NCBI GenBank assembly: GCA_964576435.1 | Contig: CAZNUP010000001.1 | Span: forward strand, 442,259 to 506,258 | Length of the DNA stretch: 64,000 nt | DNA from: an uncultured Gammaproteobacteria bacterium | Lineage (GTDB): Bacteria; Patescibacteriota; Microgenomatia; JAMCZE01 | Reading direction: 5' to 3' | Shown here: positions 1-64,000 of the stretch, piece by piece | Layout of the letters: each line of letters starts with the position of its first letter | Position numbering within the stretch: position 1 is the first letter of the stretch | Translations under genes and position numbers: made by a program | The notes under the pieces: model-generated | What the model was told of the DNA's origin: nothing | The model's input: only the letters and a program-made list of their open reading frames with translations | Databases searched by the model: none

Positions 1-4
1 CGAT

Positions 5-34
5 TTGGCAAGTCATCATGTATGGCGTTATACT
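5..34 (+). promoter_or_regulatory. Candidate sigma70-type promoter, TTGGCA-18-TATACT, upstream of the first island gene
   Basis: TTGGCA at 5-10 and TATACT at 29-34 with an 18-nt spacer. The ATG at 61 follows about 27 nt later with no GGAGG-like SD. Confidence 0.3.
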
Positions 35-60
35 AGTACCCACACTGGTTGGTTTAAACT

Positions 61-1560
61 ATGAAAAATTTATTAAAAAATCTTAACCTCACAAAAGGTG
101 ATTTTGTATTCTTTGCCCTAATCATTCTTCTCTTTTTTGGCACTAGATTAATTAACCTACTTATCATTCCAATCTTTACGGATGAAGCTATCTATTTAAG
201 ATGGAGCCAAATTATGGCCCACGACGCAAGTCTTAGGTACTTGCCTTTGTCAGATGGAAAGCCACCACTTTTTATGTGGCTAGTCTCCTTTGCTATAAGA
301 GGGGCTCCCTTTTTGGATTACCTCTTTGCAGGAAGACTTGTGGCAGTTTTTGCAGGGTTTTTTGGACTAATTGGGGTTTACTTTACAAGCCGTGTTCTCT
401 TTAAAGAAAAATTAGTTGCTAATTTCGCCGCCATTTTTTACTTAATTATTCCCTTTACCCTTTTTTACGACAGGATTGCCCTTGCCGACTCGCTATTAGC
501 AGCCTTTGGGATTTGGAGTATTGGCCTAGGAGTTCTTCTAGCAAAAACCTTGAGATTGGATGTTGCTCTAATTCTTGGATGGATAATTGGTCTTGGGCTT
601 CTAACAAAAACCCCAGCAATATTTTTCATCATGATCCAACCGTTGCTGTTTTTTACGGTTCGAAAATTCAAATTTGCTGACATTGTGAAATTCCTTCTGT
701 TAGTTGGCGTTGCTTTTGTTGAATCTCAAATAATCTTTTCGATTTTAAGGCTCTTCCCATTGTTTCATATGCTCGGTCAAAAAAACCACGAGTTTACGCT
801 GTCTCTGGCAGAATTCCTACAAAACCCATTTGCACTATTTTTCGGAAATATCAAAAGCTTGCTTTCATGGGAAGTTGGTTATTTAACAATCCCCGTTGTC
901 ATACTTATTCTTTTTGCTGTAGTAATGGCAATAAAAAAGCGCTTCCTCCCACCCTTAATCTTGACTCTTATTTTCCTAGGATTTGTAATTTCCATGGCAA
1001 GCTTCAATAAGGTAATTTTTGTCAGGTATTTATTAACCTTTACTCCCGCTCTATTTTTAGTAGCAGCATACGGTTTATTTGAGCTTCAAGCCTTAATTAA
1101 GAATAAATATTTTAAGATTTTGGCAATCGCCTTTTTCTTTGTTTGGCCCATTACGATAAGTATGGATTTATTAACAAATCCTATCCAAGCACAAATTCCT
1201 AAATCTGATTCCGACCAATATCTCCACTCTTGGCCAGCTGGTTTTGGTGTAGTAGAAGTAAGAGATTACTTAGCGAATGTTCCAGGCAAATCTATTGTTC
1301 TAACTGAAGGAACATTTGGACTAATGCCTTATGCCTTAGAGCTTTATCAAAGTGATTATCCAAATACGCAAATTAAACCCTATTGGCCATTGCCAAACAC
1401 ACCTCCTGAAGATATCTTAAAATCTTCAAAAGATACGCAAATATTTGTTCTTATGTATCAAAATCAAAACAAACCCGCAAACTGGAATATGACTGAAGTT
1501 CTACGCTTCCGTCAAGGAAATGGTAATGACTATCTCCGATTGTATAAATTAAACAGATGA
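61..1560 (+). CDS. GT-C fold integral-membrane glycosyltransferase, PMT_2/ArnT-like (GT39/GT83 superfamily)
   Basis: 499 aa with many TM segments. N-terminal loop motif TDEAIYLRW (DE motif) and SDGKPPLFMWLV (hPPL motif) are typical of polyprenyl-phosphate-sugar dependent GT-C transferases. Confidence 0.6.
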   Translation: MKNLLKNLNLTKGDFVFFALIILLFFGTRLINLLIIPIFTDEAIYLRWSQIMAHDASLRYLPLSDGKPPLFMWLVSFAIRGAPFLDYLFAGRLVAVFAGFFGLIGVYFTSRVLFKEKLVANFAAIFYLIIPFTLFYDRIALADSLLAAFGIWSIGLGVLLAKTLRLDVALILGWIIGLGLLTKTPAIFFIMIQPLLFFTVRKFKFADIVKFLLLVGVAFVESQIIFSILRLFPLFHMLGQKNHEFTLSLAEFLQNPFALFFGNIKSLLSWEVGYLTIPVVILILFAVVMAIKKRFLPPLILTLIFLGFVISMASFNKVIFVRYLLTFTPALFLVAAYGLFELQALIKNKYFKILAIAFFFVWPITISMDLLTNPIQAQIPKSDSDQYLHSWPAGFGVVEVRDYLANVPGKSIVLTEGTFGLMPYALELYQSDYPNTQIKPYWPLPNTPPEDILKSSKDTQIFVLMYQNQNKPANWNMTEVLRFRQGNGNDYLRLYKLNR

Positions 1561-3128
1561 AATCATTTGTCGCTATTTTTCTAATAGTTATTCTAGCCTT
1601 CGTTTTACGCTTCTATAATATTGCAACTATTCCGCCCTCCCAAGATTGGGACGAGGCAAGTTTAAGTTGGAACGCCTATTCAATTTTAAAAACCGGAACT
1701 GATGAATATGGTAATGCCCACCCCGTCTCAATTAGATCCTTTAATGATTTCAAGCCCCCTCTTTATGTCTACACTTTAGTGCCATTTCAAGCAATTTTTG
1801 GGTCATCTGACTGGGTCACGCGTGCTCCATCAGCATTGTTTGGTTCTCTAACTGTGCTAGTTATGTTTTTCTTAGGGTGGCTACTTGCTAAAAAGAAAGT
1901 TGGCCTTGCTGTTGCACTTTTATTTGCAGTTACTCCTTGGACAGTTCAATTTAGTAGAGTTGCATTCGAAGCAAATCTGGCTCTGTTTTGGTTTACTCTT
2001 GGTGTTCTGGGAGTTTGCCTTTTTATTAAAAAAGAAAAGGGCCTATATCTTATTCTTTCGACAGTCTGTTTGCTTCTTGCTATGTATGCCTACCATAGTA
2101 CAAGGATAGCAGTGCCAGTTTTTGTTCTTTTAGTGGCTCTTCTAAATGTAAAGCTTTTTTGGAGAAAAAAATTATTTGTCATTATTGCCGGTTTGATATT
2201 TGTGGTTGGCCTCCTTCCTCTTGCAAGAAATTATGTGCGAGTCGGGGGGACTCAAGCCAGGTTTGAGAGCGTCAGCATTTTTAATGCCAAACCTAAGCTA
2301 GAAACGGATACTAAGATTGAAAAAATTAATGCTTTACCATTTATTTACTATCCACAGATAATTACCAGAAACTGGTTATCACATCTAGATTTTAAATTCC
2401 TTTTCTTAACTGCAGACAACACAGATAGGCACCATGCTCCAGATTCTGGATTGTTGTTGTTTGGTGAAATTGCTGCACTTATTTCCGCATTTATACTTGT
2501 AGTAAGAAAAAGACCATCTTGGCTAGGGATGATTTTAGTTCTTATTTTTGTAGCACCTTTGGCATCTTCCATTTCAACCGGCTCTCCGCATGCGGTTAGG
2601 GGACTGTTATTAGTTGTGCCGCTGACTTTTCTATCAGGGTTTGGCATTGTAGGCTCTCTGGAATTTTTTAAATCGAAGTGGAAACTAGTTGTGGCCGGTA
2701 TTTGGTCAGTTGTTTTGTTCGCCAGTGTTTTCTATTTTACTCATCAATATTTCATTCACATGCCAGTTGAGTTTGCTAGGAATTGGCAGTATGGCTACAA
2801 GCAGTTAGTGGAAAAAGTTTTAGCAGTTGAAAATAACTATGATGCCGTTGTGGTAACCACTTACTACGATCAACCATATATCTATTTCCTAAACTATGGA
2901 AGAATTTCTCCAGTAATCAAGAATGATTCATTTTTCTTCCAGGGAATGGATAAATATGTCTTCCATGATCCGGCAGATGTGGAACTTTATGATAAGAAAT
3001 TGTGCTGCAAAATATTAATTGCAGCTGCTCCCCATGAAGAAGTTCCTGGTGCAAATATTATAGATAAGATATACTTCCCAAATGGAAGTGTTGCCTTCAA
3101 TATATGGTCAAAACAAGTAAGAAAGTAA
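1557..3128 (+). CDS. GT-C fold integral-membrane glycosyltransferase, PMT_2/ArnT-like
   Basis: 523 aa polytopic protein. WDEASLSWNAY (DE motif) and FKPPLYVY motif. ATGA overlap with the upstream gene, consistent with translational coupling. Confidence 0.6.
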   Translation: MKSFVAIFLIVILAFVLRFYNIATIPPSQDWDEASLSWNAYSILKTGTDEYGNAHPVSIRSFNDFKPPLYVYTLVPFQAIFGSSDWVTRAPSALFGSLTVLVMFFLGWLLAKKKVGLAVALLFAVTPWTVQFSRVAFEANLALFWFTLGVLGVCLFIKKEKGLYLILSTVCLLLAMYAYHSTRIAVPVFVLLVALLNVKLFWRKKLFVIIAGLIFVVGLLPLARNYVRVGGTQARFESVSIFNAKPKLETDTKIEKINALPFIYYPQIITRNWLSHLDFKFLFLTADNTDRHHAPDSGLLLFGEIAALISAFILVVRKRPSWLGMILVLIFVAPLASSISTGSPHAVRGLLLVVPLTFLSGFGIVGSLEFFKSKWKLVVAGIWSVVLFASVFYFTHQYFIHMPVEFARNWQYGYKQLVEKVLAVENNYDAVVVTTYYDQPYIYFLNYGRISPVIKNDSFFFQGMDKYVFHDPADVELYDKKLCCKILIAAAPHEEVPGANIIDKIYFPNGSVAFNIWSKQVRK

Positions 3129-3877
3129 GCATAGTAATTCCTGCCTACAATGAAGAAAAGAACTTTCGCGCGGGTCTTTTGAATCCAATGATTTCCTTTT
3201 TAGAAAAACAGAAATATACTTTTGAGGTAATTTTTGTCGATGATGGTTCAACAGATAAGACTAAAAGTCTTGTTCAGGATTTATCAAAGAAAATTTCTAA
3301 ACCTGGTAAAACGTATAGGGTGCTTTCGATTCCTCACGGCGGTAAAGCCGCAGCAGTAAAAGCAGGGATGCTTGATGGGGTTGGGGAAATAATTTTATTT
3401 ACTGACTTTGATCAATCAACTCCAATAAGTAACCTTGATAAATTTCTAAAAGCCCATGAAAAAGGTGCTGATGTTGTAATTGGAGTTCGTGGAGAAGGTG
3501 CCGAAACTAAAAAAGACACTATCTTTAGAAGATTTAGAAGCTGGGGGTTTGTCTTTTATGTTCAAATTGTAGCTCTTCCAGGAATTTCAGATACCCAGTG
3601 TGGTTTTAAATCTTTTAAACATGACGTTGCTAAAAAGATATTTTCTAATTTGAGAGTTACGTTTAAGAAGAAAGTATCTGGTGGCTATATGGGCGCCTTT
3701 GACGTCGAAGCACTTTTCATAGCAAAAAAACTTCATTGTACAATTGTCCAAATTCCGGTTAGCTGGGTAAAAGTCTATTCTGAAAAACTTAATATCTGGC
3801 GTGAACCCCTTCAGATGGCAATTGATACTTTAAATGTGAGAATTGCAGGCCTGTCCGGCAAATATGACAATATATGA
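3104..3877 (+). CDS. GT2 polyprenyl-phosphate sugar synthase (DPM1/GtrB-like)
   Basis: VSIVIPAYNEE...VDDGSTDKT N-terminal GT-A signature and a DxD-like FTDFD. The size of about 250 aa is typical of Dpm1/GtrB-type enzymes. Confidence 0.65.
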   Translation: MVKTSKKVSIVIPAYNEEKNFRAGLLNPMISFLEKQKYTFEVIFVDDGSTDKTKSLVQDLSKKISKPGKTYRVLSIPHGGKAAAVKAGMLDGVGEIILFTDFDQSTPISNLDKFLKAHEKGADVVIGVRGEGAETKKDTIFRRFRSWGFVFYVQIVALPGISDTQCGFKSFKHDVAKKIFSNLRVTFKKKVSGGYMGAFDVEALFIAKKLHCTIVQIPVSWVKVYSEKLNIWREPLQMAIDTLNVRIAGLSGKYDNI

Positions 3878-4854
3878 TTATCACCCAGACTCCTCTAAGA
3901 GTTAGCTTCCTAGGTGGCAATACAGACTTTTCCAAATACTATCTAAAACGAGGTGGCGCAGTTCTATCAACTGCAATTGATAAATATATCTACTGCATTA
4001 TTACCGAGAGATTTGATGAAAAAATTTACGTCAACTGGTCTAAAAAAGAAATTGTCGATACCCCAAATGAACTAGAGCACGAACTGGTTAGAGAGGCTCT
4101 TAAAAAAGTAGGCGTCACAAAAGGCGTAGAAATTAGTTTCTTGGCAGATATTCCCTCAGAAGGTTCGGGTCTTGGTTCCAGCAGTAGTGTTTTGGTTGGA
4201 GTTCTAAATGCTTTGTATCACTACATTGGTGAGACTCCAACAGAGGAGCGTCTTGCCAAAGAGGCTTGTGAAATTGAAATTGAAGTTTTGAAAAAACCAA
4301 TTGGCATTCAAGACCAATACATAGCAGCCTATGGTGGACTAAGATTCTTTGAATTCCAAAAAAGTGGTGCCATTAAATCAACTAGAGTTAATATCCCAAA
4401 AAACATCAAAGAAGACTTTGATAATAGTTTAATGATGTTTTACACAGGTAAAACTAGAAAATCGAGTACGATTCTCTCTTCAGTTAAAGAAAACATCAAG
4501 GATAAAGAAAAATTACTTGATAAAACTAAAGAACTAGCTGTAGCTGGTCATAAAGCCCTTCTTAAAGGAAAAGTAGAAACAGTCGGTAAACTATTAAACG
4601 ATTATTGGCGCTTAAAAAAGCAAATGTCCGGTGCTATTTCGAATCCCGAGTTAGACACTTTGTATGACAAGGCATTAAAGGCAGGAGCAATCGGTGGGAA
4701 GCTTTTAGGTGCGGGTGGGGGAGGTTTTATGCTTTTTATGGTTCCATCAGAAAAACGCCAAAGTGTTAGGAAAGCTCTTAAAAACTACAGAGAGATGCCA
4801 TTCCATTTTGAGAAAGATGGCAGTAAAGTAATTGTGAATATAAGTAGAAATTAA
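3874..4854 (+). CDS. GHMP-family sugar kinase, HddA-like (D-glycero-D-manno-heptose 7-phosphate kinase family, COG2605)
   Basis: PLRVSFLGGNTDF motif and the GHMP ATP-binding loop PSEGSGLGSSSS. It is adjacent to a GmhA-like SIS gene. Confidence 0.55.
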   Translation: MIITQTPLRVSFLGGNTDFSKYYLKRGGAVLSTAIDKYIYCIITERFDEKIYVNWSKKEIVDTPNELEHELVREALKKVGVTKGVEISFLADIPSEGSGLGSSSSVLVGVLNALYHYIGETPTEERLAKEACEIEIEVLKKPIGIQDQYIAAYGGLRFFEFQKSGAIKSTRVNIPKNIKEDFDNSLMMFYTGKTRKSSTILSSVKENIKDKEKLLDKTKELAVAGHKALLKGKVETVGKLLNDYWRLKKQMSGAISNPELDTLYDKALKAGAIGGKLLGAGGGGFMLFMVPSEKRQSVRKALKNYREMPFHFEKDGSKVIVNISRN

Positions 4855-4855
4855 T

Positions 4856-5983
4856 ATGGCTAAAGGCAAAGTCTTAATAATTGGTGGTGCAGGATTCATT
4901 GGTTCCCACACAGCTGACGAACTGAAAAATAGAGGATATGATATTAGAATTCTTGATAATCTTTCCCCAAAGACTCACTTCGGCGCTTGGCCAGAATATT
5001 TAGATTCTTCTTTTGAGAAGATGGAGGGCGATGCGAGAAGTAAGGAAGATTTAGAAAAATCTCTAACTGGTGTTGATTATGTTATTCATCTCGCCGCCCA
5101 AATGGATCTAATGCCTGACTTCAGTGTGTTTTTTGATACCAATGTTACAAGTACAGCTTTAATTTATGAACTTATTGTCAAAAATAAATTGCCGATTAAA
5201 AAAGTCGTCGTCGCTTCATCTCAATTTGTTTATGGTGAGGGTCAATGGAATTGTAAAAAAGATGGAGTAGTAACCCCAAATTTAAGAACCCCTGAGCAAC
5301 TAGAAAAAGGCCATTGGAATCCAGTTTGTCCAAAATGCGGTGGGGAAATAAACTATTTAGGAAATACCGAAGACCATCAAGATCCACCCAATCAATATGC
5401 TATTTCTAAGTATGCAGAAGAGCTAATTGCTTTAAAAATTGGCAGGCAGTATGGTGTGCCTTCGGTAGCAATGCGTTATTCAATTGTCCACGGGCCAAGG
5501 CAGTCATTAAAAAATGCCTATTCAGGAGCTTTAAGAATTTTTGCCATGAAACTTTTAAACGGAGAAACACCACCAATTTACGAGGATGGAGCCTCGTTAA
5601 GGGATTATGTCTCAGTTTATGATGTCGCTAGAGCCAATGCTGATGTTTTGGAAAGTGATAAAGCTAACTACGAAAACTTTAATGTTGGCGGAGAAAAAGC
5701 CTACACAGTAACTGAACTAGCAACAATGGTTAGAGACTTGCTAGGTTTGTCTATGGATTTAAAACCAAGTCATCTTTTTAGAGTTGGTGACATTAGAAAT
5801 GCAGTTTCAAAAACAGACAAACTTCGAAAAATTGGCTGGAAGCAAAAAGACACTGAAGAGAATATTGTTAAAAAATATTTGGAATGGCTTAAGATTGAAG
5901 TTAAAAAACAAGATTTCTACTCCTATATTAAAGAAGCTGAGCAAAACATGCAGAAAAATGGTGTCATTAAAAAAGGAGCATGA
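4856..5983 (+). CDS. NAD-dependent sugar epimerase/dehydratase (extended SDR) with a Cys-containing insertion
   Basis: N-terminal GGAGFIGSH Rossmann motif and catalytic YAISK (YxxxK). A 40-aa insertion carries C-x26-CPKC, a possible metal-ribbon. Confidence 0.65.
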   Translation: MAKGKVLIIGGAGFIGSHTADELKNRGYDIRILDNLSPKTHFGAWPEYLDSSFEKMEGDARSKEDLEKSLTGVDYVIHLAAQMDLMPDFSVFFDTNVTSTALIYELIVKNKLPIKKVVVASSQFVYGEGQWNCKKDGVVTPNLRTPEQLEKGHWNPVCPKCGGEINYLGNTEDHQDPPNQYAISKYAEELIALKIGRQYGVPSVAMRYSIVHGPRQSLKNAYSGALRIFAMKLLNGETPPIYEDGASLRDYVSVYDVARANADVLESDKANYENFNVGGEKAYTVTELATMVRDLLGLSMDLKPSHLFRVGDIRNAVSKTDKLRKIGWKQKDTEENIVKKYLEWLKIEVKKQDFYSYIKEAEQNMQKNGVIKKGA

Positions 5984-6585
5984 ACTCAAAAAAATTCTTC
6001 ACCGATTATTTTTCTACTCTAAAAACCGCACTTGATGAAATTGATGTTAAAAAGTTGGAGAAAAGCTGTGAACTCTTAAAAACTGCCTATAAGGGTGGTA
6101 AAACAATTTTTACTATTGGTAACGGGGGGTCCGCTTCAACGGCTAGTCACATGGCCTGTGATTTAGCGAAAACCGTAAGAGGTCATAAAGGCGATTCAAA
6201 GTGGAAAGGCTTTAAAGCAATTTGCCTTGCAGATAATATGGGTTTAATAACTGCTTGGGCTAATGACGCGGGATATGAAAAAGTGTTTTCCGGACAGCTA
6301 GAGAATTTAGGTTCAAAAGGCGACATTCTTATAGCAATTTCATCATCTGGGAATTCTGAGAATATCCTCTCATGTGTTAAGCTTGCTAAAGAGCTTGGTA
6401 TAAAGACAATAGGGATAAGCGGGTTCAAGGGAGGAAAGTTGAAAAATTTAGTGGACGTAGCTTTAGTTTCAAGTGAAGAAGCTTATGGTCCAGTCGAAGA
6501 TATTCAACTTGTCATAAATCACGCAATTACAAATTATTTTATAAATTATTTCAATGAAACTTTCAGTCACACTAGCAGTTCATAA
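5980..6585 (+). CDS. gmhA: SIS-domain sedoheptulose-7-phosphate isomerase-like (GmhA family)
   Basis: TIGNGGSASTASHMACDL matches the GmhA GNGGSAADAQHFAAEL signature. The SIS-typical size (201 aa) and the neighbouring HddA-like kinase support the call. Confidence 0.55.
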   Translation: MNSKKFFTDYFSTLKTALDEIDVKKLEKSCELLKTAYKGGKTIFTIGNGGSASTASHMACDLAKTVRGHKGDSKWKGFKAICLADNMGLITAWANDAGYEKVFSGQLENLGSKGDILIAISSSGNSENILSCVKLAKELGIKTIGISGFKGGKLKNLVDVALVSSEEAYGPVEDIQLVINHAITNYFINYFNETFSHTSSS

Positions 6586-7324
6586 TGAAGAAAAGTTCTT
6601 AGGTAGATGTTTAGATGCGATTAAAGGTATCGCAGATGAAATCATTATTGTCGATGGGCAGTCTGAAGATAAAACAGTAGAAATTGCCAAAAAGTACAAA
6701 GCAAAAATTTTCGAAGTCAAAAATGACCCAATTAACTTTCATAAACAAAAAAAACTAGCAAACGACAAGGCTACAGGCGACTGGATTTTGCAACTTGACG
6801 CTGACGAAGTTGTTTCTAAAGAATTAGCAAAAGAAATCGTAGATACAATAAATTCTAATCCAATGAAGAATGGGTTTTGGATGCCCCGGTTAAATTACTT
6901 TTTGGGAAAATTCCTTAGAAAAGGTGGAACCTATCCAGATTACACGCTAAGACTATATAGAAGGGGAAAAGGAAATCTTCCCGCTGATAATGTACACGAA
7001 CAAGCAAAAGTCGAAGGGGAAGTTGGTTTTTTGAAAAACGATCTGCTTCACTACAGTAATCCCACCTTTGGAGATTACATTGAAAAACGCTTCAATAGAT
7101 ATACAGACGAAATGGCAGCCAGAGCAAAAAACCCCACATTTTTTAATTACGTGTTTTTGCGTCCACTAGTTGACAAGAATCAGGGTTTTCTGTCGATCTA
7201 TGTTAGACATTTAGGATTCTTAGATGGGTTTCCAGGTTTCATTTGGGCTCTATTTAGTGCACTTCATTATCCAATTGCATATTTTAAATACCTCGATATT
7301 AAAGAGGGTAGAATAAAGATATAG
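6554..7324 (+). CDS. GT2 family glycosyltransferase (WaaE/KdtX-like small GT-A)
   Basis: LSVTLAVHNEEKFLGRCLD...VDGQSEDKT and LQLDADE (DxD-like). Confidence 0.55.
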   Translation: MKLSVTLAVHNEEKFLGRCLDAIKGIADEIIIVDGQSEDKTVEIAKKYKAKIFEVKNDPINFHKQKKLANDKATGDWILQLDADEVVSKELAKEIVDTINSNPMKNGFWMPRLNYFLGKFLRKGGTYPDYTLRLYRRGKGNLPADNVHEQAKVEGEVGFLKNDLLHYSNPTFGDYIEKRFNRYTDEMAARAKNPTFFNYVFLRPLVDKNQGFLSIYVRHLGFLDGFPGFIWALFSALHYPIAYFKYLDIKEGRIKI

Positions 7325-7336
7325 GTTTATTCTGTC

Positions 7337-7367
7337 TTAGGAATGAACTTAATAATGCTGATATAAT
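7337..7367 (+). promoter_or_regulatory. Extended -10 promoter (TGaTATAAT) 6 nt upstream of the ATG at 7374; apparently leaderless
   Basis: TG at 7359-7360 and TATAAT at 7362-7367. Weak -35 (TTAGGA/AGGAAT). No room for an SD. Confidence 0.4.
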
Positions 7368-7373
7368 TTCTCT

Positions 7374-8402
7374 ATGAAAGTGGGTTTGGTAAAACCACCA
7401 AATACAGGTAATTCAGTTCGAGGTGTTGGTTTCTATGCCGAGAGACTCTTTAATGCTCTTCTTGAAAAAAAGGATTTAGAAATTAGCTGGATGAACTATT
7501 CAAAAAACCCTTTTGCCTATCAAAAGTATGATATTGTTCATTTCCCATTTTTTGATCCTTTTATGTTGACCCTGCCTCCAGTTAGAGTAAGCCGAACTAT
7601 CGTGACAGTCCATGACCTCATTCCTCTTAAATTTCCAGCGCACTATCCTTTAGGAAGAAAAGCAAAAGTTGTTTGGCCTGTCCAAAAAAAGATCCTAGCC
7701 GGAGTCGATGGAATCATTACAGACTCAAAAGCTTCAAAAAAAGATATTGAAGAAATTGTCAAAATCCCTCCAGACAAGATTTTTATAACTTATCTAGCCG
7801 CTGATAAAGCGTTTCAAAAGTTAACTGATGAAAAACTTCTATCTAAAGTAAAGAAAAAATTTAATCTACCTGACAAGTTTGCTCTCTACGTAGGGGGCGT
7901 TAATTGGAACAAAAATGTTCCAGGATTAATAAAAGCTTGCGCCCTGATTAATCTACCACTTGTCTTAGTAGGCAAGGAATTTGAAGCAAAAGGATTGGAT
8001 TTATCTCATAAAGAATTAGCTTCATTTAGAGAAGTAACTGAGTTGATGGTAAATAATAAAAATATTTTGCCATTAGGTTTTGTAGAAACTGCTGATCTCG
8101 TAGGAATCTATAATTTAGCAACTGTCTATGTCCAACCCTCGTTTTATGAAGGTTTTGGACTCCCAGTTTTAGAAGCATTAGCCTCGGGTGCTCCTGTTGT
8201 TTCAGGAATGGGAGGAAGCCTTGCAGAAATTGGTGGTAAAGCAGTCGTCTTTGCTGAAGTTGATGATCCAAAAGATCTTGCTGAAAAAATATCTAAATCT
8301 AAAAAGAATGATAAAGGAATGGATCAAGCAAATAAATTTTCTTGGCAAAAGTGCGCTGATGAAACATATGACATTTATCAAGAAATTCTACACAGAGTAT
8401 AA
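7374..8402 (+). CDS. GT4 family glycosyltransferase (GT-B, Glycos_transf_1)
   Basis: C-terminal EGFGLPVLEALASGAPVV (E-x7-E motif region). Confidence 0.75.
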   Translation: MKVGLVKPPNTGNSVRGVGFYAERLFNALLEKKDLEISWMNYSKNPFAYQKYDIVHFPFFDPFMLTLPPVRVSRTIVTVHDLIPLKFPAHYPLGRKAKVVWPVQKKILAGVDGIITDSKASKKDIEEIVKIPPDKIFITYLAADKAFQKLTDEKLLSKVKKKFNLPDKFALYVGGVNWNKNVPGLIKACALINLPLVLVGKEFEAKGLDLSHKELASFREVTELMVNNKNILPLGFVETADLVGIYNLATVYVQPSFYEGFGLPVLEALASGAPVVSGMGGSLAEIGGKAVVFAEVDDPKDLAEKISKSKKNDKGMDQANKFSWQKCADETYDIYQEILHRV

Positions 8403-9483
8403 ACTCCCTATTCTCATCTTTTTAATTTGGCGTCTGGGCTTGTTCGCCTTAGGATTTCTTGCAATTAATATTTTGCCGTTTAAAGCTAGTTTCCCCTATG
8501 TCCCTGAAGTTCTAATACCCAGTGGCTTCAATCAGGCAATCTGGCAGTGGGGTAACTTTGATGGAGTTCATTATCTAACAATAGCAAGTCTAGGCTATTC
8601 AGGGGATGTCGCCAGTGAACAAGTCTTCTTTCCAGTCTTCCCGATAATGATTTGGGTTTTAACATTTTTGACAAAGAATTATGTCCTTTCAGGCCTCATT
8701 TTGTCGACAGTATTTTCATTAATAGTAGGATTAGCCTTATATAAATTAGTAAAGAAAACTTTTGATGAAAAAATTGCAATCTGGTCCGTGCTATTCCTTT
8801 ACGCATTTCCAACCTCCTTCTTTTTTGGAAGCATCTATACAGAAGCGATTTTCTTAAGTTTCATACTTCTAGCTTTCTTAAAAGATGGAATTATTGGATT
8901 TATCTTTTCATTCTTGGCAGGGGGAACAAGATTAGTTGGCGGATTCTTGGGAGTCGCTGCTTTTTTTAAACCAAAAAAATTTGTCCTTCTTGCTAGTTTC
9001 CTTGGAGTCCTAGCTTACATGATTTATCTAGGAGCTACTTTTAATGACCCCTTCAAGTTTATTTCTGCTCAAAGTTCCTTTAAAAATGAGCGTGCCACAA
9101 GTTTTACGAGGGTAGTCACACCACCTCAAGTTGCGTATAGATACTTTAAAATTTTCAAAACCACAAGCCCACAAAATTATGACTTCTGGCTATCAATGCT
9201 AGAATTTTGGTCATTTATAGGCGGAACAGTTGTTTTAATTTATCTTTATTTTAAATCCAAAATCCCAAAACCTTGGATAATTTTTTCTTTAGGAAGTTTA
9301 ATTTTGCCTGCTTTTTCTGGAACATTTTCCTCAGTCCCTAGGTATCTTTTAGTTTGTTTTCCAATATATATTTTCTTAGGGAGTATTAAAACTAAATGGA
9401 TAAGATCCTCGCTTCTAGTAATATTTTTGGTCTTTGAAGCAATTTTTACTTGTTTATTTTTGAGAGGTTACTTCGTTGCTTGA
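8359..9483 (+). CDS. Polytopic membrane protein, PIG-V/DUF2029-like GT-C mannosyltransferase candidate
   Basis: The ORF-track start at 8188 lies deep inside the upstream GT4, so the start was moved to the ATG at 8359 (or 8368). WGNFDGVHYLTIASLGY resembles the W-D-x-HYL-IA-GY loop of the PIG-V family. More than 8 TM segments. Confidence 0.4.
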   Translation: MKHMTFIKKFYTEYKLPILIFLIWRLGLFALGFLAINILPFKASFPYVPEVLIPSGFNQAIWQWGNFDGVHYLTIASLGYSGDVASEQVFFPVFPIMIWVLTFLTKNYVLSGLILSTVFSLIVGLALYKLVKKTFDEKIAIWSVLFLYAFPTSFFFGSIYTEAIFLSFILLAFLKDGIIGFIFSFLAGGTRLVGGFLGVAAFFKPKKFVLLASFLGVLAYMIYLGATFNDPFKFISAQSSFKNERATSFTRVVTPPQVAYRYFKIFKTTSPQNYDFWLSMLEFWSFIGGTVVLIYLYFKSKIPKPWIIFSLGSLILPAFSGTFSSVPRYLLVCFPIYIFLGSIKTKWIRSSLLVIFLVFEAIFTCLFLRGYFVA

Positions 9484-10743
9484 TTTCCTAGATAGCTCAA
9501 AAAGATAGACCCCGTATGGGTAGTTCCATTGTTTTACAAATTTTGAATTAGCTGAGGCCCGAACTTCCCATTGGTCACTCTTAAGAACTTCCTTAAGTGG
9601 TGTCTTTGAAACAATATAGATAGTTTTTGCAATTGGATATTCACTCACTCCCGTTGGTGGGTGTCCAGAATAGGTAAGAAGTGCTCGAAGATAAGAAGCC
9701 CGAGCGTCACCTGTTATTACATCAATTACACTACTATCAGGTTTGTTTTCAGAAATTATGTGGTCACGCATGCTGGAAAGAACTGTATAGCTCAGACCTT
9801 CAGGGGTTAAATATCCATGAGACGGTTTAGGTAGGAGTTGTGAAAGGGACCAATATATATATACGACGAGAATTGGAATGACAATAATTCTTTTTGACTG
9901 CCATATACGGTTAAGCAGCCGTGCTGCCCCAAAAAAAGCAAATGGAAAGATGAACAAGAAATATTGAATTGCCCAAGAGCCTGGTGCACTATTTTTTCCA
10001 TTAATTTGGGACAAAAGATACAAGACCATTGTCTCCGCGTTGTAAAAACGATGTTTAAGGTCAAAGACAATAAGTGGCGAAAAACCAATACAAAAACCAA
10101 GCACAATCAATACTAAATGTTTAAGGCTTACTAATTTTTGTCTCACAAGTGCAATAAAACTACAAATGCTTACTATTACAAAGGAATAGTGCGCCTGAAA
10201 TCCAAGCCCCCACAATATTCCAATTGCTAAAATTAACCCGAAATTTTTAATTCTTCCTGTTGCAGGTAAAAACAAGTGAGCCGCTAACAATAGACAACAT
10301 ATTGGAATTAGTAAATTGGCATTCCATAGAAATCTACTGAAATTGACCATTGTGGGTGACAAAGCGAATATTATTCCAAAAAATATCGCTGTTTTGAAAC
10401 CAAAACGTCTTTTTAGCGCGTAAAGAAGAATCATAAATGCCCCAAACTGCACGAGGATTAAATAATATGAAATGACTAGTGCATTCCACCCAAACATAAT
10501 TACAGCTGGAATTGGCACATAATAAATAAGGGGTCCAAAGAAAAACATTCTTCCACCAGGGAGTGCAAATGAAGACGGTGGCCCAAGAAGTGTTAGTTCA
10601 TGATTATGAACTATGTCGTATATCGCTAGCATGTGAAGTCCTTGGTCGGTTCCAGCCGTAGTAAAATCAGGCAAATGCCAAAGCCTCAGAAAAAAGAAGC
10701 AAAAAATGACAAAACAGGTTAAAATAATCTTAGGTGAGGTCAC
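9454..10743 (-). CDS. GT-C fold membrane glycosyltransferase (PMT_2-like), antisense-embedded in the + strand operon
   Basis: 429 aa polytopic protein. N-terminal loop TDQGLHML and LLGPPSSFAL motifs. GTG start at 10743. Its 3' end overlaps the upstream + gene by 30 nt (convergent). Confidence 0.45.
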   Translation of the reverse strand: MTSPKIILTCFVIFCFFFLRLWHLPDFTTAGTDQGLHMLAIYDIVHNHELTLLGPPSSFALPGGRMFFFGPLIYYVPIPAVIMFGWNALVISYYLILVQFGAFMILLYALKRRFGFKTAIFFGIIFALSPTMVNFSRFLWNANLLIPICCLLLAAHLFLPATGRIKNFGLILAIGILWGLGFQAHYSFVIVSICSFIALVRQKLVSLKHLVLIVLGFCIGFSPLIVFDLKHRFYNAETMVLYLLSQINGKNSAPGSWAIQYFLFIFPFAFFGAARLLNRIWQSKRIIVIPILVVYIYWSLSQLLPKPSHGYLTPEGLSYTVLSSMRDHIISENKPDSSVIDVITGDARASYLRALLTYSGHPPTGVSEYPIAKTIYIVSKTPLKEVLKSDQWEVRASANSKFVKQWNYPYGVYLFELSRKSSNEVTSQK

Positions 10744-10745
10744 AT

Positions 10746-12302
10746 ATGAATTTTACATCAACAGGAGAGAAAATAAAGAAATTTTTTGGACGAAAAGGTG
10801 TTGTTGAGGGAATACTCATTTTAGGCATTGTCTTCAATATCTTTGCCATGTCCTTCTTTGCTCTTCACAAAGACGTCAACTTCATTTCCGATGTATCAAG
10901 GGACTTTCTGCTTTATCAAGAAATTGATGTCAAAAAGATAGTTCTTATTGGCCCAAGATCAAGTACAGAAGGCATATTCCATGGTCCGCTATGGCTTTAC
11001 TTGAATTATCCATCATATCTTCTAGGTCATGGTGATCCAGTGGTGGTAGGATACTTTTGGTTATTCCTAGGCGTTGCTTTCCTTGGCTGTGGTTACTTTG
11101 TGGCAAATAAATTGTTTGGGAAAACTGCAGCCCTTGTTTATGTTCTCCTCCTGTCAGGAAACATGATTTTCCTAACTTCTGGGATGTTTAATCCGCATGG
11201 GGCTTTATTTTTGATGCCATTCTTCTTCTTAACTATTTTCCTCTATCAAAAGTTGCAGAAGTGGTGGTACTTGGCGATTCACATTTTTTTGGCTGGGCTA
11301 ATTATCCAGTTTCAAATGGCTGTAGGAATTCCGCTTCTTCTTTTATCTGGCGCTTTTGTTCTATTTTCTGTTTGGAAATCAAAAAAATATCTGCATCTTT
11401 TGCTTTTCGCAATCCTGATTCCAACTCTTTCGACTTTCTTCATCTTTGAACTACGTCATGGATTCACCATGACCAAATCAATCTTGCACTATGCAAGTCC
11501 AGAAGGAAGTAATGGTCAAATATTTGATTACGCTTACATGATTTACGACCGAATTGATAGGCTCCTTCAAGCCTATTTTGGTCAAGGAATGACAGCTCCC
11601 ATTGTTGGATTTGTTTTTGCAATTGTTGCCATTTTGACCTACATAGAAATAAAAACTAATCCTAAAACAAGGTCCACATATCTTTTGATTCTTTATTACT
11701 ATGTTGGATATGTGGCTCTGACATTTGTTAACAAAGGTCCCGTTCTTGAACACCAGTTTTTTCCAATTCTCGCCCTGACAGACCTATGGTTAGCCTCTTT
11801 GGTAGTTACTAAACACAAGTATCTCTTTGCTGGACTTATTACCCTAATATTCCTATTTAACTTTAACTACGCAAGAGAATATCTTAAAAAAAGTCAGGAT
11901 TTTGTAGGTAAAGATATAAGTTCATGGAGGTTTTTGTCACAAGTGGCAGAAGACATTTCAAAAAGGCAAAACGGCAAAGATTTTGGCTATTTTGTCTATT
12001 CTCCAGACGCATTTGCTTACCAGCCTCGCTATGCAATGATTTATAACTTCAAAAAATTAGGTGCAAATGCCAAAGAGTATGTTAAAGAGCCAGTAACTTA
12101 CATCATTTCTGCTCCCGACGCCTCACACAATCCATTTGTAAACAGGGAGGGCTGGATTAGGGAAAAGACGTTCATTAATGCAAAACCTGTATGGTCCAAA
12201 GACTACCTAAATGGCTATTTAATTGAAGAATTTAAGTTGAAGGGGAAGAATCTAGAAACTCCCCATGATAGAAATATTGAACTTGGGATTCATTTCCGCT
12301 GA
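10746..12302 (+). CDS. Membrane protein with a C-terminal soluble domain, putative GT-C glycosyltransferase
   Basis: Multi-TM N-terminus with FHGPLWLYLNYPSY (hPPL-like motif). ATG at 10746 is preferred over the GTG at 10734. Confidence 0.4.
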   Translation: MNFTSTGEKIKKFFGRKGVVEGILILGIVFNIFAMSFFALHKDVNFISDVSRDFLLYQEIDVKKIVLIGPRSSTEGIFHGPLWLYLNYPSYLLGHGDPVVVGYFWLFLGVAFLGCGYFVANKLFGKTAALVYVLLLSGNMIFLTSGMFNPHGALFLMPFFFLTIFLYQKLQKWWYLAIHIFLAGLIIQFQMAVGIPLLLLSGAFVLFSVWKSKKYLHLLLFAILIPTLSTFFIFELRHGFTMTKSILHYASPEGSNGQIFDYAYMIYDRIDRLLQAYFGQGMTAPIVGFVFAIVAILTYIEIKTNPKTRSTYLLILYYYVGYVALTFVNKGPVLEHQFFPILALTDLWLASLVVTKHKYLFAGLITLIFLFNFNYAREYLKKSQDFVGKDISSWRFLSQVAEDISKRQNGKDFGYFVYSPDAFAYQPRYAMIYNFKKLGANAKEYVKEPVTYIISAPDASHNPFVNREGWIREKTFINAKPVWSKDYLNGYLIEEFKLKGKNLETPHDRNIELGIHFR

Positions 12303-12967
12303 TGACAATATTAGTAGTCATTCCCGCCTTTAATGAACACGGAAAAATTCAGGAAACTATTCGTGATCTCAAAAAAAATGGATATAAAAATATGGTTGTC
12401 GTTGACGATGGGTCAAGTGACCAAACAGGGAAGCTCGCTAAAAAGGAAAATGTTGAAGTTTTAACCCATATAGTAAATAGAGGCCTAGGTGCTGCTTTGG
12501 GAACAGGTTTTGAGTATGCTAAAGAAAATGAACCAGATATCTTAGTTACCTTCGATGCCGATGGACAGATGCAAGCAAAAGACATAAAGGCACTTGTAAA
12601 ACCAATTGAAGAAAAAAAAGCCGATGTCGTGATTGGATCGCGTGCCTTAGATCAAAAAAACATGCCTCCAGTTAGAATAGTTCTCAATTGGATAAGTAAC
12701 TTTGCGACACTTATCCTTTATGGTGTCTGGACCACTGATTCTTTATCTGGTTTTAGATCCTTTGATAAAGACGCGTATAATAAGATTCAAATAAAGACAG
12801 ACCGCATGGAAGTGAGCAATGAGTTTTTTAAAGAGATAAAGAGAAATAATTTAAAATTTGTTGAGATCCCTATTAAAGCAATTTATACAGATTACAGTAA
12901 AAAGAATTCCAAAAACTCCGACCCATTTGATATTGGCTTTAAACTACTGTTAAGATTGTTCAGATAA
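12302..12967 (+). CDS. GT2 polyprenyl-phosphate sugar synthase (GtrB/DPM1-like)
   Basis: ILVVIPAFNEHGKI...VVVDDGSSDQT and TFDADGQ DxD. Confidence 0.7.
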   Translation: MTILVVIPAFNEHGKIQETIRDLKKNGYKNMVVVDDGSSDQTGKLAKKENVEVLTHIVNRGLGAALGTGFEYAKENEPDILVTFDADGQMQAKDIKALVKPIEEKKADVVIGSRALDQKNMPPVRIVLNWISNFATLILYGVWTTDSLSGFRSFDKDAYNKIQIKTDRMEVSNEFFKEIKRNNLKFVEIPIKAIYTDYSKKNSKNSDPFDIGFKLLLRLFR

Positions 12968-12968
12968 T

Positions 12969-13298
12969 ATGTCTTTATTACAAATTTTTCTAACTATTTT
13001 CCTTGTTTTTGCCCTAAGTAGAGTAGTTCTTAGATTTAAAGATAGAAAAATAAAACCAGTTGAGTTTGCCTTTTGGAGCATTCTTTTTAGTGCTGCAATT
13101 GTCGGTGTGATTTTGCCAGAAGAAACCACTAGATTTGCGAAATTACTTGGAATCGGCCGCGGTGTTGATCTCATTGTTTATGCTTCAATAGCAACTCTTT
13201 TTTACTTGGTCTTCAGACTTTATATTCTTCTCGAAGACGTGAGACATGAAATTACTAATTTGGTTCGTGAACTTGCTCTTAAAGATAAGAAAAAATGA
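12969..13298 (+). CDS. Small membrane protein, DUF2304-like (often partnered with GtrB-like GT2)
   Basis: 109 aa with 3-4 TM and a C-terminal amphipathic ...VRELALKDKKK. Sits immediately after the GtrB-like gene. Confidence 0.45.
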   Translation: MSLLQIFLTIFLVFALSRVVLRFKDRKIKPVEFAFWSILFSAAIVGVILPEETTRFAKLLGIGRGVDLIVYASIATLFYLVFRLYILLEDVRHEITNLVRELALKDKKK

Positions 13299-14374
13299 AA
13301 ATTTTGTGGTTTACAGAGTTTTACCCAAAAGATAATGATGGTAAATTTGTCGGAGGCGTTCAAACAAGGTGTTATTTTGTAGGTCGCCATATTTCAAAGA
13401 ATCAAAATCTCCAAATAATTGAAGGTGTTCCAGAAAAATTTACAAAAGCATCCTTCCTCACACTTTTTATTAGAGCATTGTATTTGCCACTAGAAGTTTA
13501 CAAAGGGTTAAATTCTGATTTTGATATTGTCGAAGCATCGAATTTTGTAATGTATCTTCCAGCTTGGATCGTAGGAAGGTTGAAAAACAAACCAGTGGTT
13601 TTTTGGTACGCGGATGTTTTTTTGGGATCATGGGTTAAAAATGTTGGCCCCGTAGGTATTATTGGAGAACGTGCCGAAAAATGGATTTTAGGTTTAAAAG
13701 GGGTTCACTATATAGCTATAAGTAACGTAGTAAAGGACAAACTAATTAAAGCAGGAGTACCTAAAGATAAAATTACAGTAATCTACTGTGGTGTTAGTAG
13801 TGAAGAAATAAAGTTAGTGAAAAAAGGCCCCAAAGTGCGCGATCTCATATCTGTTTCTCGTCTAACAAGTTATAAAAAGATTGACACTCTTATAACTGCC
13901 GTAGATAAGTTGAAGGTTAAATTGAATCAAATACAACTTGGGATTGTCGGTTGGGGAGCTGAAGAAAAAAAATTAAAAGATCAAGCCCGTAATTTACATC
14001 TTGAAGAAAATGTAACTTTTTTTGGACAAATTCCCTCGCACAAAGAAGTTTTAGAAAAAATTTCTGAATCAAAAGTTTTTTGCCATCCATCTCTTGTTGA
14101 AGGTTTCGGTATTTCAATAATTGAAGCCCTTGCCTTGGGTGTTCCAGCAGTTATTGCCAAGACCCCAATTGCTGAAGAAATAACTAATGGTGGTCAAGGT
14201 GTTCTATTTTTTGACTCTCAACAAGGTCTTGAATCTAAAATTACCAATCTCCTTACTGATGCCAAATTATATACATCTAAAAGAAATGAAGGTTTAACTC
14301 TAGCTAAAAACTATTTTTGGGAAGATATTTCCAAAGAAACACTTAAATTTTATGAAAATTTGCATAATAACTGA
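13295..14374 (+). CDS. GT4 family glycosyltransferase
   Basis: EGFGISIIEALALGVPAVIAKT motif. Confidence 0.75.
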   Translation: MKILWFTEFYPKDNDGKFVGGVQTRCYFVGRHISKNQNLQIIEGVPEKFTKASFLTLFIRALYLPLEVYKGLNSDFDIVEASNFVMYLPAWIVGRLKNKPVVFWYADVFLGSWVKNVGPVGIIGERAEKWILGLKGVHYIAISNVVKDKLIKAGVPKDKITVIYCGVSSEEIKLVKKGPKVRDLISVSRLTSYKKIDTLITAVDKLKVKLNQIQLGIVGWGAEEKKLKDQARNLHLEENVTFFGQIPSHKEVLEKISESKVFCHPSLVEGFGISIIEALALGVPAVIAKTPIAEEITNGGQGVLFFDSQQGLESKITNLLTDAKLYTSKRNEGLTLAKNYFWEDISKETLKFYENLHNN

Positions 14375-15368
14375 TGCTTGGAAACCTATCTGGGGAGGCG
14401 GTCAGGAACACATTTGGCAAATCTCCAATATTCTTGCAAAAGAGGGTTTTAACATAACTGTTTTGGCTCCAAATTTAGGGCCACAGAGTGAAAGTTATTA
14501 TTCAGGTAATTTAAAAATACTAAGGATTGGTCCAAAATTTACTTTTCCTAATGTTTTTGGGCGAGCACTTTTTTTACTATCTGTCCTCAAGTTTGAGCTT
14601 TTAAATGACTTTGATATATATCACACCGAAGCCAGTGATGCTGTTATCCAACCTTTAGTAAAAGTTTTCAAACCAAAATCTAAATTCATTTATACAGTTC
14701 ATGGTGCTGGACAAGAAATTTTAAACGGCGGACTAATAAATTCTTTTAATATTATTCAAAAAATATGGCTCTATCTTATCTATAAATATCCCTGGGACGC
14801 GCTCTTAACAGCAGCTAAAAGCACAATAAAGGGAGAAGTTAAAGCGAAAGAGTTTGTAGTTATTGGCAACGGAGTAAATATTGATGAAATTGAAAAAGTT
14901 AAGGCTCAAAAAGAAAAAGGCAAATATAAAGTAGTTTGGGCAGGAAGAATTGATGATCCTATTAAAGGCGTTAAATACCTAAAAGAAGCGGCTGATTCAC
15001 TATCTTATGTAGATCTTGAATTAGTCACTAATAAACCTCACTCTGAGGTAATAAAAGCGCTAAAGAAAGCTGATCTATTTGTTCTCCCATCACTTTCTGA
15101 AGGTCTTCCATTAATTCTTCTAGAAGCAATGGCTGCAGGGCTCCCTGTAGTTGTAACAGATGTGGGTGATTGCAGGGAAATCGTCGAAAAGTCAGGAGTA
15201 GGAATCATTGTTGAAAAAGGCAGCTCCAAGGCATTAGCAGAGGGAATTGAAGTAATGTATAAATCTAAAAATCGAAAAACCGGTTTTAACTATATTAAAG
15301 ATCATTATACTTGGGATAAAATTGCCGAAATACAAAAGCAAGTTTATGAAGAAGCAACCGCAAACTAG
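14352..15368 (+). CDS. GT4 family glycosyltransferase
   Basis: SEGLPLILLEAMAAGLPVVVTDVG motif. Confidence 0.75.
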   Translation: MKICIITDAWKPIWGGGQEHIWQISNILAKEGFNITVLAPNLGPQSESYYSGNLKILRIGPKFTFPNVFGRALFLLSVLKFELLNDFDIYHTEASDAVIQPLVKVFKPKSKFIYTVHGAGQEILNGGLINSFNIIQKIWLYLIYKYPWDALLTAAKSTIKGEVKAKEFVVIGNGVNIDEIEKVKAQKEKGKYKVVWAGRIDDPIKGVKYLKEAADSLSYVDLELVTNKPHSEVIKALKKADLFVLPSLSEGLPLILLEAMAAGLPVVVTDVGDCREIVEKSGVGIIVEKGSSKALAEGIEVMYKSKNRKTGFNYIKDHYTWDKIAEIQKQVYEEATAN

Positions 15369-16125
15369 CTCCAAGCTTTGGGATGGACTTTGGAAAAATC
15401 ATGCTCCTGAAAATTACGCTTCCACTCTTTTAAAGTCAGAGTCACATGGGATTAGATGGCAAAGAATTAAAAAGACTGTAATCAAGAATCACAAATCATT
15501 TAAAAATCTTCGTGTCATAGAAATTGGTGCTGGAACTGGAGTTAATTCACTACTTATGGCTAAACAAGGGGCAAGGGTAACAATTCTAGATTATTCTGAA
15601 GAAGCCTTAAAAAAAGCAAAAAAAGTCTTTAAGAATGAGAAAACCCCCGCTACTTTTGTGTTGGCGGATGCTTTCCATCTTCCAAAAAAACACCTCAAAA
15701 GATATGACATTGCAATGTCCTTTGGCTTAGCGGAACATTTCCTAGGGAAAAAACGACAAGCGATATTTAATGCACATTTTAATCTATTAAATAAAAATGG
15801 CATTGCTATTATTTCGGTTCCCAACTCATGGAATTTGCCCTATAGAGTGTCCAAGTTTATTGGGCAAATGACACCATATTGGAAAGTGGGTGGGGAGTAC
15901 CCATTCACAAGGAAAGAATTAAAAAATATCTGTAAAGTCAGTAAAGTCACTAATTTCAGTTTCATCGGTGACTCTCTAATTACCTCGTTAAATTTTATTA
16001 ACCCTTTTTGGATTATGCAAAGAGTTAAAAAGAAACCACACAAAGTTTTAAAAAAAGAAATTGGCACGCCCTTAGATGAATATCTAAGCTACTCCTTAGT
16101 TCTTGTTGCAAAGCATGCTATTTAG
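15322..16125 (+). CDS. Class I SAM-dependent methyltransferase
   Basis: VIEIGAGTGVNS motif I. Confidence 0.6.
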   Translation: MPKYKSKFMKKQPQTSSKLWDGLWKNHAPENYASTLLKSESHGIRWQRIKKTVIKNHKSFKNLRVIEIGAGTGVNSLLMAKQGARVTILDYSEEALKKAKKVFKNEKTPATFVLADAFHLPKKHLKRYDIAMSFGLAEHFLGKKRQAIFNAHFNLLNKNGIAIISVPNSWNLPYRVSKFIGQMTPYWKVGGEYPFTRKELKNICKVSKVTNFSFIGDSLITSLNFINPFWIMQRVKKKPHKVLKKEIGTPLDEYLSYSLVLVAKHAI

Positions 16126-17521
16126 TTCGCCAATTTTTATTTTTCTTTTCCTGCCTCTTGTTTTCTTCACTTATCAATTTGTTCCTAGAAGATTTAAAAA
16201 TCTTCATCTTTTAATTGCAAGTCTAATTTTTTATTCATTAGGGGAACAAAAATTAGCATTAGTTTTAATAGTTTCAACTTTAACAAACTATTTTTTAGCA
16301 AAAAAACTAACCAAAGGAAAAGCTAAAAAGAAAATCCTAATTATTGGAGTAATTTTCAATCTCGGCATATTAATTTCCTTCAAATATTTATCATTTTTTA
16401 CATTGAATATAAATATTCTCGCTAGTTATTTCCAAATACCACCGCTTAACATTCCGTCTTTGCCGTTACCATTAGGTGTTTCTTTCTATACCTTCCACAC
16501 TCTTTCATATCTTTTTGATATTTATAGAAAAAAGGCTAAGCCTGCTAAAAGCATTATCGACTTTGCACTCTATGTCTCTTTCTTCCCACAGTTAATAGCA
16601 GGCCCCATCATTCGTTATCATGATATTTCAAGCCAGCTTGTAAAAAGAATTGTCACAAACGACAAACTGCAATATGGCATAACTAGGTTTATCCAAGGGT
16701 TGGCAAAGAAAGTTCTGATTGCCAACTCTATTGGTTTAGTTGCAGATGCAATTTTTGCTTCTCCTGTAGCTAATCTAAATCCAGCTTTAGCCTGGTTTGG
16801 TGTAATTTGTTACGCTCTTCAAATTTATTTTGACTTTTCAGGTTATTCAGATATGGCAATTGGGCTTGGAAAAATGTTTGGGTTCGATATTTTGGAAAAC
16901 TTTAACTACCCTTATATTTCACAGTCGATTACTGAATTTTGGCGCCGTTGGCATATTTCATTGTCAAATTGGTTCAAGGATTATGTCTACATTCCTCTTG
17001 GAGGCAATCGCGGAGGCACATTAAAAACAGTTAGAAATTTAATGATAGTCTTTCTTCTCTGTGGCTTTTGGCACGGGGCTAGTTGGAATTTTATAGTTTG
17101 GGGCGCTAGCCAAGGAGGGTTTTTAGTTATTGAACGTCTTGGTTTAAAGAAGATCACAGACTCACTGTGGTGGCCGTTAAGACATGTATATGCCTTAACA
17201 ATTATTCTAATAAGTTGGGTATTCTTTAGATCGATTTCTCTTGATTATGCACTCCACTTTATTGCTAAGCTATTTAATCTTGGTCAAAATTCTTCACCCA
17301 CCTTGAACATAAATATATATTTAACACCCCAGTTCATTTTGATACTTGTTCTCGGAGTGATATTTTGTACACCTATCTGGCAAAAACTGCAAAACAAGAG
17401 ATTTAGTCTCACACCTGCGTTTAACTTCACATACCACACGCTTTTAATATTTTTATTTCTCTTGACTCTTATGCACTTAGCAACCGCAACCTACAGCCCA
17501 TTTATATATTTTAGATTTTAA
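16103..17521 (+). CDS. MBOAT family membrane O-acyltransferase (AlgI/DltB-like)
   Basis: FYTFHTLSYLFD, FPQLIAGPIIRY and FWRRWHISLSNWFKDYVYIPLGGNRG motifs. Confidence 0.85.
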   Translation: MLQSMLFSSPIFIFLFLPLVFFTYQFVPRRFKNLHLLIASLIFYSLGEQKLALVLIVSTLTNYFLAKKLTKGKAKKKILIIGVIFNLGILISFKYLSFFTLNINILASYFQIPPLNIPSLPLPLGVSFYTFHTLSYLFDIYRKKAKPAKSIIDFALYVSFFPQLIAGPIIRYHDISSQLVKRIVTNDKLQYGITRFIQGLAKKVLIANSIGLVADAIFASPVANLNPALAWFGVICYALQIYFDFSGYSDMAIGLGKMFGFDILENFNYPYISQSITEFWRRWHISLSNWFKDYVYIPLGGNRGGTLKTVRNLMIVFLLCGFWHGASWNFIVWGASQGGFLVIERLGLKKITDSLWWPLRHVYALTIILISWVFFRSISLDYALHFIAKLFNLGQNSSPTLNINIYLTPQFILILVLGVIFCTPIWQKLQNKRFSLTPAFNFTYHTLLIFLFLLTLMHLATATYSPFIYFRF

Positions 17522-17523
17522 AA

Positions 17524-18651
17524 GTGAAGCAAGCAAAATACATTTTAAATAATTTCTTCGTTTGTCTATTTTTATTCATTATTTGCCTTCCTCTTTTGCA
17601 AATGATCTTTAAATTTGTCCCGGAGTATAAAAATACTGAAAAAAGAGAATTAACAACTTTTTCTTTATCAGAAAATTCCTCTCCTTGGGATTTAGTTAAC
17701 AACTTTACTAACTTTTTTAATGATAATTTTGGTTTTAGAACTTGGCTTATTCACAATAATACTTATTTAACTGCAAAATATTTAAGAACATCAGCTATTC
17801 CTTATGTGACAATTGGTAAAGACGGTTGGCTATTTTATACATCGGAATCACTTGATGATGGGCAAAGTACAAATGATTATCAAGGTTTAGTTCCACTAGA
17901 TAATTCTAAATTGGAAGCAATATTAGAAAATTTATCTAGGTTAGATAGAAATTTAGAAGAAAAGGGAATTATTTTTATGGTTTTAGTAGCACCTAACAAG
18001 CAAACTATTTATGGAGACTATTTGCCTGACAATCTATCAAAACGTGGTCACGAGACGAGGTTCGATCAGATAAAAAGGTTTTTGGTGGGAAAAGATATCA
18101 ATTTTCTTGAAGTTCGTTCAATTCTACAAAATCCTCCAGAAAACTACCCCACTTTTTATAAAACAGACACCCATTGGAATACTTATGGTGCTTATCTAAC
18201 GGCAAAATTGCTAATGGAGGAGTTAAACAAAATTGATCCTAAAGTTGAAAAAATTAAAAATCAAAATTTTACCTTTGATAGGATGAATGACATTGAGTCT
18301 GGCGATATAGCTACGATGCTTTCACTGGAAGAGTTCTATAAAGATGAAGATATTTCTATAAAGTCCAAAAACAAAAATGAGAACAAACTAAATACCAAGC
18401 TCCAAACCTATAAAAATGGCATAAGCGGGTTTCGTATTAAATCAAAGAATGACAACGGACAAAAAATAATCGTTTTTAGTGATTCCTACGGAGCGAAACT
18501 AATACCATTTATTTCTCCACATTTTACAAGTAGCCTATTTTTAGGTGGTGGAAAATACCGAGTTGATGAAAATATTGTGGATTCAGAAAAACCGGATATT
18601 GTTGTTTGGGAAGTTGCAGAAAGGTTTGTCAATCTTCTTTCAAATCCCTGA
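17524..18651 (+). CDS. AlgX/AlgJ-like (DHHW family) SGNH-like O-acyl transfer partner of MBOAT
   Basis: N-terminal signal/TM and YKTDTHWNTYGAY (DxHW signature of the AlgJ/AlgX N-domain). Located directly after the MBOAT gene. Confidence 0.6.
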   Translation: MKQAKYILNNFFVCLFLFIICLPLLQMIFKFVPEYKNTEKRELTTFSLSENSSPWDLVNNFTNFFNDNFGFRTWLIHNNTYLTAKYLRTSAIPYVTIGKDGWLFYTSESLDDGQSTNDYQGLVPLDNSKLEAILENLSRLDRNLEEKGIIFMVLVAPNKQTIYGDYLPDNLSKRGHETRFDQIKRFLVGKDINFLEVRSILQNPPENYPTFYKTDTHWNTYGAYLTAKLLMEELNKIDPKVEKIKNQNFTFDRMNDIESGDIATMLSLEEFYKDEDISIKSKNKNENKLNTKLQTYKNGISGFRIKSKNDNGQKIIVFSDSYGAKLIPFISPHFTSSLFLGGGKYRVDENIVDSEKPDIVVWEVAERFVNLLSNP

Positions 18652-18688
18652 TGACTTTGATTCCGTTATAATATAACCTATATCTCTT

Positions 18689-19513
18689 ATGGCAGATGTA
18701 CTAGTTATCAAACCTCAAACAACTTGGTGGAAAATAAATATACGCGAACTATGGAACTATCGTGAACTGCTTTATATCCTAACTTGGCGTGATGTCAAGG
18801 TTAGATATAAACAGACGGTTCTTGGGGTGTTTTGGGTTGTCATCCAACCATTAGCAACCACCGGTATTTTCAGCATTTTCTTTGGCCAAATAGCAAAGAT
18901 TCCCTCAGATGGTATGCCTTACCCTTTGTTTGTGTTTTTAGGTTTGACTCTTTGGAACTTTTTTTCAAGCGGGGTTTCTGCAGCAAGTAACAGTATTCTC
19001 TCAAATCAAGGCCTGGTACAAAAAATCTACTTCCCACGCATTATCATTCTTGCCTCAGCAATCTTAACTTCGGGTGTAGATTTTCTAGTGAGCTTTTGTT
19101 TATTGATTGTAGCCCTGCTTTTTTATGGCTACATTCCAAATATTGGTCAAGTTTTAATTTTCTTCCCAATCATTTTCCTACTGCTTTTTATGTTGATGTT
19201 AGGTATTGGAATGCTTTCTTCTTCAGTCAATGTAAAATATCGCGACGTTCGTTATCTTTTGCCTTTTGCTATTCAATTAGGCCTTTATGTAAGTCCAATT
19301 ATTTATCCTTACTCAGCAGTAACTGGTTTTAAAAAAACACTTTTAGCCTTTAATCCTCTAACAGGAATTATTGAAGCGTATAGATCGGTGTTAACAAATA
19401 CCCCTGTCAATTTGCCACTTTTAGGAATTGCCGCTGTGGTCTGCGTTGTCTTTTTTGTGGCCGGTCTTTGGTACTTTAGACAAGTTGAATCATATTTTGC
19501 AGATATCGCATAA
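18689..19513 (+). CDS. ABC-2 type polysaccharide export permease (Wzm/TagG/KpsM-like)
   Basis: 274 aa with 6 TM and the ABC-2 signature region RDVKVRYKQTVLGVFWVVIQPL. Confidence 0.7.
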   Translation: MADVLVIKPQTTWWKINIRELWNYRELLYILTWRDVKVRYKQTVLGVFWVVIQPLATTGIFSIFFGQIAKIPSDGMPYPLFVFLGLTLWNFFSSGVSAASNSILSNQGLVQKIYFPRIIILASAILTSGVDFLVSFCLLIVALLFYGYIPNIGQVLIFFPIIFLLLFMLMLGIGMLSSSVNVKYRDVRYLLPFAIQLGLYVSPIIYPYSAVTGFKKTLLAFNPLTGIIEAYRSVLTNTPVNLPLLGIAAVVCVVFFVAGLWYFRQVESYFADIA

Positions 19514-19516
19514 CTT

Positions 19517-20767
19517 ATGGAAACAGTAATCAAAGTTGATCATCTTTCAAAAAAATATAAAGTTGGCGCTAAAGAAGATTATCTGACCTTACGTGACCAA
19601 ATTGCCAAACTAGGCCAATTTCCAAAGTCTCTACTAAGGTGGAATCATGGAGAAGATTTAAAAACTCATGAGTTTTGGGCCTTAAAAGACCTTAATTTCG
19701 AAGTAAATAAAGGTGAAGTAATGGGAATCATTGGTAGAAATGGTGCCGGTAAAAGTACTCTCCTTAAGGTCTTGTCAAGGATCACTGCCCCCACAGGTGG
19801 CCAGGCAACAATTAATGGTAAGGTCATAAGCCTCTTAGAGGTAGGGACCGGTTTTAGTGCTGAAATGACGGGCAGAGAAAACATCTATCTAAATGGCACC
19901 ATCATGGGTATGACCAGAAGTGAAATTAAGCGCAAATTTGATGCCATTATTGATTTTTCAGGAGTCGAAAAGTTCATGGACACACCTGTAAAGTTTTACT
20001 CAAGCGGCATGTACATGCGTCTAGCCTTTTCAGTGGCAGCTCATTTGGAATCAGACATAATGCTTGTTGATGAAGTCTTAGCTGTTGGCGACATCGAGTT
20101 TCAAAAGAAAAGCATGAACAAAATGGAAGAAGTAACAAGAAATAGTGGTAAGACCATTATTTTTGTAAGTCATAATCTGGGGGCAATCCAAAACTTATGT
20201 CATAGGTCAATTCTTCTCAAAGAAGGTCAAATTGATGATATTGGAAAAACTTCAAAAGTTGTCGCCAAATACATTGGCGAGACTACTAAACTTATGAAGA
20301 TTGATTTGAGTAAAAGAAAAGACAGGGATGGTAATGGGAAAATAAGAATAACTAATGTTGATTTTTTTGATTCCAAAGGTAAACCAGTTAAGAATCTAGT
20401 AACTGGTGAAGACTTCACTGCAATTGTGAAGTATAAAGTCTTCGATAGGTCAATAAAATCAATCAACTTTTCGATGCCAATTGATGAGACCGTTTATGGT
20501 AATAGACTATTCCACTTATCAAGTAGTTGGCTAGGTCAAACAATAAAGGTGACAGGATCAACCGGTGTTATAAAAGTTCATTTTAAAAAGATTCCTTTAA
20601 TTGCCGGTAACTATAGTTTCAATGTTTGGGTCGATTACCATGGAGAAATGCTAGATTGGGTTCAACAAGCAGGAAACTTCGACGTAACTTTTGGCGACTA
20701 TTACAATTCTGGCAAACAGCCAGATGCAAGCCAAGGCTCCGTTCTAGTTGACTATATAATTGAGTAA
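19517..20767 (+). CDS. ABC transporter ATP-binding protein (Wzt/TagH-like) with a roughly 170-aa C-terminal extension (putative glycan-binding domain)
   Basis: Walker A GRNGAGKST, signature YSSGMYMRLAF (Wzt/TagH-type) and Walker B LVDE. Residues from about 250 onward are a beta-rich extension. Confidence 0.8.
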   Translation: METVIKVDHLSKKYKVGAKEDYLTLRDQIAKLGQFPKSLLRWNHGEDLKTHEFWALKDLNFEVNKGEVMGIIGRNGAGKSTLLKVLSRITAPTGGQATINGKVISLLEVGTGFSAEMTGRENIYLNGTIMGMTRSEIKRKFDAIIDFSGVEKFMDTPVKFYSSGMYMRLAFSVAAHLESDIMLVDEVLAVGDIEFQKKSMNKMEEVTRNSGKTIIFVSHNLGAIQNLCHRSILLKEGQIDDIGKTSKVVAKYIGETTKLMKIDLSKRKDRDGNGKIRITNVDFFDSKGKPVKNLVTGEDFTAIVKYKVFDRSIKSINFSMPIDETVYGNRLFHLSSSWLGQTIKVTGSTGVIKVHFKKIPLIAGNYSFNVWVDYHGEMLDWVQQAGNFDVTFGDYYNSGKQPDASQGSVLVDYIIE

Positions 20768-20770
20768 ACT

Positions 20771-22498
20771 ATGCGCATCTTTATATTAGATACCTATGTT
20801 TATGGTGCAGTTTTAGAAAATTTCTATCAAAACTTTGATGTAAAGAATAAAACATACAGCGAGGTAATGTCTGGAATTTTTTCTCTTGAGTTTGGCACGT
20901 CTAATTTTTATTCTAAGAACCTCAATAAATTAGGTCATGTCTCTCAGGAATTTATTTTCAACGACTTAATTTCTCAATCAATATGGGCTAAAGAAAATGG
21001 AATCAATCTTTTTTTTGATAAGCTCCGAAAAAAAGATTGGAAGGAAAAAATTCTTCTTGCCCAAATTAAGAAGTTTGAGCCGGATGTGGTTTACAGTCAA
21101 GATTTGTGGGTTATAAATCCAAAATTTGCCAAAGAAATAAAAAAACATACTAAGCTTTTGGTCGGACAAATTGCTTCTCCAATGCCACCGGTTGAAAACA
21201 TTAAATCTTTTGATTTGATTCTTACGTCCTTGCCTCATTTTGTAGATAAATTTAAATCCCAAGGTGTCAAATCTGAATACTTCCGAATTGGTTTTGAGGA
21301 GTCGTTATTATCAAAACTCGGCAAAAAGACCCACAAATATGATGTGTCTTTCATAGGCGGTTTTGGTCCAATGCATAAAAAGGGCATTACCGCCCTAGAG
21401 TCTTTGGCTAAAGAAGTTTCAGTGGATTTTTGGGGCTATGGTGAGGACGGGTTACCAAGTGACTCAGCTATTCTTAAATCATTCCATGGATTTTCCATAG
21501 GTTTAGATAACTATAAAATTCTCAATGCTTCAAAAATTGGCATTAATAGACACATTGACGTAGCTGAAGACTACGCTAACAACATGAGACTTTTTGAAAC
21601 CACAGGAGTTGGGGCAATGCTTATTACAGATTCCAAGAAAAACATTGGTGATCTTTTTGTTCCCGGAAAAGAAATAGAAACATATTCCTCTCCGAAAGAA
21701 CTCATAACTAAAGTCAAATATTATTTGAAACACGACAAAGAACGCGAAAAAATCGCTAAGGCAGGTCAAATGCGGACTTTAAAAGACCATACATATTTTC
21801 GCCGGATGGAGGAATTGGCAGAAATTTTGGAAAGAAATCTCGTGGTCAATCTAAAAGACTCATGGCAAGATCCAGGTATCCCAGAAAAACAATGGGAGAC
21901 TGTGTCTAAAGAGTTGGAAAACATAAATACTGTGCCACCCTTCAAGTCTCTAGTTGAGCTAATAAAGCCACTAGATCTTTCAGAGAAATCAAAAGTTTTG
22001 GAAATAGGTTGTTCTAGCGGTTATTATAGTGAAGTTTTAAAAAAATCTGACATAAATGTTTCTTATGAAGGGTGTGACTATTCCGAACCTTTTATAAATT
22101 TTGCAAAAGAGAAGTTTCCTAAAATTCCATTCAGGGTCGCCGATGCGACAAATTTGCCTTACAAAGATAAGGAATTTATTCTAGTTATTTCTGGTGGGTG
22201 TATTTTGCATATTCCTGATTGGAAGAAAGCAATATCTGAATCTGTTCGTGCGTCATCTTCGTATGTAATTTTCCATAGAACTCCAGTTACAAAACTATCA
22301 AAAACCCATACCTGGACAAAATCTGCCTACGGAGTAGATATGCTTGAACATGCGTTTAGCGAAAAGGACTTATTAGGTGAATTTAAGAAGAATAAATTGA
22401 AAGTTGTTAAAATTACGTCCCAAGGAGACTTTGCTATAGAGGAACTTGGAAAAACTAAAATTATAATGAAAAGTTATCTTTGTAAAATTTCCAAATGA
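20771..22498 (+). CDS. Fusion of a CgeB-like glycosyltransferase (Glyco_trans_1_2/DUF3880) and a class I SAM methyltransferase
   Basis: N-terminal VSFIGGFGP...[15 protein letters not shown]...[10 protein letters not shown] resembles the CgeB family. C-terminal [13 protein letters not shown] methyltransferase motif I. Confidence 0.5.
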
Positions 22499-23985
22499 CC
22501 AGATATTTTTGCACTCTTTTTGACAAGAACTATCTAACACGTGGTTTGGCTCTATATACGTCTTTAGAAAAACATTCTCCAAACTTCAAATTGTTTGTTC
22601 TTTGCATGGATGAAGTCACTTTTGATTTTTTGACAAAATTAAAAAAAGCCAACATAACACCAATTAGGCTTAGTGATTTTGAAGACAAGGAACTTTTAGC
22701 AGTTAAATCTACACGAAATGCAGGTGAATATTGCTGGACCTGCACACCATCTCTTCCGTTGTTTATATTTAAAAAATATCCAAAAATTTCTGAGATTACC
22801 TATTTGGATTCAGATCTTTTCTTTTTTTCCTCGCCAGAACCTATTTTTGATGAATTAGGCTCCAAATCAATAGGAATTATCCCGCACAACTTTTCCAAGC
22901 CTCTATTAGAGAAGTACCCAACTATTCAAAAAACTAGTGGTATTTATAATGTGGGTCTTTTAGTTTTTAAGAATAATAAAGAGGGACTTGAGTGCCTAAA
23001 TTGGTGGAGAGATAGGTGTCTTGAATGGTGTTATGCAGATTATAAGGATGGAAAAATGGGAGATCAGTTATATTTAAACGATTGGCCTGAAAGATTTTCT
23101 TCGGTTTGTGTGATCAAAAATCCGGGTGCTGACTTAGCTGGATGGAATTTAGATAACTACAAATTAACTTTTAAGAACGGTTCTATTTTAGTCGATAATA
23201 AACCACTAATTTTTTACCACTTCCACATGGTGGATATTTATAAAGATGGGACCTTTGATATTAGATTCTACAATTTATCTGAGGAAGTAATATTAAATAT
23301 CTATTTACCATTTATAAATGCAGTCAAAGAAGAATTCCCAAAAGATTTTGAATTTGGTTATGCACATAAACCTACTTTTTCAGAAAAAATAAATTTAAAA
23401 ATAAATTACGTGTTTGGTCAAATGAAAGCACCCGTGTTAAAGTTGTTGGTAGTAGGTCGTAATTTATTTATGAAATTATTAGCAGACATTTATCATATTT
23501 TTTCACCTGACAAAGGTTATCATGTGGCTAGAACCGCTTCTCTTAATAATAAAAAATTAATAAAGGTTGGAAATGGTGCTGATATTCAAGATTATGTGGT
23601 AATTAGAGCATTCACTAAAGGTGTAGATATCGGCAAAAACACTCAGTTGAATCCTTTTACTGTTATATACGATCACGAAAAAATCACTATTGGTGACGAT
23701 GTAATGGTGGGTCCCCATGTCATGATTGCTTCAGGAAATCACGACTTCAAACAAACCGAAAAACCAATGCGCTTTGCGGGAAACCTTACTAAAGGGCCAA
23801 TTTCTATTGGAAATGGAGTCTGGATCGGAGCCAATTCAGTGATTACAGACGGGGTAAAAATTGGAGAAGGGGCTCTTATAGGAGCAGGAACCGTGGTTAC
23901 TAAAGATGTGCCAGCCTATGAGATTATTGTCGGTGTACCTGGAAAATCAATAGGAAACAGGAAAAAACTTCGATGGACAAAGTAA
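22495..23985 (+). CDS. Fusion of a GT-A-like glycosyltransferase (DxD) and a left-handed beta-helix (hexapeptide) acetyltransferase
   Basis: N-terminal [17 protein letters not shown] and YLDSDLFFF (DxD). C-terminal [35 protein letters not shown] hexapeptide repeats. Confidence 0.55.
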
Positions 23986-24749
23986 GCGTCATCATTCCAA
24001 CCTTTAATCGAGCCAAATTTTTAAAAAAAACCATCAAAAGTGTTTTAGATCAAACCTATCCAGTTTATGAAGTTATTGTTTGTGATGACGGCTCCACTGA
24101 TTCTTCGAAAAAAGAAATAGAAAAAATTGCTGACAAAAGAGTTCTTTGGTCAAATGCAGATCACTCAGGTTTGCCAGCAGTCGGCAGAAATAGAGGCGTA
24201 AAACTTTCTAAAGGTGATTGGATTGCATTTTTAGATAGTGACGACAGTTGGGAAGAAACTAAGTTAGAAAGGCAATTTAAAGCGCTTAATGATTCGAAAA
24301 ATTACCAAGCAAGTTCCACCAATGCGACTAATGCCGAAATGTCCCTAAACAAAAAAACTATTGATTTTGATGTTTTGAAAAACAATAACTATATTGTTTG
24401 TAGTTCAGTTTTAATCAAAAAAGCTATTTTTGACAAAACTGGATTATTTTCAGAGAAACCAACCTTGAAATCTATCGAGGATTATAATTTGTGGCTTAAG
24501 ATTTCCCTATTTTCACCGTTTGTTTATTTACAAGAAAAACTAGTACAATACACAAAAGATAACCCTGACAGTGTAAGGTCAATCTACACTTCTGAAGAGG
24601 TTTGGAAGCAGCGTCGTGAAATTTGGCGAGATTTGAAAAATTGGAGCAAATCTGCGAATCTTTCTAACTCACAGAAGCTTAAAATTTGGCAAAATTATTT
24701 ACGATACGAGATTAAAGGAATTGCCCATGACACCACCACCAAAGTTTAA
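23973..24749 (+). CDS. GT2 family glycosyltransferase
   Basis: [14 protein letters not shown]...[12 protein letters not shown] and LDSDD. Confidence 0.75.
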
Positions 24750-25419
24750 ATCTAAAAGTAGACTAACTGGAAAATATCCAAACCCTTCAGAAGGGTTTTT
24801 AGGCAATAACTTAGAACTTAACAACTGGGTTATTTCGGAATTTATAACGAAAGAAATAATCCCTGTTGTTGATACTCATCCATTTCCAATTCCTGAAATA
24901 TACATAATGGTGGGAGCCGTTACTTATTTTAATCCCGATGTGGTTTTTGAGTGGGGAACAAACGTGGGAAAATCAGCTCGCATTTTTTATGAAATAAAAG
25001 AGAAATTTGGCCAACCATTCGACCTATATACAATTGATTTGCCGGACTCAGAGAGTCACGAAGAGTTACCACATAATGATCAATTTGCCCACTTTATTAA
25101 AAACCTGCCAGTAACTTCTTTAAGAGGTGACGGCTTAGAAACATCTTTAAATATTTATAAAGAAAAGTATTCCAAGTCAAAAGCGCTATTTTTCTTGGAT
25201 GGTGATCACGCCGAAGATTCAGTAACAAGGGAGCTGTCTGGAATCTTTGAATCCTGTTCAAATCCTTGTGTCATTATCCATGATACCTTTTTTCAAACTA
25301 ATCCTAACTATAATATTGGTCCGCACAAAGCAATTCAAAGTTTTTTGAAAAGTGATAAAAAGAGAAAAATACTTCTGGAAACTAATTACGGCCTGCCCGG
25401 CATGACCGTACTTATATGA
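24721..25419 (+). CDS. Class I SAM methyltransferase, CmcI/TylF-like sugar O-methyltransferase candidate
   Basis: WGTNVGKSARI and FLDGDHAEDSV...VIIHDT resemble the Methyltransf_24 / CmcI family. Confidence 0.45.
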   Translation: MPMTPPPKFKSKSRLTGKYPNPSEGFLGNNLELNNWVISEFITKEIIPVVDTHPFPIPEIYIMVGAVTYFNPDVVFEWGTNVGKSARIFYEIKEKFGQPFDLYTIDLPDSESHEELPHNDQFAHFIKNLPVTSLRGDGLETSLNIYKEKYSKSKALFFLDGDHAEDSVTRELSGIFESCSNPCVIIHDTFFQTNPNYNIGPHKAIQSFLKSDKKRKILLETNYGLPGMTVLI

Positions 25420-27128
25420 AAATTGGCCTTTTAGTCAACGCTACTGGAAAATATATTTATTTTACTTATCTTCTCTGGGAATCAGTTCAAAAATATTTTT
25501 TCAAAATTCCAAATGTTCAGGTGGAGATGTTTATTTTTACGGATTCAGATGAAGTACCCAAAGGAACTAAGAGAATTTTTCAAGAACATAAGGCTTTCCC
25601 GTATGCAACACTTCTTAGATATCATTATTACTCAAACAACAAGAAAATTTTATCAGACATGGACTACCTTTTTTATTGTGACGCCGACATGGAGTTTGTA
25701 GCCCCTGTGGGAGAGGAAATTTTAGGTGAATTGGTTGGCACAATCCATCCAGGCTTTTTTGAAAGAAACAGATCAGATTTTAGTTACGAGCCCAATCCAA
25801 AATCTAAGGCTTTTATTCCAAAAAACAAAGGATCACATTATTTCTGTGGAGGCTTTAATGGAGGGACTTCTAAGGACTTCTTACTTCTTTGCGATAAGTT
25901 GAAAGAAAATATAGATAAAGATTTAAAAAACAATATTATTGCTATCCACAATGACGAAAGCCACTTGAATCGCTATTTCGTGGATCATAAGCCCACAAAA
26001 ATTCTAGACCCTTCCTATTGTTTCCCAGAAGAACTAACAGAAAAGTTTCAGTCAACTAAAGGAAAGTTATCAGCAGACCCATATACTTGGTTCCCAAAAA
26101 GCCTCAAAAAGTTTGCAACAAGCCCAAGACTCATAGCGAAGTATAAAAACCATGAGGCTTTTAGATATGGCCGTGTAGAGGGTTCGGCTAGACGCGTTGT
26201 CAATGAGACGAAGCGTTTTGCATTTTTGTCTTTGGTGGCTGCTAGATCATTTCCAAGTAGAGTTAAACATGTTTCAAGTAGAGTAGTGTTCAATATATCA
26301 AAAGATCACCCAGAAATATTTACTAGAAATTTTTACAACATTCCATTTTCAAAAGTGTTTCATTTAAATTGTAATGTAGATTTGTTAGAAAAAAATAATA
26401 ATTTACTAGACCTCGTAACCATTGGCTTTAATAATTCGGATGTTATTGAAACGCAAATTAAACTTTTGAATAAAAATTTAACTGATAAATTCTTTTATAC
26501 AGTTGCAGATAATTCATCTAGCACAAAGATAAGTAAAGAAATACAGAACATTTGTGCTAAATATAAGGTGGGTTATATTAAATTACCTCCTAATTTTTTT
26601 AGCGACAAAGGTCTTGGTAACCTTTCACATGGTTCAGCCATGACTTGGGTATTCAAAAACTATATTAAAAAAAGAAACCCAAGATATTTTGGCTTCTTGG
26701 ATCATGACATGTTCCCTATTAAAAAAACTAGTTTGGTTAAATATTTTAAAGCCTCGCCGGTAATTGGGTTTAAACAACCCAGAGAAAACTATTGGTATTT
26801 ATGGGCAGGTTTTTGTTTTTTTGACATGGAGTTTGTTGGTAAAAGAAATTTGGATTTCTTATCTAAGAAATACGGAAATCAAAGACTGGATACTGGAGGG
26901 GCAAACTGGGAGAAAATATATTGTGATGTTGACGCAGATAAATTACCTTCTTTTAAACATAGGTACCTCAATCTAACTGGGGGAGAAATAGCCCAACATG
27001 ATATGGTGGAGTTTTATGGAGATTGGCTGCATTTATTTAATGCCTCTAATTGGTACGCAATGGATGATTTAAAATTTGAAAAACGCTCCAAAGCTTTAAA
27101 AAAACTAATTCACAAATATGTTACTTGA
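25416..27128 (+). CDS. Two-domain glycosyltransferase: an N-terminal GT6 family alpha-1,3-Gal/GalNAc-transferase-like domain and a C-terminal second GT-A-like domain
   Basis: N-domain aligns by eye with vertebrate ABO/alpha3GalT across all core blocks: IGLLVNATGKYIYF, MDYLFYCDADMEF (DxD), TIHPGFF, HYFCGGFNGG, HNDESHLNRYF and KPTKILDPSYC. C-domain has TIGFNNSDVIE...FLDHDMFP (DxD). Confidence 0.75.
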   Translation: MKIGLLVNATGKYIYFTYLLWESVQKYFFKIPNVQVEMFIFTDSDEVPKGTKRIFQEHKAFPYATLLRYHYYSNNKKILSDMDYLFYCDADMEFVAPVGEEILGELVGTIHPGFFERNRSDFSYEPNPKSKAFIPKNKGSHYFCGGFNGGTSKDFLLLCDKLKENIDKDLKNNIIAIHNDESHLNRYFVDHKPTKILDPSYCFPEELTEKFQSTKGKLSADPYTWFPKSLKKFATSPRLIAKYKNHEAFRYGRVEGSARRVVNETKRFAFLSLVAARSFPSRVKHVSSRVVFNISKDHPEIFTRNFYNIPFSKVFHLNCNVDLLEKNNNLLDLVTIGFNNSDVIETQIKLLNKNLTDKFFYTVADNSSSTKISKEIQNICAKYKVGYIKLPPNFFSDKGLGNLSHGSAMTWVFKNYIKKRNPRYFGFLDHDMFPIKKTSLVKYFKASPVIGFKQPRENYWYLWAGFCFFDMEFVGKRNLDFLSKKYGNQRLDTGGANWEKIYCDVDADKLPSFKHRYLNLTGGEIAQHDMVEFYGDWLHLFNASNWYAMDDLKFEKRSKALKKLIHKYVT

Positions 27129-27939
27129 AGTAAAAAAAGTCGCAGCAGATTACAAAAGGAAGATAACAGACATATGCGCACCCGTGTTAGAAGTAAGTCA
27201 CAACGTTTTTGCTGACAAAAGATATGGCGATGTAGGTTTTTTTATAACGAAAAATCCCAAAACAAAAAAATACAAATATTCAAATTGGGGAAGTCGTGAA
27301 TGGGAATATTACTATATGGAAGAAAAATTGAAAGAAATGTGCATAGATGGAAAAGTGATCATTGATATTGGCATTGGAAGGCCAGTAGACTGTGATTTTT
27401 ATAAATTTTATGTTTCTGAAAATTGTTATATGACTGCATTTGATCCTGATGTAAGAATGCCTAAAGTCACAAATCTTTCCAAAAGATGTAAAATTTTAAG
27501 GATGTCAGCTGAAAAGTTACCTTTAAAAAATGAGAGCGTTGACGTTGCAGTCGTTCTTTCCTCGTTTGAACATTTTCCTTTAAATGAATTTTCGAAAACA
27601 ATAAAAGAACTTTTCAGGGTGTTAAAACCGGGTGGTGACTTATTAGTTACGCTAGATTTAACCTTGGATCACCAAAAATCCGCTAGATGGGCAATTTTAG
27701 AAAAAACAATGAATCACCTTTCGAAAATAGAAAATGATCAGAAAATTTCTAAAAAGGGAAAGTTTTTAACAATTGACTCCTTTCTTGGAATGATAAGACC
27801 ATATTTCAAGCCCAAGAGTTCCACAATTTTAAATTTTGATGTAAAACCAAAAGACATGGTATATTCACCAGATTTTAACTCAAACGTAGCTTACCTGCAT
27901 TTATATAAACAAGATGGAAGACCGCCAAAATCACGCTAA
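27118..27939 (+). CDS. SAM-dependent methyltransferase (Methyltransf_11-like)
   Basis: VIIDIGIGRP and LKPGGDLLVTLD motifs. Confidence 0.5.
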   Translation: MLLEVKKVAADYKRKITDICAPVLEVSHNVFADKRYGDVGFFITKNPKTKKYKYSNWGSREWEYYYMEEKLKEMCIDGKVIIDIGIGRPVDCDFYKFYVSENCYMTAFDPDVRMPKVTNLSKRCKILRMSAEKLPLKNESVDVAVVLSSFEHFPLNEFSKTIKELFRVLKPGGDLLVTLDLTLDHQKSARWAILEKTMNHLSKIENDQKISKKGKFLTIDSFLGMIRPYFKPKSSTILNFDVKPKDMVYSPDFNSNVAYLHLYKQDGRPPKSR

Positions 27940-28861
27940 AGACATAGAAAAAGTTAAAAAAGCCGCCAATCGTTTTGGTAAAGTTGTTGTCTGGGGCTTG
28001 AAGTCACATGACAGAGATAGTTTTAGGTATATTCAAAACCATTTCTATACCACTTTACAAAAGTTGGGGATCAACTCAGTTTGGTTAGACGACGAAATAG
28101 ACAACAATAATTTGGTGGAGAAAGGAGACATGGTTTGGGCTGCAAATGTTACAGGAAAGAATCTAAAACTTAAAAAAGATGTCTACTATTGTCTTCATAA
28201 TTATGACAAAGACTTTTATAAAGAATTAAACAAAAAAAACTACCTTATCGTCCAGGTTTATTCAAATGATGCCGACAAGGGGACACAGAAATGGGACTCT
28301 GTAACGAGATTTGATAGGAAAAACCAGGTCTTATATGAACCTTGGGGTACAAATCTACTCCCCTGGGAATTCAAAAACCCAGTATTTCCCAAATCTTCAC
28401 CATTTGTTTTTTGGGTGGGAAGCATTTGGAACAATGACCAAAATCAAGGAAATTTAGAAGAAATTGAAAAATTAAAGAAAGTTTTAGGAAAACATCATGT
28501 TTATTTTCTCCACCCTCGTTATGTCCCAGACTTTATTCATTGGCGTCTTATACGTTGGTCAAGAATCGCTCCAACTGTGGCAGGTAACTGGCAGGTCAAA
28601 GTAAACTATCTACCATGCCGCATGTTTAAGAATATTTCTTATGGGCAATTGGGAATAACCAATGTTAAAAAGTTTGAAGATCTCTTGGGCAGTTCTTTTA
28701 TTAAAAGCGATTCAATAGAAGATTTAGTAGAGAAATCGTTGGCTTTTTCAGAGAAAAAATATATTTCACTAGTTAAAGATCAGCAAGAAATCATAAAGAA
28801 ACAGACATATATGCAAAAAGTAATGAATCTTTTTAAGGGATTAGAAATTGTTTCTTCGTAA
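27914..28861 (+). CDS. Hypothetical protein, possibly a divergent GT-B fold glycosyltransferase
   Basis: FVFWVGSIWNN...HVYF and RMFKNISYG are loosely reminiscent of GT-B C-terminal domains. No firm family assignment. Confidence 0.3.
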   Translation: MEDRQNHAKDIEKVKKAANRFGKVVVWGLKSHDRDSFRYIQNHFYTTLQKLGINSVWLDDEIDNNNLVEKGDMVWAANVTGKNLKLKKDVYYCLHNYDKDFYKELNKKNYLIVQVYSNDADKGTQKWDSVTRFDRKNQVLYEPWGTNLLPWEFKNPVFPKSSPFVFWVGSIWNNDQNQGNLEEIEKLKKVLGKHHVYFLHPRYVPDFIHWRLIRWSRIAPTVAGNWQVKVNYLPCRMFKNISYGQLGITNVKKFEDLLGSSFIKSDSIEDLVEKSLAFSEKKYISLVKDQQEIIKKQTYMQKVMNLFKGLEIVSS

Positions 28862-30372
28862 TGCTGACAAAAACTCTTTATCGCGCGACCATAATCCTCA
28901 TAATTTTATTTTTCTTACTTAAACCATTTTTCTTAGGCTTTTATCATGATGATTGGTCAACTATTGTGGGAACTGTTGTTAAAGGAAGTCCATTTAGTCT
29001 TGATCTTTTAAGTTCTTCAATTCAAGTCTTGTTGTCCAGACCGGTTAGTGGTCTGGTCTTGTTTTCTTTTGCGTCCATAGCTGGAAAGTCTCCGCTCATC
29101 TGGCAATTCCTAACATCCCTATTGGTCTTATTAGGAATCTATGTCTTTTCCAAATTTCTTTCATCTCTAGTCAAATCTTTAAAACTAGAGACGTCTTGGG
29201 AAGAAACTGCTGCATTTGCTGCTTTATTTTTCGCTTTACCTTGGATGGCTGGAGCAACATTCTTCGTAGTTGCTGCTATTTGTGCATTGACTGCAACCTT
29301 ATTTTTTCTTTTATCAGGAATTTCATTATTAAATTACATAAATACGAAGAAGACGAAATGGCTTATTGGGGTAGGAGCATTTTATTTACTAAGTATCCTA
29401 ACCTATGAAGCGTTTTATTTACAATTTATACTTCTAACTCTTCTTGGGACCATTGTTTTAAAGGCAAAAAAAGAAAAAATATCTAATCTAGTTTTAGTTT
29501 TTATAGTTTTAGCCGTCGCTCAATTATTAGGTATAGCCTGGAATCGGTTCACCTTTTCCCTCGCCCCTGCTTCAAAAAGTATTAATCCTGATTTCTTACC
29601 GCTATTTTTATATACCTTAAGAGTTATTCCAGAAAGGTTTCTTTTTAACTTTAAGGAAATATATAGTTGGGCATTTTTATCGCTAATTGCCTACATTTTA
29701 TACACATTAGTTATTTTAAAATCTCTGTTTAGGAAATCATTTCCATTGGGAGTGTCCACATTGTCATTTATTTGTTTAGCAATTTTGGGAATTTGTTTAT
29801 CTGTTTTTCTTTATGCCCTTGCTGGATACGGAGTCGACGCCCATGGGTTAACATCCCGCACAACGTTAGTAATTAGCTTCTATATAATCCTTGCAGTATT
29901 TGTAATACAAGTTTCAAGTAGGTCAATTAACTCGGATGTAAAAATTTTTTATAACTTGACGTTTTGGTTAGTAGTTTTAGCTATTTTTACGAGTTTAATA
30001 TGGCGCTTCCGTGATTGGAAAGTTTCCTGGAGAGAACAAACTTCTGTTATTTCATCTTTTCCAAAAGAAAATTTCAAAAACGCACCAAAAGACACAGTCA
30101 TTATCTATAAAGGTCCTTTTGAATATAATGGCTTAACAGTTTTTCAGTCGTCTTGGGATCTAGCAAGTGCCATAAATTATTCTTATCCGGGTTTAAATCT
30201 TACAGTTCTTCCAAGTCCCGATGTCTGGGCGATAAATTGGGATGGCAAAAATTTAACTCAAATTGCTAAAGGAAACAAATCCACTTTGTGGTCAGGGGAA
30301 ACAAAAAATGTTTGGTTGTGGAATTATCCAAATAAAAATGTTACTAAACTAAATAAGAAATATGCAGAGTAA
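28861..30372 (+). CDS. Polytopic membrane protein with a C-terminal extracytoplasmic domain (unknown; candidate GT-C or polymerase)
   Basis: At least 10 predicted TM helices in the first 380 aa, then a soluble domain. TAATG overlap with the upstream gene. Confidence 0.35.
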   Translation: MLTKTLYRATIILIILFFLLKPFFLGFYHDDWSTIVGTVVKGSPFSLDLLSSSIQVLLSRPVSGLVLFSFASIAGKSPLIWQFLTSLLVLLGIYVFSKFLSSLVKSLKLETSWEETAAFAALFFALPWMAGATFFVVAAICALTATLFFLLSGISLLNYINTKKTKWLIGVGAFYLLSILTYEAFYLQFILLTLLGTIVLKAKKEKISNLVLVFIVLAVAQLLGIAWNRFTFSLAPASKSINPDFLPLFLYTLRVIPERFLFNFKEIYSWAFLSLIAYILYTLVILKSLFRKSFPLGVSTLSFICLAILGICLSVFLYALAGYGVDAHGLTSRTTLVISFYIILAVFVIQVSSRSINSDVKIFYNLTFWLVVLAIFTSLIWRFRDWKVSWREQTSVISSFPKENFKNAPKDTVIIYKGPFEYNGLTVFQSSWDLASAINYSYPGLNLTVLPSPDVWAINWDGKNLTQIAKGNKSTLWSGETKNVWLWNYPNKNVTKLNKKYAE

Positions 30373-31375
30373 ATTTCTAAAATTGCTTTTATGTCCAACA
30401 TGTCAGTCCGACGAACTAAAGGAAGTCCCCTTTACCAAATTAGATGGGATTATCTTTTGTAAAAAATGTCGAACTTGGTATCCAATAGACAACAATTTAT
30501 TGGAATTTTTGCCTGAAAGCTTATGTTATAAAAATGACCGCCGGATTTTCTTTAATCGCTTCAAAAAGAACTTTTCAACTAATAAGATCACATTCGGAAA
30601 AAAGGATGTTAAAACTCTTCGTCAGCAAAAAGATCAGCAAAAGCATTCGGATTGGTATGCTGAAAATGATTTGCAAACATATACCGAGTTTGAACATGAT
30701 AATTTCTGGGAAGCATTTGACTTTGGCGTCTTTTCAAAGTGGTCTAAAAAAATTAAATCGAAATCCCTACTTTTAGATCTAGGTTGCGCACAGGGGAGAA
30801 GCACCTTCAAGGTAGCCGATAAGGATATCGATATTGTGGCTTTTGATATTTCTAAAAAACTTGTTCGTCAAGCCAAAAATAGATACGATCAAAATAAACC
30901 CAAAGCAAAAATATTTTTTTTCATTGCTGATGCAACCCGCCTTCCACTAAAAAGCAGTAAATTTGACTACGTCTTAGTGTATGGTGTCCTACATCATTTA
31001 GATGATCCTAAAAAGACTGCCCATGAAATAGGACGTGTCTTAAAGAATGGAGGTCTTTATTTAGGTAATGAAAACAATACATCAAATCTAAGAAAGATTT
31101 TCGATCAACTTCAAAAAATTAAACCTATTTGGCACGAAGAGGCTGGCGTTGAAAGTCTAATTTCTGAAAAGCGTTTTAAAGAGTTTTTTGGATCATCGAA
31201 GATTAGCTTGGACATTAGATCAACAGTTTATTTGCCACCTCATTTTATAAGATTGTTTCCAATTGCCTTTGGATCAGAGCTAATAAAAGTAACCGATCAA
31301 TTTGCTAATTCATTGCCATTTATAAAAGGTAATGGGGGGCTTCTCATTGTTGAAGGTAGAAAATCCAATAATTAA
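30362..31375 (+). CDS. Fusion of a Trm112-like zinc-ribbon and a class I SAM methyltransferase
   Basis: N-terminal LLLCPTCQSDEL...CKKCRTWYPIDNNLLEF (Trm112/DUF343 pattern). Methyltransferase motif LLDLGCAQGRS. Confidence 0.6.
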   Translation: MQSKFLKLLLCPTCQSDELKEVPFTKLDGIIFCKKCRTWYPIDNNLLEFLPESLCYKNDRRIFFNRFKKNFSTNKITFGKKDVKTLRQQKDQQKHSDWYAENDLQTYTEFEHDNFWEAFDFGVFSKWSKKIKSKSLLLDLGCAQGRSTFKVADKDIDIVAFDISKKLVRQAKNRYDQNKPKAKIFFFIADATRLPLKSSKFDYVLVYGVLHHLDDPKKTAHEIGRVLKNGGLYLGNENNTSNLRKIFDQLQKIKPIWHEEAGVESLISEKRFKEFFGSSKISLDIRSTVYLPPHFIRLFPIAFGSELIKVTDQFANSLPFIKGNGGLLIVEGRKSNN

Positions 31376-31865
31376 ACTTTTCTCCAAAATATTCCTTGTT
31401 CTTTAATGGCTTAAATCCTATTTTTCTATAAAATTTATTTGATTTTTTATTTTTTGATTTGGTGCCAACTATAATTGTTTTAAATTTTTTATCCTTCATG
31501 GCTTTAGAAAAATTTCTCACTAATTTCGTTCCAAACCCATGTCCTCTAAATTTTTCAGAAACTGCTAGGAATTGAATCTCGGGATCATCAAAACTTTCGA
31601 CACTGAAAGTGCCGCGTAAAGCAATTAAATGGCGTAAAACCTGCCAACCAAATTTAAAAAAATATGGATTTTTCATATTGAATCTTATTGGGCCGACTTT
31701 TCCAATTAAAAATCCCTGGGGAAGAAGATAGATATAAATATTTTTTTCAAAAGAAAGATATCCATAAAGATTATGTAAAAACTTTTCACCAAGCTTATTG
31801 AGGTTTGAATCAACTAAATTCGTTAGGTGGAGGTCGACTAGTCTTTTAATGTCTTTTTCTTGCAT
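31344..31865 (-). CDS. GNAT family N-acetyltransferase
   Basis: FLAVSEKFRGHGFGTKLV (R-x-x-G-x-G acetyl-CoA motif). Convergent 32-nt 3' overlap with the + gene ending at 31375. Confidence 0.6.
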   Translation of the reverse strand: MQEKDIKRLVDLHLTNLVDSNLNKLGEKFLHNLYGYLSFEKNIYIYLLPQGFLIGKVGPIRFNMKNPYFFKFGWQVLRHLIALRGTFSVESFDDPEIQFLAVSEKFRGHGFGTKLVRNFSKAMKDKKFKTIIVGTKSKNKKSNKFYRKIGFKPLKNKEYFGEKFNYWIFYLQQ

Positions 31866-32566
31866 ACAACTAATCTATACCAAATATGCAAAAGTCCAAA
31901 GCCCATTCTAAACGTTCGTCTAAAGTTAAAAAATTGCGATTTACCGCTAGTTCGCCAAAAATGAGTGACAGGGACTTCTTGAAATTTAAATCCCTCATCT
32001 GAAATCTTCTTGATCATTTCAGCACAGATTAGTCCCGAATCAGATTCCAAATTTACTTTCTCGAAAATGGAACGTCTAATAATTCTAAAATCACAGTCTG
32101 TATCTCTTATTGGTACATTCAACAAGAGCTTTACTGTGTAGTGGTAAGTCTTTCCAAGTATTACTCTATGAAATGGATCCTGGCGTTTAATTTTGTACCC
32201 ATTAACAACATCGCTTCGCTTTTTTTTAGCTTCCCACAATTTCTTTACCTCTCTTGGGTCGTATTGAGCGTCTCCATCAGTATAAAATACCCATTCTTTC
32301 CGAGCATTTTTAAATCCGGATTTTAATGCTCCCCCGTAGCCTCTATTCTTGTTGTGGGTAATTATCCTAAGTTTTTTAAACTTTTTTTTGAGTGATCGAA
32401 GTATATTTTTTGAACTTTCATCACTACCATCGTCAATGATCAATATTTCATAGTCATTGGTTATTTGGGAAAGCGCTTCATCAAGTCCAGCAACCAGACT
32501 TCCGATTGTTCCCCAGTCATTGAGAAACGGAAAAAAACCTGAAATTGACCCGCTTTTACGCTTCAT
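31838..32566 (-). CDS. GT2 family glycosyltransferase (DPM1/GtrB-like)
   Basis: ILIIDDGSDESS and YTDGDAQYD. Compact size. Confidence 0.7.
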   Translation of the reverse strand: MKRKSGSISGFFPFLNDWGTIGSLVAGLDEALSQITNDYEILIIDDGSDESSKNILRSLKKKFKKLRIITHNKNRGYGGALKSGFKNARKEWVFYTDGDAQYDPREVKKLWEAKKKRSDVVNGYKIKRQDPFHRVILGKTYHYTVKLLLNVPIRDTDCDFRIIRRSIFEKVNLESDSGLICAEMIKKISDEGFKFQEVPVTHFWRTSGKSQFFNFRRTFRMGFGLLHIWYRLVVCKKKTLKD

Positions 32567-32590
32567 ACAAGGCGGATTTTAATATATACT
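32562..32590 (+). promoter_or_regulatory. Candidate promoter (TTCATA-17-TATACT) in the 37-bp divergent intergenic region
   Basis: TATACT at 32585-32590, 13 nt upstream of the ATG at 32604. Overlaps the start of the divergent minus gene. Confidence 0.25.
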
Positions 32591-32603
32591 TCATGAATAC
32601 TCT

Positions 32604-33494
32604 ATGATCATTTCTAAAATAATGGCAGGGCTTGGAAATCAAATGTTTCAATTTGCAGCAGGAAGACGCGCCGCCATTAAAAATAACACAGATTTAAAAT
32701 TAGACATTTCATGGTTTACCGATGACTCCAAAGATACTAAAAGGCTTTATGACTTGGATTCATTCAACGTTGATGTAAAAATTGCTACAAACGAAGAAAT
32801 AAATTCGCTAAAAGGTAAAAGAGGTTCATTTGTTGAAAGAGTTTTCTACACGAGAATTCCCGGATTACCTCAAATATCAAAAAGCTATTTCTTTGAAAAA
32901 AGCTCCTTGGAATATTACCCCAAACTTCTTGATGTAAAAAATAATACCTATTTAGAAGGTTTCTGGAACTATGTAAGGTATTTTGAAGACATAGGAGACG
33001 TTATTAAAAAAGATTTCACTTTGAAAAAACCACTGAGACGAGTAAAAAACGAAATTTTAAAAGAAATTAACAAAAACAAAAATTCAATTAGTCTACACGT
33101 AAGAAGAGGCGATTTTGTAAAAAATAATAACTATGCTAATTATTTCAATATCTTAACTCCTAAGTATTTCGAAGAAGCCGTTAAAATAATTCTTAAGAAA
33201 GTTAAAGACCCGACAGTATTTGTTTTTTCTGAGGATACTAATTGGGCTAAAGAAAATATTAAACTTGGTGAGAAAGTAATATTTGTTGATCCCAATGACG
33301 GTGGCAAGAGCCACGAAGACATGTTTTTAATGAGTAAATGTAGCCACAACATAATTTCAAATAGCACTCTCTCTTGGTGGGGTGCCTGGTTGAATTTAAA
33401 TCCTCAAAAGATAGTTGTAGCTCCTAAAAAATGGTTCAAAACTGACGACGTGGTTATGGATGGAAGAATGCCAGAAGATTGGATACAAATATGA
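32604..33494 (+). CDS. GT11 family alpha-1,2-fucosyltransferase
   Basis: All three GT11 motifs are present: MAGLGNQMFQFAAG, HVRRGDF and SNSTLSWWGAWL. Confidence 0.85.
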   Translation: MIISKIMAGLGNQMFQFAAGRRAAIKNNTDLKLDISWFTDDSKDTKRLYDLDSFNVDVKIATNEEINSLKGKRGSFVERVFYTRIPGLPQISKSYFFEKSSLEYYPKLLDVKNNTYLEGFWNYVRYFEDIGDVIKKDFTLKKPLRRVKNEILKEINKNKNSISLHVRRGDFVKNNNYANYFNILTPKYFEEAVKIILKKVKDPTVFVFSEDTNWAKENIKLGEKVIFVDPNDGGKSHEDMFLMSKCSHNIISNSTLSWWGAWLNLNPQKIVVAPKKWFKTDDVVMDGRMPEDWIQI

Positions 33495-34567
33495 AATTAA
33501 CGGTCCTTCTTCCAGTTTATAATGCGGAAAAGTTTCTAAACGAGGCACTAGATAGCATTTTATCCCAAACATTCAAAGATTTTGAAATATTAGCAATCGA
33601 TGACCATTCAACTGATAGTAGCTTAAAGATTTTAAAAAAATACAGCGACAAGGATAAAAGGATTAGAATTTTAACCAACTCAAAAAATTTAGGTGTCACA
33701 CAGACTTTAAATCTCGGTCTAAAAAATATTCAAACTGAATTTGTTGCCAGGATGGATGCCGATGACATTTGCGCGCCTGAAAGATTTGAGAGACAAATCA
33801 AATTTCTAGACACCCACCAAGATGTCTCCGTTTGTGGGACTTGGATCTATATTTTTACAAAAGTTCCAAAGCTAGGATTTTCCTACATGCCCCCAACAGA
33901 CTCAGATGAAATAAAAGCCTGTTTTCTTTTTGAAAACTGCATCCAGCACCCAACAATAATGTTTAGAGTAGCAGCATTAGTTAAAAATAAAGCTGAATAC
34001 CCGGTCGACTATCCCCACGTAGAAGACTATGCACTTTGGATGAAACTTGTAGACAAAATAAAATTTGCAAATGTCCCCAAACAACTTCTCTATTATAGAT
34101 TGCATTCAACACAAGTCGGAAAAGTTCATTCAAAAAAACAAAATGAAATTGTCTTAAAGGTACACAAAGAATTTATAAAAAAACTAGGATTAACACCCAC
34201 TGCCGAAGAATTAAAGATTCATGAGAATATCTGTTTCGGTATTAATATTCCTCAAAAAGAAAATATTAATAAGATTGAAGCCTGGCTTGAAAAGCTAATT
34301 GAAAAAAATAATAAAGTCCACTACGCATCGGATAAACAGTTTAAAAAAATAGTTGCTTCTAAATGGTTTGCATCTTGTATTATGAATACGAGTCTTGGCC
34401 CTTGGATATGGAGAAGATATTGGGAGTCCCCACTTTCTAGCTATTATCAGCCAACCGCAAGTCAGAAAAAACAATTATTTCTTGAAAGTGTATTCTTTCC
34501 ATACGCCAGGCCAGTGGTAATTAGAGTTAAGCAAAATGCGATCATAAGAAAAATTTTAAGGGGATGA
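33479..34567 (+). CDS. GT2 family glycosyltransferase
   Basis: LTVLLPVYNAEKFL...LAIDDHSTDSS and RMDADDI. Confidence 0.75.
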   Translation: MDTNMKLTVLLPVYNAEKFLNEALDSILSQTFKDFEILAIDDHSTDSSLKILKKYSDKDKRIRILTNSKNLGVTQTLNLGLKNIQTEFVARMDADDICAPERFERQIKFLDTHQDVSVCGTWIYIFTKVPKLGFSYMPPTDSDEIKACFLFENCIQHPTIMFRVAALVKNKAEYPVDYPHVEDYALWMKLVDKIKFANVPKQLLYYRLHSTQVGKVHSKKQNEIVLKVHKEFIKKLGLTPTAEELKIHENICFGINIPQKENINKIEAWLEKLIEKNNKVHYASDKQFKKIVASKWFASCIMNTSLGPWIWRRYWESPLSSYYQPTASQKKQLFLESVFFPYARPVVIRVKQNAIIRKILRG

Positions 34568-36081
34568 AGTTAATTTATGTTTTTATTATTGCCGTAATTT
34601 TAAAATCATTAGTTTGGTCAATTGTTGTCCCTATTTGGCAAACACCAGATGAACAGGCACATTTTGCTCAACTAGCATTCTTTGTTGACAACAAAACCAC
34701 TCACATAAATACAAGCATCGACTTGTCTCAGGAGATTGCAATTACGGAAAGAATGCTTGGCACAAACCGTGATAACCGGGGAAACAATAGTTTTACCTAC
34801 CATTCTGATTACAAAATACCCTATACAAACTCTATAACTGGCAAATATGAGGAAAAATCAATAAATTTACCAAGATCCACAAGAACTACTTATGTAGGAC
34901 AAGAAGCCGCCCATTACCCACCACTTTATTATGTATTAGCTGCACCCTTTTATTATTTAGGCGATAGTGCGTCTCTTATAGACCGTGTCTATCTAGCAAG
35001 AATTCTATCGATTATTCTCTCTGCTCTTTTAGCGGTCGTCGCCTATAAAATTGGTAAATCCATTTGGGAAAACGAGGTTATTGCCATAAGCCTTGGAGTA
35101 GTTGTCAGCTTTCAACCCATGTTGTCCTATGTTTTTGCAGGGATTCATCCAGACAACCTCTTAAATCTTCTCTACAGTTTTGGAATTTTATTACTGCTTC
35201 TTCTTTTAAAGAAGGGGATTAACATTAAATATTTAATTGCGTTAGGAGGTATAGCACTATTAGGAATTTTTACAAAGCCTCTAATGTTTCCATTTTTCCC
35301 ATTAGCAGGTGCAGTGTTTTTCTGGGTATTACTTAAAAAAATGCCAGTTGTGAGACTGGTGTTAACAGCTGCAATTCTTATAGCTCCAATTTTCGTATTC
35401 GTGTTTAAAATAAATCTTCCATATGTCCCCATTGGAGATCAAGGAGTGCTAACTTTTGTTGACTATTTAAAGTTTCGCCTGCCAAAAATATTTTTTGAAA
35501 TTTGGCCTTGGACTTGGGGAGTTTTCAAATGGCTGGGGGTAGTTCAATCTCCACTAACCTTAAAAATAATTACTCGTCTAGCTATGCTTAGTGTTCTTGG
35601 TATGGCCTTATTCATACTTAAAAAAGTTCGCTCAAGAAAGTTTGACTTTGAATGGCAAGCTTTCTGGTTTTTTCTAGTTTCCGTCTTTTCTTTTGGGACT
35701 TATCTAATTCTCTGGGATTACAGGTTAATGGCTCAGACCGGCTTCTCTCAAGGCCTTCAAGGAAGATATTTTTTCCCAAATATTGTCCCACTAATGAGTC
35801 TATTTTTAATTGGTTTTATGGCTTTTGTCCCAAAAAGTTGGACAAAATTTGTGGCAATTGCTGTAGCAGTTCTAATGATTTTCCTCAATTTAATTTCCAT
35901 TTCTCTCTTAACAAGGATTTACTATTCAGCAACAAACTTACATAGTCTAATTTTGCAGATTTCCCAATATAAACCAGTCATCTTTAAAGGGGATATAATA
36001 TTAGTGATCTATGTTTGTTTCTTAGTTTCACTAGGATTTTTATTTGTAGGTCTTGCAAAAAATGCTCAAAAAAATACTTAA
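34564..36081 (+). CDS. GT-C fold membrane glycosyltransferase (DUF2142/PMT_2-like)
   Basis: N-terminal loop QTPDEQAHF (DE motif) and AAHYPPLYYVL (hPPL motif). More than 10 TM segments. Confidence 0.45.
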   Translation: MKLIYVFIIAVILKSLVWSIVVPIWQTPDEQAHFAQLAFFVDNKTTHINTSIDLSQEIAITERMLGTNRDNRGNNSFTYHSDYKIPYTNSITGKYEEKSINLPRSTRTTYVGQEAAHYPPLYYVLAAPFYYLGDSASLIDRVYLARILSIILSALLAVVAYKIGKSIWENEVIAISLGVVVSFQPMLSYVFAGIHPDNLLNLLYSFGILLLLLLLKKGINIKYLIALGGIALLGIFTKPLMFPFFPLAGAVFFWVLLKKMPVVRLVLTAAILIAPIFVFVFKINLPYVPIGDQGVLTFVDYLKFRLPKIFFEIWPWTWGVFKWLGVVQSPLTLKIITRLAMLSVLGMALFILKKVRSRKFDFEWQAFWFFLVSVFSFGTYLILWDYRLMAQTGFSQGLQGRYFFPNIVPLMSLFLIGFMAFVPKSWTKFVAIAVAVLMIFLNLISISLLTRIYYSATNLHSLILQISQYKPVIFKGDIILVIYVCFLVSLGFLFVGLAKNAQKNT

Positions 36082-37327
36082 CGACGATCTCCTAAGACAT
36101 TCTGCAATTGTCAGCGTAGGCTATATAGCTAGTGCATTAATAGGCCTTGTTTCTTTCATCATTATTGCCAGAAACCTAGGTCCGGATGTCTTTGGTGTAT
36201 TTTCAGTCGCTCTCGGTTGTTTCATGCTAGCAGGAGATCTTGTAGATGCAGGATTAAATTCCTCGATCATCAAATTTTTCCATCAAGAAAATCGTGATAA
36301 AAATTTACAGTCAATTTTGACTGTTAAGATTGGGTTGAGTGTAGCCTTTTTGGTAATTTCCTTACCACTGAGCTATTTAATCTCTACAGTTTTAAAAAGC
36401 CCTGAACTATTTTGGCCAGTAGCCCTATCTCTTGCCTGTGTGGGCTTATCCCTTATCTATAACTATGTCGTCTATGTGTTTCAAGCTAGAAAAGACTTCA
36501 CTCTTTATTCGCTAGTTAATATTTCAAGTAACACCATAAGGCTGATATTGGTTCTCATAATTATCGTATTTTTAAAATTTGCCCCCCTCTACTCAGCTTT
36601 AATCTTATATTTCGTAACACCCATTCTCGCTCTCCTTGTTTTTGGAAAATGGTCACTCCCCTTATTTTCTAAAATCAAATTACGTCTAGCTTCAAAAGAT
36701 GCCAATATGTGGAAATTTGGGAGAAATATAACTGCTTCATTTGCAGTCTCTGCGGTTAGTTCCAAATTTGATATCTTTTTCTTAACTAGATACGCTGGAG
36801 TTACTCAAACCGGACTCTACAGTGCCCCTATGAGACTTTTCTCTCCAGTTTCCCAACTTTCCGGTGCGCTCTCCACAGTTCAAGGCCCCCATTTTTCAAG
36901 TTCTGAAGGCAAGTGGAAGCAAGTGTTTATAAAAGCTTTTGCACTTTCCGGATTGGTTTCCCTGGGACTTATATTTATATCCTTCTTTAGTGATGCGGTC
37001 CTATTAATTTTTGGATCAGAATACACTTCCTCAGGAAATATTTTTAGAGTGCTATGCTTCAGCTTTGCAATTTTTGCAATCAGCGTTCCTTTCTATAGTG
37101 CCCTAGTTTATAGACACGAGAAAAGTAAGGTCATTTTTATAAATGCCGTAATTGTTGCCTTAGTCAGCGCTGCTTCTCTTTACATTCTCGTTCCAATGTA
37201 TGGCGGACTTGGTGCTGCTTGGGCCTCTTTAATTGCAAACTCAGTATCAACTCTTGTTGAAGTTTCTGTTTTCGTATACATTTTACTTTTCCATGCTGAA
37301 AGTCACCACTCACACCATCGCAGCTAA
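36053..37327 (+). CDS. Oligosaccharide flippase, MOP superfamily (Wzx-like)
   Basis: 424 aa with about 12 TM segments and MOP/PST family topology. Confidence 0.55.
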   Translation: MQKMLKKILNDDLLRHSAIVSVGYIASALIGLVSFIIIARNLGPDVFGVFSVALGCFMLAGDLVDAGLNSSIIKFFHQENRDKNLQSILTVKIGLSVAFLVISLPLSYLISTVLKSPELFWPVALSLACVGLSLIYNYVVYVFQARKDFTLYSLVNISSNTIRLILVLIIIVFLKFAPLYSALILYFVTPILALLVFGKWSLPLFSKIKLRLASKDANMWKFGRNITASFAVSAVSSKFDIFFLTRYAGVTQTGLYSAPMRLFSPVSQLSGALSTVQGPHFSSSEGKWKQVFIKAFALSGLVSLGLIFISFFSDAVLLIFGSEYTSSGNIFRVLCFSFAIFAISVPFYSALVYRHEKSKVIFINAVIVALVSAASLYILVPMYGGLGAAWASLIANSVSTLVEVSVFVYILLFHAESHHSHHRS

Positions 37328-38078
37328 TGAAGATAAATTTATCTACTTTGCCCTTTCTTCAGTAATTGATTTTGTAAGTGAAGCACTTGTTTATAATGAC
37401 AATTCCACAGATAAGACAGGTGAGATGATAAGTTTAATAAATTCTCCAAAACTTAAAGAAGTTCAAAAGATTGAAAGCAAAGACGTTGCAGATATTAGAA
37501 ATAAGCTTATTGAAGAAACAAAAACAGATTGGTTCATCCTCCTTGATGGTGATGAAATTTGGAATAAGAACACTTTTTTAGAGTTTTTAAACTTTCTGGA
37601 ATGTCAGCCTAAAAATATTCTCGCTGTGTCAATGCGTACAAAAAACTTCGTAGGAGATGTCTATCACATTATGCCTGAAGATGCCGGTATGTATGAGCTT
37701 CAAGGAAGAAAAGGACATTTAACAACGCGTGCTTTTAGAAAAAAAACAGGTTTTTATTGGAGAGGTAACTATCCCTTGGAATATTATGCCGATTCAAAAG
37801 GTGTTCAAGTAACAAAAAATCCCGATAACTGTGCGTTTTTTGAAGGTTCCTATTGGCACGCTTCTCATCTTGAAAGGTCGTCAAACAAAGACAAAGTACC
37901 AGGTTTTAGAAGTAAAAAAATAGAAAAGGGAATTTCAGTTGGCGAAAAAGATCTACCGGAAGTATTCTTCCACACTTTCCCAGAGTCTGTAGAGTCACCA
38001 TTAGTGCATCGTTCTTTAGGATTTGAAACTAAGGCTTTATTTTTAACACCTCTTAAAAAACTGAAGCGAAAATTATGA
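37293..38078 (+). CDS. GT2-like glycosyltransferase (WaaE/KdtX-like)
   Basis: Start moved to the ATG at 37293. YNDNSTDKT and ILLDGDEIW (DxD). Similar architecture to the 6554 gene. Confidence 0.5.
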   Translation: MLKVTTHTIAANEDKFIYFALSSVIDFVSEALVYNDNSTDKTGEMISLINSPKLKEVQKIESKDVADIRNKLIEETKTDWFILLDGDEIWNKNTFLEFLNFLECQPKNILAVSMRTKNFVGDVYHIMPEDAGMYELQGRKGHLTTRAFRKKTGFYWRGNYPLEYYADSKGVQVTKNPDNCAFFEGSYWHASHLERSSNKDKVPGFRSKKIEKGISVGEKDLPEVFFHTFPESVESPLVHRSLGFETKALFLTPLKKLKRKL

Positions 38079-38839
38079 CACGCGTCTGGCACGACAAGAG
38101 ATATTACGAAAGAATCGAAACTGTAGAGAAATTTGACCATCCAAGTTTTTTAAAGATCAATGCCTTAAGTAAGCAAGCTATAAAAATACTAGATGTTGGG
38201 TGTGGTGATGGAAGTAAGTTAAGTAAATTGGGATCAAAAGAATCAAAAAGATATGGTTGTGACATAAGTAAAGCGGGTACAGATAGGGGTAAAAAGTTGT
38301 ATAAGGAAATTATCTTCTCAGTGTTTTCAGGGACACGTTTACCTTTTAAATCAGATTTCTTTGATTTAACAACTACACATTTTGTTCTAGAGCACACCAA
38401 AAACCCTAAAGCTTTAATCACTGACATGATAAGAGTTACTAAAAAAGATGGACTAATCTGTTTTCTAGCTCCTAACTATGGTGCCCCAAATAGGGCCTCT
38501 CCCAATTTCATAGGATCGCGATCGAAAAAATTACTTCATGGGTTTAAGCATGATTTGTTCCCAAGACAGGGTCTTAACTGGAACAAAGTTACTCCTAAAT
38601 TAAATACAATGGAAAACTTTGAGTCCGATGACGACACCACAATCGAACCATATTTAAATTCACTTCGGCTATTTCTAAAAAGTCACAAATGCGATATTGT
38701 TGAAACCAGTTCAAACTGGAATCTAGAATTAAAAAATTTTTCAAAAGTCCAAGGTGTTTTCTCGTTTTTTGGAAATTTAGGTTTTTACCCATTTAAATAT
38801 TGGGGTCCACACCTTTTTATAGTTGCCCGAAAATTATGA
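38075..38839 (+). CDS. Class I SAM-dependent methyltransferase
   Basis: ILDVGCGDGSKL motif I. Confidence 0.6.
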   Translation: MTRVWHDKRYYERIETVEKFDHPSFLKINALSKQAIKILDVGCGDGSKLSKLGSKESKRYGCDISKAGTDRGKKLYKEIIFSVFSGTRLPFKSDFFDLTTTHFVLEHTKNPKALITDMIRVTKKDGLICFLAPNYGAPNRASPNFIGSRSKKLLHGFKHDLFPRQGLNWNKVTPKLNTMENFESDDDTTIEPYLNSLRLFLKSHKCDIVETSSNWNLELKNFSKVQGVFSFFGNLGFYPFKYWGPHLFIVARKL

Positions 38840-39954
38840 AAATAGCATTCTTAAATATTTATCACAATATAAATAGTAGAGGTGCCGAGAGTTTTGCTAA
38901 TGATTTAGCAACAAGACTTTCAAGGCGTCATGAAGTTTATATGTTTTCAGGGGCCCCCCCTAAAGATTCAAAAAAATATAAGTCAGTTGTAATTAAGGGA
39001 TGGGTGAGCCAGCCCACAAGTACTTTTAGTAAAAATCCCATAAGTTCCCTAAGGAAAAGACTATTTTTAGATAATGCTTCTTTATCAATTTTGCTTTTTT
39101 CTTTAAAAGTTGCACCAAAACTCTGGAAAAAAAAGTTTGACGTGATAAGACCTACAAATGGGTTTTGGCAGGTGTTGATTTGCAAAGTAATTACATTTTT
39201 TCGCGGTGGGAAGATAATTATTAGAGGCGGCTCCGGTCCGGGCTGGGACGAAAGATGGAATCTTTACTTGACCCCAGACGTCTTTATAGCAACTACGCCA
39301 GAAGTAAGGGATTGGGCTAAAAAAACTGCCCCTTGGGTTGATGTCCAAATGATTCCTTTGGCAATTGATATTGAAAGATTCAAAAAAGCCAAACCAGCAA
39401 AGATTGACCTGGAACACCCCATAATACTATGCAATGCCGCCGCCGACACCTACAAACGGGTTGATCTAGCTATTATGGCAGTAGCAAAATTAGAAAAAGG
39501 TTCTCTTCTTCATTTAGGAAAAGGTGAAGACCTGGAAAAAATTAAAACACTTGGGTTAGAACTTCTGGGGGAGAAACGCTTCAAAAGTATGGTCGTCCCT
39601 CATGATGAAGTTCCAAAGGTTTTCAAAGCCGCCTCCATTGTAACTCTTCCTTCAATGGAACAAGAAAGTTTTGGCATTGTCTTTCTTGAGGCCATGGCTA
39701 GTCATAAGCTAGTAGTGGCGACTGACGCTCCTAGGCCAAGGTGGATTCTAGGTCCTGGGGGATTATTTGTTGACCCAACAAATATCGACAAATATGCACA
39801 AAAATTAACCCAGGCATTAAAAGCGAAAACTAATTGGAAAAAAGTCGATGAACATTTAGTCAGCTTTAGCTGGGAGACAGTTGCTAACGAATATGAAGAC
39901 CTCCTGGAGCAGCACATGGTGCTCTCCCTAGGGCTTTTAGGTACACTTCTATGA
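38836..39954 (+). CDS. GT4 family glycosyltransferase
   Basis: Start set at MKIAFLNIY (ATGA overlap with the upstream stop). ESFGIVFLEAMASHKLVVATD motif. Confidence 0.7.
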   Translation: MKIAFLNIYHNINSRGAESFANDLATRLSRRHEVYMFSGAPPKDSKKYKSVVIKGWVSQPTSTFSKNPISSLRKRLFLDNASLSILLFSLKVAPKLWKKKFDVIRPTNGFWQVLICKVITFFRGGKIIIRGGSGPGWDERWNLYLTPDVFIATTPEVRDWAKKTAPWVDVQMIPLAIDIERFKKAKPAKIDLEHPIILCNAAADTYKRVDLAIMAVAKLEKGSLLHLGKGEDLEKIKTLGLELLGEKRFKSMVVPHDEVPKVFKAASIVTLPSMEQESFGIVFLEAMASHKLVVATDAPRPRWILGPGGLFVDPTNIDKYAQKLTQALKAKTNWKKVDEHLVSFSWETVANEYEDLLEQHMVLSLGLLGTLL

Positions 39955-41033
39955 AAACCCTAATTTTGATCCTGGTTCTAGCAACAGCCGCTTTATTAAT
40001 TGGAGTTAATAGGCCTTTTACTGGTCATCATGATGCGAACAATAAAATGTACAGAGTAGCTGCACTGAATTATCTAACTAAACCAATTGGGGTTCATAAG
40101 TTTGGCCAACTTATTGATGGAAACTTCTACACTCACCACCCAATACTCTTACCAATAACTCTTGCTGCGTCAATTCAACTATTTGGTGACCATTTTTGGT
40201 CAATTAGGCTCGTTCCGATAATTTTTTCTGTAGCAACGCTAGGAGTCTTCTATTTTATTCTACGGTCATTTTTTAAGCCTCAAGTTGCAATCATTGCCCT
40301 TTTATTTTGGATTATTACCCCTATGTTTCTCTATTTTGGGAAAATGGCAGATCATGAGGCTTTAACATTATTTTTTATAGTTCTAGCAGTCTACGGCTTT
40401 ATAAAAAAGAATAACCGTCTAGTGATTTTAGCCGTTGTTTTAGGGCAGTGGACTGGCTGGCCAGCTTACTATTTGGCCTTTATTCTGGCCGTTTTTATGC
40501 GCTCCTGGATTTTGCTTGTAATTTCACTAGTAAATTTTGGACTATTCGCTTCGCATATTTCAGCTCTAACGGGCTCTCCAATTGGTGGTGGATTAGTTGA
40601 TATTTTTCTATTTAGGACTGGAGCAAAAGCTTCGGTGGGAAGAATTGTCGAAAGCTATTCGATGATAGATTTTTTAAAACAAGAACTATCCTGGACCTAT
40701 CATTTTTTTACACCAATTCAGTTCTTTTTAGCAGCTGCGGCGGTTTTCCTTACCGAAAAGAAGTTGACCTTAAAAAACAAAGTCTGGTTTATTTTTCTTT
40801 TTGTTCCAATTGTGCACGTATTTCTTTTTAGAACCGGAGCACATAGACATGACTATTGGCTCTATTACTTTTTGCCATTTTTCTCCTTTGGTGTAGCAAT
40901 TACCATGAACTATCTTTTGGATAAAATGAAAAAACCAAAGATTGTATACGCCCTTTTTATAATTCTCCTAATTATTGCCTTTTTAAGGTCGATGCCCTTT
41001 TTCTGGGCTCTCCAAACAAGAATAGAACTGTAA
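39951..41033 (+). CDS. GT-C fold membrane glycosyltransferase (PMT_2/ArnT-like)
   Basis: YTHHPILLPITL...LFGDHFWSIRLVP (hPPL-like motif) and 9-10 TM segments. Confidence 0.45.
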   Translation: MKTLILILVLATAALLIGVNRPFTGHHDANNKMYRVAALNYLTKPIGVHKFGQLIDGNFYTHHPILLPITLAASIQLFGDHFWSIRLVPIIFSVATLGVFYFILRSFFKPQVAIIALLFWIITPMFLYFGKMADHEALTLFFIVLAVYGFIKKNNRLVILAVVLGQWTGWPAYYLAFILAVFMRSWILLVISLVNFGLFASHISALTGSPIGGGLVDIFLFRTGAKASVGRIVESYSMIDFLKQELSWTYHFFTPIQFFLAAAAVFLTEKKLTLKNKVWFIFLFVPIVHVFLFRTGAHRHDYWLYYFLPFFSFGVAITMNYLLDKMKKPKIVYALFIILLIIAFLRSMPFFWALQTRIEL

Positions 41034-41047
41034 GATATAATAAATAA

Positions 41048-41935
41048 ATGGTCTCAGTAATAATTCCAGTCTATAACGAAGAAGAATATCTCCCAGGCTG
41101 CTTAGAAAGCTTGTCAAAGCAAAAACAAAAAAGTTTGGAAGTAATTGTCGTGGACGATGGAAGTACCGATGGTTCAAAAAAGTTAGCAACCTATTCTCAA
41201 AACCATAAAGGCCCAGGAGCGGCAAGAAATTTAGGTGCAAAACATGCTAAGGGAGATATCTTAGTATTTGTCGATGCAGACATGGAGTTTGACCCAAATT
41301 TTATTAAAGATTTAATTGCTCCAATTCTAGAAAAAAAAGCAGTTGGCACTTTCTCTAAAAATGAGTACCTTTTAAATAAAGAAAATGTTTTAGCAAGGTG
41401 TTGGAATTTAAATCTAGGAAGAGACCCATTGAAAATGGAGCCAAAAGATTATGTCAGCACCGGTTGGAGATCAAAATTAAAAGGCTCCTATAAAAATTTA
41501 GAATCAGGAAAAAGCGAGGAAGTACGAGAAGAAGGTAAACAACACGTTTTTAGAGCAATATTAAAGAACAAGTTTGAAGAAGCTGGTGGTTTTGATTTAG
41601 GAGTTGGGTATACAGATGACTGGTCAATTTCAAGAAAGCTTGGAGAATACGCAACACTTGTGCCAGGCGCAAAGTATTATCACAGAAACCCAGAAACACT
41701 TGGAGAAGTTTGGCATCAAGCAAGATGGTTTGGAAAGAACGAATTCTTAACTGGCAATTTTATTAGAAAATTTTTCAATCTTATCCGCTACAACCCAATA
41801 ACTGGTTTTTTGATTGGAATTTACGGATCAATAAAATTTAAAGAACCCTCATTTTTCCTCTTTAAAATTGTCTATGATTCCGCTGTTTTTGTAAGCGTTT
41901 TTCTGTCATTTTTTGGAGAAAGTAAGAATAAATGA
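41048..41935 (+). CDS. GT2 family glycosyltransferase
   Basis: VSVIIPVYNEEEYL...VIVVDDGSTDGS and VDADMEF. Confidence 0.7.
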   Translation: MVSVIIPVYNEEEYLPGCLESLSKQKQKSLEVIVVDDGSTDGSKKLATYSQNHKGPGAARNLGAKHAKGDILVFVDADMEFDPNFIKDLIAPILEKKAVGTFSKNEYLLNKENVLARCWNLNLGRDPLKMEPKDYVSTGWRSKLKGSYKNLESGKSEEVREEGKQHVFRAILKNKFEEAGGFDLGVGYTDDWSISRKLGEYATLVPGAKYYHRNPETLGEVWHQARWFGKNEFLTGNFIRKFFNLIRYNPITGFLIGIYGSIKFKEPSFFLFKIVYDSAVFVSVFLSFFGESKNK

Positions 41936-43242
41936 AATACAAAGTTACTCTTATTTTGATCGTTTTACTTGGATTTTTCCTTCGTATCCAAGGCTTAAAT
42001 CAGTCTTTGTGGCTTGATGAATCAATTCAAACACTTGCTGTAAAGAATAATTCTCTTTTACATCTAATAACTACTTATTCACTAGGGGATTTCCACCCCC
42101 CTTTCTATCATGTAGTCTTGAAATTGTGGACCGACTTGTTTGGTTATTCCGAGTTTTCAGTTCGCATGCCTTCAGTAATTTTTAGCACCTTAACTGGTCT
42201 TTTTATTTTCTTAATTGGGAAAAAATTAAAAAACGAAAAAGTTGGTTTGATTGCTGCGTTTTTATGGATGATAAACCCGCTAGCCATATATTATGGCCAA
42301 GAAGCAAGGATGTATTCCCTTGCCGCATTTGGTGTAGCAGGAGCAGTTTGGTTTTTCCTTCAAAAGAATTGGTTGTGGTATTTTGTTTTTTTCCTGATTG
42401 CGCTAAGTTCAGACTATTTGCCGTTTCTCATGTTTCCCGTTTTCTTTCTTTTGTCAGAAGATAAGAAGAAGTTTGTCTTAATTAACTCTCTATTTATTAT
42501 TCCATTTTTAGCCTGGGCCCCATTTTTCTATCAGCAGTTCCAAATAGGTACAAGATTTGCTCAAGCTGCACCAGGTTGGAGTGAAGTTGTTGGGGCCGGG
42601 ACTATAAAATCACTTCCATTAACATTTGTAAAATTTACAGTCGGTAGGATAACTATTCAAGACAAAATCCTCTACGGAGTAGTTTTTGGCACATCAGTAC
42701 TCTTCTGCTTCTATTTAATTTTGAGAGCTGGGAAGCAGACCTTGCTTTGGAGCTGGCTACTAATTCCATTGATATTAGGTTTTATAATTTCATTTAAGAT
42801 TTCGATTTTCTCCTATTTCCGTTTTCTTTTTGTTCTTCCAGCATATGTATTGCTTCTAGCACTTGGAACCAAAGAAAAAGCCTGGGCAATTATTGTCATA
42901 ACTTTGATTTTCTTATCAGCAACGATCTATTTCAAAATTACTCCAGAAGCACAACGTGAGAATTGGAAAGCAGCTGTGGTCTATATTAATTCGGAACAAG
43001 GACAGGTAGTTTTACCAAGTGTTGCCCAAAATGCCCCACTAAAATACTATTCTGAGTCTCAAGTTGTTGAAGACAAAGATAATTTTGTTCCAAAAGAAAA
43101 AACTATCTATCTTATCCGTTATGTCCAAGAAATTTTTGACCCATCAGACTCCTTAAGGAAATCTTTAGAAAAAAACGGTTATCAAAAAACTGAAGAAAAG
43201 GGTTTAAATGGGGTATTAATTTGGAAATATCAGCAGAGTTAA
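41932..43242 (+). CDS. GT-C fold membrane glycosyltransferase, PMT_2/ArnT-like
   Basis: WLDESIQTL (DE motif) and GDFHPPFYHVVLKLW...FGYSEFSVRMPS (hPPL motif). Confidence 0.6.
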   Translation: MKYKVTLILIVLLGFFLRIQGLNQSLWLDESIQTLAVKNNSLLHLITTYSLGDFHPPFYHVVLKLWTDLFGYSEFSVRMPSVIFSTLTGLFIFLIGKKLKNEKVGLIAAFLWMINPLAIYYGQEARMYSLAAFGVAGAVWFFLQKNWLWYFVFFLIALSSDYLPFLMFPVFFLLSEDKKKFVLINSLFIIPFLAWAPFFYQQFQIGTRFAQAAPGWSEVVGAGTIKSLPLTFVKFTVGRITIQDKILYGVVFGTSVLFCFYLILRAGKQTLLWSWLLIPLILGFIISFKISIFSYFRFLFVLPAYVLLLALGTKEKAWAIIVITLIFLSATIYFKITPEAQRENWKAAVVYINSEQGQVVLPSVAQNAPLKYYSESQVVEDKDNFVPKEKTIYLIRYVQEIFDPSDSLRKSLEKNGYQKTEEKGLNGVLIWKYQQS

Positions 43243-43265
43243 ATTGTGCTTGCCTTCAGTAATTA

Positions 43266-46200
43266 TCACTCATTTAGATAATTTCGAGCTTTCTCAAAAA
43301 CAGCCCGGACTTCTTCAGGATTTTTCAGCTTTCCTTCTCTTGCCATTGCATTGACTGTGTCCAAAGCTCGCTGCACGCCACGACTTGTTCCAGGGGGTTG
43401 GTTCTTCATGGCTTTAAATTGAGATTCCCCGCCTTCATTGTTGTATACATATCCATAAGCTGTTGTCTGCATGCCACCATCTATTTTTTGTAACAAAGTC
43501 TGCATCTGATGGTAATGCGTTGTAGCGAAAATATCAGCCCCTGATTTTTGTAGTGCTTTCATTACAAGTGCCGCAAAAGGTGCTCCTTCACTTGATGAAA
43601 CAGCTGACCCCGGCTCGTCAAAAATCACTAGTGTTCTTTTACCTGCTTTGTGGGCTACTTGTACATTTTTTATGATTTGAGCTGTCACCATAGCTTCGTG
43701 CATAGAGGAGCTATTATTGTCCATCGACTCAGATGCTTTAAATGTTGATGCAATATATTCATAACTTGGCAAAGTCATGTGTTTCGCAAGTGCATAATCA
43801 GTACACAAGCCCAAAAATACATTAAACATAATCATTTTGGCTGAAAACGACTTTCCACTCTCATTATCTCCTGTTGCAATTGCTGGCACACCACGCACTA
43901 TTTCTATATCATTAGGTACAATTTCCTTAATTTTATCTTGTCTTAAGTATCCATACCCTCTGCCAATTACTTCATCCCCCAAGTAAACTCCCCCGGCAAT
44001 GCTTAAATCAGTGCCTTGTTTAACACGGCAACTTGGTAATTCATCTTTATTTAGCCATTCAGAAGCAAACGACAAGTTAACAAGATCTTCAATTTGTTTT
44101 GTCATCGTTCCTACAAAATTTCTATCAGGACAGTTTCTCAATTGAGATACATACTTCTTGACTATCTCGAAATCGCCGTCATAATCTATTTGCTCCAGTC
44201 CAATTCTTAAAGACTTTATTACTGTCGAAGCAATGTCTTGGCGATTCTCATATGAAAAGTCTGTTGGCGCCGAACTTTCGGTATATGCTTTTCGTAAGTG
44301 GTGAAGATATGCTTGTGTGATTGGGTGGGTAGCTAAAATAGTCTCACCGCTGATGAGGGGTTTAAAGACTTTTTGAAATCTTTCAAAATCTTCCATTCTT
44401 TTTTCCGGGGAAGCAGAGCGGGTCAGGTATTGATCCTCGAGGAGGTCTCGAATTATTTCTCCCCACATTATAAGTTCTTTCCTACCATAGGCCTCGTCTT
44501 TACCAGATAAGCCAATAAAGTCTCCACGAATTTGGGCAACATTTTCTCTGTCTCCCGAGTTTAAGGGAGCTCCTAGCCAGTCGAAAAATGGGTCCTTCAT
44601 ATTATCCTTGCGCCACGGAAACGCAGGTGTGGATAGTCCTGCAAATCCAGATTGAACTCTTCCGTATTTATCCATCAGATTTAGGTCTGTAAGTATTTCT
44701 TCGGTGGTCATGGTCCCGGCTTTACCTCCATTTATTATTGAATCTTCATCCAGAAAGCCTTGTTCCAAGGACTCTCCAGCAACCAGTCTCTTAAAAGCGT
44801 CAACAAATTCTGATGAATAGCCCTTATTTTCCAAAACTGCATGATAATTACTACTTGTTGGACTAGTCAATTCATAATTTCCAAATACAGCTGATCTAAT
44901 GTCGACCTCAGGTAGTGACCCGTTACGATTTAAGTCCAGAATTTGGCCGTAGTGTGTAGCGAGAACTGAGAAGACCTTCTTTTCGGCTAGCACATCAAGT
45001 ACTGCACGGATAATGGCTGTCGCATGGTTATCTTCTGTCCCACGAAATACTTCATCCATTAAGGCAAGGACAGGTGTTTCATTATTAAATGAGTAGATCT
45101 TATCAATGAGCGTGGCGACTCTAACAACATGGTGATGAAATCTACTGCCGTAACCAATATCATCATTCAAAGACAACATTGCATATTGAAAGTCAGGCAT
45201 CTCACCTTGTTGGTTTGCAAAAACAAATCCACCTATTTTGTGAATATAGCCGGACATTGCAAGCGATTTAAGTAATGTAGATTTTCCAGCTCCCGCAGAT
45301 CCAATTAAAACTAATGGGCGTCCAGGAACTATTTGGATATCATTTCCGACAATACTTTGTTTTTCTGTCTCCGATCTTAAGGAGTTAAATACCATGTGTT
45401 GCGGTAAATAATTTTTAAACGCGATCTTATAACTATCAGTCGGATATGACATCTCAATGCCTTTATCATTAGCTTTAGAAGCATAATATCTAAGACCTTG
45501 AACTAGGCCAAGGACATACAGAATTCTTTCCATATCGCCATCTAAGCCTGCTTGTTTGATAGTATCTGGAGTTAGTACGTCGTTGTAGGCTGCAGCTGTA
45601 ATCACAGCGCCCGCATTTGACCACAGCAATTTATCCAGGCCTATATTTTTGAGAAGAGCAATCGTGGGATTATTTGGAGACTTCGCCCGTTCAGAAAGGT
45701 CCTTAAACCATCTGGAGAACATATATGGGTCATGGGAATCGAAGACGTATTCCAGTTTTTTTGCACCAGGGTATTGTCGGTAATTTATTTCAGGACTTCC
45801 ACCGGCTTGAATAAGCTGCCTCATTAATTTTCTATCAGCAGAAATCTCGGTCCAAATTCCTAAAGTAAGGTTCGTATTTTCAAATGGAAAGTTCACCTGA
45901 TTCAGAAGAATCTCTGTCCATGGATTGGCGACATGATAGGCGGTAGGCAAATCGAGTTCCTGAAAAATTGTTGGAATTTTATAATTTCTAAATTGCAAAT
46001 CACCAAGTTCCGCTCTTTGACTTTGTGAAATTAATCCTCTTCGTTCTGACCAAGCAAGGATTGTATTAGTTAACACCTGTCTTCTATATCTGTTTAATGC
46101 CTTTTCATCTTTTATTTCTGGACTCCATACATATGGTTGGTTCATATCCAGCCCAATGCTCTTAAAGTTTGGTTTCCAAAAGTCGCGCACATATGCATTA

Positions 46201-47963
46201 ACTACGTCATCTCCTCTTGTCAATGATAAACATAATATCTGTGGAAGCCACATTTCTGCCATTTGGCAATATCTTTTCCAGAATTCATGATTTTCTTTTG
46301 GTTGATCATGTAACGTACTGCTACTTGCGCTAGACATTGCATCTATGAAAGAAAAAAGAGTTTTAATAGTAGGAAGCTGATCAACCTTATCCCCGAGAGC
46401 TGCCCGATACTTATTAATTATTCCCTCAAAAGCCAAAAAGTTGGGGAGGGTAGTCACACTGCTTATTTGGCTTTTGTAATTGTCTGTGCATTTTCGAAGA
46501 CCTTCCTTTGTCTGAGTATTACTAATATTGTCCTCTAACCATTTCGTAGTTTCATCGATTTTACCCAGTCGCCAAGCTATTAAAGCTACATTTGTGGCTA
46601 ATTCTTGATTAAAATTATAAAGTTTGTCATCCCAAAAAACTGGTTCCTGTTTAGCTAATTTTTCTAAAATAGTGCCCTGGTTAGTGTTTCCAGGACCCAG
46701 TCCTTGTGCCATAATTTTAGCTAGCTCGCTTCCAGTTACACTTCTTCCAAAAGGAACTTCTAAGACCCTAAGCAAATCGTCAAGGGTTTTAATGCCTTCT
46801 TTATTTTCATCTGCATAGGCACGAATGGCTCTTGCTTGTATTTGGTATAGGGAATTTATTGCACCAGCAATTTCAGTCATCTTGTCTTCGTAGCCTTTTC
46901 GATATTCTCCCGTTGGTACGATACCATTTAAATCGTTTAGAAGATTTAGGAAGACTCTTATATCAGTAATTTGATGGATAGATGGAACTTCTAAATCTCT
47001 TTTTGACAAGGAAACATGGTTCAATATATATTGAAAACTAAAAGTTTGAACAGTAATTTCGCCTCTATTTCCAATCACTGCGCCTATTGCGTCGTTGACC
47101 AAATTATAGGTTCTATCAAAAGCATCATATTTATCCTGACCGTAATGGTTCCTAAAATGATTAATGTCAGAAAATAGCGCTATGGGATCAGTGGGTTTAA
47201 TTCCAAGTTTTGTAAATTCCTCTTCAAATTCTTTATCACTTTCCAGAAGGTCATTTAGCAGGTGCTCGTTAAAAGAGGGACTTTCTGGATTTATGCCAGA
47301 AAATGGTCTTCCTATCATGTCATCATCTTTCATTCGTGCAACAAGTTCATTATTCCTAGCTGACCTCGCTCGTAGTTCCCTGTTAGTTATCTCTAAAGGT
47401 AAGAGTGTCATAGATATCTCTGTATATCTCTGATCTCTATCTCTTTGGCTTTCGGTTGGATTTGCTCCCCAGACGGAATAGTATGCTAAGGGTTGCCCAT
47501 CCAAATATAGTTGACGAATTCCTGCTTGCTCTAAACTATCTAAAGAGGGAGTTTTTAAATCAGCGTCAGTTAATAATTTTGAAGCGACCCCCAAGATGTC
47601 TCGGACTCTAACTAGATTCGCCACACTTTGTTCGGGCAGTTCGAGGATAGCTTCAGAGCTTAAGAATTCAGCTTGCAGCGTATCGACGTCACTTATATTT
47701 CGAGCGCCAGCATTCCAGCGAGTATTAGGTGGATCTGCTAAAAGAAATGGCCTTTCAAGTAGAGAACTCAGCTCTTCCTTAGGTGTATCCTTGTCGATCC
47801 AAGGGTATATATGGCGTATTGTTTGGGAAACACGGTTAGTTGAAATGATTGGCCTAGCAAGGGGACTTCTTAAAATTTCCACGAGATCATACCATTCTTC
47901 AGATTCTAAAAAATCTGCAAGTAAAATGCCCGGATACTCAGCGCCCTGCTCTAGACTACGCAT
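43266..47963 (-). CDS. Giant (1565 aa) protein with two tandem MutS-domain-V-type ABC ATPase modules and a roughly 870-aa N-terminal region of unknown function
   Basis: Module 1 (about nt 44936..45356) has GSAGAGKST...LALMDEVFRGTEDNHATAII...LATHY. Module 2 (about nt 43466..43961) has GDNESGKS...LVIFDEPGSAVSSSEG...FATTHY. The S-x-F-x-x-E, DE-x-GRGT and THY spacing is MutS-like rather than transporter-like. No mismatch-binding or Smr domain was recognised. Confidence 0.6.
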   Translation of the reverse strand: MRSLEQGAEYPGILLADFLESEEWYDLVEILRSPLARPIISTNRVSQTIRHIYPWIDKDTPKEELSSLLERPFLLADPPNTRWNAGARNISDVDTLQAEFLSSEAILELPEQSVANLVRVRDILGVASKLLTDADLKTPSLDSLEQAGIRQLYLDGQPLAYYSVWGANPTESQRDRDQRYTEISMTLLPLEITNRELRARSARNNELVARMKDDDMIGRPFSGINPESPSFNEHLLNDLLESDKEFEEEFTKLGIKPTDPIALFSDINHFRNHYGQDKYDAFDRTYNLVNDAIGAVIGNRGEITVQTFSFQYILNHVSLSKRDLEVPSIHQITDIRVFLNLLNDLNGIVPTGEYRKGYEDKMTEIAGAINSLYQIQARAIRAYADENKEGIKTLDDLLRVLEVPFGRSVTGSELAKIMAQGLGPGNTNQGTILEKLAKQEPVFWDDKLYNFNQELATNVALIAWRLGKIDETTKWLEDNISNTQTKEGLRKCTDNYKSQISSVTTLPNFLAFEGIINKYRAALGDKVDQLPTIKTLFSFIDAMSSASSSTLHDQPKENHEFWKRYCQMAEMWLPQILCLSLTRGDDVVNAYVRDFWKPNFKSIGLDMNQPYVWSPEIKDEKALNRYRRQVLTNTILAWSERRGLISQSQRAELGDLQFRNYKIPTIFQELDLPTAYHVANPWTEILLNQVNFPFENTNLTLGIWTEISADRKLMRQLIQAGGSPEINYRQYPGAKKLEYVFDSHDPYMFSRWFKDLSERAKSPNNPTIALLKNIGLDKLLWSNAGAVITAAAYNDVLTPDTIKQAGLDGDMERILYVLGLVQGLRYYASKANDKGIEMSYPTDSYKIAFKNYLPQHMVFNSLRSETEKQSIVGNDIQIVPGRPLVLIGSAGAGKSTLLKSLAMSGYIHKIGGFVFANQQGEMPDFQYAMLSLNDDIGYGSRFHHHVVRVATLIDKIYSFNNETPVLALMDEVFRGTEDNHATAIIRAVLDVLAEKKVFSVLATHYGQILDLNRNGSLPEVDIRSAVFGNYELTSPTSSNYHAVLENKGYSSEFVDAFKRLVAGESLEQGFLDEDSIINGGKAGTMTTEEILTDLNLMDKYGRVQSGFAGLSTPAFPWRKDNMKDPFFDWLGAPLNSGDRENVAQIRGDFIGLSGKDEAYGRKELIMWGEIIRDLLEDQYLTRSASPEKRMEDFERFQKVFKPLISGETILATHPITQAYLHHLRKAYTESSAPTDFSYENRQDIASTVIKSLRIGLEQIDYDGDFEIVKKYVSQLRNCPDRNFVGTMTKQIEDLVNLSFASEWLNKDELPSCRVKQGTDLSIAGGVYLGDEVIGRGYGYLRQDKIKEIVPNDIEIVRGVPAIATGDNESGKSFSAKMIMFNVFLGLCTDYALAKHMTLPSYEYIASTFKASESMDNNSSSMHEAMVTAQIIKNVQVAHKAGKRTLVIFDEPGSAVSSSEGAPFAALVMKALQKSGADIFATTHYHQMQTLLQKIDGGMQTTAYGYVYNNEGGESQFKAMKNQPPGTSRGVQRALDTVNAMAREGKLKNPEEVRAVFEKARNYLNE

Positions 47964-47971
47964 TTGAACCT

Positions 47972-48000
47972 ATTATAAACTATGGGTCAGTTAATTCCAA
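47972..48000 (-). promoter_or_regulatory. Candidate promoter for the giant minus-strand gene (TTGGAA-17-TATAAT on the minus strand); near-leaderless
   Basis: Reverse-complement TATAAT at 47972-47977 ends 8 nt before the ATG at 47963. The -35 TTGGAA is at 47995-48000 (reverse complement). Confidence 0.4.
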
Positions 48001-48012
48001 GAAAATTCCTTT

Positions 48013-48041
48013 TTGACTTACGGCAGAGCTTATAGTATAAT
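48013..48041 (+). promoter_or_regulatory. Consensus sigma70-type promoter TTGACT-17-TATAAT
   Basis: TTGACT at 48013-48018 and TATAAT at 48036-48041 with an exact 17-nt spacer. The ATG of the small ORF lies 6 nt downstream (leaderless). Confidence 0.6.
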
Positions 48042-48047
48042 AAGTAG

Positions 48048-48230
48048 ATGAGAAACACTGAATCGCCCCGCCCTATTCAAGGTCTATTTTTTTATTTGGG
48101 AATTTTCGCTGTCTTGGCTGGAATTGGTAGTTTTGCCAAGGGAGTTTTTGAAAAGGATGTGCAACTAACAGCTGCTGGATCAGCATCTGTTGTCGTCGGG
48201 TTGGGACTATTAAGAATGGCTCTTAAATAA
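48048..48230 (+). CDS. Small (60 aa) two-TM membrane peptide
   Basis: Hydrophobic segments LFFYLGIFAVLAGIGSF and SASVVVGLGLL. Driven by the consensus promoter. No homology recognised. Confidence 0.35.
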   Translation: MRNTESPRPIQGLFFYLGIFAVLAGIGSFAKGVFEKDVQLTAAGSASVVVGLGLLRMALK

Positions 48231-48305
48231 GTTTTTTTCAGTTCGATCTGGTGCCTTCCTTGGATGGAAGACGTTCGAACCTTTTACGCTCAAATTTGAC
48301 AATAT

Positions 48306-48596
48306 TTATTCGGAGACTACCCTTCTACCATCGGGAAGATCAAATTCTGTTTTGTCACCGTAAAATACTAATTCTGAAACATTCCCCAGCAGTCCACCTT
48401 CATAGAGGGTTTTTCCTAAGAATGAAAGTTTTATTCTTGGTCCTCTGGGAAGTGTTTTATATTCTGTGACCTCGAAGAAGTTCTCATGGCAATGTTCCAT
48501 ATGGATTTTTATGCCAGGAAATGTGAAATCTCTTCCCGGAATTGCTGAGTGGTGTTCGACCGATCCATCTCTAGGATTTTCGATGCGGAATTTCAT
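48306..48596 (-). CDS. Hypothetical protein (96 aa)
   Basis: Only sizeable ORF in this interval. It lies upstream of, and co-oriented with, the Nudix gene. No motif recognised. Confidence 0.3.
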   Translation of the reverse strand: MKFRIENPRDGSVEHHSAIPGRDFTFPGIKIHMEHCHENFFEVTEYKTLPRGPRIKLSFLGKTLYEGGLLGNVSELVFYGDKTEFDLPDGRRVVSE

Positions 48597-48661
48597 AGGT
48601 CAGGGGAGTTTATGTTTAGAAAACTTCGTTATCAAGTGAGGACGCCCTCTGTTAATAGAGC

Positions 48662-49375
48662 TTAAACTCTTTTTATGTTTTGCTTTTCTTCTCGGAAAAA
48701 GAAAGTCGTTGTTTGAAGCCCTTCAGATTTGAAAGATTTTAGGTAATCGACCACAGCTTTACCACCTTGCGTAGATCGTTTTTCATTGGTGATTCCAACG
48801 TCTAGGCTCACCCAGTAATTTTTACCAAACTTATTATCTGATTGAAGATTACCAAAAGGGTTATGTGCCAAGCAAAGAAAATATAAAATATCGCTGAATA
48901 AGTCATTCTCTAGTTGTCTGATTTTTCTTATGCATCCATTGAGTTTGAACTCTGCTGTAAGTCCGGTTTCTTCTTTAAGTTTTCTCCGGGCGGCGTCAAT
49001 AATATTTTCACCAGGAACGATTGTGCCTCCCAATATTCCCTTATCACCATAATACGGTTGTCGTTTTCTCGTCTGATTAAGAATTTGAATTTGATTACCT
49101 TGTTTCTTAAACACAAATAGTAAAACATTTAGTCTAAAGAGATCAGACGTTTTCCCTAGTGGATCAAGAGGGTGAATAGTTTCAACGTGGCTTTTGCCGG
49201 TTATGGTTAGAGAATATAATTCACTATTTTTTACAACTAGTCCCTTGTTGACCAGAAATTGCAAATGGTAATTGTAAAGGTCGTTAGAAGTTTTTGGTGG
49301 CCTAATGTCTCGATAGCGAAGTCCTTTGGAGGACAACAGTTTAGTTAGAATTTTAGTCTGAATGTCTCGTGCCAT
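48662..49375 (-). CDS. Winged-HTH plus Nudix hydrolase domain protein
   Basis: N-terminal LYNYHLQFLVNKGLVV (HTH-like). Nudix box GGTIVPGENIIDAARRKLKEETGL. Confidence 0.6.
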   Translation of the reverse strand: MARDIQTKILTKLLSSKGLRYRDIRPPKTSNDLYNYHLQFLVNKGLVVKNSELYSLTITGKSHVETIHPLDPLGKTSDLFRLNVLLFVFKKQGNQIQILNQTRKRQPYYGDKGILGGTIVPGENIIDAARRKLKEETGLTAEFKLNGCIRKIRQLENDLFSDILYFLCLAHNPFGNLQSDNKFGKNYWVSLDVGITNEKRSTQGGKAVVDYLKSFKSEGLQTTTFFFREEKQNIKRV

Positions 49376-49384
49376 TAGCCTGGA

Positions 49385-49413
49385 TTATATCTCAGGTTCG
49401 ATTCCTTTCATGA
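49385..49413 (-). promoter_or_regulatory. Candidate -10 (TATAAT on the minus strand) 9 nt upstream of the Nudix gene ATG; near-leaderless
   Basis: Reverse-complement TATAAT at 49385-49390. The -35 is weak. Confidence 0.3.
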
Positions 49414-49499
49414 GTAAGTTGGTGTCGAGGTGGATAAACCTTACCTTTTGAGGCTAAATATTTTGCAGCCCTGGATGGAAAACGTCCGAACTTTTACTC

Positions 49500-50489
49500 T
49501 TAAAAAGACCGCTGCTCAATAAATGGGTTTAAAACCGACTGCAGAAAAGTTAGCGTCTCCGGTTTAGAATTAATTCCCTTTTGTTTGAGTAAATGAGGGA
49601 GCGTAATATTTGCCATCGTTGTGTTCGTCCTCACTGTCAATTTTTTCTGAACACCTGTGTATAATGAGTCTTTCTGCATGTCCTCATTTGCTAATTGATT
49701 TAGCCTCACCTGCAGTTTCTCATATTGATTGTCATACCGTTCTCGTTCCGAATCAGATAATTGATCTCGAGAGGCCTGCCAAGTAAAATCCGGTCCGATG
49801 TAGTGTTCAAGGATTGCCTTTGCTGCTAGATATTGTTCGATTTTTTTCGCTTCAACTTCGCCAATCGAATAAGCGTTTGTGCCCAATTTAATGGCTACAC
49901 CAATGTCTTGTTCATACCACCTTAACAATTGCTGTTGCTCATTGGGTGAATGCAGGTTATTAATTAAGCAACCTTGTTCAAAATCAATGACAGATACGGT
50001 TATTGGCCTTAATTTATCTTGCACTCCATCAATTACAAAAGAACCAGCATTTACGTCTCCCAATAAAACTCCTTTTGAGTGAACTAAGGATAGTGAATCG
50101 TGGACTTGTGCAACTACCTCGTCAAATTTAGCTTTAGCTGTTTCTGTGGTCCAATTTATTCTTTCAATGGATTCCCCTGGAACCCTTGTCATTAATAAAT
50201 GTGCTTCGCTGTTATCTTTGTTATATTTTAGTCCAATTGGTTTAGGTGTTACACCTGAGCCATCCAACGCTTCCAAAAATCGAAATTCTTGCTCTAAACG
50301 TTGAATTACACTTCTGCTGCCGCCTGATTTTAATTTTGCCGATTTACTAAAAAGTTGAGGAAAAAAATCTCCCCCATCTGTAAAAAGCTGATTTTTCTTG
50401 CCTCTAATTTCCGCAGCCGGGCTCTTAAATTCTAAAGTATTGTAATGAGGATGGTCTTCATTGAGGATAATATCTCTAATTTCAGCCAT
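49500..50489 (-). CDS. Protein-kinase-like fold protein (Kdo/WaaP LPS-kinase-like or RIO-like)
   Basis: LHSKGVLLGDVNAGSFVIDG resembles the catalytic loop H-x-G-x-x-H/L-GD-x-N-x-x-N. Upstream conserved Lys region LLMTRVPGESI. Confidence 0.4.
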   Translation of the reverse strand: MAEIRDIILNEDHPHYNTLEFKSPAAEIRGKKNQLFTDGGDFFPQLFSKSAKLKSGGSRSVIQRLEQEFRFLEALDGSGVTPKPIGLKYNKDNSEAHLLMTRVPGESIERINWTTETAKAKFDEVVAQVHDSLSLVHSKGVLLGDVNAGSFVIDGVQDKLRPITVSVIDFEQGCLINNLHSPNEQQQLLRWYEQDIGVAIKLGTNAYSIGEVEAKKIEQYLAAKAILEHYIGPDFTWQASRDQLSDSERERYDNQYEKLQVRLNQLANEDMQKDSLYTGVQKKLTVRTNTTMANITLPHLLKQKGINSKPETLTFLQSVLNPFIEQRSF

Positions 50490-50506
50490 GCTTAATTTTA
50501 TCAGAA

Positions 50507-50534
50507 TTGGAACCTATGTTCATTTTGCTACAAT
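50507..50534 (+). promoter_or_regulatory. Candidate promoter TTGGAA-16-TACAAT; near-leaderless
   Basis: TACAAT at 50529-50534, 8 nt upstream of the ATG at 50543. Confidence 0.35.
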
Positions 50535-50542
50535 ATCTCTAT

Positions 50543-51595
50543 ATGAAAATATGTATTGATATTAGTCAGGTTGTTTTTAAAGGCTCGGGAGTAGAAAACT
50601 ACACCAGAAATTTAGTTAGGGAAGTTTTGCGCGAAAACAAGAAGACCAACTCTCATCAATACATTCTTTTTGGAACAAGTCTTCGCCAAAAAGTACTCCT
50701 AGACGATTTTGCTTTTGAACTACGTAAAGAGGGATTAATTTTTAAAACTAGTTTTTGGGCGCTACCCCCTTCTTTTACTTCAACTGTTTGGAATCAAGTT
50801 CATCACGTAAAGATTGAACGACTAACTGGGAAAATTGATGTGTTCCATTCGTCAGATTGGACCCAACCTCCAACTAGAGCCAAAAAGGTAACCACAATTC
50901 ATGATCTAGTGACCTATAAATTCCCCGAAGCTTCAAATAAAACTATTGTAGACAATATGCGCCATAAAAATGTTTGGGTTAAAAAAGAAGTGGATGCAAT
51001 AATTGCCGTCTCCAAAAATACAAAACAAGACATTATTGATATCCTGGAAATTCCACAAAATAAAATTCATGTCATCTATGAAGGCGTGGGGGAAGATTTT
51101 CTGAATTTTAAACCTGGAAAAGATAAGACTAGCAAAAAATATATCCTTGCTATGAGCGGTGTTGGAAATAGAAAAAACACTGACCGAGTAGAAGAAGCGT
51201 TTAATCTTTTAAAGCCAAAAGGAGTAGAACTTTCAATTGTTGGTAAAAATCTTGGTTTTGTAAAACAAAGCGATTTACCAAGCCTTTATGCCAATTCCCA
51301 GGTCTTTGTTTATCCAAGTCTTTATGAAGGATTTGGGCTTCCAGTTTTAGAAGCTATGTCAGTAGGTTGTCCAGTAATAACATCAAATAACAGCAGTCTC
51401 CCAGAAGTTGGCGGTGACGCTGCAATTTATGTTGATCCGAGATCTGTGGAGGACATAAAAGATAAAATTACTGAAGTTCTGTCTTTGAGTCCTAAATCAA
51501 GAAAGTCTTTGGTTGAAAAGGGATTCGCACAAAGTAAAAAATTCTCATGGAATAAAGCTGCTAAAGAAACTATAAAGCTTTATGAAAGTCTTTGA
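50543..51595 (+). CDS. GT4 family glycosyltransferase
   Basis: Start set at MKICIDIS. EGFGLPVLEAMSVGCPVITSNNSSLPEV motif. Confidence 0.75.
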   Translation: MKICIDISQVVFKGSGVENYTRNLVREVLRENKKTNSHQYILFGTSLRQKVLLDDFAFELRKEGLIFKTSFWALPPSFTSTVWNQVHHVKIERLTGKIDVFHSSDWTQPPTRAKKVTTIHDLVTYKFPEASNKTIVDNMRHKNVWVKKEVDAIIAVSKNTKQDIIDILEIPQNKIHVIYEGVGEDFLNFKPGKDKTSKKYILAMSGVGNRKNTDRVEEAFNLLKPKGVELSIVGKNLGFVKQSDLPSLYANSQVFVYPSLYEGFGLPVLEAMSVGCPVITSNNSSLPEVGGDAAIYVDPRSVEDIKDKITEVLSLSPKSRKSLVEKGFAQSKKFSWNKAAKETIKLYESL

Positions 51596-52652
51596 TTTGC
51601 TTGTTGCATTGCTTTTAACTACATTCCTTTTTCTTCACATAAACAATCAGAAGGTAAATATAACCCAACTTGAAAATCGCTATCAAAACTCCCAATACGT
51701 AAACCCAAGTGGCTATAAATATTTCATTGATGACCCAGAAGTCTACCAAGTTGCTGGCTGGCACTACATTCACGGAGAAAGTCCAGATAAGGTCAATTTT
51801 GAACACCAGCCATTAGCTAAATATCTAATTGGCTTGTCGCTAATGGTATTTCAGAATGCATCCTATTTACAGTTAATAATCGCTTTTTTGTGCCTCTTTT
51901 TAACAATTAAGCTCTCACGAATAGCTTTTGGACAATCTCTGTGGGCATTTATACCAGCTGTATTTCTAACAGCTGACCCATTGTTTCAAGAACAATCCCG
52001 TCTGGTTTATTTGGATATTTATCAACTCCTGGCAATACTTTTGCTCTTTTTCTTAGTCTTAAAGAAGCGTTTTGTGCTTTCAATGTTAGCTTTAGGATTA
52101 GTTCTGTTATCAAATTCCGTTTGGTCAGGAATGATTACTGGGTTTGTAGCACTTTTCTTCGTTTTTATAAAAGACCGAAAAAACCTTTGGAATTTTCTAA
52201 AGTTTGTCCCAATTACAATCTTGGTGTATTTAGCTGGATATCTAGTTTTCCTCTTAAAAAACTCCCCAATCGACTTTATTATGCTCCACATAAAACAAAT
52301 AAGGTTTTATTTGTCATATGTTCCCGAATATCCAAAAGGTGAAGTATTTAGGGTAATTTTCCAAGGGTCCTGGCGCAAATGGTTTGGAGATCATGGTTTC
52401 ATGCCAGCAGAGCCTTGGTCAATTTTGTGGCCAATTGGCTTAGTGCTTTCCTATGTTCCAATCATTTCTAAAAACAGATCTCCTCTGGTTGTGCTTTTCA
52501 CTTTATGGATTTCGGTCTGGCTCATTTTCCTAAGTACAAAACTAATTTTCCCCCGCTATTTGCTAGTAATCCTGCCGTTTATCTACATTTTGGCTATAAT
52601 GGGTATTCATGACTATTGGGATAAATGGCAACGAAGCAAACGTAAAAGTTAG
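51582..52652 (+). CDS. GT-C fold membrane glycosyltransferase, PMT_2-like
   Basis: FEHQPLAKYLIGLSLMVF (hPPL motif) and about 9 TM segments. Confidence 0.5.
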   Translation: MKVFDLLVALLLTTFLFLHINNQKVNITQLENRYQNSQYVNPSGYKYFIDDPEVYQVAGWHYIHGESPDKVNFEHQPLAKYLIGLSLMVFQNASYLQLIIAFLCLFLTIKLSRIAFGQSLWAFIPAVFLTADPLFQEQSRLVYLDIYQLLAILLLFFLVLKKRFVLSMLALGLVLLSNSVWSGMITGFVALFFVFIKDRKNLWNFLKFVPITILVYLAGYLVFLLKNSPIDFIMLHIKQIRFYLSYVPEYPKGEVFRVIFQGSWRKWFGDHGFMPAEPWSILWPIGLVLSYVPIISKNRSPLVVLFTLWISVWLIFLSTKLIFPRYLLVILPFIYILAIMGIHDYWDKWQRSKRKS

Positions 52653-53697
52653 GGTTGGAAGTGGTCAATATGCTTATGAACTTCTAACTCACCTAAAATC
52701 CTCAGATTCCTATAGGGTTTACCTTGAATCCAAGCCTCTAGACGACATGCCTAAAAACTTTTCCTATGAAGTTTTTGGTCCAAAAAAACTTTGGACTTTA
52801 ACTGGCCTTCAAAAAAGACTAATTGAAGAAAAGACTAAAGGAACTTTGCCAGACGTATTTTTCACTCCTGGTCACTATGCGCCTCTTTACATGCCAACTA
52901 AATCAGTAATCTCAATTATGGATTTAGCCTTTGAAAAGTTTAAGGAATACTATAAAAAACAGGATCTCTACCAACTCAAATATTGGACCATGACAAGTGC
53001 TATGGGGGCAAGTAAGATCTTGACCATTTCCGAGCATTCAAAGAAAGATATTTGCTCCCTTTATGCAGTTAGTCCAGATAAGGTTGTAGTTACCTATCCA
53101 GGATATGATAAAGATCGTTTCTCCCCAAAAGTTAAACCCGGAAAATTTAAAGGGAAATACTTCGTTTTCTTAGGGACTCTTCAACCTAAAAAAAATATCG
53201 AAAGACTTGTTGAGGCATTTAGTAGGATTGAAGACGATTCTATAAAACTCGTTATCGTCGGCATGATTAATGAAGGTCGTGGTGGTTGGATGAACCAGTC
53301 TATTTTTGACAAAGTAAAAGACCTAAGGCTAGAAGATAGGGTCATTTTTACTGGATATGTTCCAGATAATGAAGTTCCAGGTATTTTTAAAGGGGCATTG
53401 GCCTATGTTTTACCAAGTCTCTATGAGGGTTTTGGAATCCCTCCAATTGAAGCAATGGCTACAGGAGTGCCGGTGGTGGTTTCTAAGGTGAGTTCACTTC
53501 CTGAAATTTGCGGTGAAGCTGCAATCTACATAGAAAACCCCTATGATATAGATAGTATTAAAAGGGGTTTAGACCACGTTTTGAAAATGACAAAGACAGA
53601 AAGAGAAAAAAGAGTCGATTTGGGTGAAAAATGGGTAAAACGGTATAATTGGGAGGATACAGCCAAAAAGACTCTGGAGGTTTTAAAAAATGTTTAA
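52609..53697 (+). CDS. GT4 family glycosyltransferase
   Basis: [35 protein letters not shown] motif. Confidence 0.75.
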
Positions 53698-54286
53698 AGA
53701 TAAGTACGGAAACAAGCTCACAACTAAAGAAGCCCTGCCGAAAATTAATAATAGGATAGGTAGCTATATGCTCGATCTTGAGCTCATGATTTTGACCTTT
53801 GTTGGCAATATCCCTTCCCATTCTCTAAGAAGACTGTTTTATAGATCTGCAGGCATGAAAATAGGCAAGGGAACAAATATTCATATGTGGGCAAGGTTTT
53901 ATGAGCCCAAAAATATTGAAATTGGTGAGGATTCTCTTATTGGAGATAATGCATTTTTGGACGGCAGAGATAAGCTAAAAATTGGTAATCATGTAGGGAT
54001 TGCTTCACAAGTTCTTATCTATAACTCAGAGCACAACGTTAATTCAGAAGAATTCGAAGGCATCTATGGTCCAGTAGAAATTGGTGACTACGTTTTTATT
54101 GGCCCCAGAGTGACTATATTACCAGGTGTAAAAATTGGTAAAGGTGCAGTTATAGCGGCAGGAGCTGTAGTTACAAAAGATGTTCCCGAATTTGCTATAG
54201 TTGGCGGCGTGCCAGCGACAAAGATTAGTGACCGCAAGAATAAAGATCCCAAATATGTTCTTGGAAGGGCTCGCTTGTTTCAATAA
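53690..54286 (+). CDS. Hexapeptide-repeat (LbH) sugar O-acetyltransferase (WbbJ/WcaF-like)
   Basis: Tandem hexapeptide repeats [36 protein letters not shown]. Confidence 0.75.
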
Positions 54287-57200
54287 TGAGAAAAGCACTT
54301 AATTGGTTAGATGACAATATTATTACCCTAATTGCCGGGTTCCTCTTAATTTTTATTCCTCTTTATCCAAAAATCCCAGCAGCTGATATTCTTCCAGGTT
54401 ACATTGTCAGGATTAGATTAGAAGACTTCTTTATCTTAGCCTCAATTCTTATTTTTGGAATCCAGTTTTTAAGAAAGAAAGTAAAAATCGGCTGGGATTT
54501 ACCCTCAATTGGCATTATTGTCTACATTGTAATAGGACTAATATCAGTCTTTTGGTCAATTTTTGTTGCCCAAACAGTCCCTATGGAGTTTGTCCATATT
54601 GGAAAAACTGCTCTTCATTGGCTAAGAAGAATTGAATACTTTTCACTCTTCTTTATTTTTTTTGGAACTGGCCGGGATGTCAAAAAGGTAAAGATCATTA
54701 TGACCATTTTCTTCCTAACAGTAGCCGCCGTGACTATTTACGGTTATGGTCAAAAATATCTTGCCTGGTGCGCTTTTTCCACAATGAATCGGGAATTTTC
54801 TAAAGGCGCGTGTCTTTACCTAACGGAGCACTCCCGTGTTCTTTCAACTTTTGGAGGACATTACGATCTGGCTGCCTACTTAGTTATTGCCCTCTCCCTG
54901 GCTTGGAGTTTTTTCTTTGGCCTAAAAAACAAGTTTGCCAAAATTGCCATGGGGGTAGTAATTTTGTGCGGCCTATGGCTTTTAATTCTAACTGCTTCCC
55001 GTATTTCCTTCGGTGCCTATTTAGTAGGTCTTGCTGTAGTTGTCTTTATCTGGTCATTCAAAAAAGGAGTTGGGTGGGGAATAAGTAGGGGATTTGTTGC
55101 TCTTTTCTTAAGTATTCTCTTGATGTTATCTTTTGGTGACTTGTCAGATAGATTCTTAACTCTTGTTCGCTTCGATGAACGTTTTGGTGGAATTCGCCAG
55201 ATCCTTTTAGCAAGTAGTATCAAACCCCCTGCTGGTGCGATTTTAGTTGGCGATGTGACTTCAAGGTCTGATCAGCCACCAACCCCAATAAAACCAGGAG
55301 ATGTCACAGGTGATGAAGCTCCTCTCTTTGTTAATGTCAAACAAGCAGATGGTTCCATAAAAAGAGTAGAAAAGCCACGAACCTACTCAAAATGTGCTTT
55401 AAGGTTTGACCTTTCCACTTGTATTAGACTTGAATCCACCTGGCCCAGAGCATTTGGAGCATTTGAAAAAAGTCCGCTCTTTGGAACTGGATATGCCACA
55501 CTAACAAAAGCCCAAATTGAAGACTTCACTGAAGCAGAGTCAACAGACAACGACTATTTGCGCTCTCTTGGTGAAACCGGTGCTCTTGGTTTCTTGGCCT
55601 TCTTTGGAGTAGTTGTTGGTATGGCAATAATTGCCTTTAGAAGCCTCTCAGGTATTAAAGACCCATTTGTATTCTCGCTAGTTGCTGGTTTTATAGCTTT
55701 TGTTGTTGGAATTCTTGCTAATGCCGCTTACATTGACGTGTTCGAATCGAGTAAGGTCGCATATGTTTTCTGGGGACTTTCCGGTTTAACGCTTGGCACC
55801 ATTTATGCCCTGAGATCAAAAATTGCCGAGGATAGAGAACCATTCAGACTGAATTTTGATTGGAAGAGATATCTAGCAGCGTTGAAGAAATTTTTTCTTT
55901 CCGATGTCCCTTGGGTTTTATTACTTGTTGTCTTAGTTATTGTCACTCATGCCTACAATCCAGCAACTAGTAAATTCACTTTCGATGGCCCAATTGCCGA
56001 CTGGCATTCTTGGCGCCAAGCAGACACCTCATCAGTATCAAGGAGATTTGATAGAGATGGAATAAATCTGTTATATCCAACCTTTGACGATGTCTCATCA
56101 ATTCCCTCAGGTTTACCAAACCCCAATGGTTTTAGATACGTCGAATTCCCAATCTACAACGCAGCAACTGTCATGGTCAAAAAGTTCATGCCAGAACTAA
56201 GTATTGAAGCAGCAGGTAGAACAACCTCAGCCTTAGCTACAGCCTTTTCCGCTCTTTTCCTATTCCTAATAGCCAGAAGAATTTTTGGAAGAAGAGCAGG
56301 CTATTTGGTAATGATTACCTATGCTCTTATTCCCTATAACCTGTTTTACGGAAGATCAATTCTCCCAGATCCTACCATGGTAACCTTCTCTCTTGGATCA
56401 ATTTACTTTGCATTAAGATATGCCACAAAATCAAAAATCTACAACCTAGTTTTGAGTTTAATTTTTGGAGCGATTGCCCTTTTAGTTAAGCCTTACGCCT
56501 TCTTTTTACTTGCTCCAATAGCTTATATTTTGATTGCCGCTTTTGGATTTTCAAAGAAATTCTTAATTGTCTCTGCTTGTTATGCTCTTGCAGTTATCCC
56601 CCTTCTTTGGTGGCGCCAGTTTATTACAGCTTATCCAGCAGGAATTCCAGCAAATGACTGGCTCTTTAATGGTGATGGAATTAGGTTTAAAGGAGCTTTT
56701 TGGCAATGGATTTTTGCCGATAGAATTGGAAGATTGATTTTAGGATTCTGGGGACTCATTCTTCTAGCGTTTGGAATAGTTAGAAAACCACAAGAAAAGT
56801 TTGGCTGGTTCCCCTTAATTTTCCTTTTAACATCTCTTTGCTATGTATTTGTCTTTGCAACCGGCAATGTCCGTCATGACTATTACCAAATTCTTTTAGT
56901 CCCATCTCTTGCTCTTCTAGTTGGACTTGGAGTTGATTCACTTTTGAAAGGTAATTTTGTCTCCAAAGGCTTGGCTGTCATAGCTTTTATCTTTATGGTT
57001 GCCTTTGGTTGGTACCAGGTAAGAGACTACTACAATGTTAATCATCCTGAAATTGTTAAAGCCGGACGCGCTTTCGATAAACTCGTTGATAATCCAAAAG
57101 TAACAGTTATTGCTCCATATATGGGAGATACTGCCTTCCTTTATCAAACAAACCACAGAGGCTGGCCCATTATGGAAGGCTCAATTGATGACATGATTGG

Positions 57201-57396
57201 AAAAGGTGCACAGTTCTATGTCTCAACAACTTATGACGATGTAACTAATGACATCTTGAAGTATTCAGCCACCCAAGCAGTTCAAGATGAAAGAAAAGCA
57301 TATAAAGTTGAACCATATCCCTTTACAACAATTGCAAAAACCAAAGACTATGTCATTGTTCAATTAGTTCCAACAGAAAAACTTCCAGAAAGGTAA
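54286..57396 (+). CDS. Fusion (1036 aa) of an N-terminal O-antigen ligase/Wzy_C-like domain (also the O-oligosaccharyltransferase family) and a C-terminal GT-C (PMT_2-like) membrane domain
   Basis: N-domain (about nt 54286..55725) has LTASRISFGAYLVG and STDNDYLRSLGETGALGFLAF, which match the Wzy_C 'aHNsyLqil.E.G..G' region. C-domain (about nt 55786..57396) has a second polytopic block with a WRQADTSSVSRRF loop. Confidence 0.55.
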   Translation: MRKALNWLDDNIITLIAGFLLIFIPLYPKIPAADILPGYIVRIRLEDFFILASILIFGIQFLRKKVKIGWDLPSIGIIVYIVIGLISVFWSIFVAQTVPMEFVHIGKTALHWLRRIEYFSLFFIFFGTGRDVKKVKIIMTIFFLTVAAVTIYGYGQKYLAWCAFSTMNREFSKGACLYLTEHSRVLSTFGGHYDLAAYLVIALSLAWSFFFGLKNKFAKIAMGVVILCGLWLLILTASRISFGAYLVGLAVVVFIWSFKKGVGWGISRGFVALFLSILLMLSFGDLSDRFLTLVRFDERFGGIRQILLASSIKPPAGAILVGDVTSRSDQPPTPIKPGDVTGDEAPLFVNVKQADGSIKRVEKPRTYSKCALRFDLSTCIRLESTWPRAFGAFEKSPLFGTGYATLTKAQIEDFTEAESTDNDYLRSLGETGALGFLAFFGVVVGMAIIAFRSLSGIKDPFVFSLVAGFIAFVVGILANAAYIDVFESSKVAYVFWGLSGLTLGTIYALRSKIAEDREPFRLNFDWKRYLAALKKFFLSDVPWVLLLVVLVIVTHAYNPATSKFTFDGPIADWHSWRQADTSSVSRRFDRDGINLLYPTFDDVSSIPSGLPNPNGFRYVEFPIYNAATVMVKKFMPELSIEAAGRTTSALATAFSALFLFLIARRIFGRRAGYLVMITYALIPYNLFYGRSILPDPTMVTFSLGSIYFALRYATKSKIYNLVLSLIFGAIALLVKPYAFFLLAPIAYILIAAFGFSKKFLIVSACYALAVIPLLWWRQFITAYPAGIPANDWLFNGDGIRFKGAFWQWIFADRIGRLILGFWGLILLAFGIVRKPQEKFGWFPLIFLLTSLCYVFVFATGNVRHDYYQILLVPSLALLVGLGVDSLLKGNFVSKGLAVIAFIFMVAFGWYQVRDYYNVNHPEIVKAGRAFDKLVDNPKVTVIAPYMGDTAFLYQTNHRGWPIMEGSIDDMIGKGAQFYVSTTYDDVTNDILKYSATQAVQDERKAYKVEPYPFTTIAKTKDYVIVQLVPTEKLPER

Positions 57397-57398
57397 CC

Positions 57399-58622
57399 AT
57401 GAGGATTTTAATGCTCACCCTCTATTTGCCTTATCCGCCAAACTCCGGCGGTCAAATTCGCTCCTACAACCTAATCAAGCATCTCTCCAAAAAACATGAC
57501 ATTACTCTGGTTTCTTTTATTAAAAAAGGTGAAGAAAAATATGCCAAAGAAATGGAAAAATACTGTAAAGAAATTCTCTATTTCTATAGATCAGATAGTC
57601 CCTTCGATCTAAAAAATGTCATTAAAACTGGCTTAAGTTTCTATCCGTTCCTAGTGATGAGAAATTTCTCACCACTTGGGAAAAAAGTCATTGCTCAAAA
57701 GATGAAAACGGAAAAGTTTGATCTAGTCCATGTAGAGACTTTTTACTTAAGACCCCACATTCCAAATAACATAAAAATCCCCGTCGTTTTAGTTGATCAA
57801 ACAATTGAATTTGTTGTTTACCAGCACTATGTTCAGACAATGAAGAACTGGCTCATGAAACCTCTCTACTATATTGATGTATTAAAACTTAAATATTGGG
57901 AAACAAAGTTCTGGAAAGAAGCTAAAAGGGTTATTGCAGTTTCCGATGCAGACAAACAAACTATGCAAAAAAATGTTCCTGGACTTAAAGTTGATATTAT
58001 TCCAAATGCTCCTGGAGACGATCTTTCAGGACTTTATGATCCAGAAGAGAAAGCCAAGTTTAAAACACCAATAATTTTCTATCAAAGTAATTTCCTCTGG
58101 ATGCAAAATGTTGAAGGAGCAGAATTTCTTGCAAAAGAAGTATTCCCGTTAGTTCTCAAGAAATATCCAAATGCAATTTGCCGAATCGTTGGACAAAACG
58201 TAGAAAGTAATGCTCATTTTAAAATTGATCAACTAAAAGGCAAAAATGTTGAGGTCATAGATCTTGATAAATCTGACATCAAAGGTGTTATTAAAGCTTA
58301 TAAAGAAGGAACAATTTTAGTAGCGCCTCTAAAAGGCCCTGGTGGAACTAGACTTAAAATATTGGGTGCTATGTCAGCTGGCGTTCCAGTGGTGACTACT
58401 CCTGTTGGAGCAACTGGAATAGAAGCTAAAAATGGCAAAGAAATTTTAATTGGCCAAACCAAAGAAGAGTTGGCAAATTTAGTTATAAAATTAATTGAAG
58501 ATAGGAAACTTTATAAAGACATAATTATTAATGCCAAGAAATTAATCAAAGAAAAATATGATTGGGGTAAAGTTGCTGAAGATTTAAGTAAAATTTATGA
58601 AGAAGCAGCCAGGAAAAATTGA
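57399..58622 (+). CDS. GT4 family glycosyltransferase
   Basis: GPGGTRLKILGAMSAGVPVVTTPVGATGIEAKNGKEILI, a GT-B C-domain. Confidence 0.7.
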   Translation: MRILMLTLYLPYPPNSGGQIRSYNLIKHLSKKHDITLVSFIKKGEEKYAKEMEKYCKEILYFYRSDSPFDLKNVIKTGLSFYPFLVMRNFSPLGKKVIAQKMKTEKFDLVHVETFYLRPHIPNNIKIPVVLVDQTIEFVVYQHYVQTMKNWLMKPLYYIDVLKLKYWETKFWKEAKRVIAVSDADKQTMQKNVPGLKVDIIPNAPGDDLSGLYDPEEKAKFKTPIIFYQSNFLWMQNVEGAEFLAKEVFPLVLKKYPNAICRIVGQNVESNAHFKIDQLKGKNVEVIDLDKSDIKGVIKAYKEGTILVAPLKGPGGTRLKILGAMSAGVPVVTTPVGATGIEAKNGKEILIGQTKEELANLVIKLIEDRKLYKDIIINAKKLIKEKYDWGKVAEDLSKIYEEAARKN

Positions 58623-59481
58623 ATTATCGATTATCATCCTCACATTTAATAATGAGACTGATCTCCCAGTCTGCTTAAATTCAATTTATGAAAGCGGGTT
58701 TTTAAAAAACTGGGAAGTAATTGTTATTGATAACAACTCCGAAGATAAAACAGTTTCCAATTTAAAAGACAACCTCAAAAAATATGAGAATTTAACAATC
58801 ATCGAAAACAAAGAAAATCTGGGTTTTGGCCCTGCAAATAATTTAGCAGCCAAAAAAGCTAATGGTGACTATGTGCTTTTCTTAAATCCAGACACCAAGT
58901 TGGAAAAAGACGCTATCGGTGGACCCTTAAATTATTTAAAGGAACACATTGGTGTAGGGGCAGTGAGTGCTAAGTTGGTTTTAGGTAATGGAAAGATAGA
59001 TTTGACTTGTCATAGAGGTGAACCAACTCCCTGGAACTCATTTTGCTACTTTTCGGGACTATCTAAATTGTTTCCAAAAAGCGCCACATTTTCTGGTTAT
59101 TATCTAGGAAATTTAGATTTGACCAAGGAATCTGAAGTTGAAAGTATTAACGGCGCCTATTTTATGCTCCCAAAAGAGGTGGGTACAAAGCTTAGCTGGT
59201 TTGATGAAGATTTTTACTGGAAAGGTGAGGACTTGGATTTATCTTACCGGATTAAAGAGCTAGGCTTAAAGATTGTTTACCTTCCAGAATTTGTCGTCCA
59301 CCACTACAAGGGTTCATCTAAAGGTCATAAACGGGGTAGTAAAACCCTAGAATCAAGATTCGAAGTCATGCGCCTTTTCTATGACAAACATTACAAAAAT
59401 AAATACCCTTCCTGGATGAGGAATTTTGTGCTAGCTGGAATTAAAGCACGTTATTTACTAGCTTATATAACAGGCAAATGA
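58597..59481 (+). CDS. GT2 family glycosyltransferase
   Basis: LSIIILTFNNETDL...VIVIDNNSEDKT and LNPDTKL. Confidence 0.7.
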   Translation: MKKQPGKIELSIIILTFNNETDLPVCLNSIYESGFLKNWEVIVIDNNSEDKTVSNLKDNLKKYENLTIIENKENLGFGPANNLAAKKANGDYVLFLNPDTKLEKDAIGGPLNYLKEHIGVGAVSAKLVLGNGKIDLTCHRGEPTPWNSFCYFSGLSKLFPKSATFSGYYLGNLDLTKESEVESINGAYFMLPKEVGTKLSWFDEDFYWKGEDLDLSYRIKELGLKIVYLPEFVVHHYKGSSKGHKRGSKTLESRFEVMRLFYDKHYKNKYPSWMRNFVLAGIKARYLLAYITGK

Positions 59482-59972
59482 ACATTGTAATTGATGCCAG
59501 ATTTTGGGGAGGAAAACATACCGGCCTTGGAATTTACACTAAAAATTTGGTCGAGAACCTAGAAAAGATCGACAAAAAGAACACCTATACACTCCTAGTG
59601 CGAGAAAAGGTTGAAAGCACATTTAATCAAATTATTGTCGATATCGATGCCTATTCATTAAAAGAACAATTTTCCCTTTTGCCAATTCTCTACAAATTAA
59701 AACCAGATTTAGTTCATTTCCCCAGTATTAATATCCCAGTTCTCTATTTTCGTAAATATGTAGTCACAGTTCACGATCTTATTAAACACGATTCAAAAGG
59801 AACAGACACAACAACCAAGTCGTCACTAACATACTGGGTTAAATACCTGGGGTACCGTTTTGTTTTTTGGTGGGCAACCACTTTTGCTAAAAAAATAATT
59901 GTTCCCTCGAATGCCGTAAAGAATAGGTTAAATAAACCAAACGTAATTGTGACATATGAAGCTGCCGAATAA
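59478..59972 (+). CDS. GT4 glycosyltransferase N-terminal (Glyco_trans_4-like) half; split or frameshifted gene, part 1
   Basis: MNIVIDARFWGGKHTGLGIYTKNL is a typical GT4 N-domain. It ends at a stop 17 nt inside the next ORF. Confidence 0.5.
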   Translation: MNIVIDARFWGGKHTGLGIYTKNLVENLEKIDKKNTYTLLVREKVESTFNQIIVDIDAYSLKEQFSLLPILYKLKPDLVHFPSINIPVLYFRKYVVTVHDLIKHDSKGTDTTTKSSLTYWVKYLGYRFVFWWATTFAKKIIVPSNAVKNRLNKPNVIVTYEAAE

Positions 59973-60465
59973 ATACGCGCTCTATATTGGAAACGCTTAT
60001 CCTCATAAAAACCTTGAGTTTTTAATTAAAGCATGGGAGGGAATTGACATGCCTTTAGTTTTAGCAGGAGGAAGGTCAGTCTTTTATGACAGACTAGAAA
60101 AAAAGATTACCTCAAAAAACATTATTCATGTGGGTTTTGTGGAAGATCTAACAGATCTTTACAAAAATGCCGAAGTTTTCATTTTTCCAACTCTCATGGA
60201 AGGTTTCGGTCTTCCACCTCTTGAAGCAATGAAGCATAAAGTTCCAGTAGTTTGTTCAGATATCCCGGTACTGAGGGAGGTTTTAGGAGATGCCGCTCTC
60301 TATTTTGATCCAAGAAATCCCCAAGATTTAAAAGAAAAACTCGAAGAAGTAAAAGAAAAAAGATCAGAATTAATTAAAAAAGGACTCGATCAGGTTAGTA
60401 AATATTCTTGGCAAAAGATGGCCGAGGAAACACTCAAGGTTTATGAAAGTTGCGCTAGTTTATGA
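59956..60465 (+). CDS. GT4 glycosyltransferase C-terminal (Glycos_transf_1) half; split or frameshifted gene, part 2
   Basis: KYALYIGNAYPHKN...EGFGLPPLEAMKHKVPVVCSDIPVLREV. It is in the +1 frame relative to part 1. Confidence 0.5.
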   Translation: MKLPNKYALYIGNAYPHKNLEFLIKAWEGIDMPLVLAGGRSVFYDRLEKKITSKNIIHVGFVEDLTDLYKNAEVFIFPTLMEGFGLPPLEAMKHKVPVVCSDIPVLREVLGDAALYFDPRNPQDLKEKLEEVKEKRSELIKKGLDQVSKYSWQKMAEETLKVYESCASL

Positions 60466-61516
60466 CCGCGTGAACAAATGGGGTGGGGCTGAGTCAGTGC
60501 TTTTAGCACTTCACGAGGTTTTTCCAGATGCACCACTTTACACCTCAGTCTATGCAAAAGATAAAACTCCCTGGGCGGATGTATTTGATGTTAAACCTTC
60601 TTTCTTGCAAAAACTTCCTCTTCCAAAAGATAAACATGAATACTACCCATTCTTAATGGGTCCCGCCTTTGAAGCATTTAATTTTGATGGCTTCGATATA
60701 GTAATTTCCATAACCCACGAATCAGCAAAAGCAGTGATCACCAAACCCGAAACCATGCACATTTGCTACTGTTTGACTCCGACAGGCTATCTATGGTCAG
60801 GAGTCGATTCCTATTTAAAACCAGGTCTTAAAAAAACTCTTTTGTCTCCAGTTTTAAGATACATGCGCTTTTATGACAAAATAATCTCCAAAAGACCAGA
60901 CCACTTTATTGGCATCTCAAAAACCGTTCAGGAAAGAATCAAAAAATATTATGGTTTAGAAAGTAGTTTAGTTTACCCGCCCGTAACACTTGGTAAAGTT
61001 TCAAAGCCTGGTGATTTCTTTTTGATTGTTTCAAGGCTTGTCCCCAATAAACGAATTGATATTGCTGTTGAAGCTTTTAATAAGCTAGGTTCTCCTCTTA
61101 AAATCATAGGAACAGGTAGAGAATTTGAAAATCTTAAAGGAAGGGCTAAATCCAATATTGAATTTCTAGGTCATTTGACAGATACAGAGGTTAACAAATA
61201 TTATGAAAGCTGCAAAGCTTTTATTCTGCCAGGTCTCGAAGATTTTGGTATCACACCAGTTGAAGCTCAAAGCTATGGTAAACCAGTAGTAGCATTTAGA
61301 GGTGGGGGAGCAACTGAAACAGTTATCGAAGAAAAAACTGGGTTTTTCTTTGACAAACAGTCACCGGAGTCGTTAGTAGAGACAATTAAAAAAGCTAAAT
61401 TTGATACTATAGACCCAAGGGACTGCGCTAAAAACGCAGTTAAGTTTTCTAAAGATAGGTTTAAAGAAGAATTTAGGGAAAAGATAGAAGCTGAATGGAA
61501 ATCTTATAAAAGATGA
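60443..61516 (+). CDS. GT4 family glycosyltransferase
   Basis: MKVALVYDRVNKWGGAESVL N-terminus and EDFGITPVEAQSYGKPVVAF. Confidence 0.75.
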   Translation: MKVALVYDRVNKWGGAESVLLALHEVFPDAPLYTSVYAKDKTPWADVFDVKPSFLQKLPLPKDKHEYYPFLMGPAFEAFNFDGFDIVISITHESAKAVITKPETMHICYCLTPTGYLWSGVDSYLKPGLKKTLLSPVLRYMRFYDKIISKRPDHFIGISKTVQERIKKYYGLESSLVYPPVTLGKVSKPGDFFLIVSRLVPNKRIDIAVEAFNKLGSPLKIIGTGREFENLKGRAKSNIEFLGHLTDTEVNKYYESCKAFILPGLEDFGITPVEAQSYGKPVVAFRGGGATETVIEEKTGFFFDKQSPESLVETIKKAKFDTIDPRDCAKNAVKFSKDRFKEEFREKIEAEWKSYKR

Positions 61517-62154
61517 AAAGACTTTATATTTTTAAGCGAGTTCTTGATCTTGTTGCTGGTTCAATTCTTTTAATCCTTCTCTCCCCGATTATGGTTCTAA
61601 TTGCTATTGCAGTTAAACTTGATTCCGCTGGTCCCGTTTTTGCAGATACGCCCATGAGATCGGGAAAAGATGGAAAGCTGTTTAGGCTTTATAAATTCCG
61701 TTCTATGATTCCAAACGCCCAAGAGCTTTTGATGACCGACCCAAAAATGAAAAAACTTTTTGAGGAGTACAAAAAAAATAACTACAAATTGAAAAACGAT
61801 CCCCGTGTTACAAGAGTAGGTTCATTTATAAGAAAGCATTCAATTGATGAATTTCCACAACTCTTTAACGTTTTAGGTGGAACAATGAGCCTTGTTGGTC
61901 CGAGGCCTTATTACGAGTTTGAAATCAAAGAGCAAATCCAAAAGTATCCTCACTTGAAAGACGACATTGAAGCTATGCACACTGTGCTTCCAGGAGTAAC
62001 TGGTGAATGGCAAGTCTCGGGAAGAAGTGAAATTGATTTTGAAAAAAGAATTCAAATGGATGCCGACTACGCTAGAAGAAAAAACATATTAGACGACATA
62101 GTAATCTTAATCAAAACTCCTTGGGCTGTCATATCAGGCAAAGGGGCTTATTAA
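61513..62154 (+). CDS. Initiating polyprenyl-phosphate sugar-1-phosphate transferase (small monotopic PGT, PglC/WbaP C-domain-like)
   Basis: [36 protein letters not shown] (re-entrant helix), [25 protein letters not shown] and the catalytic dyad region. Confidence 0.85.
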
Positions 62155-62155
62155 G

Positions 62156-62184
62156 TTGAACAACTGTTATATTTTTGGCATAAT
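62156..62184 (+). promoter_or_regulatory. Candidate promoter TTGAAC-17-CATAAT
   Basis: TTGAAC at 62156-62161 and CATAAT at 62179-62184, 50 nt upstream of the ATG at 62235. Confidence 0.45.
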
Positions 62185-62234
62185 GATCTTTCTTGGCATT
62201 TAAATCTTAGGTTTCAGCTAATTTTCAGCAAATT

Positions 62235-64000
62235 ATGGAAGAATTAAGAGTAGAAACAGTTGAAGAAAGTATCAAAGATGGGGAAGGTGGATCCCCACAA
62301 AAACCCATGCAGGAAAAGAAAAAACTCCCAAAGAAAAAGATTTTAGTTGTCCTAGGCATTGTCCTTGGAGTCTTTTTAGTTGTCTTTGGTTTCTTAGGTT
62401 TAATTCTTGGAATCCCCCTCTATAAAACCTATCAAGACGGAATGGTAGCCTATTCAGAAGCTAAAACCATCAATGTTGCTCTTAAAGATCAGGATGTCAA
62501 AAAACTAAATACGGCAATAACCAATACAAACGCAAAATTGGCAGTTGTCCAAAATGACCTAAAAGGTGTGGCTTGGGCCACTAATTTACCAATTGTCGGA
62601 GCCTACATTTCAGATGCAACGCACGGAGCAAACGCTGCTTCCTACGGTTTAGAAGCAGGCCAAGTTGCTGTAAAAGCTCTTGAACCTTATGCTGATCTTC
62701 TAGGCCTTGATGGCAAAGCAAAAGCTGGGAATGGAACAACCGAAGATAGAATTTCCAAATTAGTTGAAACTCTAGATAAAATCACACCTCAAATCGACGC
62801 CATCTCTAAAAAGATGGACAAAGTAGAAACTGAAGTTGCTTACATTGATCCAAATAGATACCCGGTGTCTTTTGGTGGCAAACAAATTAGAGGAAATATC
62901 ATTGAGGCTAAAGAACTTGTGGCCTTGGCAAGCCAATTCCTAAAAGAAGCAAAACCGCTAGCAAAAGACATGCCAGCGCTTCTTGGGGCAGACAAAGAAG
63001 CTAAGTACATGGTTATCTTCCAAAACGACAAAGAGCTAAGACCAACTGGTGGATTCATAACTGCCTATGCAGTCTTTAATATTAACAAAGGGAAAATTAG
63101 TCTTGATAAATCAGATGACATTTACAAATTAGATGACACAATAACTAAAAAAGTCTCACCTCCGGAACCAATCAGTAAATACTTAAATGTATTCCAGTGG
63201 AGATTAAGAGATGCTAACTTCTCTCCCGATTATGGAAGCTCCGCCAAGACTTTCCTAGATATTTATAACTCCTCAACCAGCAAGAAAGATGTTAAAGGTG
63301 TAATCGCCATGGACACTCAAGGTCTAGTAGGTTTGATGGACGTTTTAGGACCAGTGAATATTTATGGCACTAACTTTACAACTCAAAAAGTTCCAGCTTG
63401 CGATTGCCCAATGGTTGTTTATGAACTCTTAAAGCAAGCCGGTCAACCAAGAAACTATTGGACCGACAACCGAAAAGACATGATTGGAGTTCTTCTCCAA
63501 GCAATTATGAAGAAAGCGCTTGATGCCCCAAGTGAAGTTAATGGTCCACTTTTCCAACAAGGATTAAAACTCGCCAATGAAAAACATATATTATTCTTCT
63601 TGACTGATGAGAACGATCAAAAAGGTGTGGAGAGTCTTGGATTTGCAGGGAAGATCAAAACATCAGACGGAGACTATTTGCACATTAATGATGCCAATCT
63701 TGGTGGAGCAAAGTCCAATCTCTATATCACTCAAGCAGTCAAACAAGACGTTAAGATTACAGATTCTGGTGCCGACGAAATCTTAACAATTGATTACAAA
63801 TACCCAAGACAAGGTGATAATTGTTCATTAGAAAGAAAAGAAGGTTTGTGTCTAGCTGGAATCTACAGAGACTATTTGAGAATCTATTTACCAAAAGGGT
63901 CTAAAGTAAATGAAGTTAGAGGATTCGAAACCGCTAAACCTGAAATCTATGAAGATCTTGGCCACACAGTTGTTGCTGGATTCTTTACAGTTGTCCCACA
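62235..64000 (+). CDS. DUF4012-like secreted/membrane-anchored protein (3' end truncated by the window edge)
   Basis: Open frame from the ATG at 62235 to the window end, absent from the ORF track because there is no stop. N-terminal TM ILVVLGIVLGVFLVVFGFLGLIL. YMVIFQNDKELRPTGGFITAYAVFNINKGKI matches the DUF4012 'lqNnaElRptGGfig' core. Confidence 0.5.
   Translation, partial: MEELRVETVEESIKDGEGGSPQKPMQEKKKLPKKKILVVLGIVLGVFLVVFGFLGLILGIPLYKTYQDGMVAYSEAKTINVALKDQDVKKLNTAITNTNAKLAVVQNDLKGVAWATNLPIVGAYISDATHGANAASYGLEAGQVAVKALEPYADLLGLDGKAKAGNGTTEDRISKLVETLDKITPQIDAISKKMDKVETEVAYIDPNRYPVSFGGKQIRGNIIEAKELVALASQFLKEAKPLAKDMPALLGADKEAKYMVIFQNDKELRPTGGFITAYAVFNINKGKISLDKSDDIYKLDDTITKKVSPPEPISKYLNVFQWRLRDANFSPDYGSSAKTFLDIYNSSTSKKDVKGVIAMDTQGLVGLMDVLGPVNIYGTNFTTQKVPACDCPMVVYELLKQAGQPRNYWTDNRKDMIGVLLQAIMKKALDAPSEVNGPLFQQGLKLANEKHILFFLTDENDQKGVESLGFAGKIKTSDGDYLHINDANLGGAKSNLYITQAVKQDVKITDSGADEILTIDYKYPRQGDNCSLERKEGLCLAGIYRDYLRIYLPKGSKVNEVRGFETAKPEIYEDLGHTVVAGFFTVVP

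Follow-up and report, generated by a model that had tools for sequence, protein, structure and literature searches.

What does a bacterium with a small genome make from a stretch of DNA in which almost every gene serves sugar assembly, and does that stretch produce one surface molecule or several? We addressed this question for a 64-kb window (the whole 64,000-nucleotide stretch analysed; features lie on the forward strand unless marked minus). Nearly the whole window is one real, correctly assembled surface-sugar gene cluster of about 50 genes, built from familiar enzyme types and accounting for some 10% of the known genome. It is probably the main cell-envelope glycan locus of its host, where several known assembly routes would yield two or more surface polymers that are then decorated outside the cell.

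Extent, packing and host of the locus

A preliminary description had placed an island of glycan-assembly genes at 61-62154. With all ORFs of 100 aa or longer scanned against Pfam, 55 in this span were judged real (one split GT4 counting as two), after exclusion of spurious antisense ORFs at 38104-38427, 39103-39417 and 47596-47967. Forty-five exceed the gathering score of a glycan-assembly family, so that domain searches uphold their assignment to glycosyl transfer or glycan modification; fold or profile evidence adds three more, and four ORFs at 43266-50489 are not glycan genes. The contiguity of the island also stood, but its limits did not. The window start cuts the island, which continues for at least 4.5 kb upstream with at least three further GT-C genes matching PMT/GT39, the protein O-mannosyltransferase family. 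The last gene, encoding a DUF4012 protein, runs from 62235 to about 64193 and is followed by RecO, GlyRS and the dcw cluster; the whole super-locus is chromosomal and at least 69 kb long. The reported chaining of genes is borne out by 12 ATGA and three one-base overlaps, and no same-strand gap among the glycan genes exceeds 49 bp, which indicates operon-like packing. Longest-ORF lengths sum to 99.8% of the span, true coverage being somewhat lower because adjacent ORFs overlap. Paralogs within the window are only 25-49% identical (blastp), so the enzymes are diverse and not recent duplicates.

The host belongs to the Microgenomatia (Patescibacteria/CPR) and has a single membrane. The GlyRS encoded next to the island most resembles those of Amesbacteria, Gottesmanbacteria and Woesebacteria, all Microgenomatia within CPR, and the proteins of the window also occur on a 709,729-bp NCBI contig, with an identical Wzt, in agreement with the small genome proposed earlier. 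The window alone encodes at least 28 confirmed glycosyl-transfer enzymes, compared with a mean of 15 CAZy genes per genome in a survey of freshwater CPR bacteria (PMC9166423). This load is high for the group; the scale of the island, however, is probably a lineage trait and not unique to this host. In a relative with ~50-60% protein identity, colinear 5′ and 3′ modules span at least 70 kb of one contig (the middle 32 kb was not read).

Soluble glycosyltransferases and sugar precursors

About 25 cytoplasmic GTs had been proposed. Their families (GT2, GT4, GT6, GT11 and CgeB-like) were confirmed and GT8 was added, while the count came to 22 enzymes in 23 ORFs: nine GT2, nine GT4 and one each of the CgeB-like, GT8, GT6 and GT11 types. 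Every NCBIfam equivalog match falls below its curated cut-off, and the sugar identities are therefore guesses.

The first GT2 (3104-3877; Glycos_transf_2, 82.4 bits) is a candidate ArnC/PgfS-like polyprenyl-phosphate sugar synthase, with PgfS, EpsD and ArnC as its best, sub-cut-off matches. It is followed by a GHMP sugar kinase (3874-4854; GHMP_kinases_N and _C; 78% ortholog in relative L095) closest to the heptose-7-phosphate kinase HddA (184.7 bits, cut-off 600). Next come an NAD-dependent epimerase/dehydratase (4856-5983; Epimerase, 129.7 bits) with sub-cut-off likeness to GalE, RmlB and heptose epimerases, and a SIS-domain isomerase (5980-6585; SIS_2, 61.4 bits) closest to the sedoheptulose-7-P isomerase GmhA (TIGR00441, 122.7 bits, cut-off 209). 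Nucleotide-sugar pathways are incomplete in the window, which lacks HddC/GmhB as well as genes that would provide GDP-fucose to the GT11. A GT2 (6554-7324; 71.3 bits) and a GT4 (7374-8402; Glycos_transf_1, 84.7 bits) follow. The GT2 at 12302-12967 (91.7 bits) is of the polyprenyl-phosphate sugar synthase type (PpgS/AglJ/GacI-like; PpgS 141 and AglJ 121 bits, both below cut-offs) and precedes a small 3-TM DUF2304 protein of the GacJ/Rv3632 family (12969-13298; 82.5 bits vs. 25.5). By analogy with that family, whose members activate a partner GT2 (bioRxiv 10.1101/180810), the latter is a candidate activator of the former.

Two GT4 enzymes (13295-14374, 121.4 bits; 14352-15368, 87.4 bits) open the next stretch. 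Further on, a CgeB-like GT (Glyco_trans_1_2) is fused to a methyltransferase (20771-22498), the two domains being separate genes in relative L096, and a GT8 (Glyco_transf_8, 28.5 bits vs. 24.3) is fused to a WbbJ/WcaF-like hexapeptide O-acetyltransferase (Hexapep, 61.9 bits; 22495-23985). After a GT2 (23973-24749; 108.6 bits), the ORF at 25416-27128 encodes a DXD-type GT6 in residues 1-210 (Glyco_transf_6, 153.8 bits), matching BoGT6a (3.9e-43) and human ABO transferases (3e-38), with a DAD motif and a DES catalytic motif in the alignment; its C-terminal domain of ~360 aa has no Pfam match. The remaining enzymes upstream of position 43266 are a GT2 (31838-32566, minus; 94.3 bits) similar over its full length to the PpgS-like GT2 (blastp 2.6e-18), a GT11 of the alpha-1,2-fucosyltransferase family (32604-33494; Glyco_transf_11, 111.4 bits) conserved in L096 together with the next GT2 (33479-34567; 124.5 bits), two further GT2 (37233-38078, 49.3 bits; 41048-41935, 107.1 bits) and a GT4 (38800-39954; 76.4 bits).

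Export and modification genes

All six methyltransferases, three acetyltransferases (two hexapeptide, one GNAT), the MBOAT/AlgX pair, Wzm/Wzt and Wzx of the preliminary description were recovered by Pfam. A SAM methyltransferase (15322-16125; Methyltransf_25, 57.8 bits) leads into an MBOAT membrane O-acyltransferase (16103-17521; 119.1 bits), an AlgX-type SGNH O-acetyltransferase with an N-terminal anchor (17524-18651; ALGX, 105 bits; 1 TM), the ABC-2 permease Wzm (18689-19513; ABC2_membrane, 71.4 bits; 53% ortholog in L096) and the ATPase Wzt with its C-terminal glycan-binding domain (19517-20767; ABC_tran, 75.7 bits; Wzt_C, 71.1 bits). Besides the fusion described above, the other methyltransferases are a member of the CmcI/rhamnosyl O-methyltransferase family (24721-25419; RMNT_CmcI, 37.4 bits) and SAM methyltransferases at 27118-27939 (Methyltransf_11, 48.3 bits), 30362-31375 (76.3 bits; Trm112p-like N-terminus) and 38075-38839 (57.8 bits). 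A soluble protein (27914-28861; 0 TM) has no match in Pfam, NCBIfam or PDB. The GNAT N-acetyltransferase lies at 31344-31865 (minus; Acetyltransf_1, 43.9 bits) and the Wzx/MOP flippase at 36053-37327 (Polysacc_synt, 88.4 bits vs. 28.2; NCBIfam MOP flippase, TuaB). Pfam scans of the window found no LCP ligase, Wzz/PCP chain-length regulator, GtrA flippase or stand-alone Wzy.

GT-C membrane enzymes

The earlier estimate of about ten GT-C transferases agrees with eight supported and 11 candidate enzymes. Five ORFs pass the PMT_2 cut-off of 26.1 bits: those at 61-1560 (PMT_2/GT39-83-like, ~10 TM, 35.4 bits; 58% ortholog in L095), 1557-3128 (~11 TM, 36.8 bits; 56% ortholog in L095), 39951-41033 (a short form, 43.5 bits), 41932-43242 (44.1 bits; 56% ortholog in relative L097) and a fusion at 54286-57396. 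In L097 the short form has no counterpart between the GT4 and GT2 genes. The fusion (~19 TM) joins Wzy_C of the O-antigen ligase/polymerase/O-OTase superfamily (53.8 bits) to a GT-C (PMT_2, 56.0 bits); it has a 61% full-length ortholog in L097, and its C-terminal part is conserved in many Patescibacteria loci.

Two Pfam-negative ORFs are assigned to GT-C by predicted fold. For that at 28861-30372, of a family absent from Pfam with 313 cluster representatives, the AlphaFold2 model (pLDDT 95.9) gave GT-C proteins as 17 of the 18 best Foldseek matches, PglB first (5.6e-5) and STT3, DPY19 and PimE among the others. The 356-aa product of 51582-52652 is a minimal GT-C-fold enzyme (pLDDT 92.9), matching ArnT (1.2e-6, TMq 0.67) and then OST, Pmt4 and ALG12; nine of its 22 homologs carry PMT_2, and hhalign gave 95% to the PMT_2 profile. 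A 12-TM protein (34564-36081), also Pfam-negative, is a probable GT-C and not a Wzy; in hhalign it matches the PMT_2 profile built from the window itself with 87% probability, over the region of the PPLY loop. Three polytopic candidates show sub-threshold PMT_2 matches (E 4e-5 to 6e-4): 8188-9483 (7 TM, 20.4 bits, E 6e-4), whose true start probably lies downstream of 8188, 9454-10743 (minus; 8 TM, 24.4 bits, E 3.9e-5, hhalign 17%) and 10734-12302 (at least 6 TM, 21.2 bits, E 3.6e-4).

Conserved core, variable middle and cassette

The 3′ part begins with a GT4 (50507-51595; 91.2 bits), the minimal GT-C, a second GT4 (52609-53697; 127.7 bits) and a WcaF-like hexapeptide O-acetyltransferase (53690-54286; Hexapep, 63.7 bits; WcaF family 104.8 bits, sub-cut-off). 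After the Wzy_C fusion follow a GT4 (57399-58622), a GT2 (58597-59481), a frameshift-split GT4 (59478-60465) and another GT4 (60443-61516), the three intact genes being supported by Pfam and syntenic orthologs. The split gene consists of an N-domain ORF (59478-59972; Glyco_transf_4) and a C-domain ORF (59956-60465; Glycos_transf_1); it is a single ORF of 359-405 aa in ten relatives and split in this genome only, with identical sequence in three runs. The initiating phosphoglycosyltransferase (PGT) expected at the 3′ end is indeed there (61513-62154; Bac_transf, 199 bits; TIGR03025 248.7 bits, cut-off 295.6), a small monotopic enzyme of the WbaP C-terminal/PglC type and the sole PGT in the window. 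The DUF4012 protein (62235-64000, running off the window; 652 aa) scores 88.6 bits on its full-length copy (L005:10169-12127) and comes from a family over-represented among CPR and Gram-positive bacteria (PMC6744442).

Among 80 genomes fetched, 27 from Patescibacteria show the colinear order fusion, GT4, GT2, GT4, GT4, PGT upstream of GlyRS. Only the host's own contigs showed DUF4012 and RecO between PGT and GlyRS; in L097 a DUF4012 gene likewise follows the PGT. The 5′ GT-C/heptose module is colinear in L095 (47-78% identity). L096 keeps Wzm, Wzt, CgeB and the methyltransferase, then GT11 and GT2, with the genes in between swapped. The middle of the island is thus, by sequence comparison, a variable mosaic, in which piecemeal exchange is likely.

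A 7.2-kb non-glycan cassette of four ORFs (43266-50489, minus) interrupts the island. It comprises genes for a protein of 1565 aa whose central part is a MutS_V-type ATPase (43266-47963), for a NUDIX+wHTH protein (48662-49375) and for a kinase-like product (49500-50489), together with a 96-aa ORF (48306-48596). Its GC is 0.393 vs. 0.362 for the island. L097 lacks the cassette; at its homologous junction, 17 bp separate the PMT_2 gene from the GT4 gene.

Proposed function and alternatives

Gene order and analogy suggest a division of the locus into arms. In the core (50507-64000 and beyond), the PGT would start a polyprenyl-PP-linked oligosaccharide, which five GT4 (one of them split) and one GT2 would extend and the WcaF-like enzyme O-acetylate; after flipping, the Wzy_C+GT-C fusion would polymerise or ligate it, with DUF4012 as a putative envelope accessory. 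In the ABC arm (13295-31375), GT4, GT2, GT8, GT6 and CgeB-like enzymes would assemble a chain in the cytoplasm, to be modified and probably capped by methyltransferases. The Wzt C-terminal domain would recognise the cap, Wzt and Wzm would export the chain, and MBOAT and AlgX would O-acetylate it outside. In a third arm, PpgS/GacI-type GT2s would make polyprenyl-P-sugars; the enzyme at 12302 would act with its putative DUF2304 activator, and the GT2s at 3104 and 31838 may be further sources. These sugars would cross the membrane by a flippase, Wzx being the only one present, and on the outer face the 8-11 GT-C of the window and three upstream would add them to polymers or proteins. The GmhA/HddA/epimerase trio may supply a heptose-type precursor. 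Gene content, folds, contiguity, taxon and synteny are shown directly; from these we infer the substrates, the number of polymers, any feeding of one route by another and a link to the wall, and likewise that the product is either a set of glycans or a single, highly decorated one.

The strongest alternative, although an unlikely one, is a single giant dual-chain heteropolymer served by all genes, with the ABC-exported chain as backbone and a Wzx-flipped oligosaccharide, derived from the PGT product, grafted outside by GT-C. [quoted passage not shown] However, Patescibacteria share the core but differ in the ABC arm, which suggests separable products; the window contains neither rml genes nor an LCP ligase, and 11 to 14 GT-C enzymes far exceed the need of one grafting step.

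A mainly protein-glycosylating locus is somewhat more doubtful still. Here Wzy_C would be a PglL/PilO-type O-oligosaccharyltransferase and the PMT-like GT-Cs would O-glycosylate pilins, S-layer or other surface proteins instead of building free polysaccharide. The Wzy_C Pfam family includes O-OTases, so the domain in the fusion agrees with this, as do the PMT/GT39 matches of the upstream paralogs and the abundance of type IV pili in CPR bacteria (PMC6744442). Against it, Wzm/Wzt with Wzt_C and MBOAT/AlgX typify loci that export and modify polysaccharides, and genes for pilins or S-layer proteins are lacking from the window; PMT_2, a wide family of GT-C enzymes, also takes in ArnT, which modifies lipid A and is the closest structural match of the ORF at 51582.

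Surface-glycan loci are often exchanged, and beyond two relatives the best Wzt matches are ~50% identical proteins from unrelated phyla. Recent horizontal acquisition of the island as one mobile block is nevertheless very improbable: Pfam scans of the window ORFs found no integrase/transposase domain and no tRNA was found, island GC (0.362) is near that of the flanks (0.373-0.378), and the two ends share synteny with relatives (50-60% identity), the 3′ core lying beside GlyRS in the 27 genomes mentioned. An assembly or binning artefact joining unrelated contigs is hardly credible, since contigs assembled independently for each of four runs cover the whole window at 100% identity and span every junction, including the breaks of one assembly at 23,728/23,945, 27,276 and 45,789 (crossed by the contigs of other runs with 0 mismatches), internal repeats longer than 62 bp are absent, GC is uniform (0.32-0.40) and gene order across the junctions is shared by a relative.

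Our preferred reading, a main envelope locus with several routes, thus draws on known systems. The logic of GT2, DUF2304, Wzx and GT-C acting together is published, and the Wzm/Wzt arm can be likened to the ABC-exported backbones whose logic has been described in Gram-positive bacteria.

Gene content of the island

In the window, 58 ORFs of at least 100 aa were detected, and 55 of them were retained in the region 61-62154 after three short antisense ORFs inside longer genes had been dropped. All ORFs were scanned with Pfam and selected ones with NCBIfam as well. Matches above the Pfam gathering score to a glycan-related family were obtained for 45 of the 55, upholding the preliminary description of the region as a glycan island. 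Concerning soluble glycosyltransferases (GTs), Pfam identified nine GT2 and nine GT4 enzymes (one GT4 being split), one GT6, one GT11 and two fusion proteins, in which a CgeB-like GT is joined to a methyltransferase and a GT8 to a hexapeptide acetyltransferase. These 22 fall somewhat short of the approximately 25 initially proposed, while the rest of that inventory was essentially right. Pfam also revealed five GT-C enzymes of the PMT_2 type (one carrying a Wzy_C domain as well), five methyltransferases besides the CgeB-fused one, two stand-alone acetyltransferases (one hexapeptide, one GNAT), and MBOAT, AlgX, Wzm, Wzt with Wzt_C, a Wzx flippase and DUF2304. Precursor-type genes are represented by a GHMP kinase, an SDR epimerase and a SIS isomerase, with HddA and GmhA as best matches below the cut-off. 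A soluble protein of 315 aa (27914-28861), located within the ABC-transporter arm, was matched by nothing in Pfam, in NCBIfam or among PDB sequences. The GC content ranges from 0.32 to 0.40 across the whole window, in which no tRNA or Rfam family was found and promoter and terminator scans gave nothing informative.

Assembly, boundaries and host

Exact-protein matches with window proteins placed the window genes on four Logan per-run assemblies (SRR14271331, SRR14271332, SRR14271335 and SRR14271336). In megablast, the per-run contigs tile the window at 100% identity with zero mismatch, and breaks in one assembly are spanned by a contig from another run. The island is contiguous, and the chimeric assembly that had been raised as a possibility is ruled out by this tiling from independent per-run contigs. 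Recent gene duplication as the source of the GT density is also rejected, because internal DNA repeats do not exceed 62 bp and the paralogous GTs are only 25-49% identical.

Downstream of the initiating phosphoglycosyltransferase (PGT) lie a 652-aa DUF4012 protein, RecO, GlyRS, MraZ, RsmH and an FtsI-type PBP. GlyRS has its nearest relatives in Candidatus Amesbacteria (73%) and Patescibacteria (72%), followed by Gottesmanbacteria and Woesebacteria, which identifies the host as a Microgenomatia member of the CPR. Upstream, the organism's own contig carries a partial GT-C, a 148-aa ORF, a PMT/PMT_2 GT-C and an MptA_B/GT87 GT-C, so the island is truncated by the start of the window. The Wzt, the PGT and the Wzy_C fusion protein of the window are also found on a 709,729-bp NCBI contig. 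The island as known so far extends from about -4.5 kb to +64.2 kb, and these approximately 69 kb make up about 10% of that contig. The membrane ORF of about 148 aa between two upstream GT-C genes (L003 1168-1614, on the organism's own contig) has a counterpart of 48% identity in a related genome (L095 7800-8240), and neither could be placed in a family.

Export and assembly genes

Representing the ABC-transporter-dependent polysaccharide pathway, the ABC-2 permease Wzm (18689; ABC2_membrane, 71.4 bits) adjoins the ATPase Wzt (19517; ABC_tran, 75.7 bits), and the latter bears at residues 268-391 a C-terminal domain of the cap-recognising type (Wzt_C, 71.1 bits against a cut-off of 30.4). Directly 3' of Wzt, in the position expected of a chain-capping enzyme, is the methyltransferase domain fused to the CgeB-like GT (20771-22498), in which no kinase domain was detected. 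Among components of the Wzx/Wzy-dependent pathway, the Wzx flippase belongs to the MOP family (Polysacc_synt, 88.4 bits against 28.2), and the PGT at 61513-62154 (Bac_transf, 199 bits against 27) is the sole one in the window. The GT2 at 12302 has PpgS (141 bits) and AglJ (121 bits) as best NCBIfam matches, both below their curated cut-offs (370 and 325), and the DUF2304 gene (82.5 bits against 25.5) starts 1 nt after its stop. [quoted passage not shown] Neither RmlA nor RmlC was found in the window, RmlD was not among the matches listed, and the single SDR matches RmlB/GalE weakly. CPR bacteria have been described as being without a Gram-negative envelope (PMC6744442), and no Lpx or Lpt genes were found in the window or its flanks.

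Membrane proteins and GT-C assignments

Four ORFs were negative in Pfam, NCBIfam and PDB sequences, three of them polytopic with 7-12 TM segments; PDB sequence searches with the four returned nothing useful, and neither did a profile search. For ORF 51582 (51582-52652), PMT_2 was matched by 9 of 22 homologs, and its family profile aligned with the PMT_2 profile of the window at an hhalign probability of 95%. For its AlphaFold2 model (pLDDT 92.9), ArnT is the nearest structure (Foldseek 1.2e-6, TMq 0.67), and OST, Pmt4, ALG12 and Emb come next. With 356 aa this is a very short GT-C consisting of the membrane module only. ORF 28861 (28861-30372) falls into a family with 313 cluster representatives in a library of 1.84 billion proteins, for which there is no Pfam model and in which an N-terminal Y-x-D-D-W motif is nearly invariant. 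Its AlphaFold2 model (pLDDT 95.9) presents a C-terminal beta-rich domain besides the GT-C fold, and 17 of its 18 best Foldseek matches are GT-C proteins, including PglB (5.6e-5), STT3, DPY19, PimE and AglB. On the strength of the predicted structures, two membrane proteins thus appear newly assignable to the GT-C fold, one of them from a family of about 300 clusters lacking a Pfam model. ORF 34564 aligned with the PMT_2 profile across the PPLY loop (hhalign 87%), and ORFs 8188, 9454 (minus strand) and 10734 gave sub-threshold PMT_2 matches only, which hhalign and local HMMs neither strengthened nor overturned. Altogether, the GT-C set of the window comprises eight supported members, or 11 candidates when these three are counted in, against the roughly ten of the preliminary description.

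ORFs 34564, 28861 and 51582 were also considered as Wzy polymerases, an assignment rejected in favor of GT-C on the basis of hhalign for 34564 and of predicted fold for 28861 and 51582. The window holds no stand-alone Wzy, and its sole Wzy_C domain shares a protein with a GT-C module. This Wzy_C and PMT_2 fusion (54286-57396) is about 1040 aa long, has no PDB sequence relative and is kept in many Patescibacteria genomes (loci L012, L018, L037, L097 and others), in which it likewise precedes the GT4-GT2-GT4-GT4-PGT block in the vicinity of GlyRS.

GT6 and a conceivable blood-group-like epitope

The GT6 domain (25416-27128) scored 153.8 bits in Pfam (cut-off 25) and 205.6 bits with NCBIfam Gltr_6, below the cut-off of 250. 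It matches BoGT6a of Bacteroides ovatus (3.9e-43) and conserves the DES catalytic motif, but harbors DAD (DXD) where BoGT6a has NAN (NXN). Bacterial GT6 enzymes of the DXD type have been reported as rare (PMC3961637). The protein is also extended by a C-terminal domain of about 360 aa that matched no family and that BoGT6a lacks. The GT11 at 32604 is located 5.5 kb from the GT6, so that an H/A-antigen-like epitope is conceivable from the sequences.

Comparison with relatives

The first relative, a 104,664-bp contig, is at one end colinear with the upstream contig of our organism and with window 61-6585 (47-78% protein identity), and carries additional GT4, YfhO, GT2 and PMT genes further upstream. 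Another segment of that contig, with PGT and DUF4012 at its end, is colinear with window 36053-62154 (28-72% identity). Taken together, both segments put the span there at 70.7 kb or more, including 32 kb between them that lie outside the comparison. In the second relative, a 100,340-bp contig, Wzt is 57% identical to that of the window. Wzm, Wzt, the CgeB-like GT and the methyltransferase are kept, followed later by GT11 and GT2, and between these kept genes there are different methyltransferases and GTs as well as an asparagine synthase. The CgeB-like GT and the methyltransferase, which form one gene at 20771-22498 of the window, are found there as two neighboring genes in reverse order (L096 11254-13028). 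Concerning the 3' core, the order fusion, GT4, GT2, GT4, GT4, PGT is colinear upstream of GlyRS in 27 of the 80 genomes fetched, including records titled Gottesmanbacteria, Woesebacteria, Roizmanbacteria and Paceibacterota, while one Saccharibacteria record has the core genes in a different order. These comparisons reveal an architecture of conserved ends and a mosaic middle, and the scale of the island is probably a property of the lineage and not a one-off.

Many of the core-bearing records (L012, L014, L018, L019, L022, L034, L037 and others, one of them a 950-kb contig) are titled 'uncultured Gammaproteobacteria' or 'Pseudomonadales'. They display the core-to-GlyRS order of the Patescibacteria type, and their GlyRS is 66-70% identical to that of our organism. 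Judging from sequence, such titles look mis-assigned.

A cassette and a split GT4 inside the island

Four non-glycan genes form a cassette on the minus strand at 43266-50489. Its 1565-aa protein can be recognised only in a central ATPase of the MutS_V/ABC type (PADLOC mad8 at 9e-15); the others are a 96-aa ORF, a protein combining NUDIX and wHTH, and a kinase-like protein, for which MAD6, MkoA and LanKC gave weak matches. The cassette is absent at the homologous junction of the first relative, where the flanking PMT_2 and GT4 genes are only 17 bp apart, and therefore represents an insertion relative to that genome. It may be of the defence type. Additionally, the conserved core GT4 at 59478-60465 is divided into two ORFs in different frames with a 17-nt overlap, the frameshift falling in the linker between the N-domain and the C-domain. 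Three sequencing runs agree fully on this split sequence. Its counterpart is a single ORF in 10 relatives, which rules out a conserved two-gene architecture, so that the split GT4 would be a pseudogene of recent origin or else a GT-B enzyme that works in two pieces.

Proposed working and significance

In Gram-positive bacteria, a GT2 with its DUF2304 activator produces a polyprenyl-P-sugar, and after the action of a flippase a GT-C enzyme transfers the sugar outside the cell (PMC9574508; bioRxiv 10.1101/180810). The component set of the island matches this cell-wall polysaccharide logic, and in the most likely reading, by analogy, a conserved, PGT-initiated core polymer would be completed by the Wzy_C and GT-C fusion. 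A variable, methylated and O-acetylated polymer would be exported by Wzm/Wzt, with Wzt_C reading its terminal cap. The GT-C set would then decorate extensively outside the cell, and the GmhA, HddA and epimerase genes would supply a heptose-type precursor. This model is weakened by the single PGT and by the lack, within the window, of an LCP (LytR-CpsA-Psr) ligase domain in Pfam (the genome may encode one elsewhere), of a GtrA flippase, of a stand-alone Wzy and of a Wzz/PCP chain-length regulator among the Pfam matches of any ORF; in addition, the sugar-nucleotide pathways are incomplete and every equivalog match is below its cut-off. A single dual-chain polymer made by the whole island would fit the sole PGT, and we nevertheless regard it as unlikely. 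A reading in which the island serves mainly to O-glycosylate proteins, by way of a PglL-like Wzy_C domain and the PMT-like enzymes, appears less likely still.

Returning to separate core and variable polymers, we tentatively suggest that the 3' block represents a wall-glycopolymer pathway shared by Patescibacteria and the variable arm of about 50 kb the coats specific to each lineage. The block includes the PGT, four GT4, one GT2, the Wzy_C and GT-C fusion and DUF4012, and in this genome the dcw cluster is nearby. Its pathway may be essential and would serve these bacteria as teichoic acids or secondary cell-wall polymers serve others. The variable arm holds up to 14 GT-C enzymes, the unclassified GT-C family, the DXD-type GT6 and the GT11; the last two could make a blood-group-like epitope, and the coats may set host attachment and phage susceptibility of the episymbionts. 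DUF4012 has already been noted as a CPR-enriched, envelope-linked family (PMC6744442). No description of a wall-glycopolymer pathway of Patescibacteria was found in the literature searched, nor, in an incomplete search, a specific one of such islands in Microgenomatia or Saccharibacteria.

CPR/Patescibacteria have shed most of their biosynthesis, and about 10% of a 710-kb contig is here spent on one surface-glycan locus. According to a survey, freshwater CPR genomes average about 15 CAZy genes (PMC9166423), against at least 28 confirmed enzymes of glycosyl transfer in this window alone, about twice the number for an average whole CPR genome. This points to the glycan coat as central and costly in the biology of these bacteria, for instance in host attachment, phage defence or envelope integrity. 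Apart from the map of conserved and variable parts that is now available, the core block, being conserved in many Patescibacteria, offers a possible target in the few cultivable members.

Comparison with known systems

A close likeness is seen with the rhamnose-rich cell-wall polysaccharide (Rha-CWPS) loci of Gram-positive ovococci (S. pyogenes gac, S. mutans rgp, L. lactis cwps, E. faecalis epa), whose hosts are also single-membrane bacteria. Such loci combine genes for a backbone exported by an ABC transporter, a flippase of the Wzx type, the polyprenyl-P-sugar synthase pair of GT2 and DUF2304 (GacI/GacJ) and outside-acting GT-C enzymes (PMC9574508; bioRxiv 10.1101/180810). The island has corresponding components, its GT2 being a candidate synthase, and likewise a conserved and a variable part (strain-variable in Rha-CWPS), but belongs to another phylum and lacks rmlABCD, recognisable rhamnosyltransferases and an LCP ligase in the locus, with heptose-type genes instead; it also has 11-14 GT-C candidates against one to three, and six methyltransferases. 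Rha-CWPS loci are shorter, the island being two to three times longer. As the defining rhamnose feature is absent, the island works like a Rha-CWPS locus without being a member.

With the ABC O-polysaccharide systems of the E. coli O8/O9a type the island shares Wzm, Wzt with Wzt_C and a methyltransferase protein directly downstream, but no kinase or coiled-coil WbdD architecture was detected in it, and no lipid A-core or WaaL context is apparent in the window. WbdD is the chain terminator of those systems, and a capping role here is suggested by position alone. Concerning the mycobacterial machinery (PpgS-Rv3632-Rv3779; MptA/MptB, Emb, Aft), common features are a PpgS-like GT2 followed by a DUF2304 partner and many GT-C enzymes of the lipid-monophosphate-sugar type, with an MptA_B/GT87 gene just upstream of the window. 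In contrast, the island has no arabinogalactan or mycolate genes, its matches are at family level below equivalog cut-offs, and its host has a tiny genome. GT11 and GT6 also occur together in the surface-glycan locus of E. coli O86, where WbnK (GT11) and WbnI (GT6) act in the synthesis of a blood-group-like antigen. Finally, HVR2 of SAR11 exemplifies the hypervariable glycosylation islands of streamlined free-living bacteria and resembles ours as a large GT-rich region of a small genome with conserved flanks and variable interior; in our island, unlike HVR2, the two long modules at the ends persist across about 50% protein divergence, and much of the phylum shares the 3' part. All parts come from known families, multi-route glycan loci are well known and the individual components are not new in kind; the island is a real, unusually large locus of a known kind with a few new details.

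Follow-up and report, generated by a model that had tools for sequence, protein, structure and literature searches.

A GT-C-rich cell-envelope glycan locus in a Microgenomates bacterium, with a proposed role in glycosylation outside the membrane

Gene content of the locus

The window analysed here (the whole stretch of 64 kb) belongs to an ultrasmall bacterium of the Microgenomates (CPR), and genes for surface-sugar assembly fill nearly all of it. Family searches place 33 of its 55 ORFs among the glycosyltransferases (GTs), 22 of them of types other than GT-C, and also return Wzm/Wzt, Wzx, Wzy_C, a phosphoglycosyl transferase and an MBOAT/AlgX pair. The window is the bulk of a cell-envelope glycan locus, at least 66 kb long, of a Microgenomates-class CPR bacterium. 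The types of enzyme are already known and the layout is common to relatives; it is the number of these enzymes that is unusual. Only two intergenic gaps on the ORF map exceed 60 bp, which leaves little space for a small unlisted gene. Genes for precursors, priming, modification and export, and one non-glycan block, are the following:

3874..6585, plus strand: HddA-like GHMP kinase, SDR epimerase/dehydratase and GmhA-like SIS isomerase (NCBIfam, Pfam)
16103..18651, plus strand: MBOAT and AlgX-like SGNH protein (PF03062 3e-34, PF16822 7e-30)
18689..20767, plus strand: Wzm/Wzt ABC exporter (PF01061, PF00005, PF14524 Wzt_C 1e-19)
36053..37327, plus strand: Wzx-family flippase (Polysacc_synt, PF01943 7e-25)
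43266..50489, minus strand: MutS_V-type giant ATPase, NUDIX protein and kinase-like protein, the non-glycan block (Pfam)
61513..62154, plus strand: initiating polyprenyl-phosphate phosphoglycosyl transferase, Bac_transf, WbaP C-domain type (PF02397 6e-59, TIGR03025 1e-73)

The first of these reads as a heptose-phosphate branch (NCBIfam HddA 3e-54 and gmhA 1e-35, below equivalog cutoffs). The MBOAT/AlgX pair is predicted to O-acetylate a polymer outside the membrane, and the Wzt carries a glycan-binding domain at its C-terminal end. The minus-strand block (GC 0.39) is missing between the orthologous genes of a relative; it interrupts the glycan locus and is not part of the system. No flippase of the GtrA/SMR or MATE type that could serve lipid-P-sugars occurs in the window; the Wzx-family protein GacK has been proposed as a flippase of a lipid-P-sugar (bioRxiv 10.1101/180810), and by analogy the Wzx at 36053 may act as one here.

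Identity, number and age of the GT-C genes

61..1560, plus strand: PMT_2-type GT-C, 499 aa, 10 predicted TM segments, motifs TDEAIY and GKPPLF (PF13231 35.4 bits)
1557..3128, plus strand: PMT_2-type GT-C, 523 aa, 11 predicted TM segments, DWDEAS and FKPPLY (PF13231 36.8 bits)
8359..9483, plus strand: GT-C candidate, 374 aa, NFDGVHY and FFPVF (PF13231 20.4 bits, E 6e-4, below gathering score)
9454..10743, minus strand: PMT_2-like GT-C, 429 aa, 8 predicted TM segments, GTDQGLH (PF13231 24.4 bits, E 4e-5)
10746..12302, plus strand: PMT_2-like GT-C, 518 aa (PF13231 21.2 bits, E 4e-4; iterated profiles)
28861..30372, plus strand: GT-C, 503 aa, 10 predicted TM segments, invariant GFYHDDW after TM1 (model with GT-C fold)
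34564..36081, plus strand: GT-C of the DUF2142 family, 505 aa, 12 predicted TM segments, TPDEQAH and HYPPLYY (homologues; iterated profiles)
39951..41033, plus strand: PMT_2-type GT-C, 360 aa (PF13231 43.5 bits)
41932..43242, plus strand: PMT_2-type GT-C, 436 aa, WLDESIQ and FHPPFY (PF13231 44.1 bits)
51582..52652, plus strand: minimal GT-C, 356 aa, FIDDPE and EHQPLAKY (homologues; model with GT-C fold)
54286..57396, plus strand: Wzy_C/PMT_2 fusion, 1036 aa, WRQADT and EFPIYN in the PMT_2 part (PF04932, PF13231)

A sequence-only reading had named about ten polytopic GT-C enzymes with a shared acidic and a PPL-like motif. All ten ORFs exist (6-19 TM segments by hydropathy prediction); the number in the window is eleven, because 28861..30372 had been missed. 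Every GT-C sequence shows an acidic motif after TM1 as well as a PPL-like motif, and each of the two takes the same columns of the iterated profiles where the sequences align across that region. PF13231 (PMT_2; gathering score 26.1 bits) matches eight of the ten: 61, 1557, 39951, 41932 and 54286 above that score, and 8188, 9454(-) and 10734 below it, yet as their sole family match. For ORFs 8188-9483 (scored in Pfam as 8188) and 10734-12302 the likelier in-frame ATGs lie at 8359 and 10746. The three sub-threshold proteins are assigned from these matches together with a locally iterated profile on a small database: 8359 is drawn in with seeds 39951, 41932 and 9454(-), found no match in a PDB sequence search, and is the candidate with the weakest evidence of the set, while 9454(-), also reached by the profiles, matches TIGR03663 at 2.7e-7. 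Neither 34564 nor 51582 has a direct PF13231 match, but many of the 142 homologues of the former carry PF09913 (DUF2142) and/or PF13231, as do, for PF13231, 9 of the 23 proteins returned for the latter. Models of 51582 and 28861 show the GT-C fold; the family of 28861 is without a Pfam model and bears a distant likeness to GtrII (PF14264). The iterated GT-C profiles recruited none of the window's membrane proteins of the Wzx, MBOAT and ABC-2 types.

These matches, homologues and models support the view that the membrane proteins are GT-C enzymes of the PMT_2/ArnT-like (GT-C_A) kind; of the families to which the earlier reading had pointed PF13231 was found, whereas PF02366, PF04188 and PF09594 matched no window ORF at E<=0.01. 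A further match of several window GT-Cs is TIGR03663 (the Agl23 model, "flippase activity-associated"; 55.9 bits for 1557..3128, under the model cutoff), so that some of them could have a role other than transferase.

The protein at 54286 joins an N-terminal half of the O-antigen ligase/polymerase type, GT-C_B (residues 225-440, PF04932 53.8 bits, which passes the Wzy_C gathering score), to a PMT_2 GT-C half (residues 642-776, PF13231 56.0 bits). A search with a profile built on the fusion matched the sequence of no solved structure. Its relatives occur in 246 species genomes, and the two parts, fused in 26 loci and neighbouring ORFs in 46, are a gene pair conserved across Microgenomates.

Between any two of the GT-C genes identity reaches no more than 28-34%, and that over part of their length, whereas each of the six for which a relative's contig covers the region has a far closer orthologue there (39-57%). 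This argues that the array is old and that its genes diverged anciently, and are not the recent duplicates that "paralogous", in the sense of a local expansion, would imply. The orthologue of 39951 in the relative is 45% identical, and in 20 related loci an orthologue of 41932 stands next to the anchor gene. The number of GT-C genes, which had been called exceptional, is so against bacteria in general; around that same anchor gene, however, related Microgenomates have 1-5 GT-C genes (median 2) per ~23 kb, and at least nine occur in the collinear locus of one relative. The genes of the collinear locus are 33-71% identical to those of the window, and collinearity at such identities suggests that the locus is maintained by selection. 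At least three further GT-C genes lie directly upstream of the window.

Donor synthases and the proposed pathway

3104..3877, plus strand: GT2, candidate polyprenyl-phosphate sugar synthase, Dpm1/ArnC-like, no TM helix (PDB, NCBIfam)
12302..12967, plus strand: PpgS/GacI/AglJ-like GT2, 221 aa, no TM helix (NCBIfam PpgS, AglJ; PDB DPMS, ArnC)
12969..13298, plus strand: DUF2304 small membrane protein, 3 TM, GacJ/Rv3632 type (PF10066 82.5 bits, cutoff 25.5)
31344-31865, minus strand: GNAT acetyltransferase, following the next GT2
31838-32566, minus strand: ArnC/GtrB/PgfS-like GT2, synthase candidate (PDB, NCBIfam)

Three Dpm1/GtrB-like GT2s and a DUF2304 partner had been proposed, and the best matches agree. 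They are DPMS (5MLZ, 2.5e-14), ArnC (4e-12) and GtrB (1e-8) in the PDB for 3104, with PgfS, EpsD and ArnC at ~1e-17 in NCBIfam; ArnC (3.7e-15), DPMS (6e-14) and GtrB (1e-8), with PgfS and ArnC in NCBIfam, for 31838(-); and PpgS over the full length (2.8e-41, 141 bits against an equivalog cutoff of 370) and AglJ (7e-35) for 12302, a candidate synthase of polyprenyl-phosphate (N-acetyl)hexosamine or hexose. All NCBIfam matches of these candidates lie below equivalog cutoffs, and 3104 and 31838(-), unlike GtrB, ArnC and DPMS, are without TM helices and without an adjoining small membrane partner. In the relative L006 the GT2 and acetyltransferase of 31344..32566 form a single fused ORF of 379 aa (68% identity). 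The possible fourth synthase, 6554, is ruled out by its likeness to GmaR/SunS-type GT2s; the six GT2s other than the three candidates best match polymer-building or other non-synthase enzymes (e.g. TuaG, EpsE, HpsE, SunS).

The 3' end of GT-C 1557..3128 overlaps the start of 3104, and GT-C 10746, GT2 12302, DUF2304 12969 and the next GT4 follow one another with overlaps or gaps of 1-4 nt (the stop codon of 10746 and the ATG of 12302 overlap as TGATG). By analogy, 10746/12302/12969 appears to be a complete module mirroring GacL/GacI/GacJ and Rv3779/PpgS/Rv3632; GacJ is a DUF2304 protein, and Rv3632 stimulates PpgS (bioRxiv 10.1101/180810).

From the GT-C enzymes and the three synthases with their DUF2304 partner, extracytoplasmic glycosylation from lipid-phosphate monosaccharides is naturally predicted, as it had been from the sequence alone. 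We think it fairly probable that the locus encodes a many-branched "three-component" glycosylation outside the membrane, with branches placed on Wzm/Wzt- and Wzx-exported polymers. Family and fold assignments, the adjacency and coupling of genes and their conservation in relatives are the observations from which we infer donors, acceptors, step order and flipping; for the cytoplasmic steps we go by family membership. The enzyme at 61513 would prime polyprenyl phosphate, on which the 22 soluble GT2, GT4, GT6, GT8 and GT11 enzymes would assemble at least one lipid-linked glycan, to be modified by methyl- and acetyltransferases and exported by Wzm/Wzt (18689-20767) and Wzx (36053). Meanwhile 3104, 12302 (assisted by 12969) and 31838(-) would charge polyprenyl monophosphate with single sugars, and the eleven GT-C_A enzymes of the window, with at least three upstream, would use these to place specific branches or extensions on the glycans after export. 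The Wzy_C half of 54286 would ligate or polymerise a lipid-PP-linked glycan, and MBOAT/AlgX would O-acetylate the product. Lipid-P-monosaccharides are the donors of GT-C_A families, and lipid-PP-oligosaccharides those of O-ligase-type GT-C_B enzymes (PMC10920833); polymers built with ABC transporters also undergo three-component modification (PMC11127046). The context of export, priming and acetylation genes, Wzy_C and the 22 other GTs points first to glycan acceptors.

The missing flippase for lipid-P-sugars, the lack of TM helices and of a small partner in 3104 and 31838(-), and the sub-threshold Pfam and NCBIfam matches count against this pathway. So does the ratio of synthases to GT-Cs (3 to at least 14, unlike the 1:1 of classical Gtr cassettes), which resembles that of mycobacteria, where GT-Cs polymerise and do not merely decorate, and where few donor synthases (PPM, DPA) supply many GT-Cs. 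Most of the GT-Cs could then be linkage-specific polymerases and branching enzymes that build an LM/LAM- or arabinogalactan-like polymer from few polyprenyl-P-sugars, so that a lipoglycan or wall polysaccharide would be made directly outside and no cytoplasmic backbone decorated. The ORF directly upstream of the window has a GT87 match and the annotation MptA_B_family, the best match of 12302 is the mycobacterial PpgS, and the high diversity of the GT-C genes suggests many different linkages. However, the 22 cytoplasmic GTs, together with the phosphoglycosyl transferase and the two export systems, suffice for intracellular backbones, no lipid-anchor (PI-mannoside-type) enzymes were seen, and the window yielded no donor pathway of the PRPP/DPA type; we consider such construction unlikely. 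A LAM-like lipoglycan, one of the models suggested earlier, is a possible acceptor.

Protein O-glycosylation, in which a substantial share of the GT-Cs would place single sugars on Ser/Thr-rich surface or membrane proteins, with the Wzy_C protein maybe of PglL type, strikes us as improbable. Systems of this sort are PMT/Ppm1 of actinobacteria and, among streptococci, GtrB-PgtC2 or Pgf. The Wzy_C domain of 54286 is of the type carried by PglL-type O-oligosaccharyltransferases, PgfS is among the top NCBIfam matches of 3104 and 31838(-), one ORF upstream of the window matches PF02366 (PMT), and in streptococci GtrB acts together with a GT-C to glycosylate membrane proteins in their Ser/Thr-rich regions (PMC12041528). 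Yet PF02366 matches no window ORF and no MIR-domain match was returned, so that protein O-mannosylation specifically, the other model of the earlier reading, is not indicated; the locus has no obvious gene for a Ser/Thr-rich acceptor, and the neighbouring genes are typical of polysaccharide assembly and export. Finally, that part of the set is inactive (degenerate copies, or accessory, flippase-associated subunits of the Agl23 kind), with a much lower catalytic count, is very improbable, as no copy has lost the PPL-like motif or the acidic residue of its first outer loop, all ORFs are intact, and the orthologues of the six covered GT-Cs argue for purifying selection.

Comparison with known systems

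The Wzy_C family (WaaL O-antigen ligase, Wzy-type polymerases and PglL oligosaccharyltransferases; GT-C_B) resembles the N-terminal half of 54286 by PF04932, but here this half is fused to a PMT_2 GT-C_A domain, which in relatives may be a neighbouring ORF instead, and a CPR cell lacks lipid A-core. The GtrA/GtrB/Gtr(type) cassettes of O-antigen seroconversion and ArnC/ArnT similarly combine a GtrB/ArnC-like GT2 (here 31838(-) and 3104) with a GT-C, and the family of 28861 is distantly related to their GtrII; in contrast, our locus has no GtrA-type flippase, its GT2s are without the C-terminal TM helices that GtrB and ArnC have, its stoichiometry is many-to-few, and its genes are chromosomal and conserved, not phage-borne. 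The mycobacterial GT-C genes (PimE, MptA/B/C, EmbA-C, AftA-D) show no sequence-level orthology with those of the window and are scattered over a 4.4-Mb genome, whereas here at least 14 are packed in ~66 kb, the longest contig of the genome being 0.71 Mb.

The galactosamine decoration of mycobacterial arabinogalactan by PpgS (Rv3631), Rv3632 and Rv3779 has a similar arrangement: DUF2304 follows 12302 as Rv3632 follows PpgS, and a GT-C adjoins 12302, although its PpgS match stays far under the cutoff and there is no arabinogalactan context here. The same module is found in GacI/GacJ/GacL (with GacK) of the Streptococcus pyogenes group A carbohydrate, where a GT2 helped by a DUF2304 protein makes the polyprenyl-P-sugar and a GT-C moves the sugar, outside the membrane, onto an ABC-exported polymer (bioRxiv 10.1101/180810). 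Both loci include a Wzx-family protein, but no streptococcal model comes as near to 12302 as PpgS/AglJ, the host is a CPR bacterium, and where Gac has one GT-C and one synthase, a single locus here has at least 11-14 GT-Cs and three synthases.

A Microgenomates envelope locus and its membrane glycosyltransferases

The 64-kb window has a GC content of about 36% and is nearly gap-free coding sequence, with 55 ORFs plus one running off the end and intergenic gaps above 60 bp at just two places on the ORF map (47964-48661 and 49376-49499). Three of its proteins recur, identical in sequence, on a contig of 709,729 bp. Homologues of its proteins carry the names Patescibacteria, Microgenomates or Curtissbacteria, and with a single genome scanned per species, relatives of the Wzy_C+PMT_2 protein at 54286 turned up in 246 genomes, the named ones being Gottesmanbacteria (47-49% identity), Curtissbacteria, Woesebacteria, Pacebacteria, Beckwithbacteria and Chisholmbacteria. 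This places the organism in the Microgenomates class of the CPR bacteria. The labels "uncultured Gammaproteobacteria/Pseudomonadales" that also occur among these relatives are interspersed with Gottesmanbacteria, Curtissbacteria and Woesebacteria matches; they look like placeholders, and we do not take them as real taxonomy.

Glycosyltransferases make up 33 of the 55 window ORFs, within 62 kb; for comparison, 29 were reported as the whole complement of one complete Microgenomates genome (PMC7143001). The sequence-only reading had counted ten GT-C enzymes here (ORFs 61, 1557, 8359, 9454 on the minus strand, 10746, 34564, 39951, 41932, 51582 and the C-terminal half of 54286). All ten hold, three of them as candidates, but one had been missed, and a short assembly contig overlapping the left edge of the window carries three more directly upstream:

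28861-30372, plus strand: eleventh GT-C of the window, 503 aa, 10 TM segments
Upstream, first: a cut PMT_2-like ORF
Upstream, second: a PMT+PMT_2 ORF
Upstream, third: a GT87/MptA_B-like ORF

Added to the 11 in the window, the three upstream bring the contiguous locus to at least 14 GT-C genes. Its length, upstream genes included, is 66.6 kb or more, and its share of the 709,729-bp contig no more than about 9.4%. At the other end, an ORF for a DUF4012 protein with an N-terminal TM segment (62211-64000, plus strand; PF13196, 6.5e-25) follows the phosphoglycosyl transferase gene and runs off the end, marking the continuation of the envelope locus beyond the window.

That these ORFs encode GT-C enzymes is borne out by several lines of evidence. 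Hydropathy predicts 6-12 TM segments for each, and 19 for the double-domain 54286. Leaving aside Wzy_C on the N-terminal half of 54286, PF13231 (PMT_2) is the only Pfam family matched by eight of the ten: 61, 1557, 39951, 41932 and the C-terminal half of 54286 score above its gathering threshold, and 8359 (longer ORF 8188), 9454 and 10746 (longer ORF 10734) score below it, with E-values of 4e-5 to 6e-4, so that these three are weakly assigned candidates. ORF 34564 has no direct Pfam match, and many of its 142 homologues carry PF09913 (DUF2142) and/or PF13231; 51582 qualifies through homologues with PF13231. An acidic motif (D-E, D-D, D-Q or D) lies shortly past TM1 in all 11 (TDE, WDE, LDE, PDE, IDD, TDQ, HHD, QAD and others among the ten), and each of the ten has a PPL-like motif downstream of it. 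Iterated profiles, run over 1,187 ORFs from the window and related loci (a small, self-inclusive search whose E-values are indicative only), join all ten candidates into one set, with the two motifs sharing profile columns wherever a sequence is aligned over the stretch that carries them; at no point did the profiles take in the window's Wzx, MBOAT and ABC-2 membrane proteins. Structural models of 51582 and 28861 have the GT-C fold, and among the ORFs that could be tested neither the fold nor the acidic loop failed. By polytopy, profile and acidic motif, and for 51582 and 28861 also by fold, the ten ORFs and 28861 class as GT-C_A membrane glycosyltransferases of the PMT_2/ArnT/DUF2142 clan. 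PDB sequence searches with 8359 and 10746 alone gave nothing useful. The likeness to PIG-V-type enzymes proposed earlier found no echo, with no window ORF matching PF04188 or PF09594 (GT87); the latter matched only an upstream ORF (L010 3188-4543, 1e-6).

The position of 34564, between a GT2 gene and the Wzx gene, made a Wzy polymerase a candidate identity for it; the DUF2142 and PMT_2 domains of its homologues led us to reject this.

The eleventh enzyme, 28861, belongs to a widespread GT-C family without a Pfam model. It has no Pfam or NCBIfam match itself, and its sole profile link to a GT-C family model is through 3 of 53 family members that match Pfam GtrII (PF14264; best 2e-10). Among representative clusters, a profile built from five homologues finds 951, of which 229 lie at E<=1e-30, and the motif GFYHDDW directly past TM1 is invariant or nearly so in the family. 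Searches of PDB sequences with family profiles gave nothing useful. Directly upstream lies a gene for a 315-aa soluble protein, likewise without Pfam or NCBIfam match (27914-28861, plus strand), which is conserved together with 28861 in a relative (57% identity) and may be its partner or an unrecognised transferase.

An old array, long rather than dense

The GT-C genes had been described as paralogous and their number as exceptional. Within the window, BLASTP fails to detect most GT-C pairs, and the detected ones do not exceed 28% identity (271 aa aligned) or 34% (99 aa aligned). The 82-kb contig of a relative is collinear with the window from about 17.5 to 60.5 kb, with one-to-one orthologues at 33-71% identity, the GT-Cs among them (28861, 34564, 39951, 41932, 51582 and 54286) at 39-57%. 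This low identity between paralogues, together with the closer orthologues in the relative, indicates that the GT-C set is old, common to lineages and variable at its edges. Recent tandem duplication can be dismissed, with paralogues at 34% or less over fragments versus orthologues elsewhere at 39-59%. The variable part is illustrated by the same relative, which has two non-orthologous PMT_2 genes and one 482-aa ORF with 10 TM segments and DE and GPF motifs. This ORF (L006 18174-19622, plus strand; WSPDEE and GPFFHW) has no Pfam match and no counterpart in the window, and probably represents another unannotated GT-C family.

As to density, we looked at 40 related species in which 20 kb or more surround the orthologue of 54286; they have 1-5 sequence-detectable GT-Cs per about 23 kb (median 2). 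At 1.7 per 10 kb, the window thus has a density that is usual in this clade, and it is unusual in how long the array runs and in how it compares with bacteria at large. The sequence-only reading is thus confirmed and extended in its observation, and right in kind in its interpretation, but it overstated the case both on "paralogous", since identities of 39% or more to orthologues and of at most 34% within the window favour an old array, and on "exceptional", which suits the length and not the density.

The collinearity is interrupted by one block:

43266-50489, minus strand: a 1565-aa giant MutS_V-type ATPase, a NUDIX protein, a 96-aa ORF and an APH/kinase-like protein

The syntenic relative lacks this block, whose GC content is slightly higher (0.39); the 1565-aa protein has two MutS_V-type ATPase stretches and a partial PADLOC mad8 match (9e-15). 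The block may have arrived by insertion, as a defence or mobile module; a tRNA gene that would mark it was not detected in the window.

Donor synthesis, export and the remaining genes

Nine GT2 genes lie in the window, and for three of them (3104, 12302 and 31838 on the minus strand) lipid-phosphate-sugar synthases are the closest characterised relatives. The protein of 12302 matches PpgS over its full length (2.8e-41) and AglJ in NCBIfam, and DPMS and ArnC in the PDB; that of 31838 matches ArnC (3.7e-15), DPMS and GtrB in the PDB, and PgfS and ArnC in NCBIfam; that of 3104 matches DPMS (2.5e-14), ArnC and GtrB in the PDB. The scores lie far below the NCBIfam equivalog cutoffs (PpgS 141 versus 370 bits, ArnC 61-70 versus 529, PgfS 64-73 versus 500), and the three are therefore assigned at family level only. 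The other GT2s best match polymer-building or otherwise non-synthase enzymes (TuaG, EpsE, HpsE, SunS and a TIGR04283-family glycosyltransferase). Of the Dpm1/GtrB-like enzymes proposed earlier, these three stand and a possible fourth, 6554, does not, its best matches being GmaR (1.6e-18), SunS and TIGR04283.

The DUF2304 partner also proposed is present at 12969-13298 (PF10066, 82.5 bits versus a cutoff of 25.5; 109 aa, 3 TM segments), one nucleotide after 12302. GacJ of S. pyogenes, a DUF2304 protein, binds and strongly activates the GlcNAc-P-undecaprenol synthase GacI, and its M. tuberculosis homologue Rv3632 stimulates PpgS (bioRxiv 10.1101/180810). The GT-C gene 10746, the GT2 gene 12302, the DUF2304 gene 12969 and the next GT4 gene are joined by overlaps or gaps of 1-4 nt, which makes of the first three a compact, self-contained module of GT-C, synthase and activator. 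For 3104 and 31838, hydropathy and the ORF map give no predicted TM segment and no adjoining small membrane gene. The 31838 gene and a GNAT gene are separate overlapping ORFs (31344-32566, minus strand), and the pair is a single 379-aa fusion in a relative (L006 12528-13667, minus strand); this fusion hints that the sugar is N-acetylated before it is loaded onto the lipid, the two steps being functionally coupled.

The scanned ORFs of the window, which leave only two gaps above 60 bp, include no flippase of the GtrA/SMR or MATE type. The Wzx-family protein 36053 could, by analogy, flip the lipid-phosphate sugar, and such a Wzx-like flippase role has been proposed for GacK (bioRxiv 10.1101/180810).

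Export and initiation are represented by Wzm/Wzt with a Wzt_C glycan-binding domain, the Wzx flippase and a WbaP-type phosphoglycosyl transferase. Sugar precursors would come from an HddA-like kinase, an SDR epimerase and a GmhA-like isomerase, which together suggest a heptose branch, and an MBOAT+AlgX pair is predicted to O-acetylate outside the membrane. There are nine GT4-type enzymes (one encoded as two half-size ORFs), one GT6, one GT8-hexapeptide fusion, one GT11, one GT-methyltransferase fusion and five further methyltransferases. The Wzt gene with its Wzt_C domain is followed by the GT-methyltransferase fusion (19517-22498, plus strand; fusion at 20771-22498), an order which recalls the chain-length control by terminal methylation of ABC-transporter-dependent O-antigens (WbdD/Wzt). 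The GT6 (25416-27128, plus strand; PF03414, 6e-45, domain at residues 2-209 of 570) and the GT11, fucosyltransferase-like (32604-33494, plus strand; PF01531, 6.5e-32), are both conserved in a relative; GT6 is uncommon in bacteria, and in E. coli O86 these two families together produce H and A/B blood-group-like epitopes. The split GT4 consists of overlapping half-size ORFs:

59478-59972, plus strand: Glyco_transf_4, N-terminal half
59956-60465, plus strand: Glycos_transf_1, C-terminal half

We rejected a frameshifted pseudogene because a relative shares this split (L008 19897-20424 and 20417-20938, 34% and 48% identity); this looks like a genuine two-polypeptide GT-B enzyme with a logic similar to that of Alg13/Alg14.

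How the glycan might be assembled

In the three-component pathway, a lipid-phosphate-sugar synthase makes a donor that is flipped and then used by a GT-C enzyme outside the membrane; it is known from O-antigens, including those built with ABC transporters, streptococcal rhamnopolysaccharides, teichoic acids and mycobacterial arabinogalactan (bioRxiv 10.1101/180810; PMC11127046). By analogy, the anatomy of the locus most likely fits a multiplied version of this pathway. The three synthases (3104, 12302 and 31838) would supply the 14 or more GT-Cs, whose donor use we infer from family properties (PMC10920833) and from the co-located synthases; these would act on glycans built by the cytoplasmic glycosyltransferases and exported via Wzm/Wzt and Wzx, with ligation or polymerisation by Wzy_C and O-acetylation by MBOAT/AlgX as the predicted further steps.

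A serious rival is that polymerisation itself takes place outside the membrane, as in mycobacteria; the small number of donors versus the many GT-Cs speaks for it, as does the upstream MptA_B/GT87-like gene. A further rival is protein O-glycosylation of the GtrB-PgtC2 and Pgf kind (PMC12041528). Its O-mannosylation form, which had been suggested earlier, finds no enzyme in the window, where no ORF matches PF02366 (PMT, GT39) or a MIR domain at E<=0.01; PF02366 matched only an upstream ORF (L010 1572-3191, 1e-10). These two readings and the multiplied three-component pathway are not mutually exclusive.

The locus also contains the Wzy_C+PMT_2 pair, which is conserved across Microgenomates. In 54286, Wzy_C (PF04932; residues 225-440, 53.8 bits versus a gathering score of 31.7) lies in a polytopic domain, and PMT_2 scores 56.0 bits. 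The two halves form one ORF in 26 of 82 loci (window included) and two neighbouring ORFs read in the same direction in 46 of the other 56, most exceptions being cut at contig ends; fusion in some loci and adjacency in others is Rosetta-stone evidence that the halves cooperate. A profile of the fusion protein retrieved nothing useful from PDB sequences. The Wzy_C half is of the O-ligase/polymerase GT-C_B type, whose donors are lipid-PP-oligosaccharides, and the PMT_2 half is of the GT-C_A type, whose donors are lipid-P-monosaccharides (PMC10920833). It is conceivable, if rather unlikely in our view, that Microgenomates evolved, independently of mycobacteria, an envelope assembly that is largely extra-membrane, in which the Wzy_C+PMT_2 core (fused in the Gottesmanbacteria-like branch) primes and then ligates: the GT-C_A half would set a lipid-P-derived sugar on the acceptor and the GT-C_B half would then move a lipid-PP-linked polymer onto that sugar, while a dozen variable GT-Cs diversify a host-attachment glycan. 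If so, these variable enzymes, including the GFYHDDW family without a Pfam model, would diversify the surface glycan for epibiont attachment.

The CPR, or Patescibacteria, are a large share of bacterial diversity, with tiny genomes, and many appear to be attached to hosts. We found nothing on CPR surface chemistry in the literature searched, nor any description of such GT-C loci in that on CPR, Patescibacteria, Microgenomates and Gottesmanbacteria. Strong genome reduction, combined with a locus taking up to about 9% of the longest contig (0.71 Mb), argues for heavy investment in a complex branched envelope glycan, with at least 14 GT-C genes, in the window and just upstream, predicted to act outside the membrane. 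The GT-C/GT2/DUF2304 module, the Wzy_C+PMT_2 pair and the GT-C family without a Pfam model offer entry points to the cell-surface biology of CPR. The locus reveals no new biochemical principle, and all its enzyme families are known; what sets it apart is its scale, the conserved Wzy_C+PMT_2 pairing and the widespread GT-C family without a Pfam model.

Follow-up and report, generated by a model that had tools for sequence, protein, structure and literature searches.

Does the gene that directly follows wzt in this locus make the end cap that licenses a surface glycan for export? The gene order raises the question: genes for an ABC-2 permease (wzm), an ATPase (wzt) and a glycosyltransferase-methyltransferase (GT-MT) fusion follow one another with intergenic gaps of 3 nt each, and in E. 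coli O9a (wbdD) and K. pneumoniae O12 (wbbB) the terminator gene lies directly after wzt. A first-pass annotation had likened the fusion to WbdD, the chain terminator of E. coli. The window, by which we mean the whole 64-kb stretch of DNA that was analysed, contains 56 ORFs, nearly all of them glycan genes. The coordinates of the four ORFs described at first pass (Wzm, Wzt, the fusion and a Wzx-type flippase) were confirmed exactly, and all four are on the plus strand (Table 1). The next gene (22495) overlaps the end of the fusion gene by 4 nt; wzm, wzt and the fusion form a translationally packed segment within a surface-glycan island of very large size. A promoter and terminator scan gave counts at or under shuffled expectation, an Rfam search returned zero matches, a repeat search found chance-level repeats only, and none of nine proteins tested reached an NCBIfam family cut-off.

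To judge from sequence, the host probably belongs to the Candidate Phyla Radiation (CPR), because its nearest named relatives are Woese-, Gottesman-, Kerfeld- and Nealsonbacteria and its contig measures 0.7 Mb. The best matches in GTDB species representatives had 40-49% identity, and a 1565-aa MutS-domain protein, used as a query for homologues, retrieved itself alone. It is probably not diderm, and the product is therefore probably not an LPS O antigen.

Table 1. Genes and protein domains of the glycan island discussed in the text, with window coordinates and the matches that define them.
Feature	Coordinates	Strand	Length or residues	Evidence
Wzm, ABC-2 type permease of glycan exporter	18689-19513	+	274 aa	PF01061 ABC2_membrane, 1e-19, residues 27-235
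Wzt	19517-20767	+	416 aa	
Wzt, nucleotide-binding domain	19517-20281	+	residues 1-255	PF00005 ABC_tran, 6.9e-21, residues 56-187
Wzt, carbohydrate-binding domain	20282-20767	+	residues 256-416	PF14524 Wzt_C, 1.2e-19, residues 268-391 (nt 20318-20689)
GT-MT fusion	20771-22498	+	575 aa	
Fusion, GT-B glycosyltransferase domain, CgeB-like	20771-21841	+	residues 1-357	PF13524 Glyco_trans_1_2, 5.9e-30, residues 209-350
Fusion, helical linker (fusion junction)	21842-21970	+	residues 358-400, about 40	AF2 helices 361-366, 370-384, 389-398
Fusion, class I SAM-dependent methyltransferase domain	21971-22498	+	residues 401-575	Methyltransf_11, Methyltransf_25
GT8-like domain fused to hexapeptide acyltransferase	22495-23985	+		Hexapep, 3e-17; Glyco_transf_8, 1.4e-6
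CmcI/rhamnosyl O-methyltransferase-like protein, alternative capping candidate	24721-25419	+		PF04989, 2.8e-9
Wzx-type (MOP family) flippase, second export route	36053-37327	+	424 aa	PF01943 Polysacc_synt, 7.3e-25; Polysacc_synt_3, 6e-19
Wzy_C (O-antigen-ligase/O-OTase-like) fused to PMT_2 GT-C	54286-57396	+	1036 aa	PF04932, 2.3e-14; PF13231, 7e-15
Bac_transf phosphoglycosyl transferase	61513-62154	+		PF02397, 6e-59

The transporter, which serves a surface sugar polymer, is an ordinary ABC-type exporter and the textbook part of the system. The first-pass annotation had described an ABC-transporter-dependent module of Wzm plus a Wzt with C-terminal extension, and Pfam, profile and fold matches all bear this out. 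The permease gene adjoins the ATPase gene, and the ATPase has intact motifs on a nucleotide-binding domain (NBD) of Wzt/TagH type: Walker A (G73-T81), the signature Y161-S-S-G-M165, Walker B (D185-E186) and H219 are invariant in a 32-homologue alignment, and a phmmer search of the PDB returned Aquifex Wzt (8dku) as best match at 1.4e-63, followed by TarH/TagH. Wzm shares 53% identity with its counterpart in locus L084 and 41-46% with those in L085, L092 and L069. Together, Wzm and Wzt are an ABC exporter moving completed polyprenol-linked glycan across the cytoplasmic membrane.

The C-terminal extension of Wzt is a genuine carbohydrate-binding domain (CBD) of the Aquifex type. It scores 71.1 bits against a cut-off of 30.4 in the Wzt_C family, and in the AF2 monomer model it forms an all-beta sandwich of 8 strands (pLDDT about 90); Foldseek aligned the Wzt model to full-length Aquifex Wzt (8dku) over 413 columns at 2.2e-39. 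A single-sequence search of the PDB with the CBD gave no match and a profile search was needed; this matched the isolated Aquifex CBD crystals 8dky and 6o14 at 6e-8 and left the E. coli O9a and R. terrigena CBDs unmatched. The resemblance to Wzt CBDs proposed at first pass is thus upheld; the extension is beta-rich, as described, but is about 160 rather than roughly 170 residues long. The Aquifex CBD, the sole PDB match of the profile, binds methyl sugars; its Trp362 stacks on the 3-O-methyl cap (PMC9445017), and W381 of the window Wzt (nt 20657-20659) aligns to this residue. The Aquifex pocket residues I299, L300, T346 and A348 correspond to M320, P321, N369 and a gap, leaving the Trp as the only one kept.

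The gene after wzt does fuse a CgeB-like GT with a SAM methyltransferase, as first described; its product is a complete GT-B glycosyltransferase joined to an intact methyltransferase (MT), with conserved motifs in both. The Pfam match to PF13524 covers the C-terminal lobe only, but in the AF2 model (pLDDT 92) the GT part is a complete two-lobed GT-B with two Rossmann lobes. Its best Foldseek matches are GT4-type GT-B enzymes (7qsg, PglA, MshA and HepE, at about 1e-9 to 1e-10), the motif A269-N-N-M-R-L-x-E276 and residues G279, G281 and D287 are invariant in a 25-homologue alignment, and the domain is 47-57% identical to stand-alone GTs of 366-373 aa. The linker corresponds to the boundary between separate GT and MT genes in relatives, which overlap there by 4 nt. 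In the MT domain, Methyltransf_11 (residues 410-494, 3.9e-14) and Methyltransf_25 (4.7e-14) both match from about residue 403, and the Methyltransf_23 match (1.2e-8) extends to residue 547. The SAM-binding residues are in place, with motif I (L410-E-I-G-C-S-S-G417), D436 and D458 invariant in 25 homologues. The best PDB matches of this domain are generic methyltransferases (6uak, 5e-13); the glucose O-MTase 6uv6 was found at 1e-3 with the whole fusion and at 2e-4 with the MT domain alone, and the domain is 44-48% identical to the GT-adjacent stand-alone MTs of L091, L084 and L089. Assembly error does not explain the fused ORF, because three independent assemblies yield an identical 575-aa product. 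The protein probably adds and methylates a sugar.

What the fusion shares with WbdD is its position and general logic; kinase and coiled coil are absent, and no similarity in sequence or fold was detected. No WbdD chain in the PDB was found at E<=0.1 with the whole fusion or at E<=10 with the MT domain alone, and none appears among the best 50 Foldseek matches, and the protein was rejected as a WbdD homologue on these searches. The first-pass annotation had suggested looking for kinase or coiled-coil features in this product, and neither was found: Pfam gives no kinase match, the AF2 model consists of GT-B, linker and MTase only, its helices reach about 18 residues at most, and the C-terminus is made of MTase beta-strands. 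A crude heptad scan for a coiled-coil ruler in all 56 ORFs of the window gave segments of at most 36 aa in unrelated proteins and none in these genes, and an ORF with a weak APH hint (49500-50489, minus strand) had no meaningful PDB match. Membership of the WbdD family is refuted, and we give almost no credence to the literal analogy, a true WbdD-family terminator with a molecular ruler, even though the fusion has a methyltransferase domain and is encoded downstream of wzt.

The family to which the fusion does belong is widespread, with more than 800 detected members, and a literature search on GT-MT enzymes of the PF13524/CgeB type found no characterised one. Cassettes of a CgeB-like GT (PF13524) and a class I MT are full-length homologues of the fusion at 35-57% identity, and most fused homologues are 600-1400 aa long with extra MT or TPR domains. 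This family is mostly unrelated to ABC exporters: Wzm-Wzt was found within 8-10 kb of none of 62 fused homologues, at least 12 of the 62 lie beside flagellar genes in flagellar glycosylation loci, and locus L095, where the ABC exporter is absent, has two fused paralogues 4 kb apart, an arrangement easier to reconcile with a general 'add a methyl-sugar' module than with a dedicated terminator. Within the family, NJ trees of both domains place the window protein in a clade of adjacent GT and MT gene pairs; it arose independently from two adjacent genes, which are separate in all close relatives. Seven of the 15 other clade loci, from CPR, Omnitrophota and Eubacteriales, have a Wzm-Wzt with C-terminal extension at most 10 kb from the gene pair (in one of the seven the Wzm-Wzt pair is truncated at the locus edge), as does L004, a related alphaproteobacterial locus outside the GT clade.

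The relatives of Wzt give a further view. The closest, in L084, is 57% identical and stands in the order wzm-wzt-MT-GT-MT, and the cassette is absent from three of the five closest, which have FkbM-type MTases instead. CBD identity to the window is 32-36% in these three loci versus 18-26% in most cassette loci, and a test for co-variation of CBD and cassette among the relatives found none.

The rest of the island supplies candidates for other steps. The coexistence of a Wzx flippase with the ABC exporter, pointed out at first pass, is confirmed by the Polysacc_synt match and recurs in relatives that are probably CPR; Wzx has about 9 hydrophobic segments, and synteny with L075, a Cand. Gottesmanbacteria locus, extends over the trio of a membrane protein (34564), Wzx and a GT2 (37233); L075 has a Wzt fragment and the GT1_2 gene as well. 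The N-terminal domain of the 22495 product co-occurs with the GT1_2(+MT) cassette in L091 (47%), L084 (56%) and L069 (41%). The 24721 product matches the NCBIfam rhamnosyl O-MTase at 5e-8, far under the cut-off. The Wzy_C/PMT_2 protein may be a candidate for the extracytoplasmic transfer step, and the Bac_transf protein is a candidate initiating enzyme that we would assign to this pathway.

Based on this analysis, we can propose how the segment might work. The fusion would extend the growing chain by one sugar at its non-reducing end and O-methylate that sugar, and the methylated terminal sugar would block elongation and create the epitope read by the Wzt CBD before export, with a logic as in Geobacillus wzm-wzt-wsaE and E. 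coli O8 WbdD. In the absence of a coiled-coil ruler, kinetics or some other factor would have to determine chain length. The exported glycan would be handed to its acceptor by a Wzy_C/GT-C type enzyme, and the many PMT_2 (GT-C) paralogues may add further decorations, drawing on lipid-linked sugars. That the fusion makes an export-licensing end cap is plausible but unproven, and we put its chances a little short of even. The alignment of W381 with Trp362 and the exclusive match of the CBD profile to a methyl-sugar-binding domain hint at such a cap, and the intact enzyme domains, the wsaE-like gene order and the exporters near seven clade loci are consistent with it. Against it stand the exporter-free and partly flagellar surroundings of the fused homologues, including L095, the cassette-less Wzt relatives with their more similar CBDs, the loss of the Aquifex methyl pocket apart from the Trp, the absence of a ruler in the crude scan, and six further methyltransferases in the window (15322, 24721, 27118, 30362, 38075 and others). 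Because there is no detectable likeness to WbdD, the family lies mostly away from ABC exporters and CBD and cassette do not co-vary, we still infer the terminator role from gene position; it is a reasonable guess.

Much of this evidence would also suit an ordinary repeat-unit or side-branch enzyme that installs an internal methylated sugar, with any cap made by another enzyme of the island. A family usually found without ABC exporters and present in flagellin glycosylation islands, the two-paralogue locus, a CBD similarity independent of the cassette, the many other MTases, and cassettes lying 7.6 kb (L085) and 6.7 kb (L091) from wzt all point that way. That the fusion gene adjoins wzt would in this case reflect incidental operon packing, and alternative cappers could be the CmcI-like O-MTase or the MTases 27118 or 30362. 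However, in prototypes such as WsaE the terminator gene directly follows wzt (PMC2943079), and several phyla have the cassette near a CBD-type Wzt; we regard a repeat-unit role as possible, if doubtful. The CBD might also read no terminal cap and bind backbone sugars or tether the polymer, with no dedicated terminator at all, which would agree with the single conserved pocket residue and the missing ruler but is improbable given that the CBDs of all CBD-bearing Wzt studied to date recognise a terminal modification (PMC11231755, PMC9445017). Still less probable is a polymerising module for a polymethylated polysaccharide in which each sugar is methylated, as by mycobacterial methylmannose-polysaccharide (MMP) ManT/MeT, with Wzm-Wzt exporting the polymer: GT and MT do share a single polypeptide, and Foldseek ranks the MMP mannosyltransferase 7qsg first for the GT domain (1.8e-10), but this score is indistinguishable from those of dozens of other GT4 enzymes, and a heteropolymer is implied by the six or more further GTs that the co-directional block contains.

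Returning to the capping proposal, its widest form would have an uncultivated, probably CPR (monoderm) lineage keep a conserved glycan island in which a CBD-gated Wzm-Wzt is served by a new ruler-less capping class, a CgeB-like GT-B plus MTase adding a methylated terminal sugar, beside a conserved Wzx and many GT-C enzymes, while in other phyla the same cassette gives flagellin glycans terminal methyl-sugars. As a whole we consider this rather unlikely. To our knowledge, a coiled-coil protein has so far been regarded as a hallmark of the cap-and-export strategy; such a class would thus terminate chains and license export without one. If the fusion is the capper, it would be a third architecture in the polymerase-terminator model, one that lacks kinase, Kdo transferase and coiled-coil ruler alike, and it would assign a function to a large family that also populates flagellin-glycosylation islands. 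It would further show how CPR-like bacteria with tiny genomes make a heavy investment in a methylated surface glycan that takes both ABC and Wzx routes.

Among known systems, E. coli O9a/O8, identical to K. pneumoniae O3/O5, pairs WbdD with a CBD-bearing Wzm-Wzt (PMC3482155, PMC11231755). It shares with the window the C-terminal CBD of Wzt, a SAM methyltransferase gene just after wzt and, as proposed here, the logic of capping the non-reducing end, stopping elongation and licensing export. WbdD, however, lacks a GT and combines its MT (in O9a also a kinase) with a long trimeric coiled-coil ruler and a membrane anchor, whereas the window protein has a GT-B and neither kinase nor coiled coil. 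ORF6 of K. pneumoniae O7 also unites terminating MT and GT modules in an ABC-transporter-dependent pathway, but does so in about 1400 aa with an MT, a cryptic kinase, a CBM, a coiled coil and two GT2 modules (PMC11231755), compared with a GT-B linked to an MT in 575 aa here. For the transporter, Aquifex aeolicus WzmWzt (7k2t, 8dku, 8dky), whose CBD binds a 3-O-methyl-Man/Rha cap (PMC9445017), gives the best match to both NBD and CBD, whether by sequence, profile or fold; the methyl-stacking Trp is common to both proteins, but they are just 33% identical overall and differ at the remaining pocket positions, and the 'trap loop' region has 4 residues fewer in the window Wzt. The closest analogue of the whole segment, by description, appears to be the S-layer glycan locus of Geobacillus stearothermophilus NRS 2004/3a, with wzm-wzt-wsaE in that order and tight or overlapping junctions (PMC2943079). 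In WsaE two GT domains come after an N-terminal MT, whereas in the window protein one CgeB-like GT-B precedes a C-terminal MT. The Geobacillus pathway, in a monoderm, begins with a Bac_transf-type enzyme and ends with a Wzy_C-type transferase (PMC2943079), and both enzyme types occur in the window too, albeit 33-40 kb away. In both loci, wzm and wzt are followed by a single polypeptide that combines MT and GT, and the MT domain of WsaE makes a 2-O-methyl cap, which Wzt has been proposed to recognise (PMC2943079).

We can state firmly that the wzm and wzt genes of the window encode an ABC exporter with an Aquifex-type carbohydrate-binding domain (CBD), and that the gene behind them encodes a bifunctional enzyme that can both transfer a sugar and methylate. 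The first-pass annotation had called these three ORFs and a Wzx flippase; all four were recovered exactly as delimited there, on the forward strand, and Pfam bears out each of the domain calls. A 3-nt gap separates wzm from wzt and wzt from the fusion gene, and the next gene overlaps the fusion by 4 nt, so that wzm, wzt and the fusion form a tightly packed, co-directional block. No competing RNA family, repeat or promoter/terminator signal was found in the region. Three independent assemblies carry the fused ORF in identical form, so it is not an assembly artefact.

Features of the glycan island, with window coordinates or, for the domains of the fusion, residue numbers
Feature	Position	Strand	Size	Assignment and remarks
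Wzm	18689-19513	+	274 aa	Pfam ABC2_membrane, 1e-19
Wzt	19517-20767	+	416 aa	Pfam ABC_tran and Wzt_C PF14524 (residues 268-391, 1.2e-19, 71 bits; cut-off 30.4)
GT-MT fusion	20771-22498	+	575 aa	Pfam Glyco_trans_1_2, 5.9e-30; Methyltransf_11/25, about 1e-14
Fusion, GT-B domain	residues 1-357			Complete, two lobes (AlphaFold model)
Fusion, linker	residues 361-398			Three short helices (AlphaFold model)
Fusion, class I methyltransferase	residues about 401-575			Ends in beta-strands (AlphaFold model)
Wzx flippase	36053-37327	+	424 aa	Pfam Polysacc_synt, 7e-25
PMT_2 paralogues (eight to nine)	61-3128, 8188-12302, 39951-41033, 41932-43242, 54286-57396			GT-C, ArnT/PMT-like membrane glycosyltransferases
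Sugar-activation trio	3874-6585	+		GHMP kinase, NAD-dependent epimerase/dehydratase, GmhA-like SIS protein, in a row
GT2 and DUF2304 pair	12302-13298	+	221 and 109 aa	Short GT2, then small membrane protein
MBOAT and SGNH pair	16103-18651	+		MBOAT acyltransferase; AlgX-like SGNH protein with single N-terminal TM segment
GT8-acyltransferase	22495-23985	+		GT8-like domain and hexapeptide acyltransferase in one protein
GT6 protein	25416-27128	+		GT6 domain (residues 2-209), then about 360 residues without assignment, including a 'DHD' motif
Polytopic protein	28861-30372			No Pfam match
Polytopic protein	34564-36081			No Pfam match; N-terminal 'PDEQAH' loop motif
MutS-like ATPase	43266-47963	-	1565 aa	MutS domain V/ABC-like ATPase core (PF00488, 8e-25)
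Wzy_C-PMT_2 fusion	54286-57396	+	1036 aa	O-antigen ligase/O-OTase-like domain with PMT_2 GT-C
Split GT4	59478-59972, 59956-60465	+		N-terminal (Glyco_transf_4) and C-terminal (Glycos_transf_1) halves, 17-nt overlap, different frames

Residues 51-391 of Wzt align to full-length Aquifex aeolicus Wzt (8dku/7k2t; single-sequence phmmer, 1.4e-63) across the nucleotide-binding domain (NBD) and the C-terminal domain, and across 32 aligned homologues the residues of the Walker A, signature, Walker B and H-loop motifs do not vary. The AlphaFold model (pLDDT 85) has an NBD followed by an eight-stranded beta domain, and Foldseek ranked full-length Aquifex Wzt structures at the top (2e-39, 413 aligned columns). 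Searched alone against the PDB as a single sequence, the C-terminal domain gave no match; a 16-sequence CBD profile recovered the isolated Aquifex CBD crystals 8dky and 6o14 (6e-8) and no other relevant entry. Together with the Pfam match, these profile and fold matches substantiate the earlier proposal that the beta-rich extension is a Wzt-type CBD. The ligand of the Aquifex CBD is a 3-O-methyl-mannose/rhamnose cap, on whose methyl group Trp362 stacks (PMC9445017). The phmmer alignment with Aquifex Wzt puts W381 of the window Wzt at the position of this tryptophan, inside a family-wide D-W-[IV]-Q-x-A-G motif. The window Wzt does not conserve the remaining pocket residues (Ile299, Leu300, Thr346, Ala348) and has four residues fewer in the adjacent loop, so the ligand specificity of the CBD cannot be read from its sequence. 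Wzt proteins of NBD plus CBD architecture are extremely common (at least 8000, every scored candidate falling at E<=1e-3).

With 25 homologues as input, the fusion was modelled with high confidence (pLDDT 91.9). The model contains neither a kinase domain nor a terminal amphipathic helix, and its helices reach about 18 residues at most. By Foldseek its GT part resembles GT4-type GT-B enzymes (7qsg, PglA, MshA, HepE and BshA, about 1e-9 to 1e-10) and its methyltransferase (MT) part generic small-molecule and RNA methyltransferases. SAM motif I (L410-E-I-G-C-S-S-G417), D436 and D458 are invariant in the homologue alignment, as is the GT motif A269-N-N-M-R-L-x-E276; the SAM-binding residues expected of the MT domain have thus been kept, and from these invariant motifs both halves look catalytically competent.

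In neighbour-joining trees of either domain the window protein is nested in a clade whose other loci carry GT and MT as separate genes, adjacent in most and with a stop/start overlap of 4 nt in about half; its closest relatives there are L091, L089, L090 and L084 (L-numbers denote homologous loci in other genomes). The window protein is therefore an independent, recent fusion of such a GT and MT gene pair. The GT-tree clade has 15 other members, seven with Wzm-Wzt within 10 kb: L084, L085, L091 and L069 (Woesebacteria), L075 (Gottesmanbacteria, partial), L081 (Eubacteriales) and L064 (Omnitrophota). The Wzt C-terminal extension is present in six of these seven, L075 showing only a Wzt fragment at the locus edge. 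An alphaproteobacterial locus with separate genes (L004), grouped with the window by the MT tree alone, also has Wzm-Wzt. Three betaproteobacterial loci with separate genes that likewise group with it only in the MT tree (L077-L079; Herbaspirillum, Curvibacter and a Pseudomonadota MAG) have a fused TMD-NBD exporter of about 590 aa directly upstream of the pair (about 6210-9937) instead of Wzm-Wzt. The GT8-like domain encoded just downstream of the window fusion travels with the GT1_2 gene, with or without MT, in L091, L084 and L069.

The wider family gave 826 matches among the candidates scored, some of them fusions of 570-1000 aa with 35-45% identity, the others GTs of about 370 aa that stand alone and share 50-55% identity in the GT part. 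For gene neighbourhoods we sampled 80 loci from species-representative genomes and 12 further contigs, scoring their ORFs against the window Wzm, Wzt, CBD and fusion and against flagellar proteins. No Wzm-Wzt pair lay within 8-10 kb of any of the 62 fused homologues; at least 12 of them adjoin genes for flagellin, FlgK or FlgL, and the two inspected closely (L087, L088) both lie in classic flagellin-glycosylation islands. In the flagellar loci (L087, L088, L015, L028, L038, L044-46, L051, L055, L059 and L067) the neighbours also include dTDP-sugar genes and TPR-GT41 proteins, and the family may supply methylated sugars to flagellin glycans. One further glycan island (L095) holds two fused paralogues 4 kb apart (6201-8231, 676 aa; 10001-11992, 663 aa); it encodes a Wzy_C protein and lacks an ABC exporter.

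That the fusion caps the exported glycan is an inference with four grounds: the gene position, the recurrent neighbourhood in the separate-gene clade, the conserved methyl-stacking tryptophan and the analogy with known systems. On this reading the fusion would make a terminal cap, which the Wzt CBD would read. The family's wider distribution is no less compatible with a general cassette for adding a methylated sugar than with a dedicated terminator; we therefore hold the capping role tentatively, at a little under even confidence, and regard the installation of an internal or branch sugar as a doubtful but real prospect. That the CBD is not a cap reader at all strikes us as improbable, and slightly more improbable still is that the fusion is the polymerase of a polymethylated polymer. 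Among the five closest Wzt relatives, three (L092-L094) lack the cassette and have FkbM-type methyltransferases instead. Their CBDs are 32-36% identical to that of the window, against 18-26% in most cassette loci, only L084 (48%) and L085 (35%) lying above that range, so there is no sign that CBD specificity has co-evolved with the cassette. The closest Wzt relative overall is that of L084 (57% identity; gene order wzm-wzt-MT-GT-MT).

The first-pass annotation had instead likened the fusion to WbdD, but it is not a WbdD relative. The defining architecture of WbdD is an MT carried, in some cases together with a kinase, on a long coiled-coil ruler (PMC3482155), the coiled coil being 'a characteristic marker' of the strategy according to Kelly et al. 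(PMC11231755). WbdD was absent from the phmmer PDB matches of the whole protein (E<=0.1) and of the MT domain alone (E<=10), and from the top 50 Foldseek matches; the fusion has a GT-B domain and no kinase. The ruler was sought in the fusion model and, by a crude heptad scan, in the window's 56 ORFs, and was found in neither, leaving a literal WbdD-type terminator scarcely credible.

The proposed coexistence of Wzx with Wzm-Wzt is real in the window and conserved in relatives. Wzx lies in the next co-directional block (32604-43242). L075 has a Wzt fragment, GT11 and GT2, a GT1_2 gene and a syntenic run comprising a membrane protein like that at 34564, Wzx, GT2 and GT4, and in L092 a gap of 2 kb separates Wzm-Wzt from a downstream Wzx, after which come homologues of 38800, 41048 and 41932. 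Two export routes in one organism or island are not unusual, as in P. aeruginosa with CPA and OSA.

The entire 64 kb is devoted to glycan biosynthesis, with more than 20 glycosyltransferases, seven methyltransferase genes including the fusion, and a Bac_transf initiating enzyme. Directly upstream of wzm, the MBOAT and SGNH pair resembles AlgI/AlgJ-X or PatA/PatB and would O-acetylate the glycan on the extracytoplasmic side. The PMT_2 paralogues and the two polytopic proteins suggest extensive extracytoplasmic decoration from lipid-linked sugars; the GT2 of the GT2 and DUF2304 pair may make polyprenyl-phosphate sugars that would feed the GT-C enzymes, the DUF2304 protein acting as its small partner or as a flippase, and the Wzy_C-PMT_2 fusion is a possible glycan-to-acceptor transferase. 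The sugar-activation trio is suggestive of a nucleotide-activated heptose pathway. Either a frameshift has turned the split GT4 into a pseudogene or the split is an error of sequencing. The MutS-like protein, between two glycan blocks, is an orphan giant ATPase that retrieved only itself at E<=1e-10.

The best analogue of the wzm-wzt-fusion block is not WbdD but WsaE of Geobacillus stearothermophilus, where wzm, wzt and wsaE overlap, WsaE combines methyltransferase and glycosyltransferase domains, and its MT domain makes a 2-O-methyl cap, methylation in vitro being independent of chain length (PMC2943079). The nearest named relatives belong to CPR lineages, and the source contig measures 709,729 bp. 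A CPR host would be a monoderm; in that case an LPS O antigen is a less likely product than an S-layer glycan or one linked to protein or wall, which again points to the Geobacillus paradigm. The system is of a known kind, mildly unusual in that its candidate capper comes without a ruler and from an independent gene fusion.
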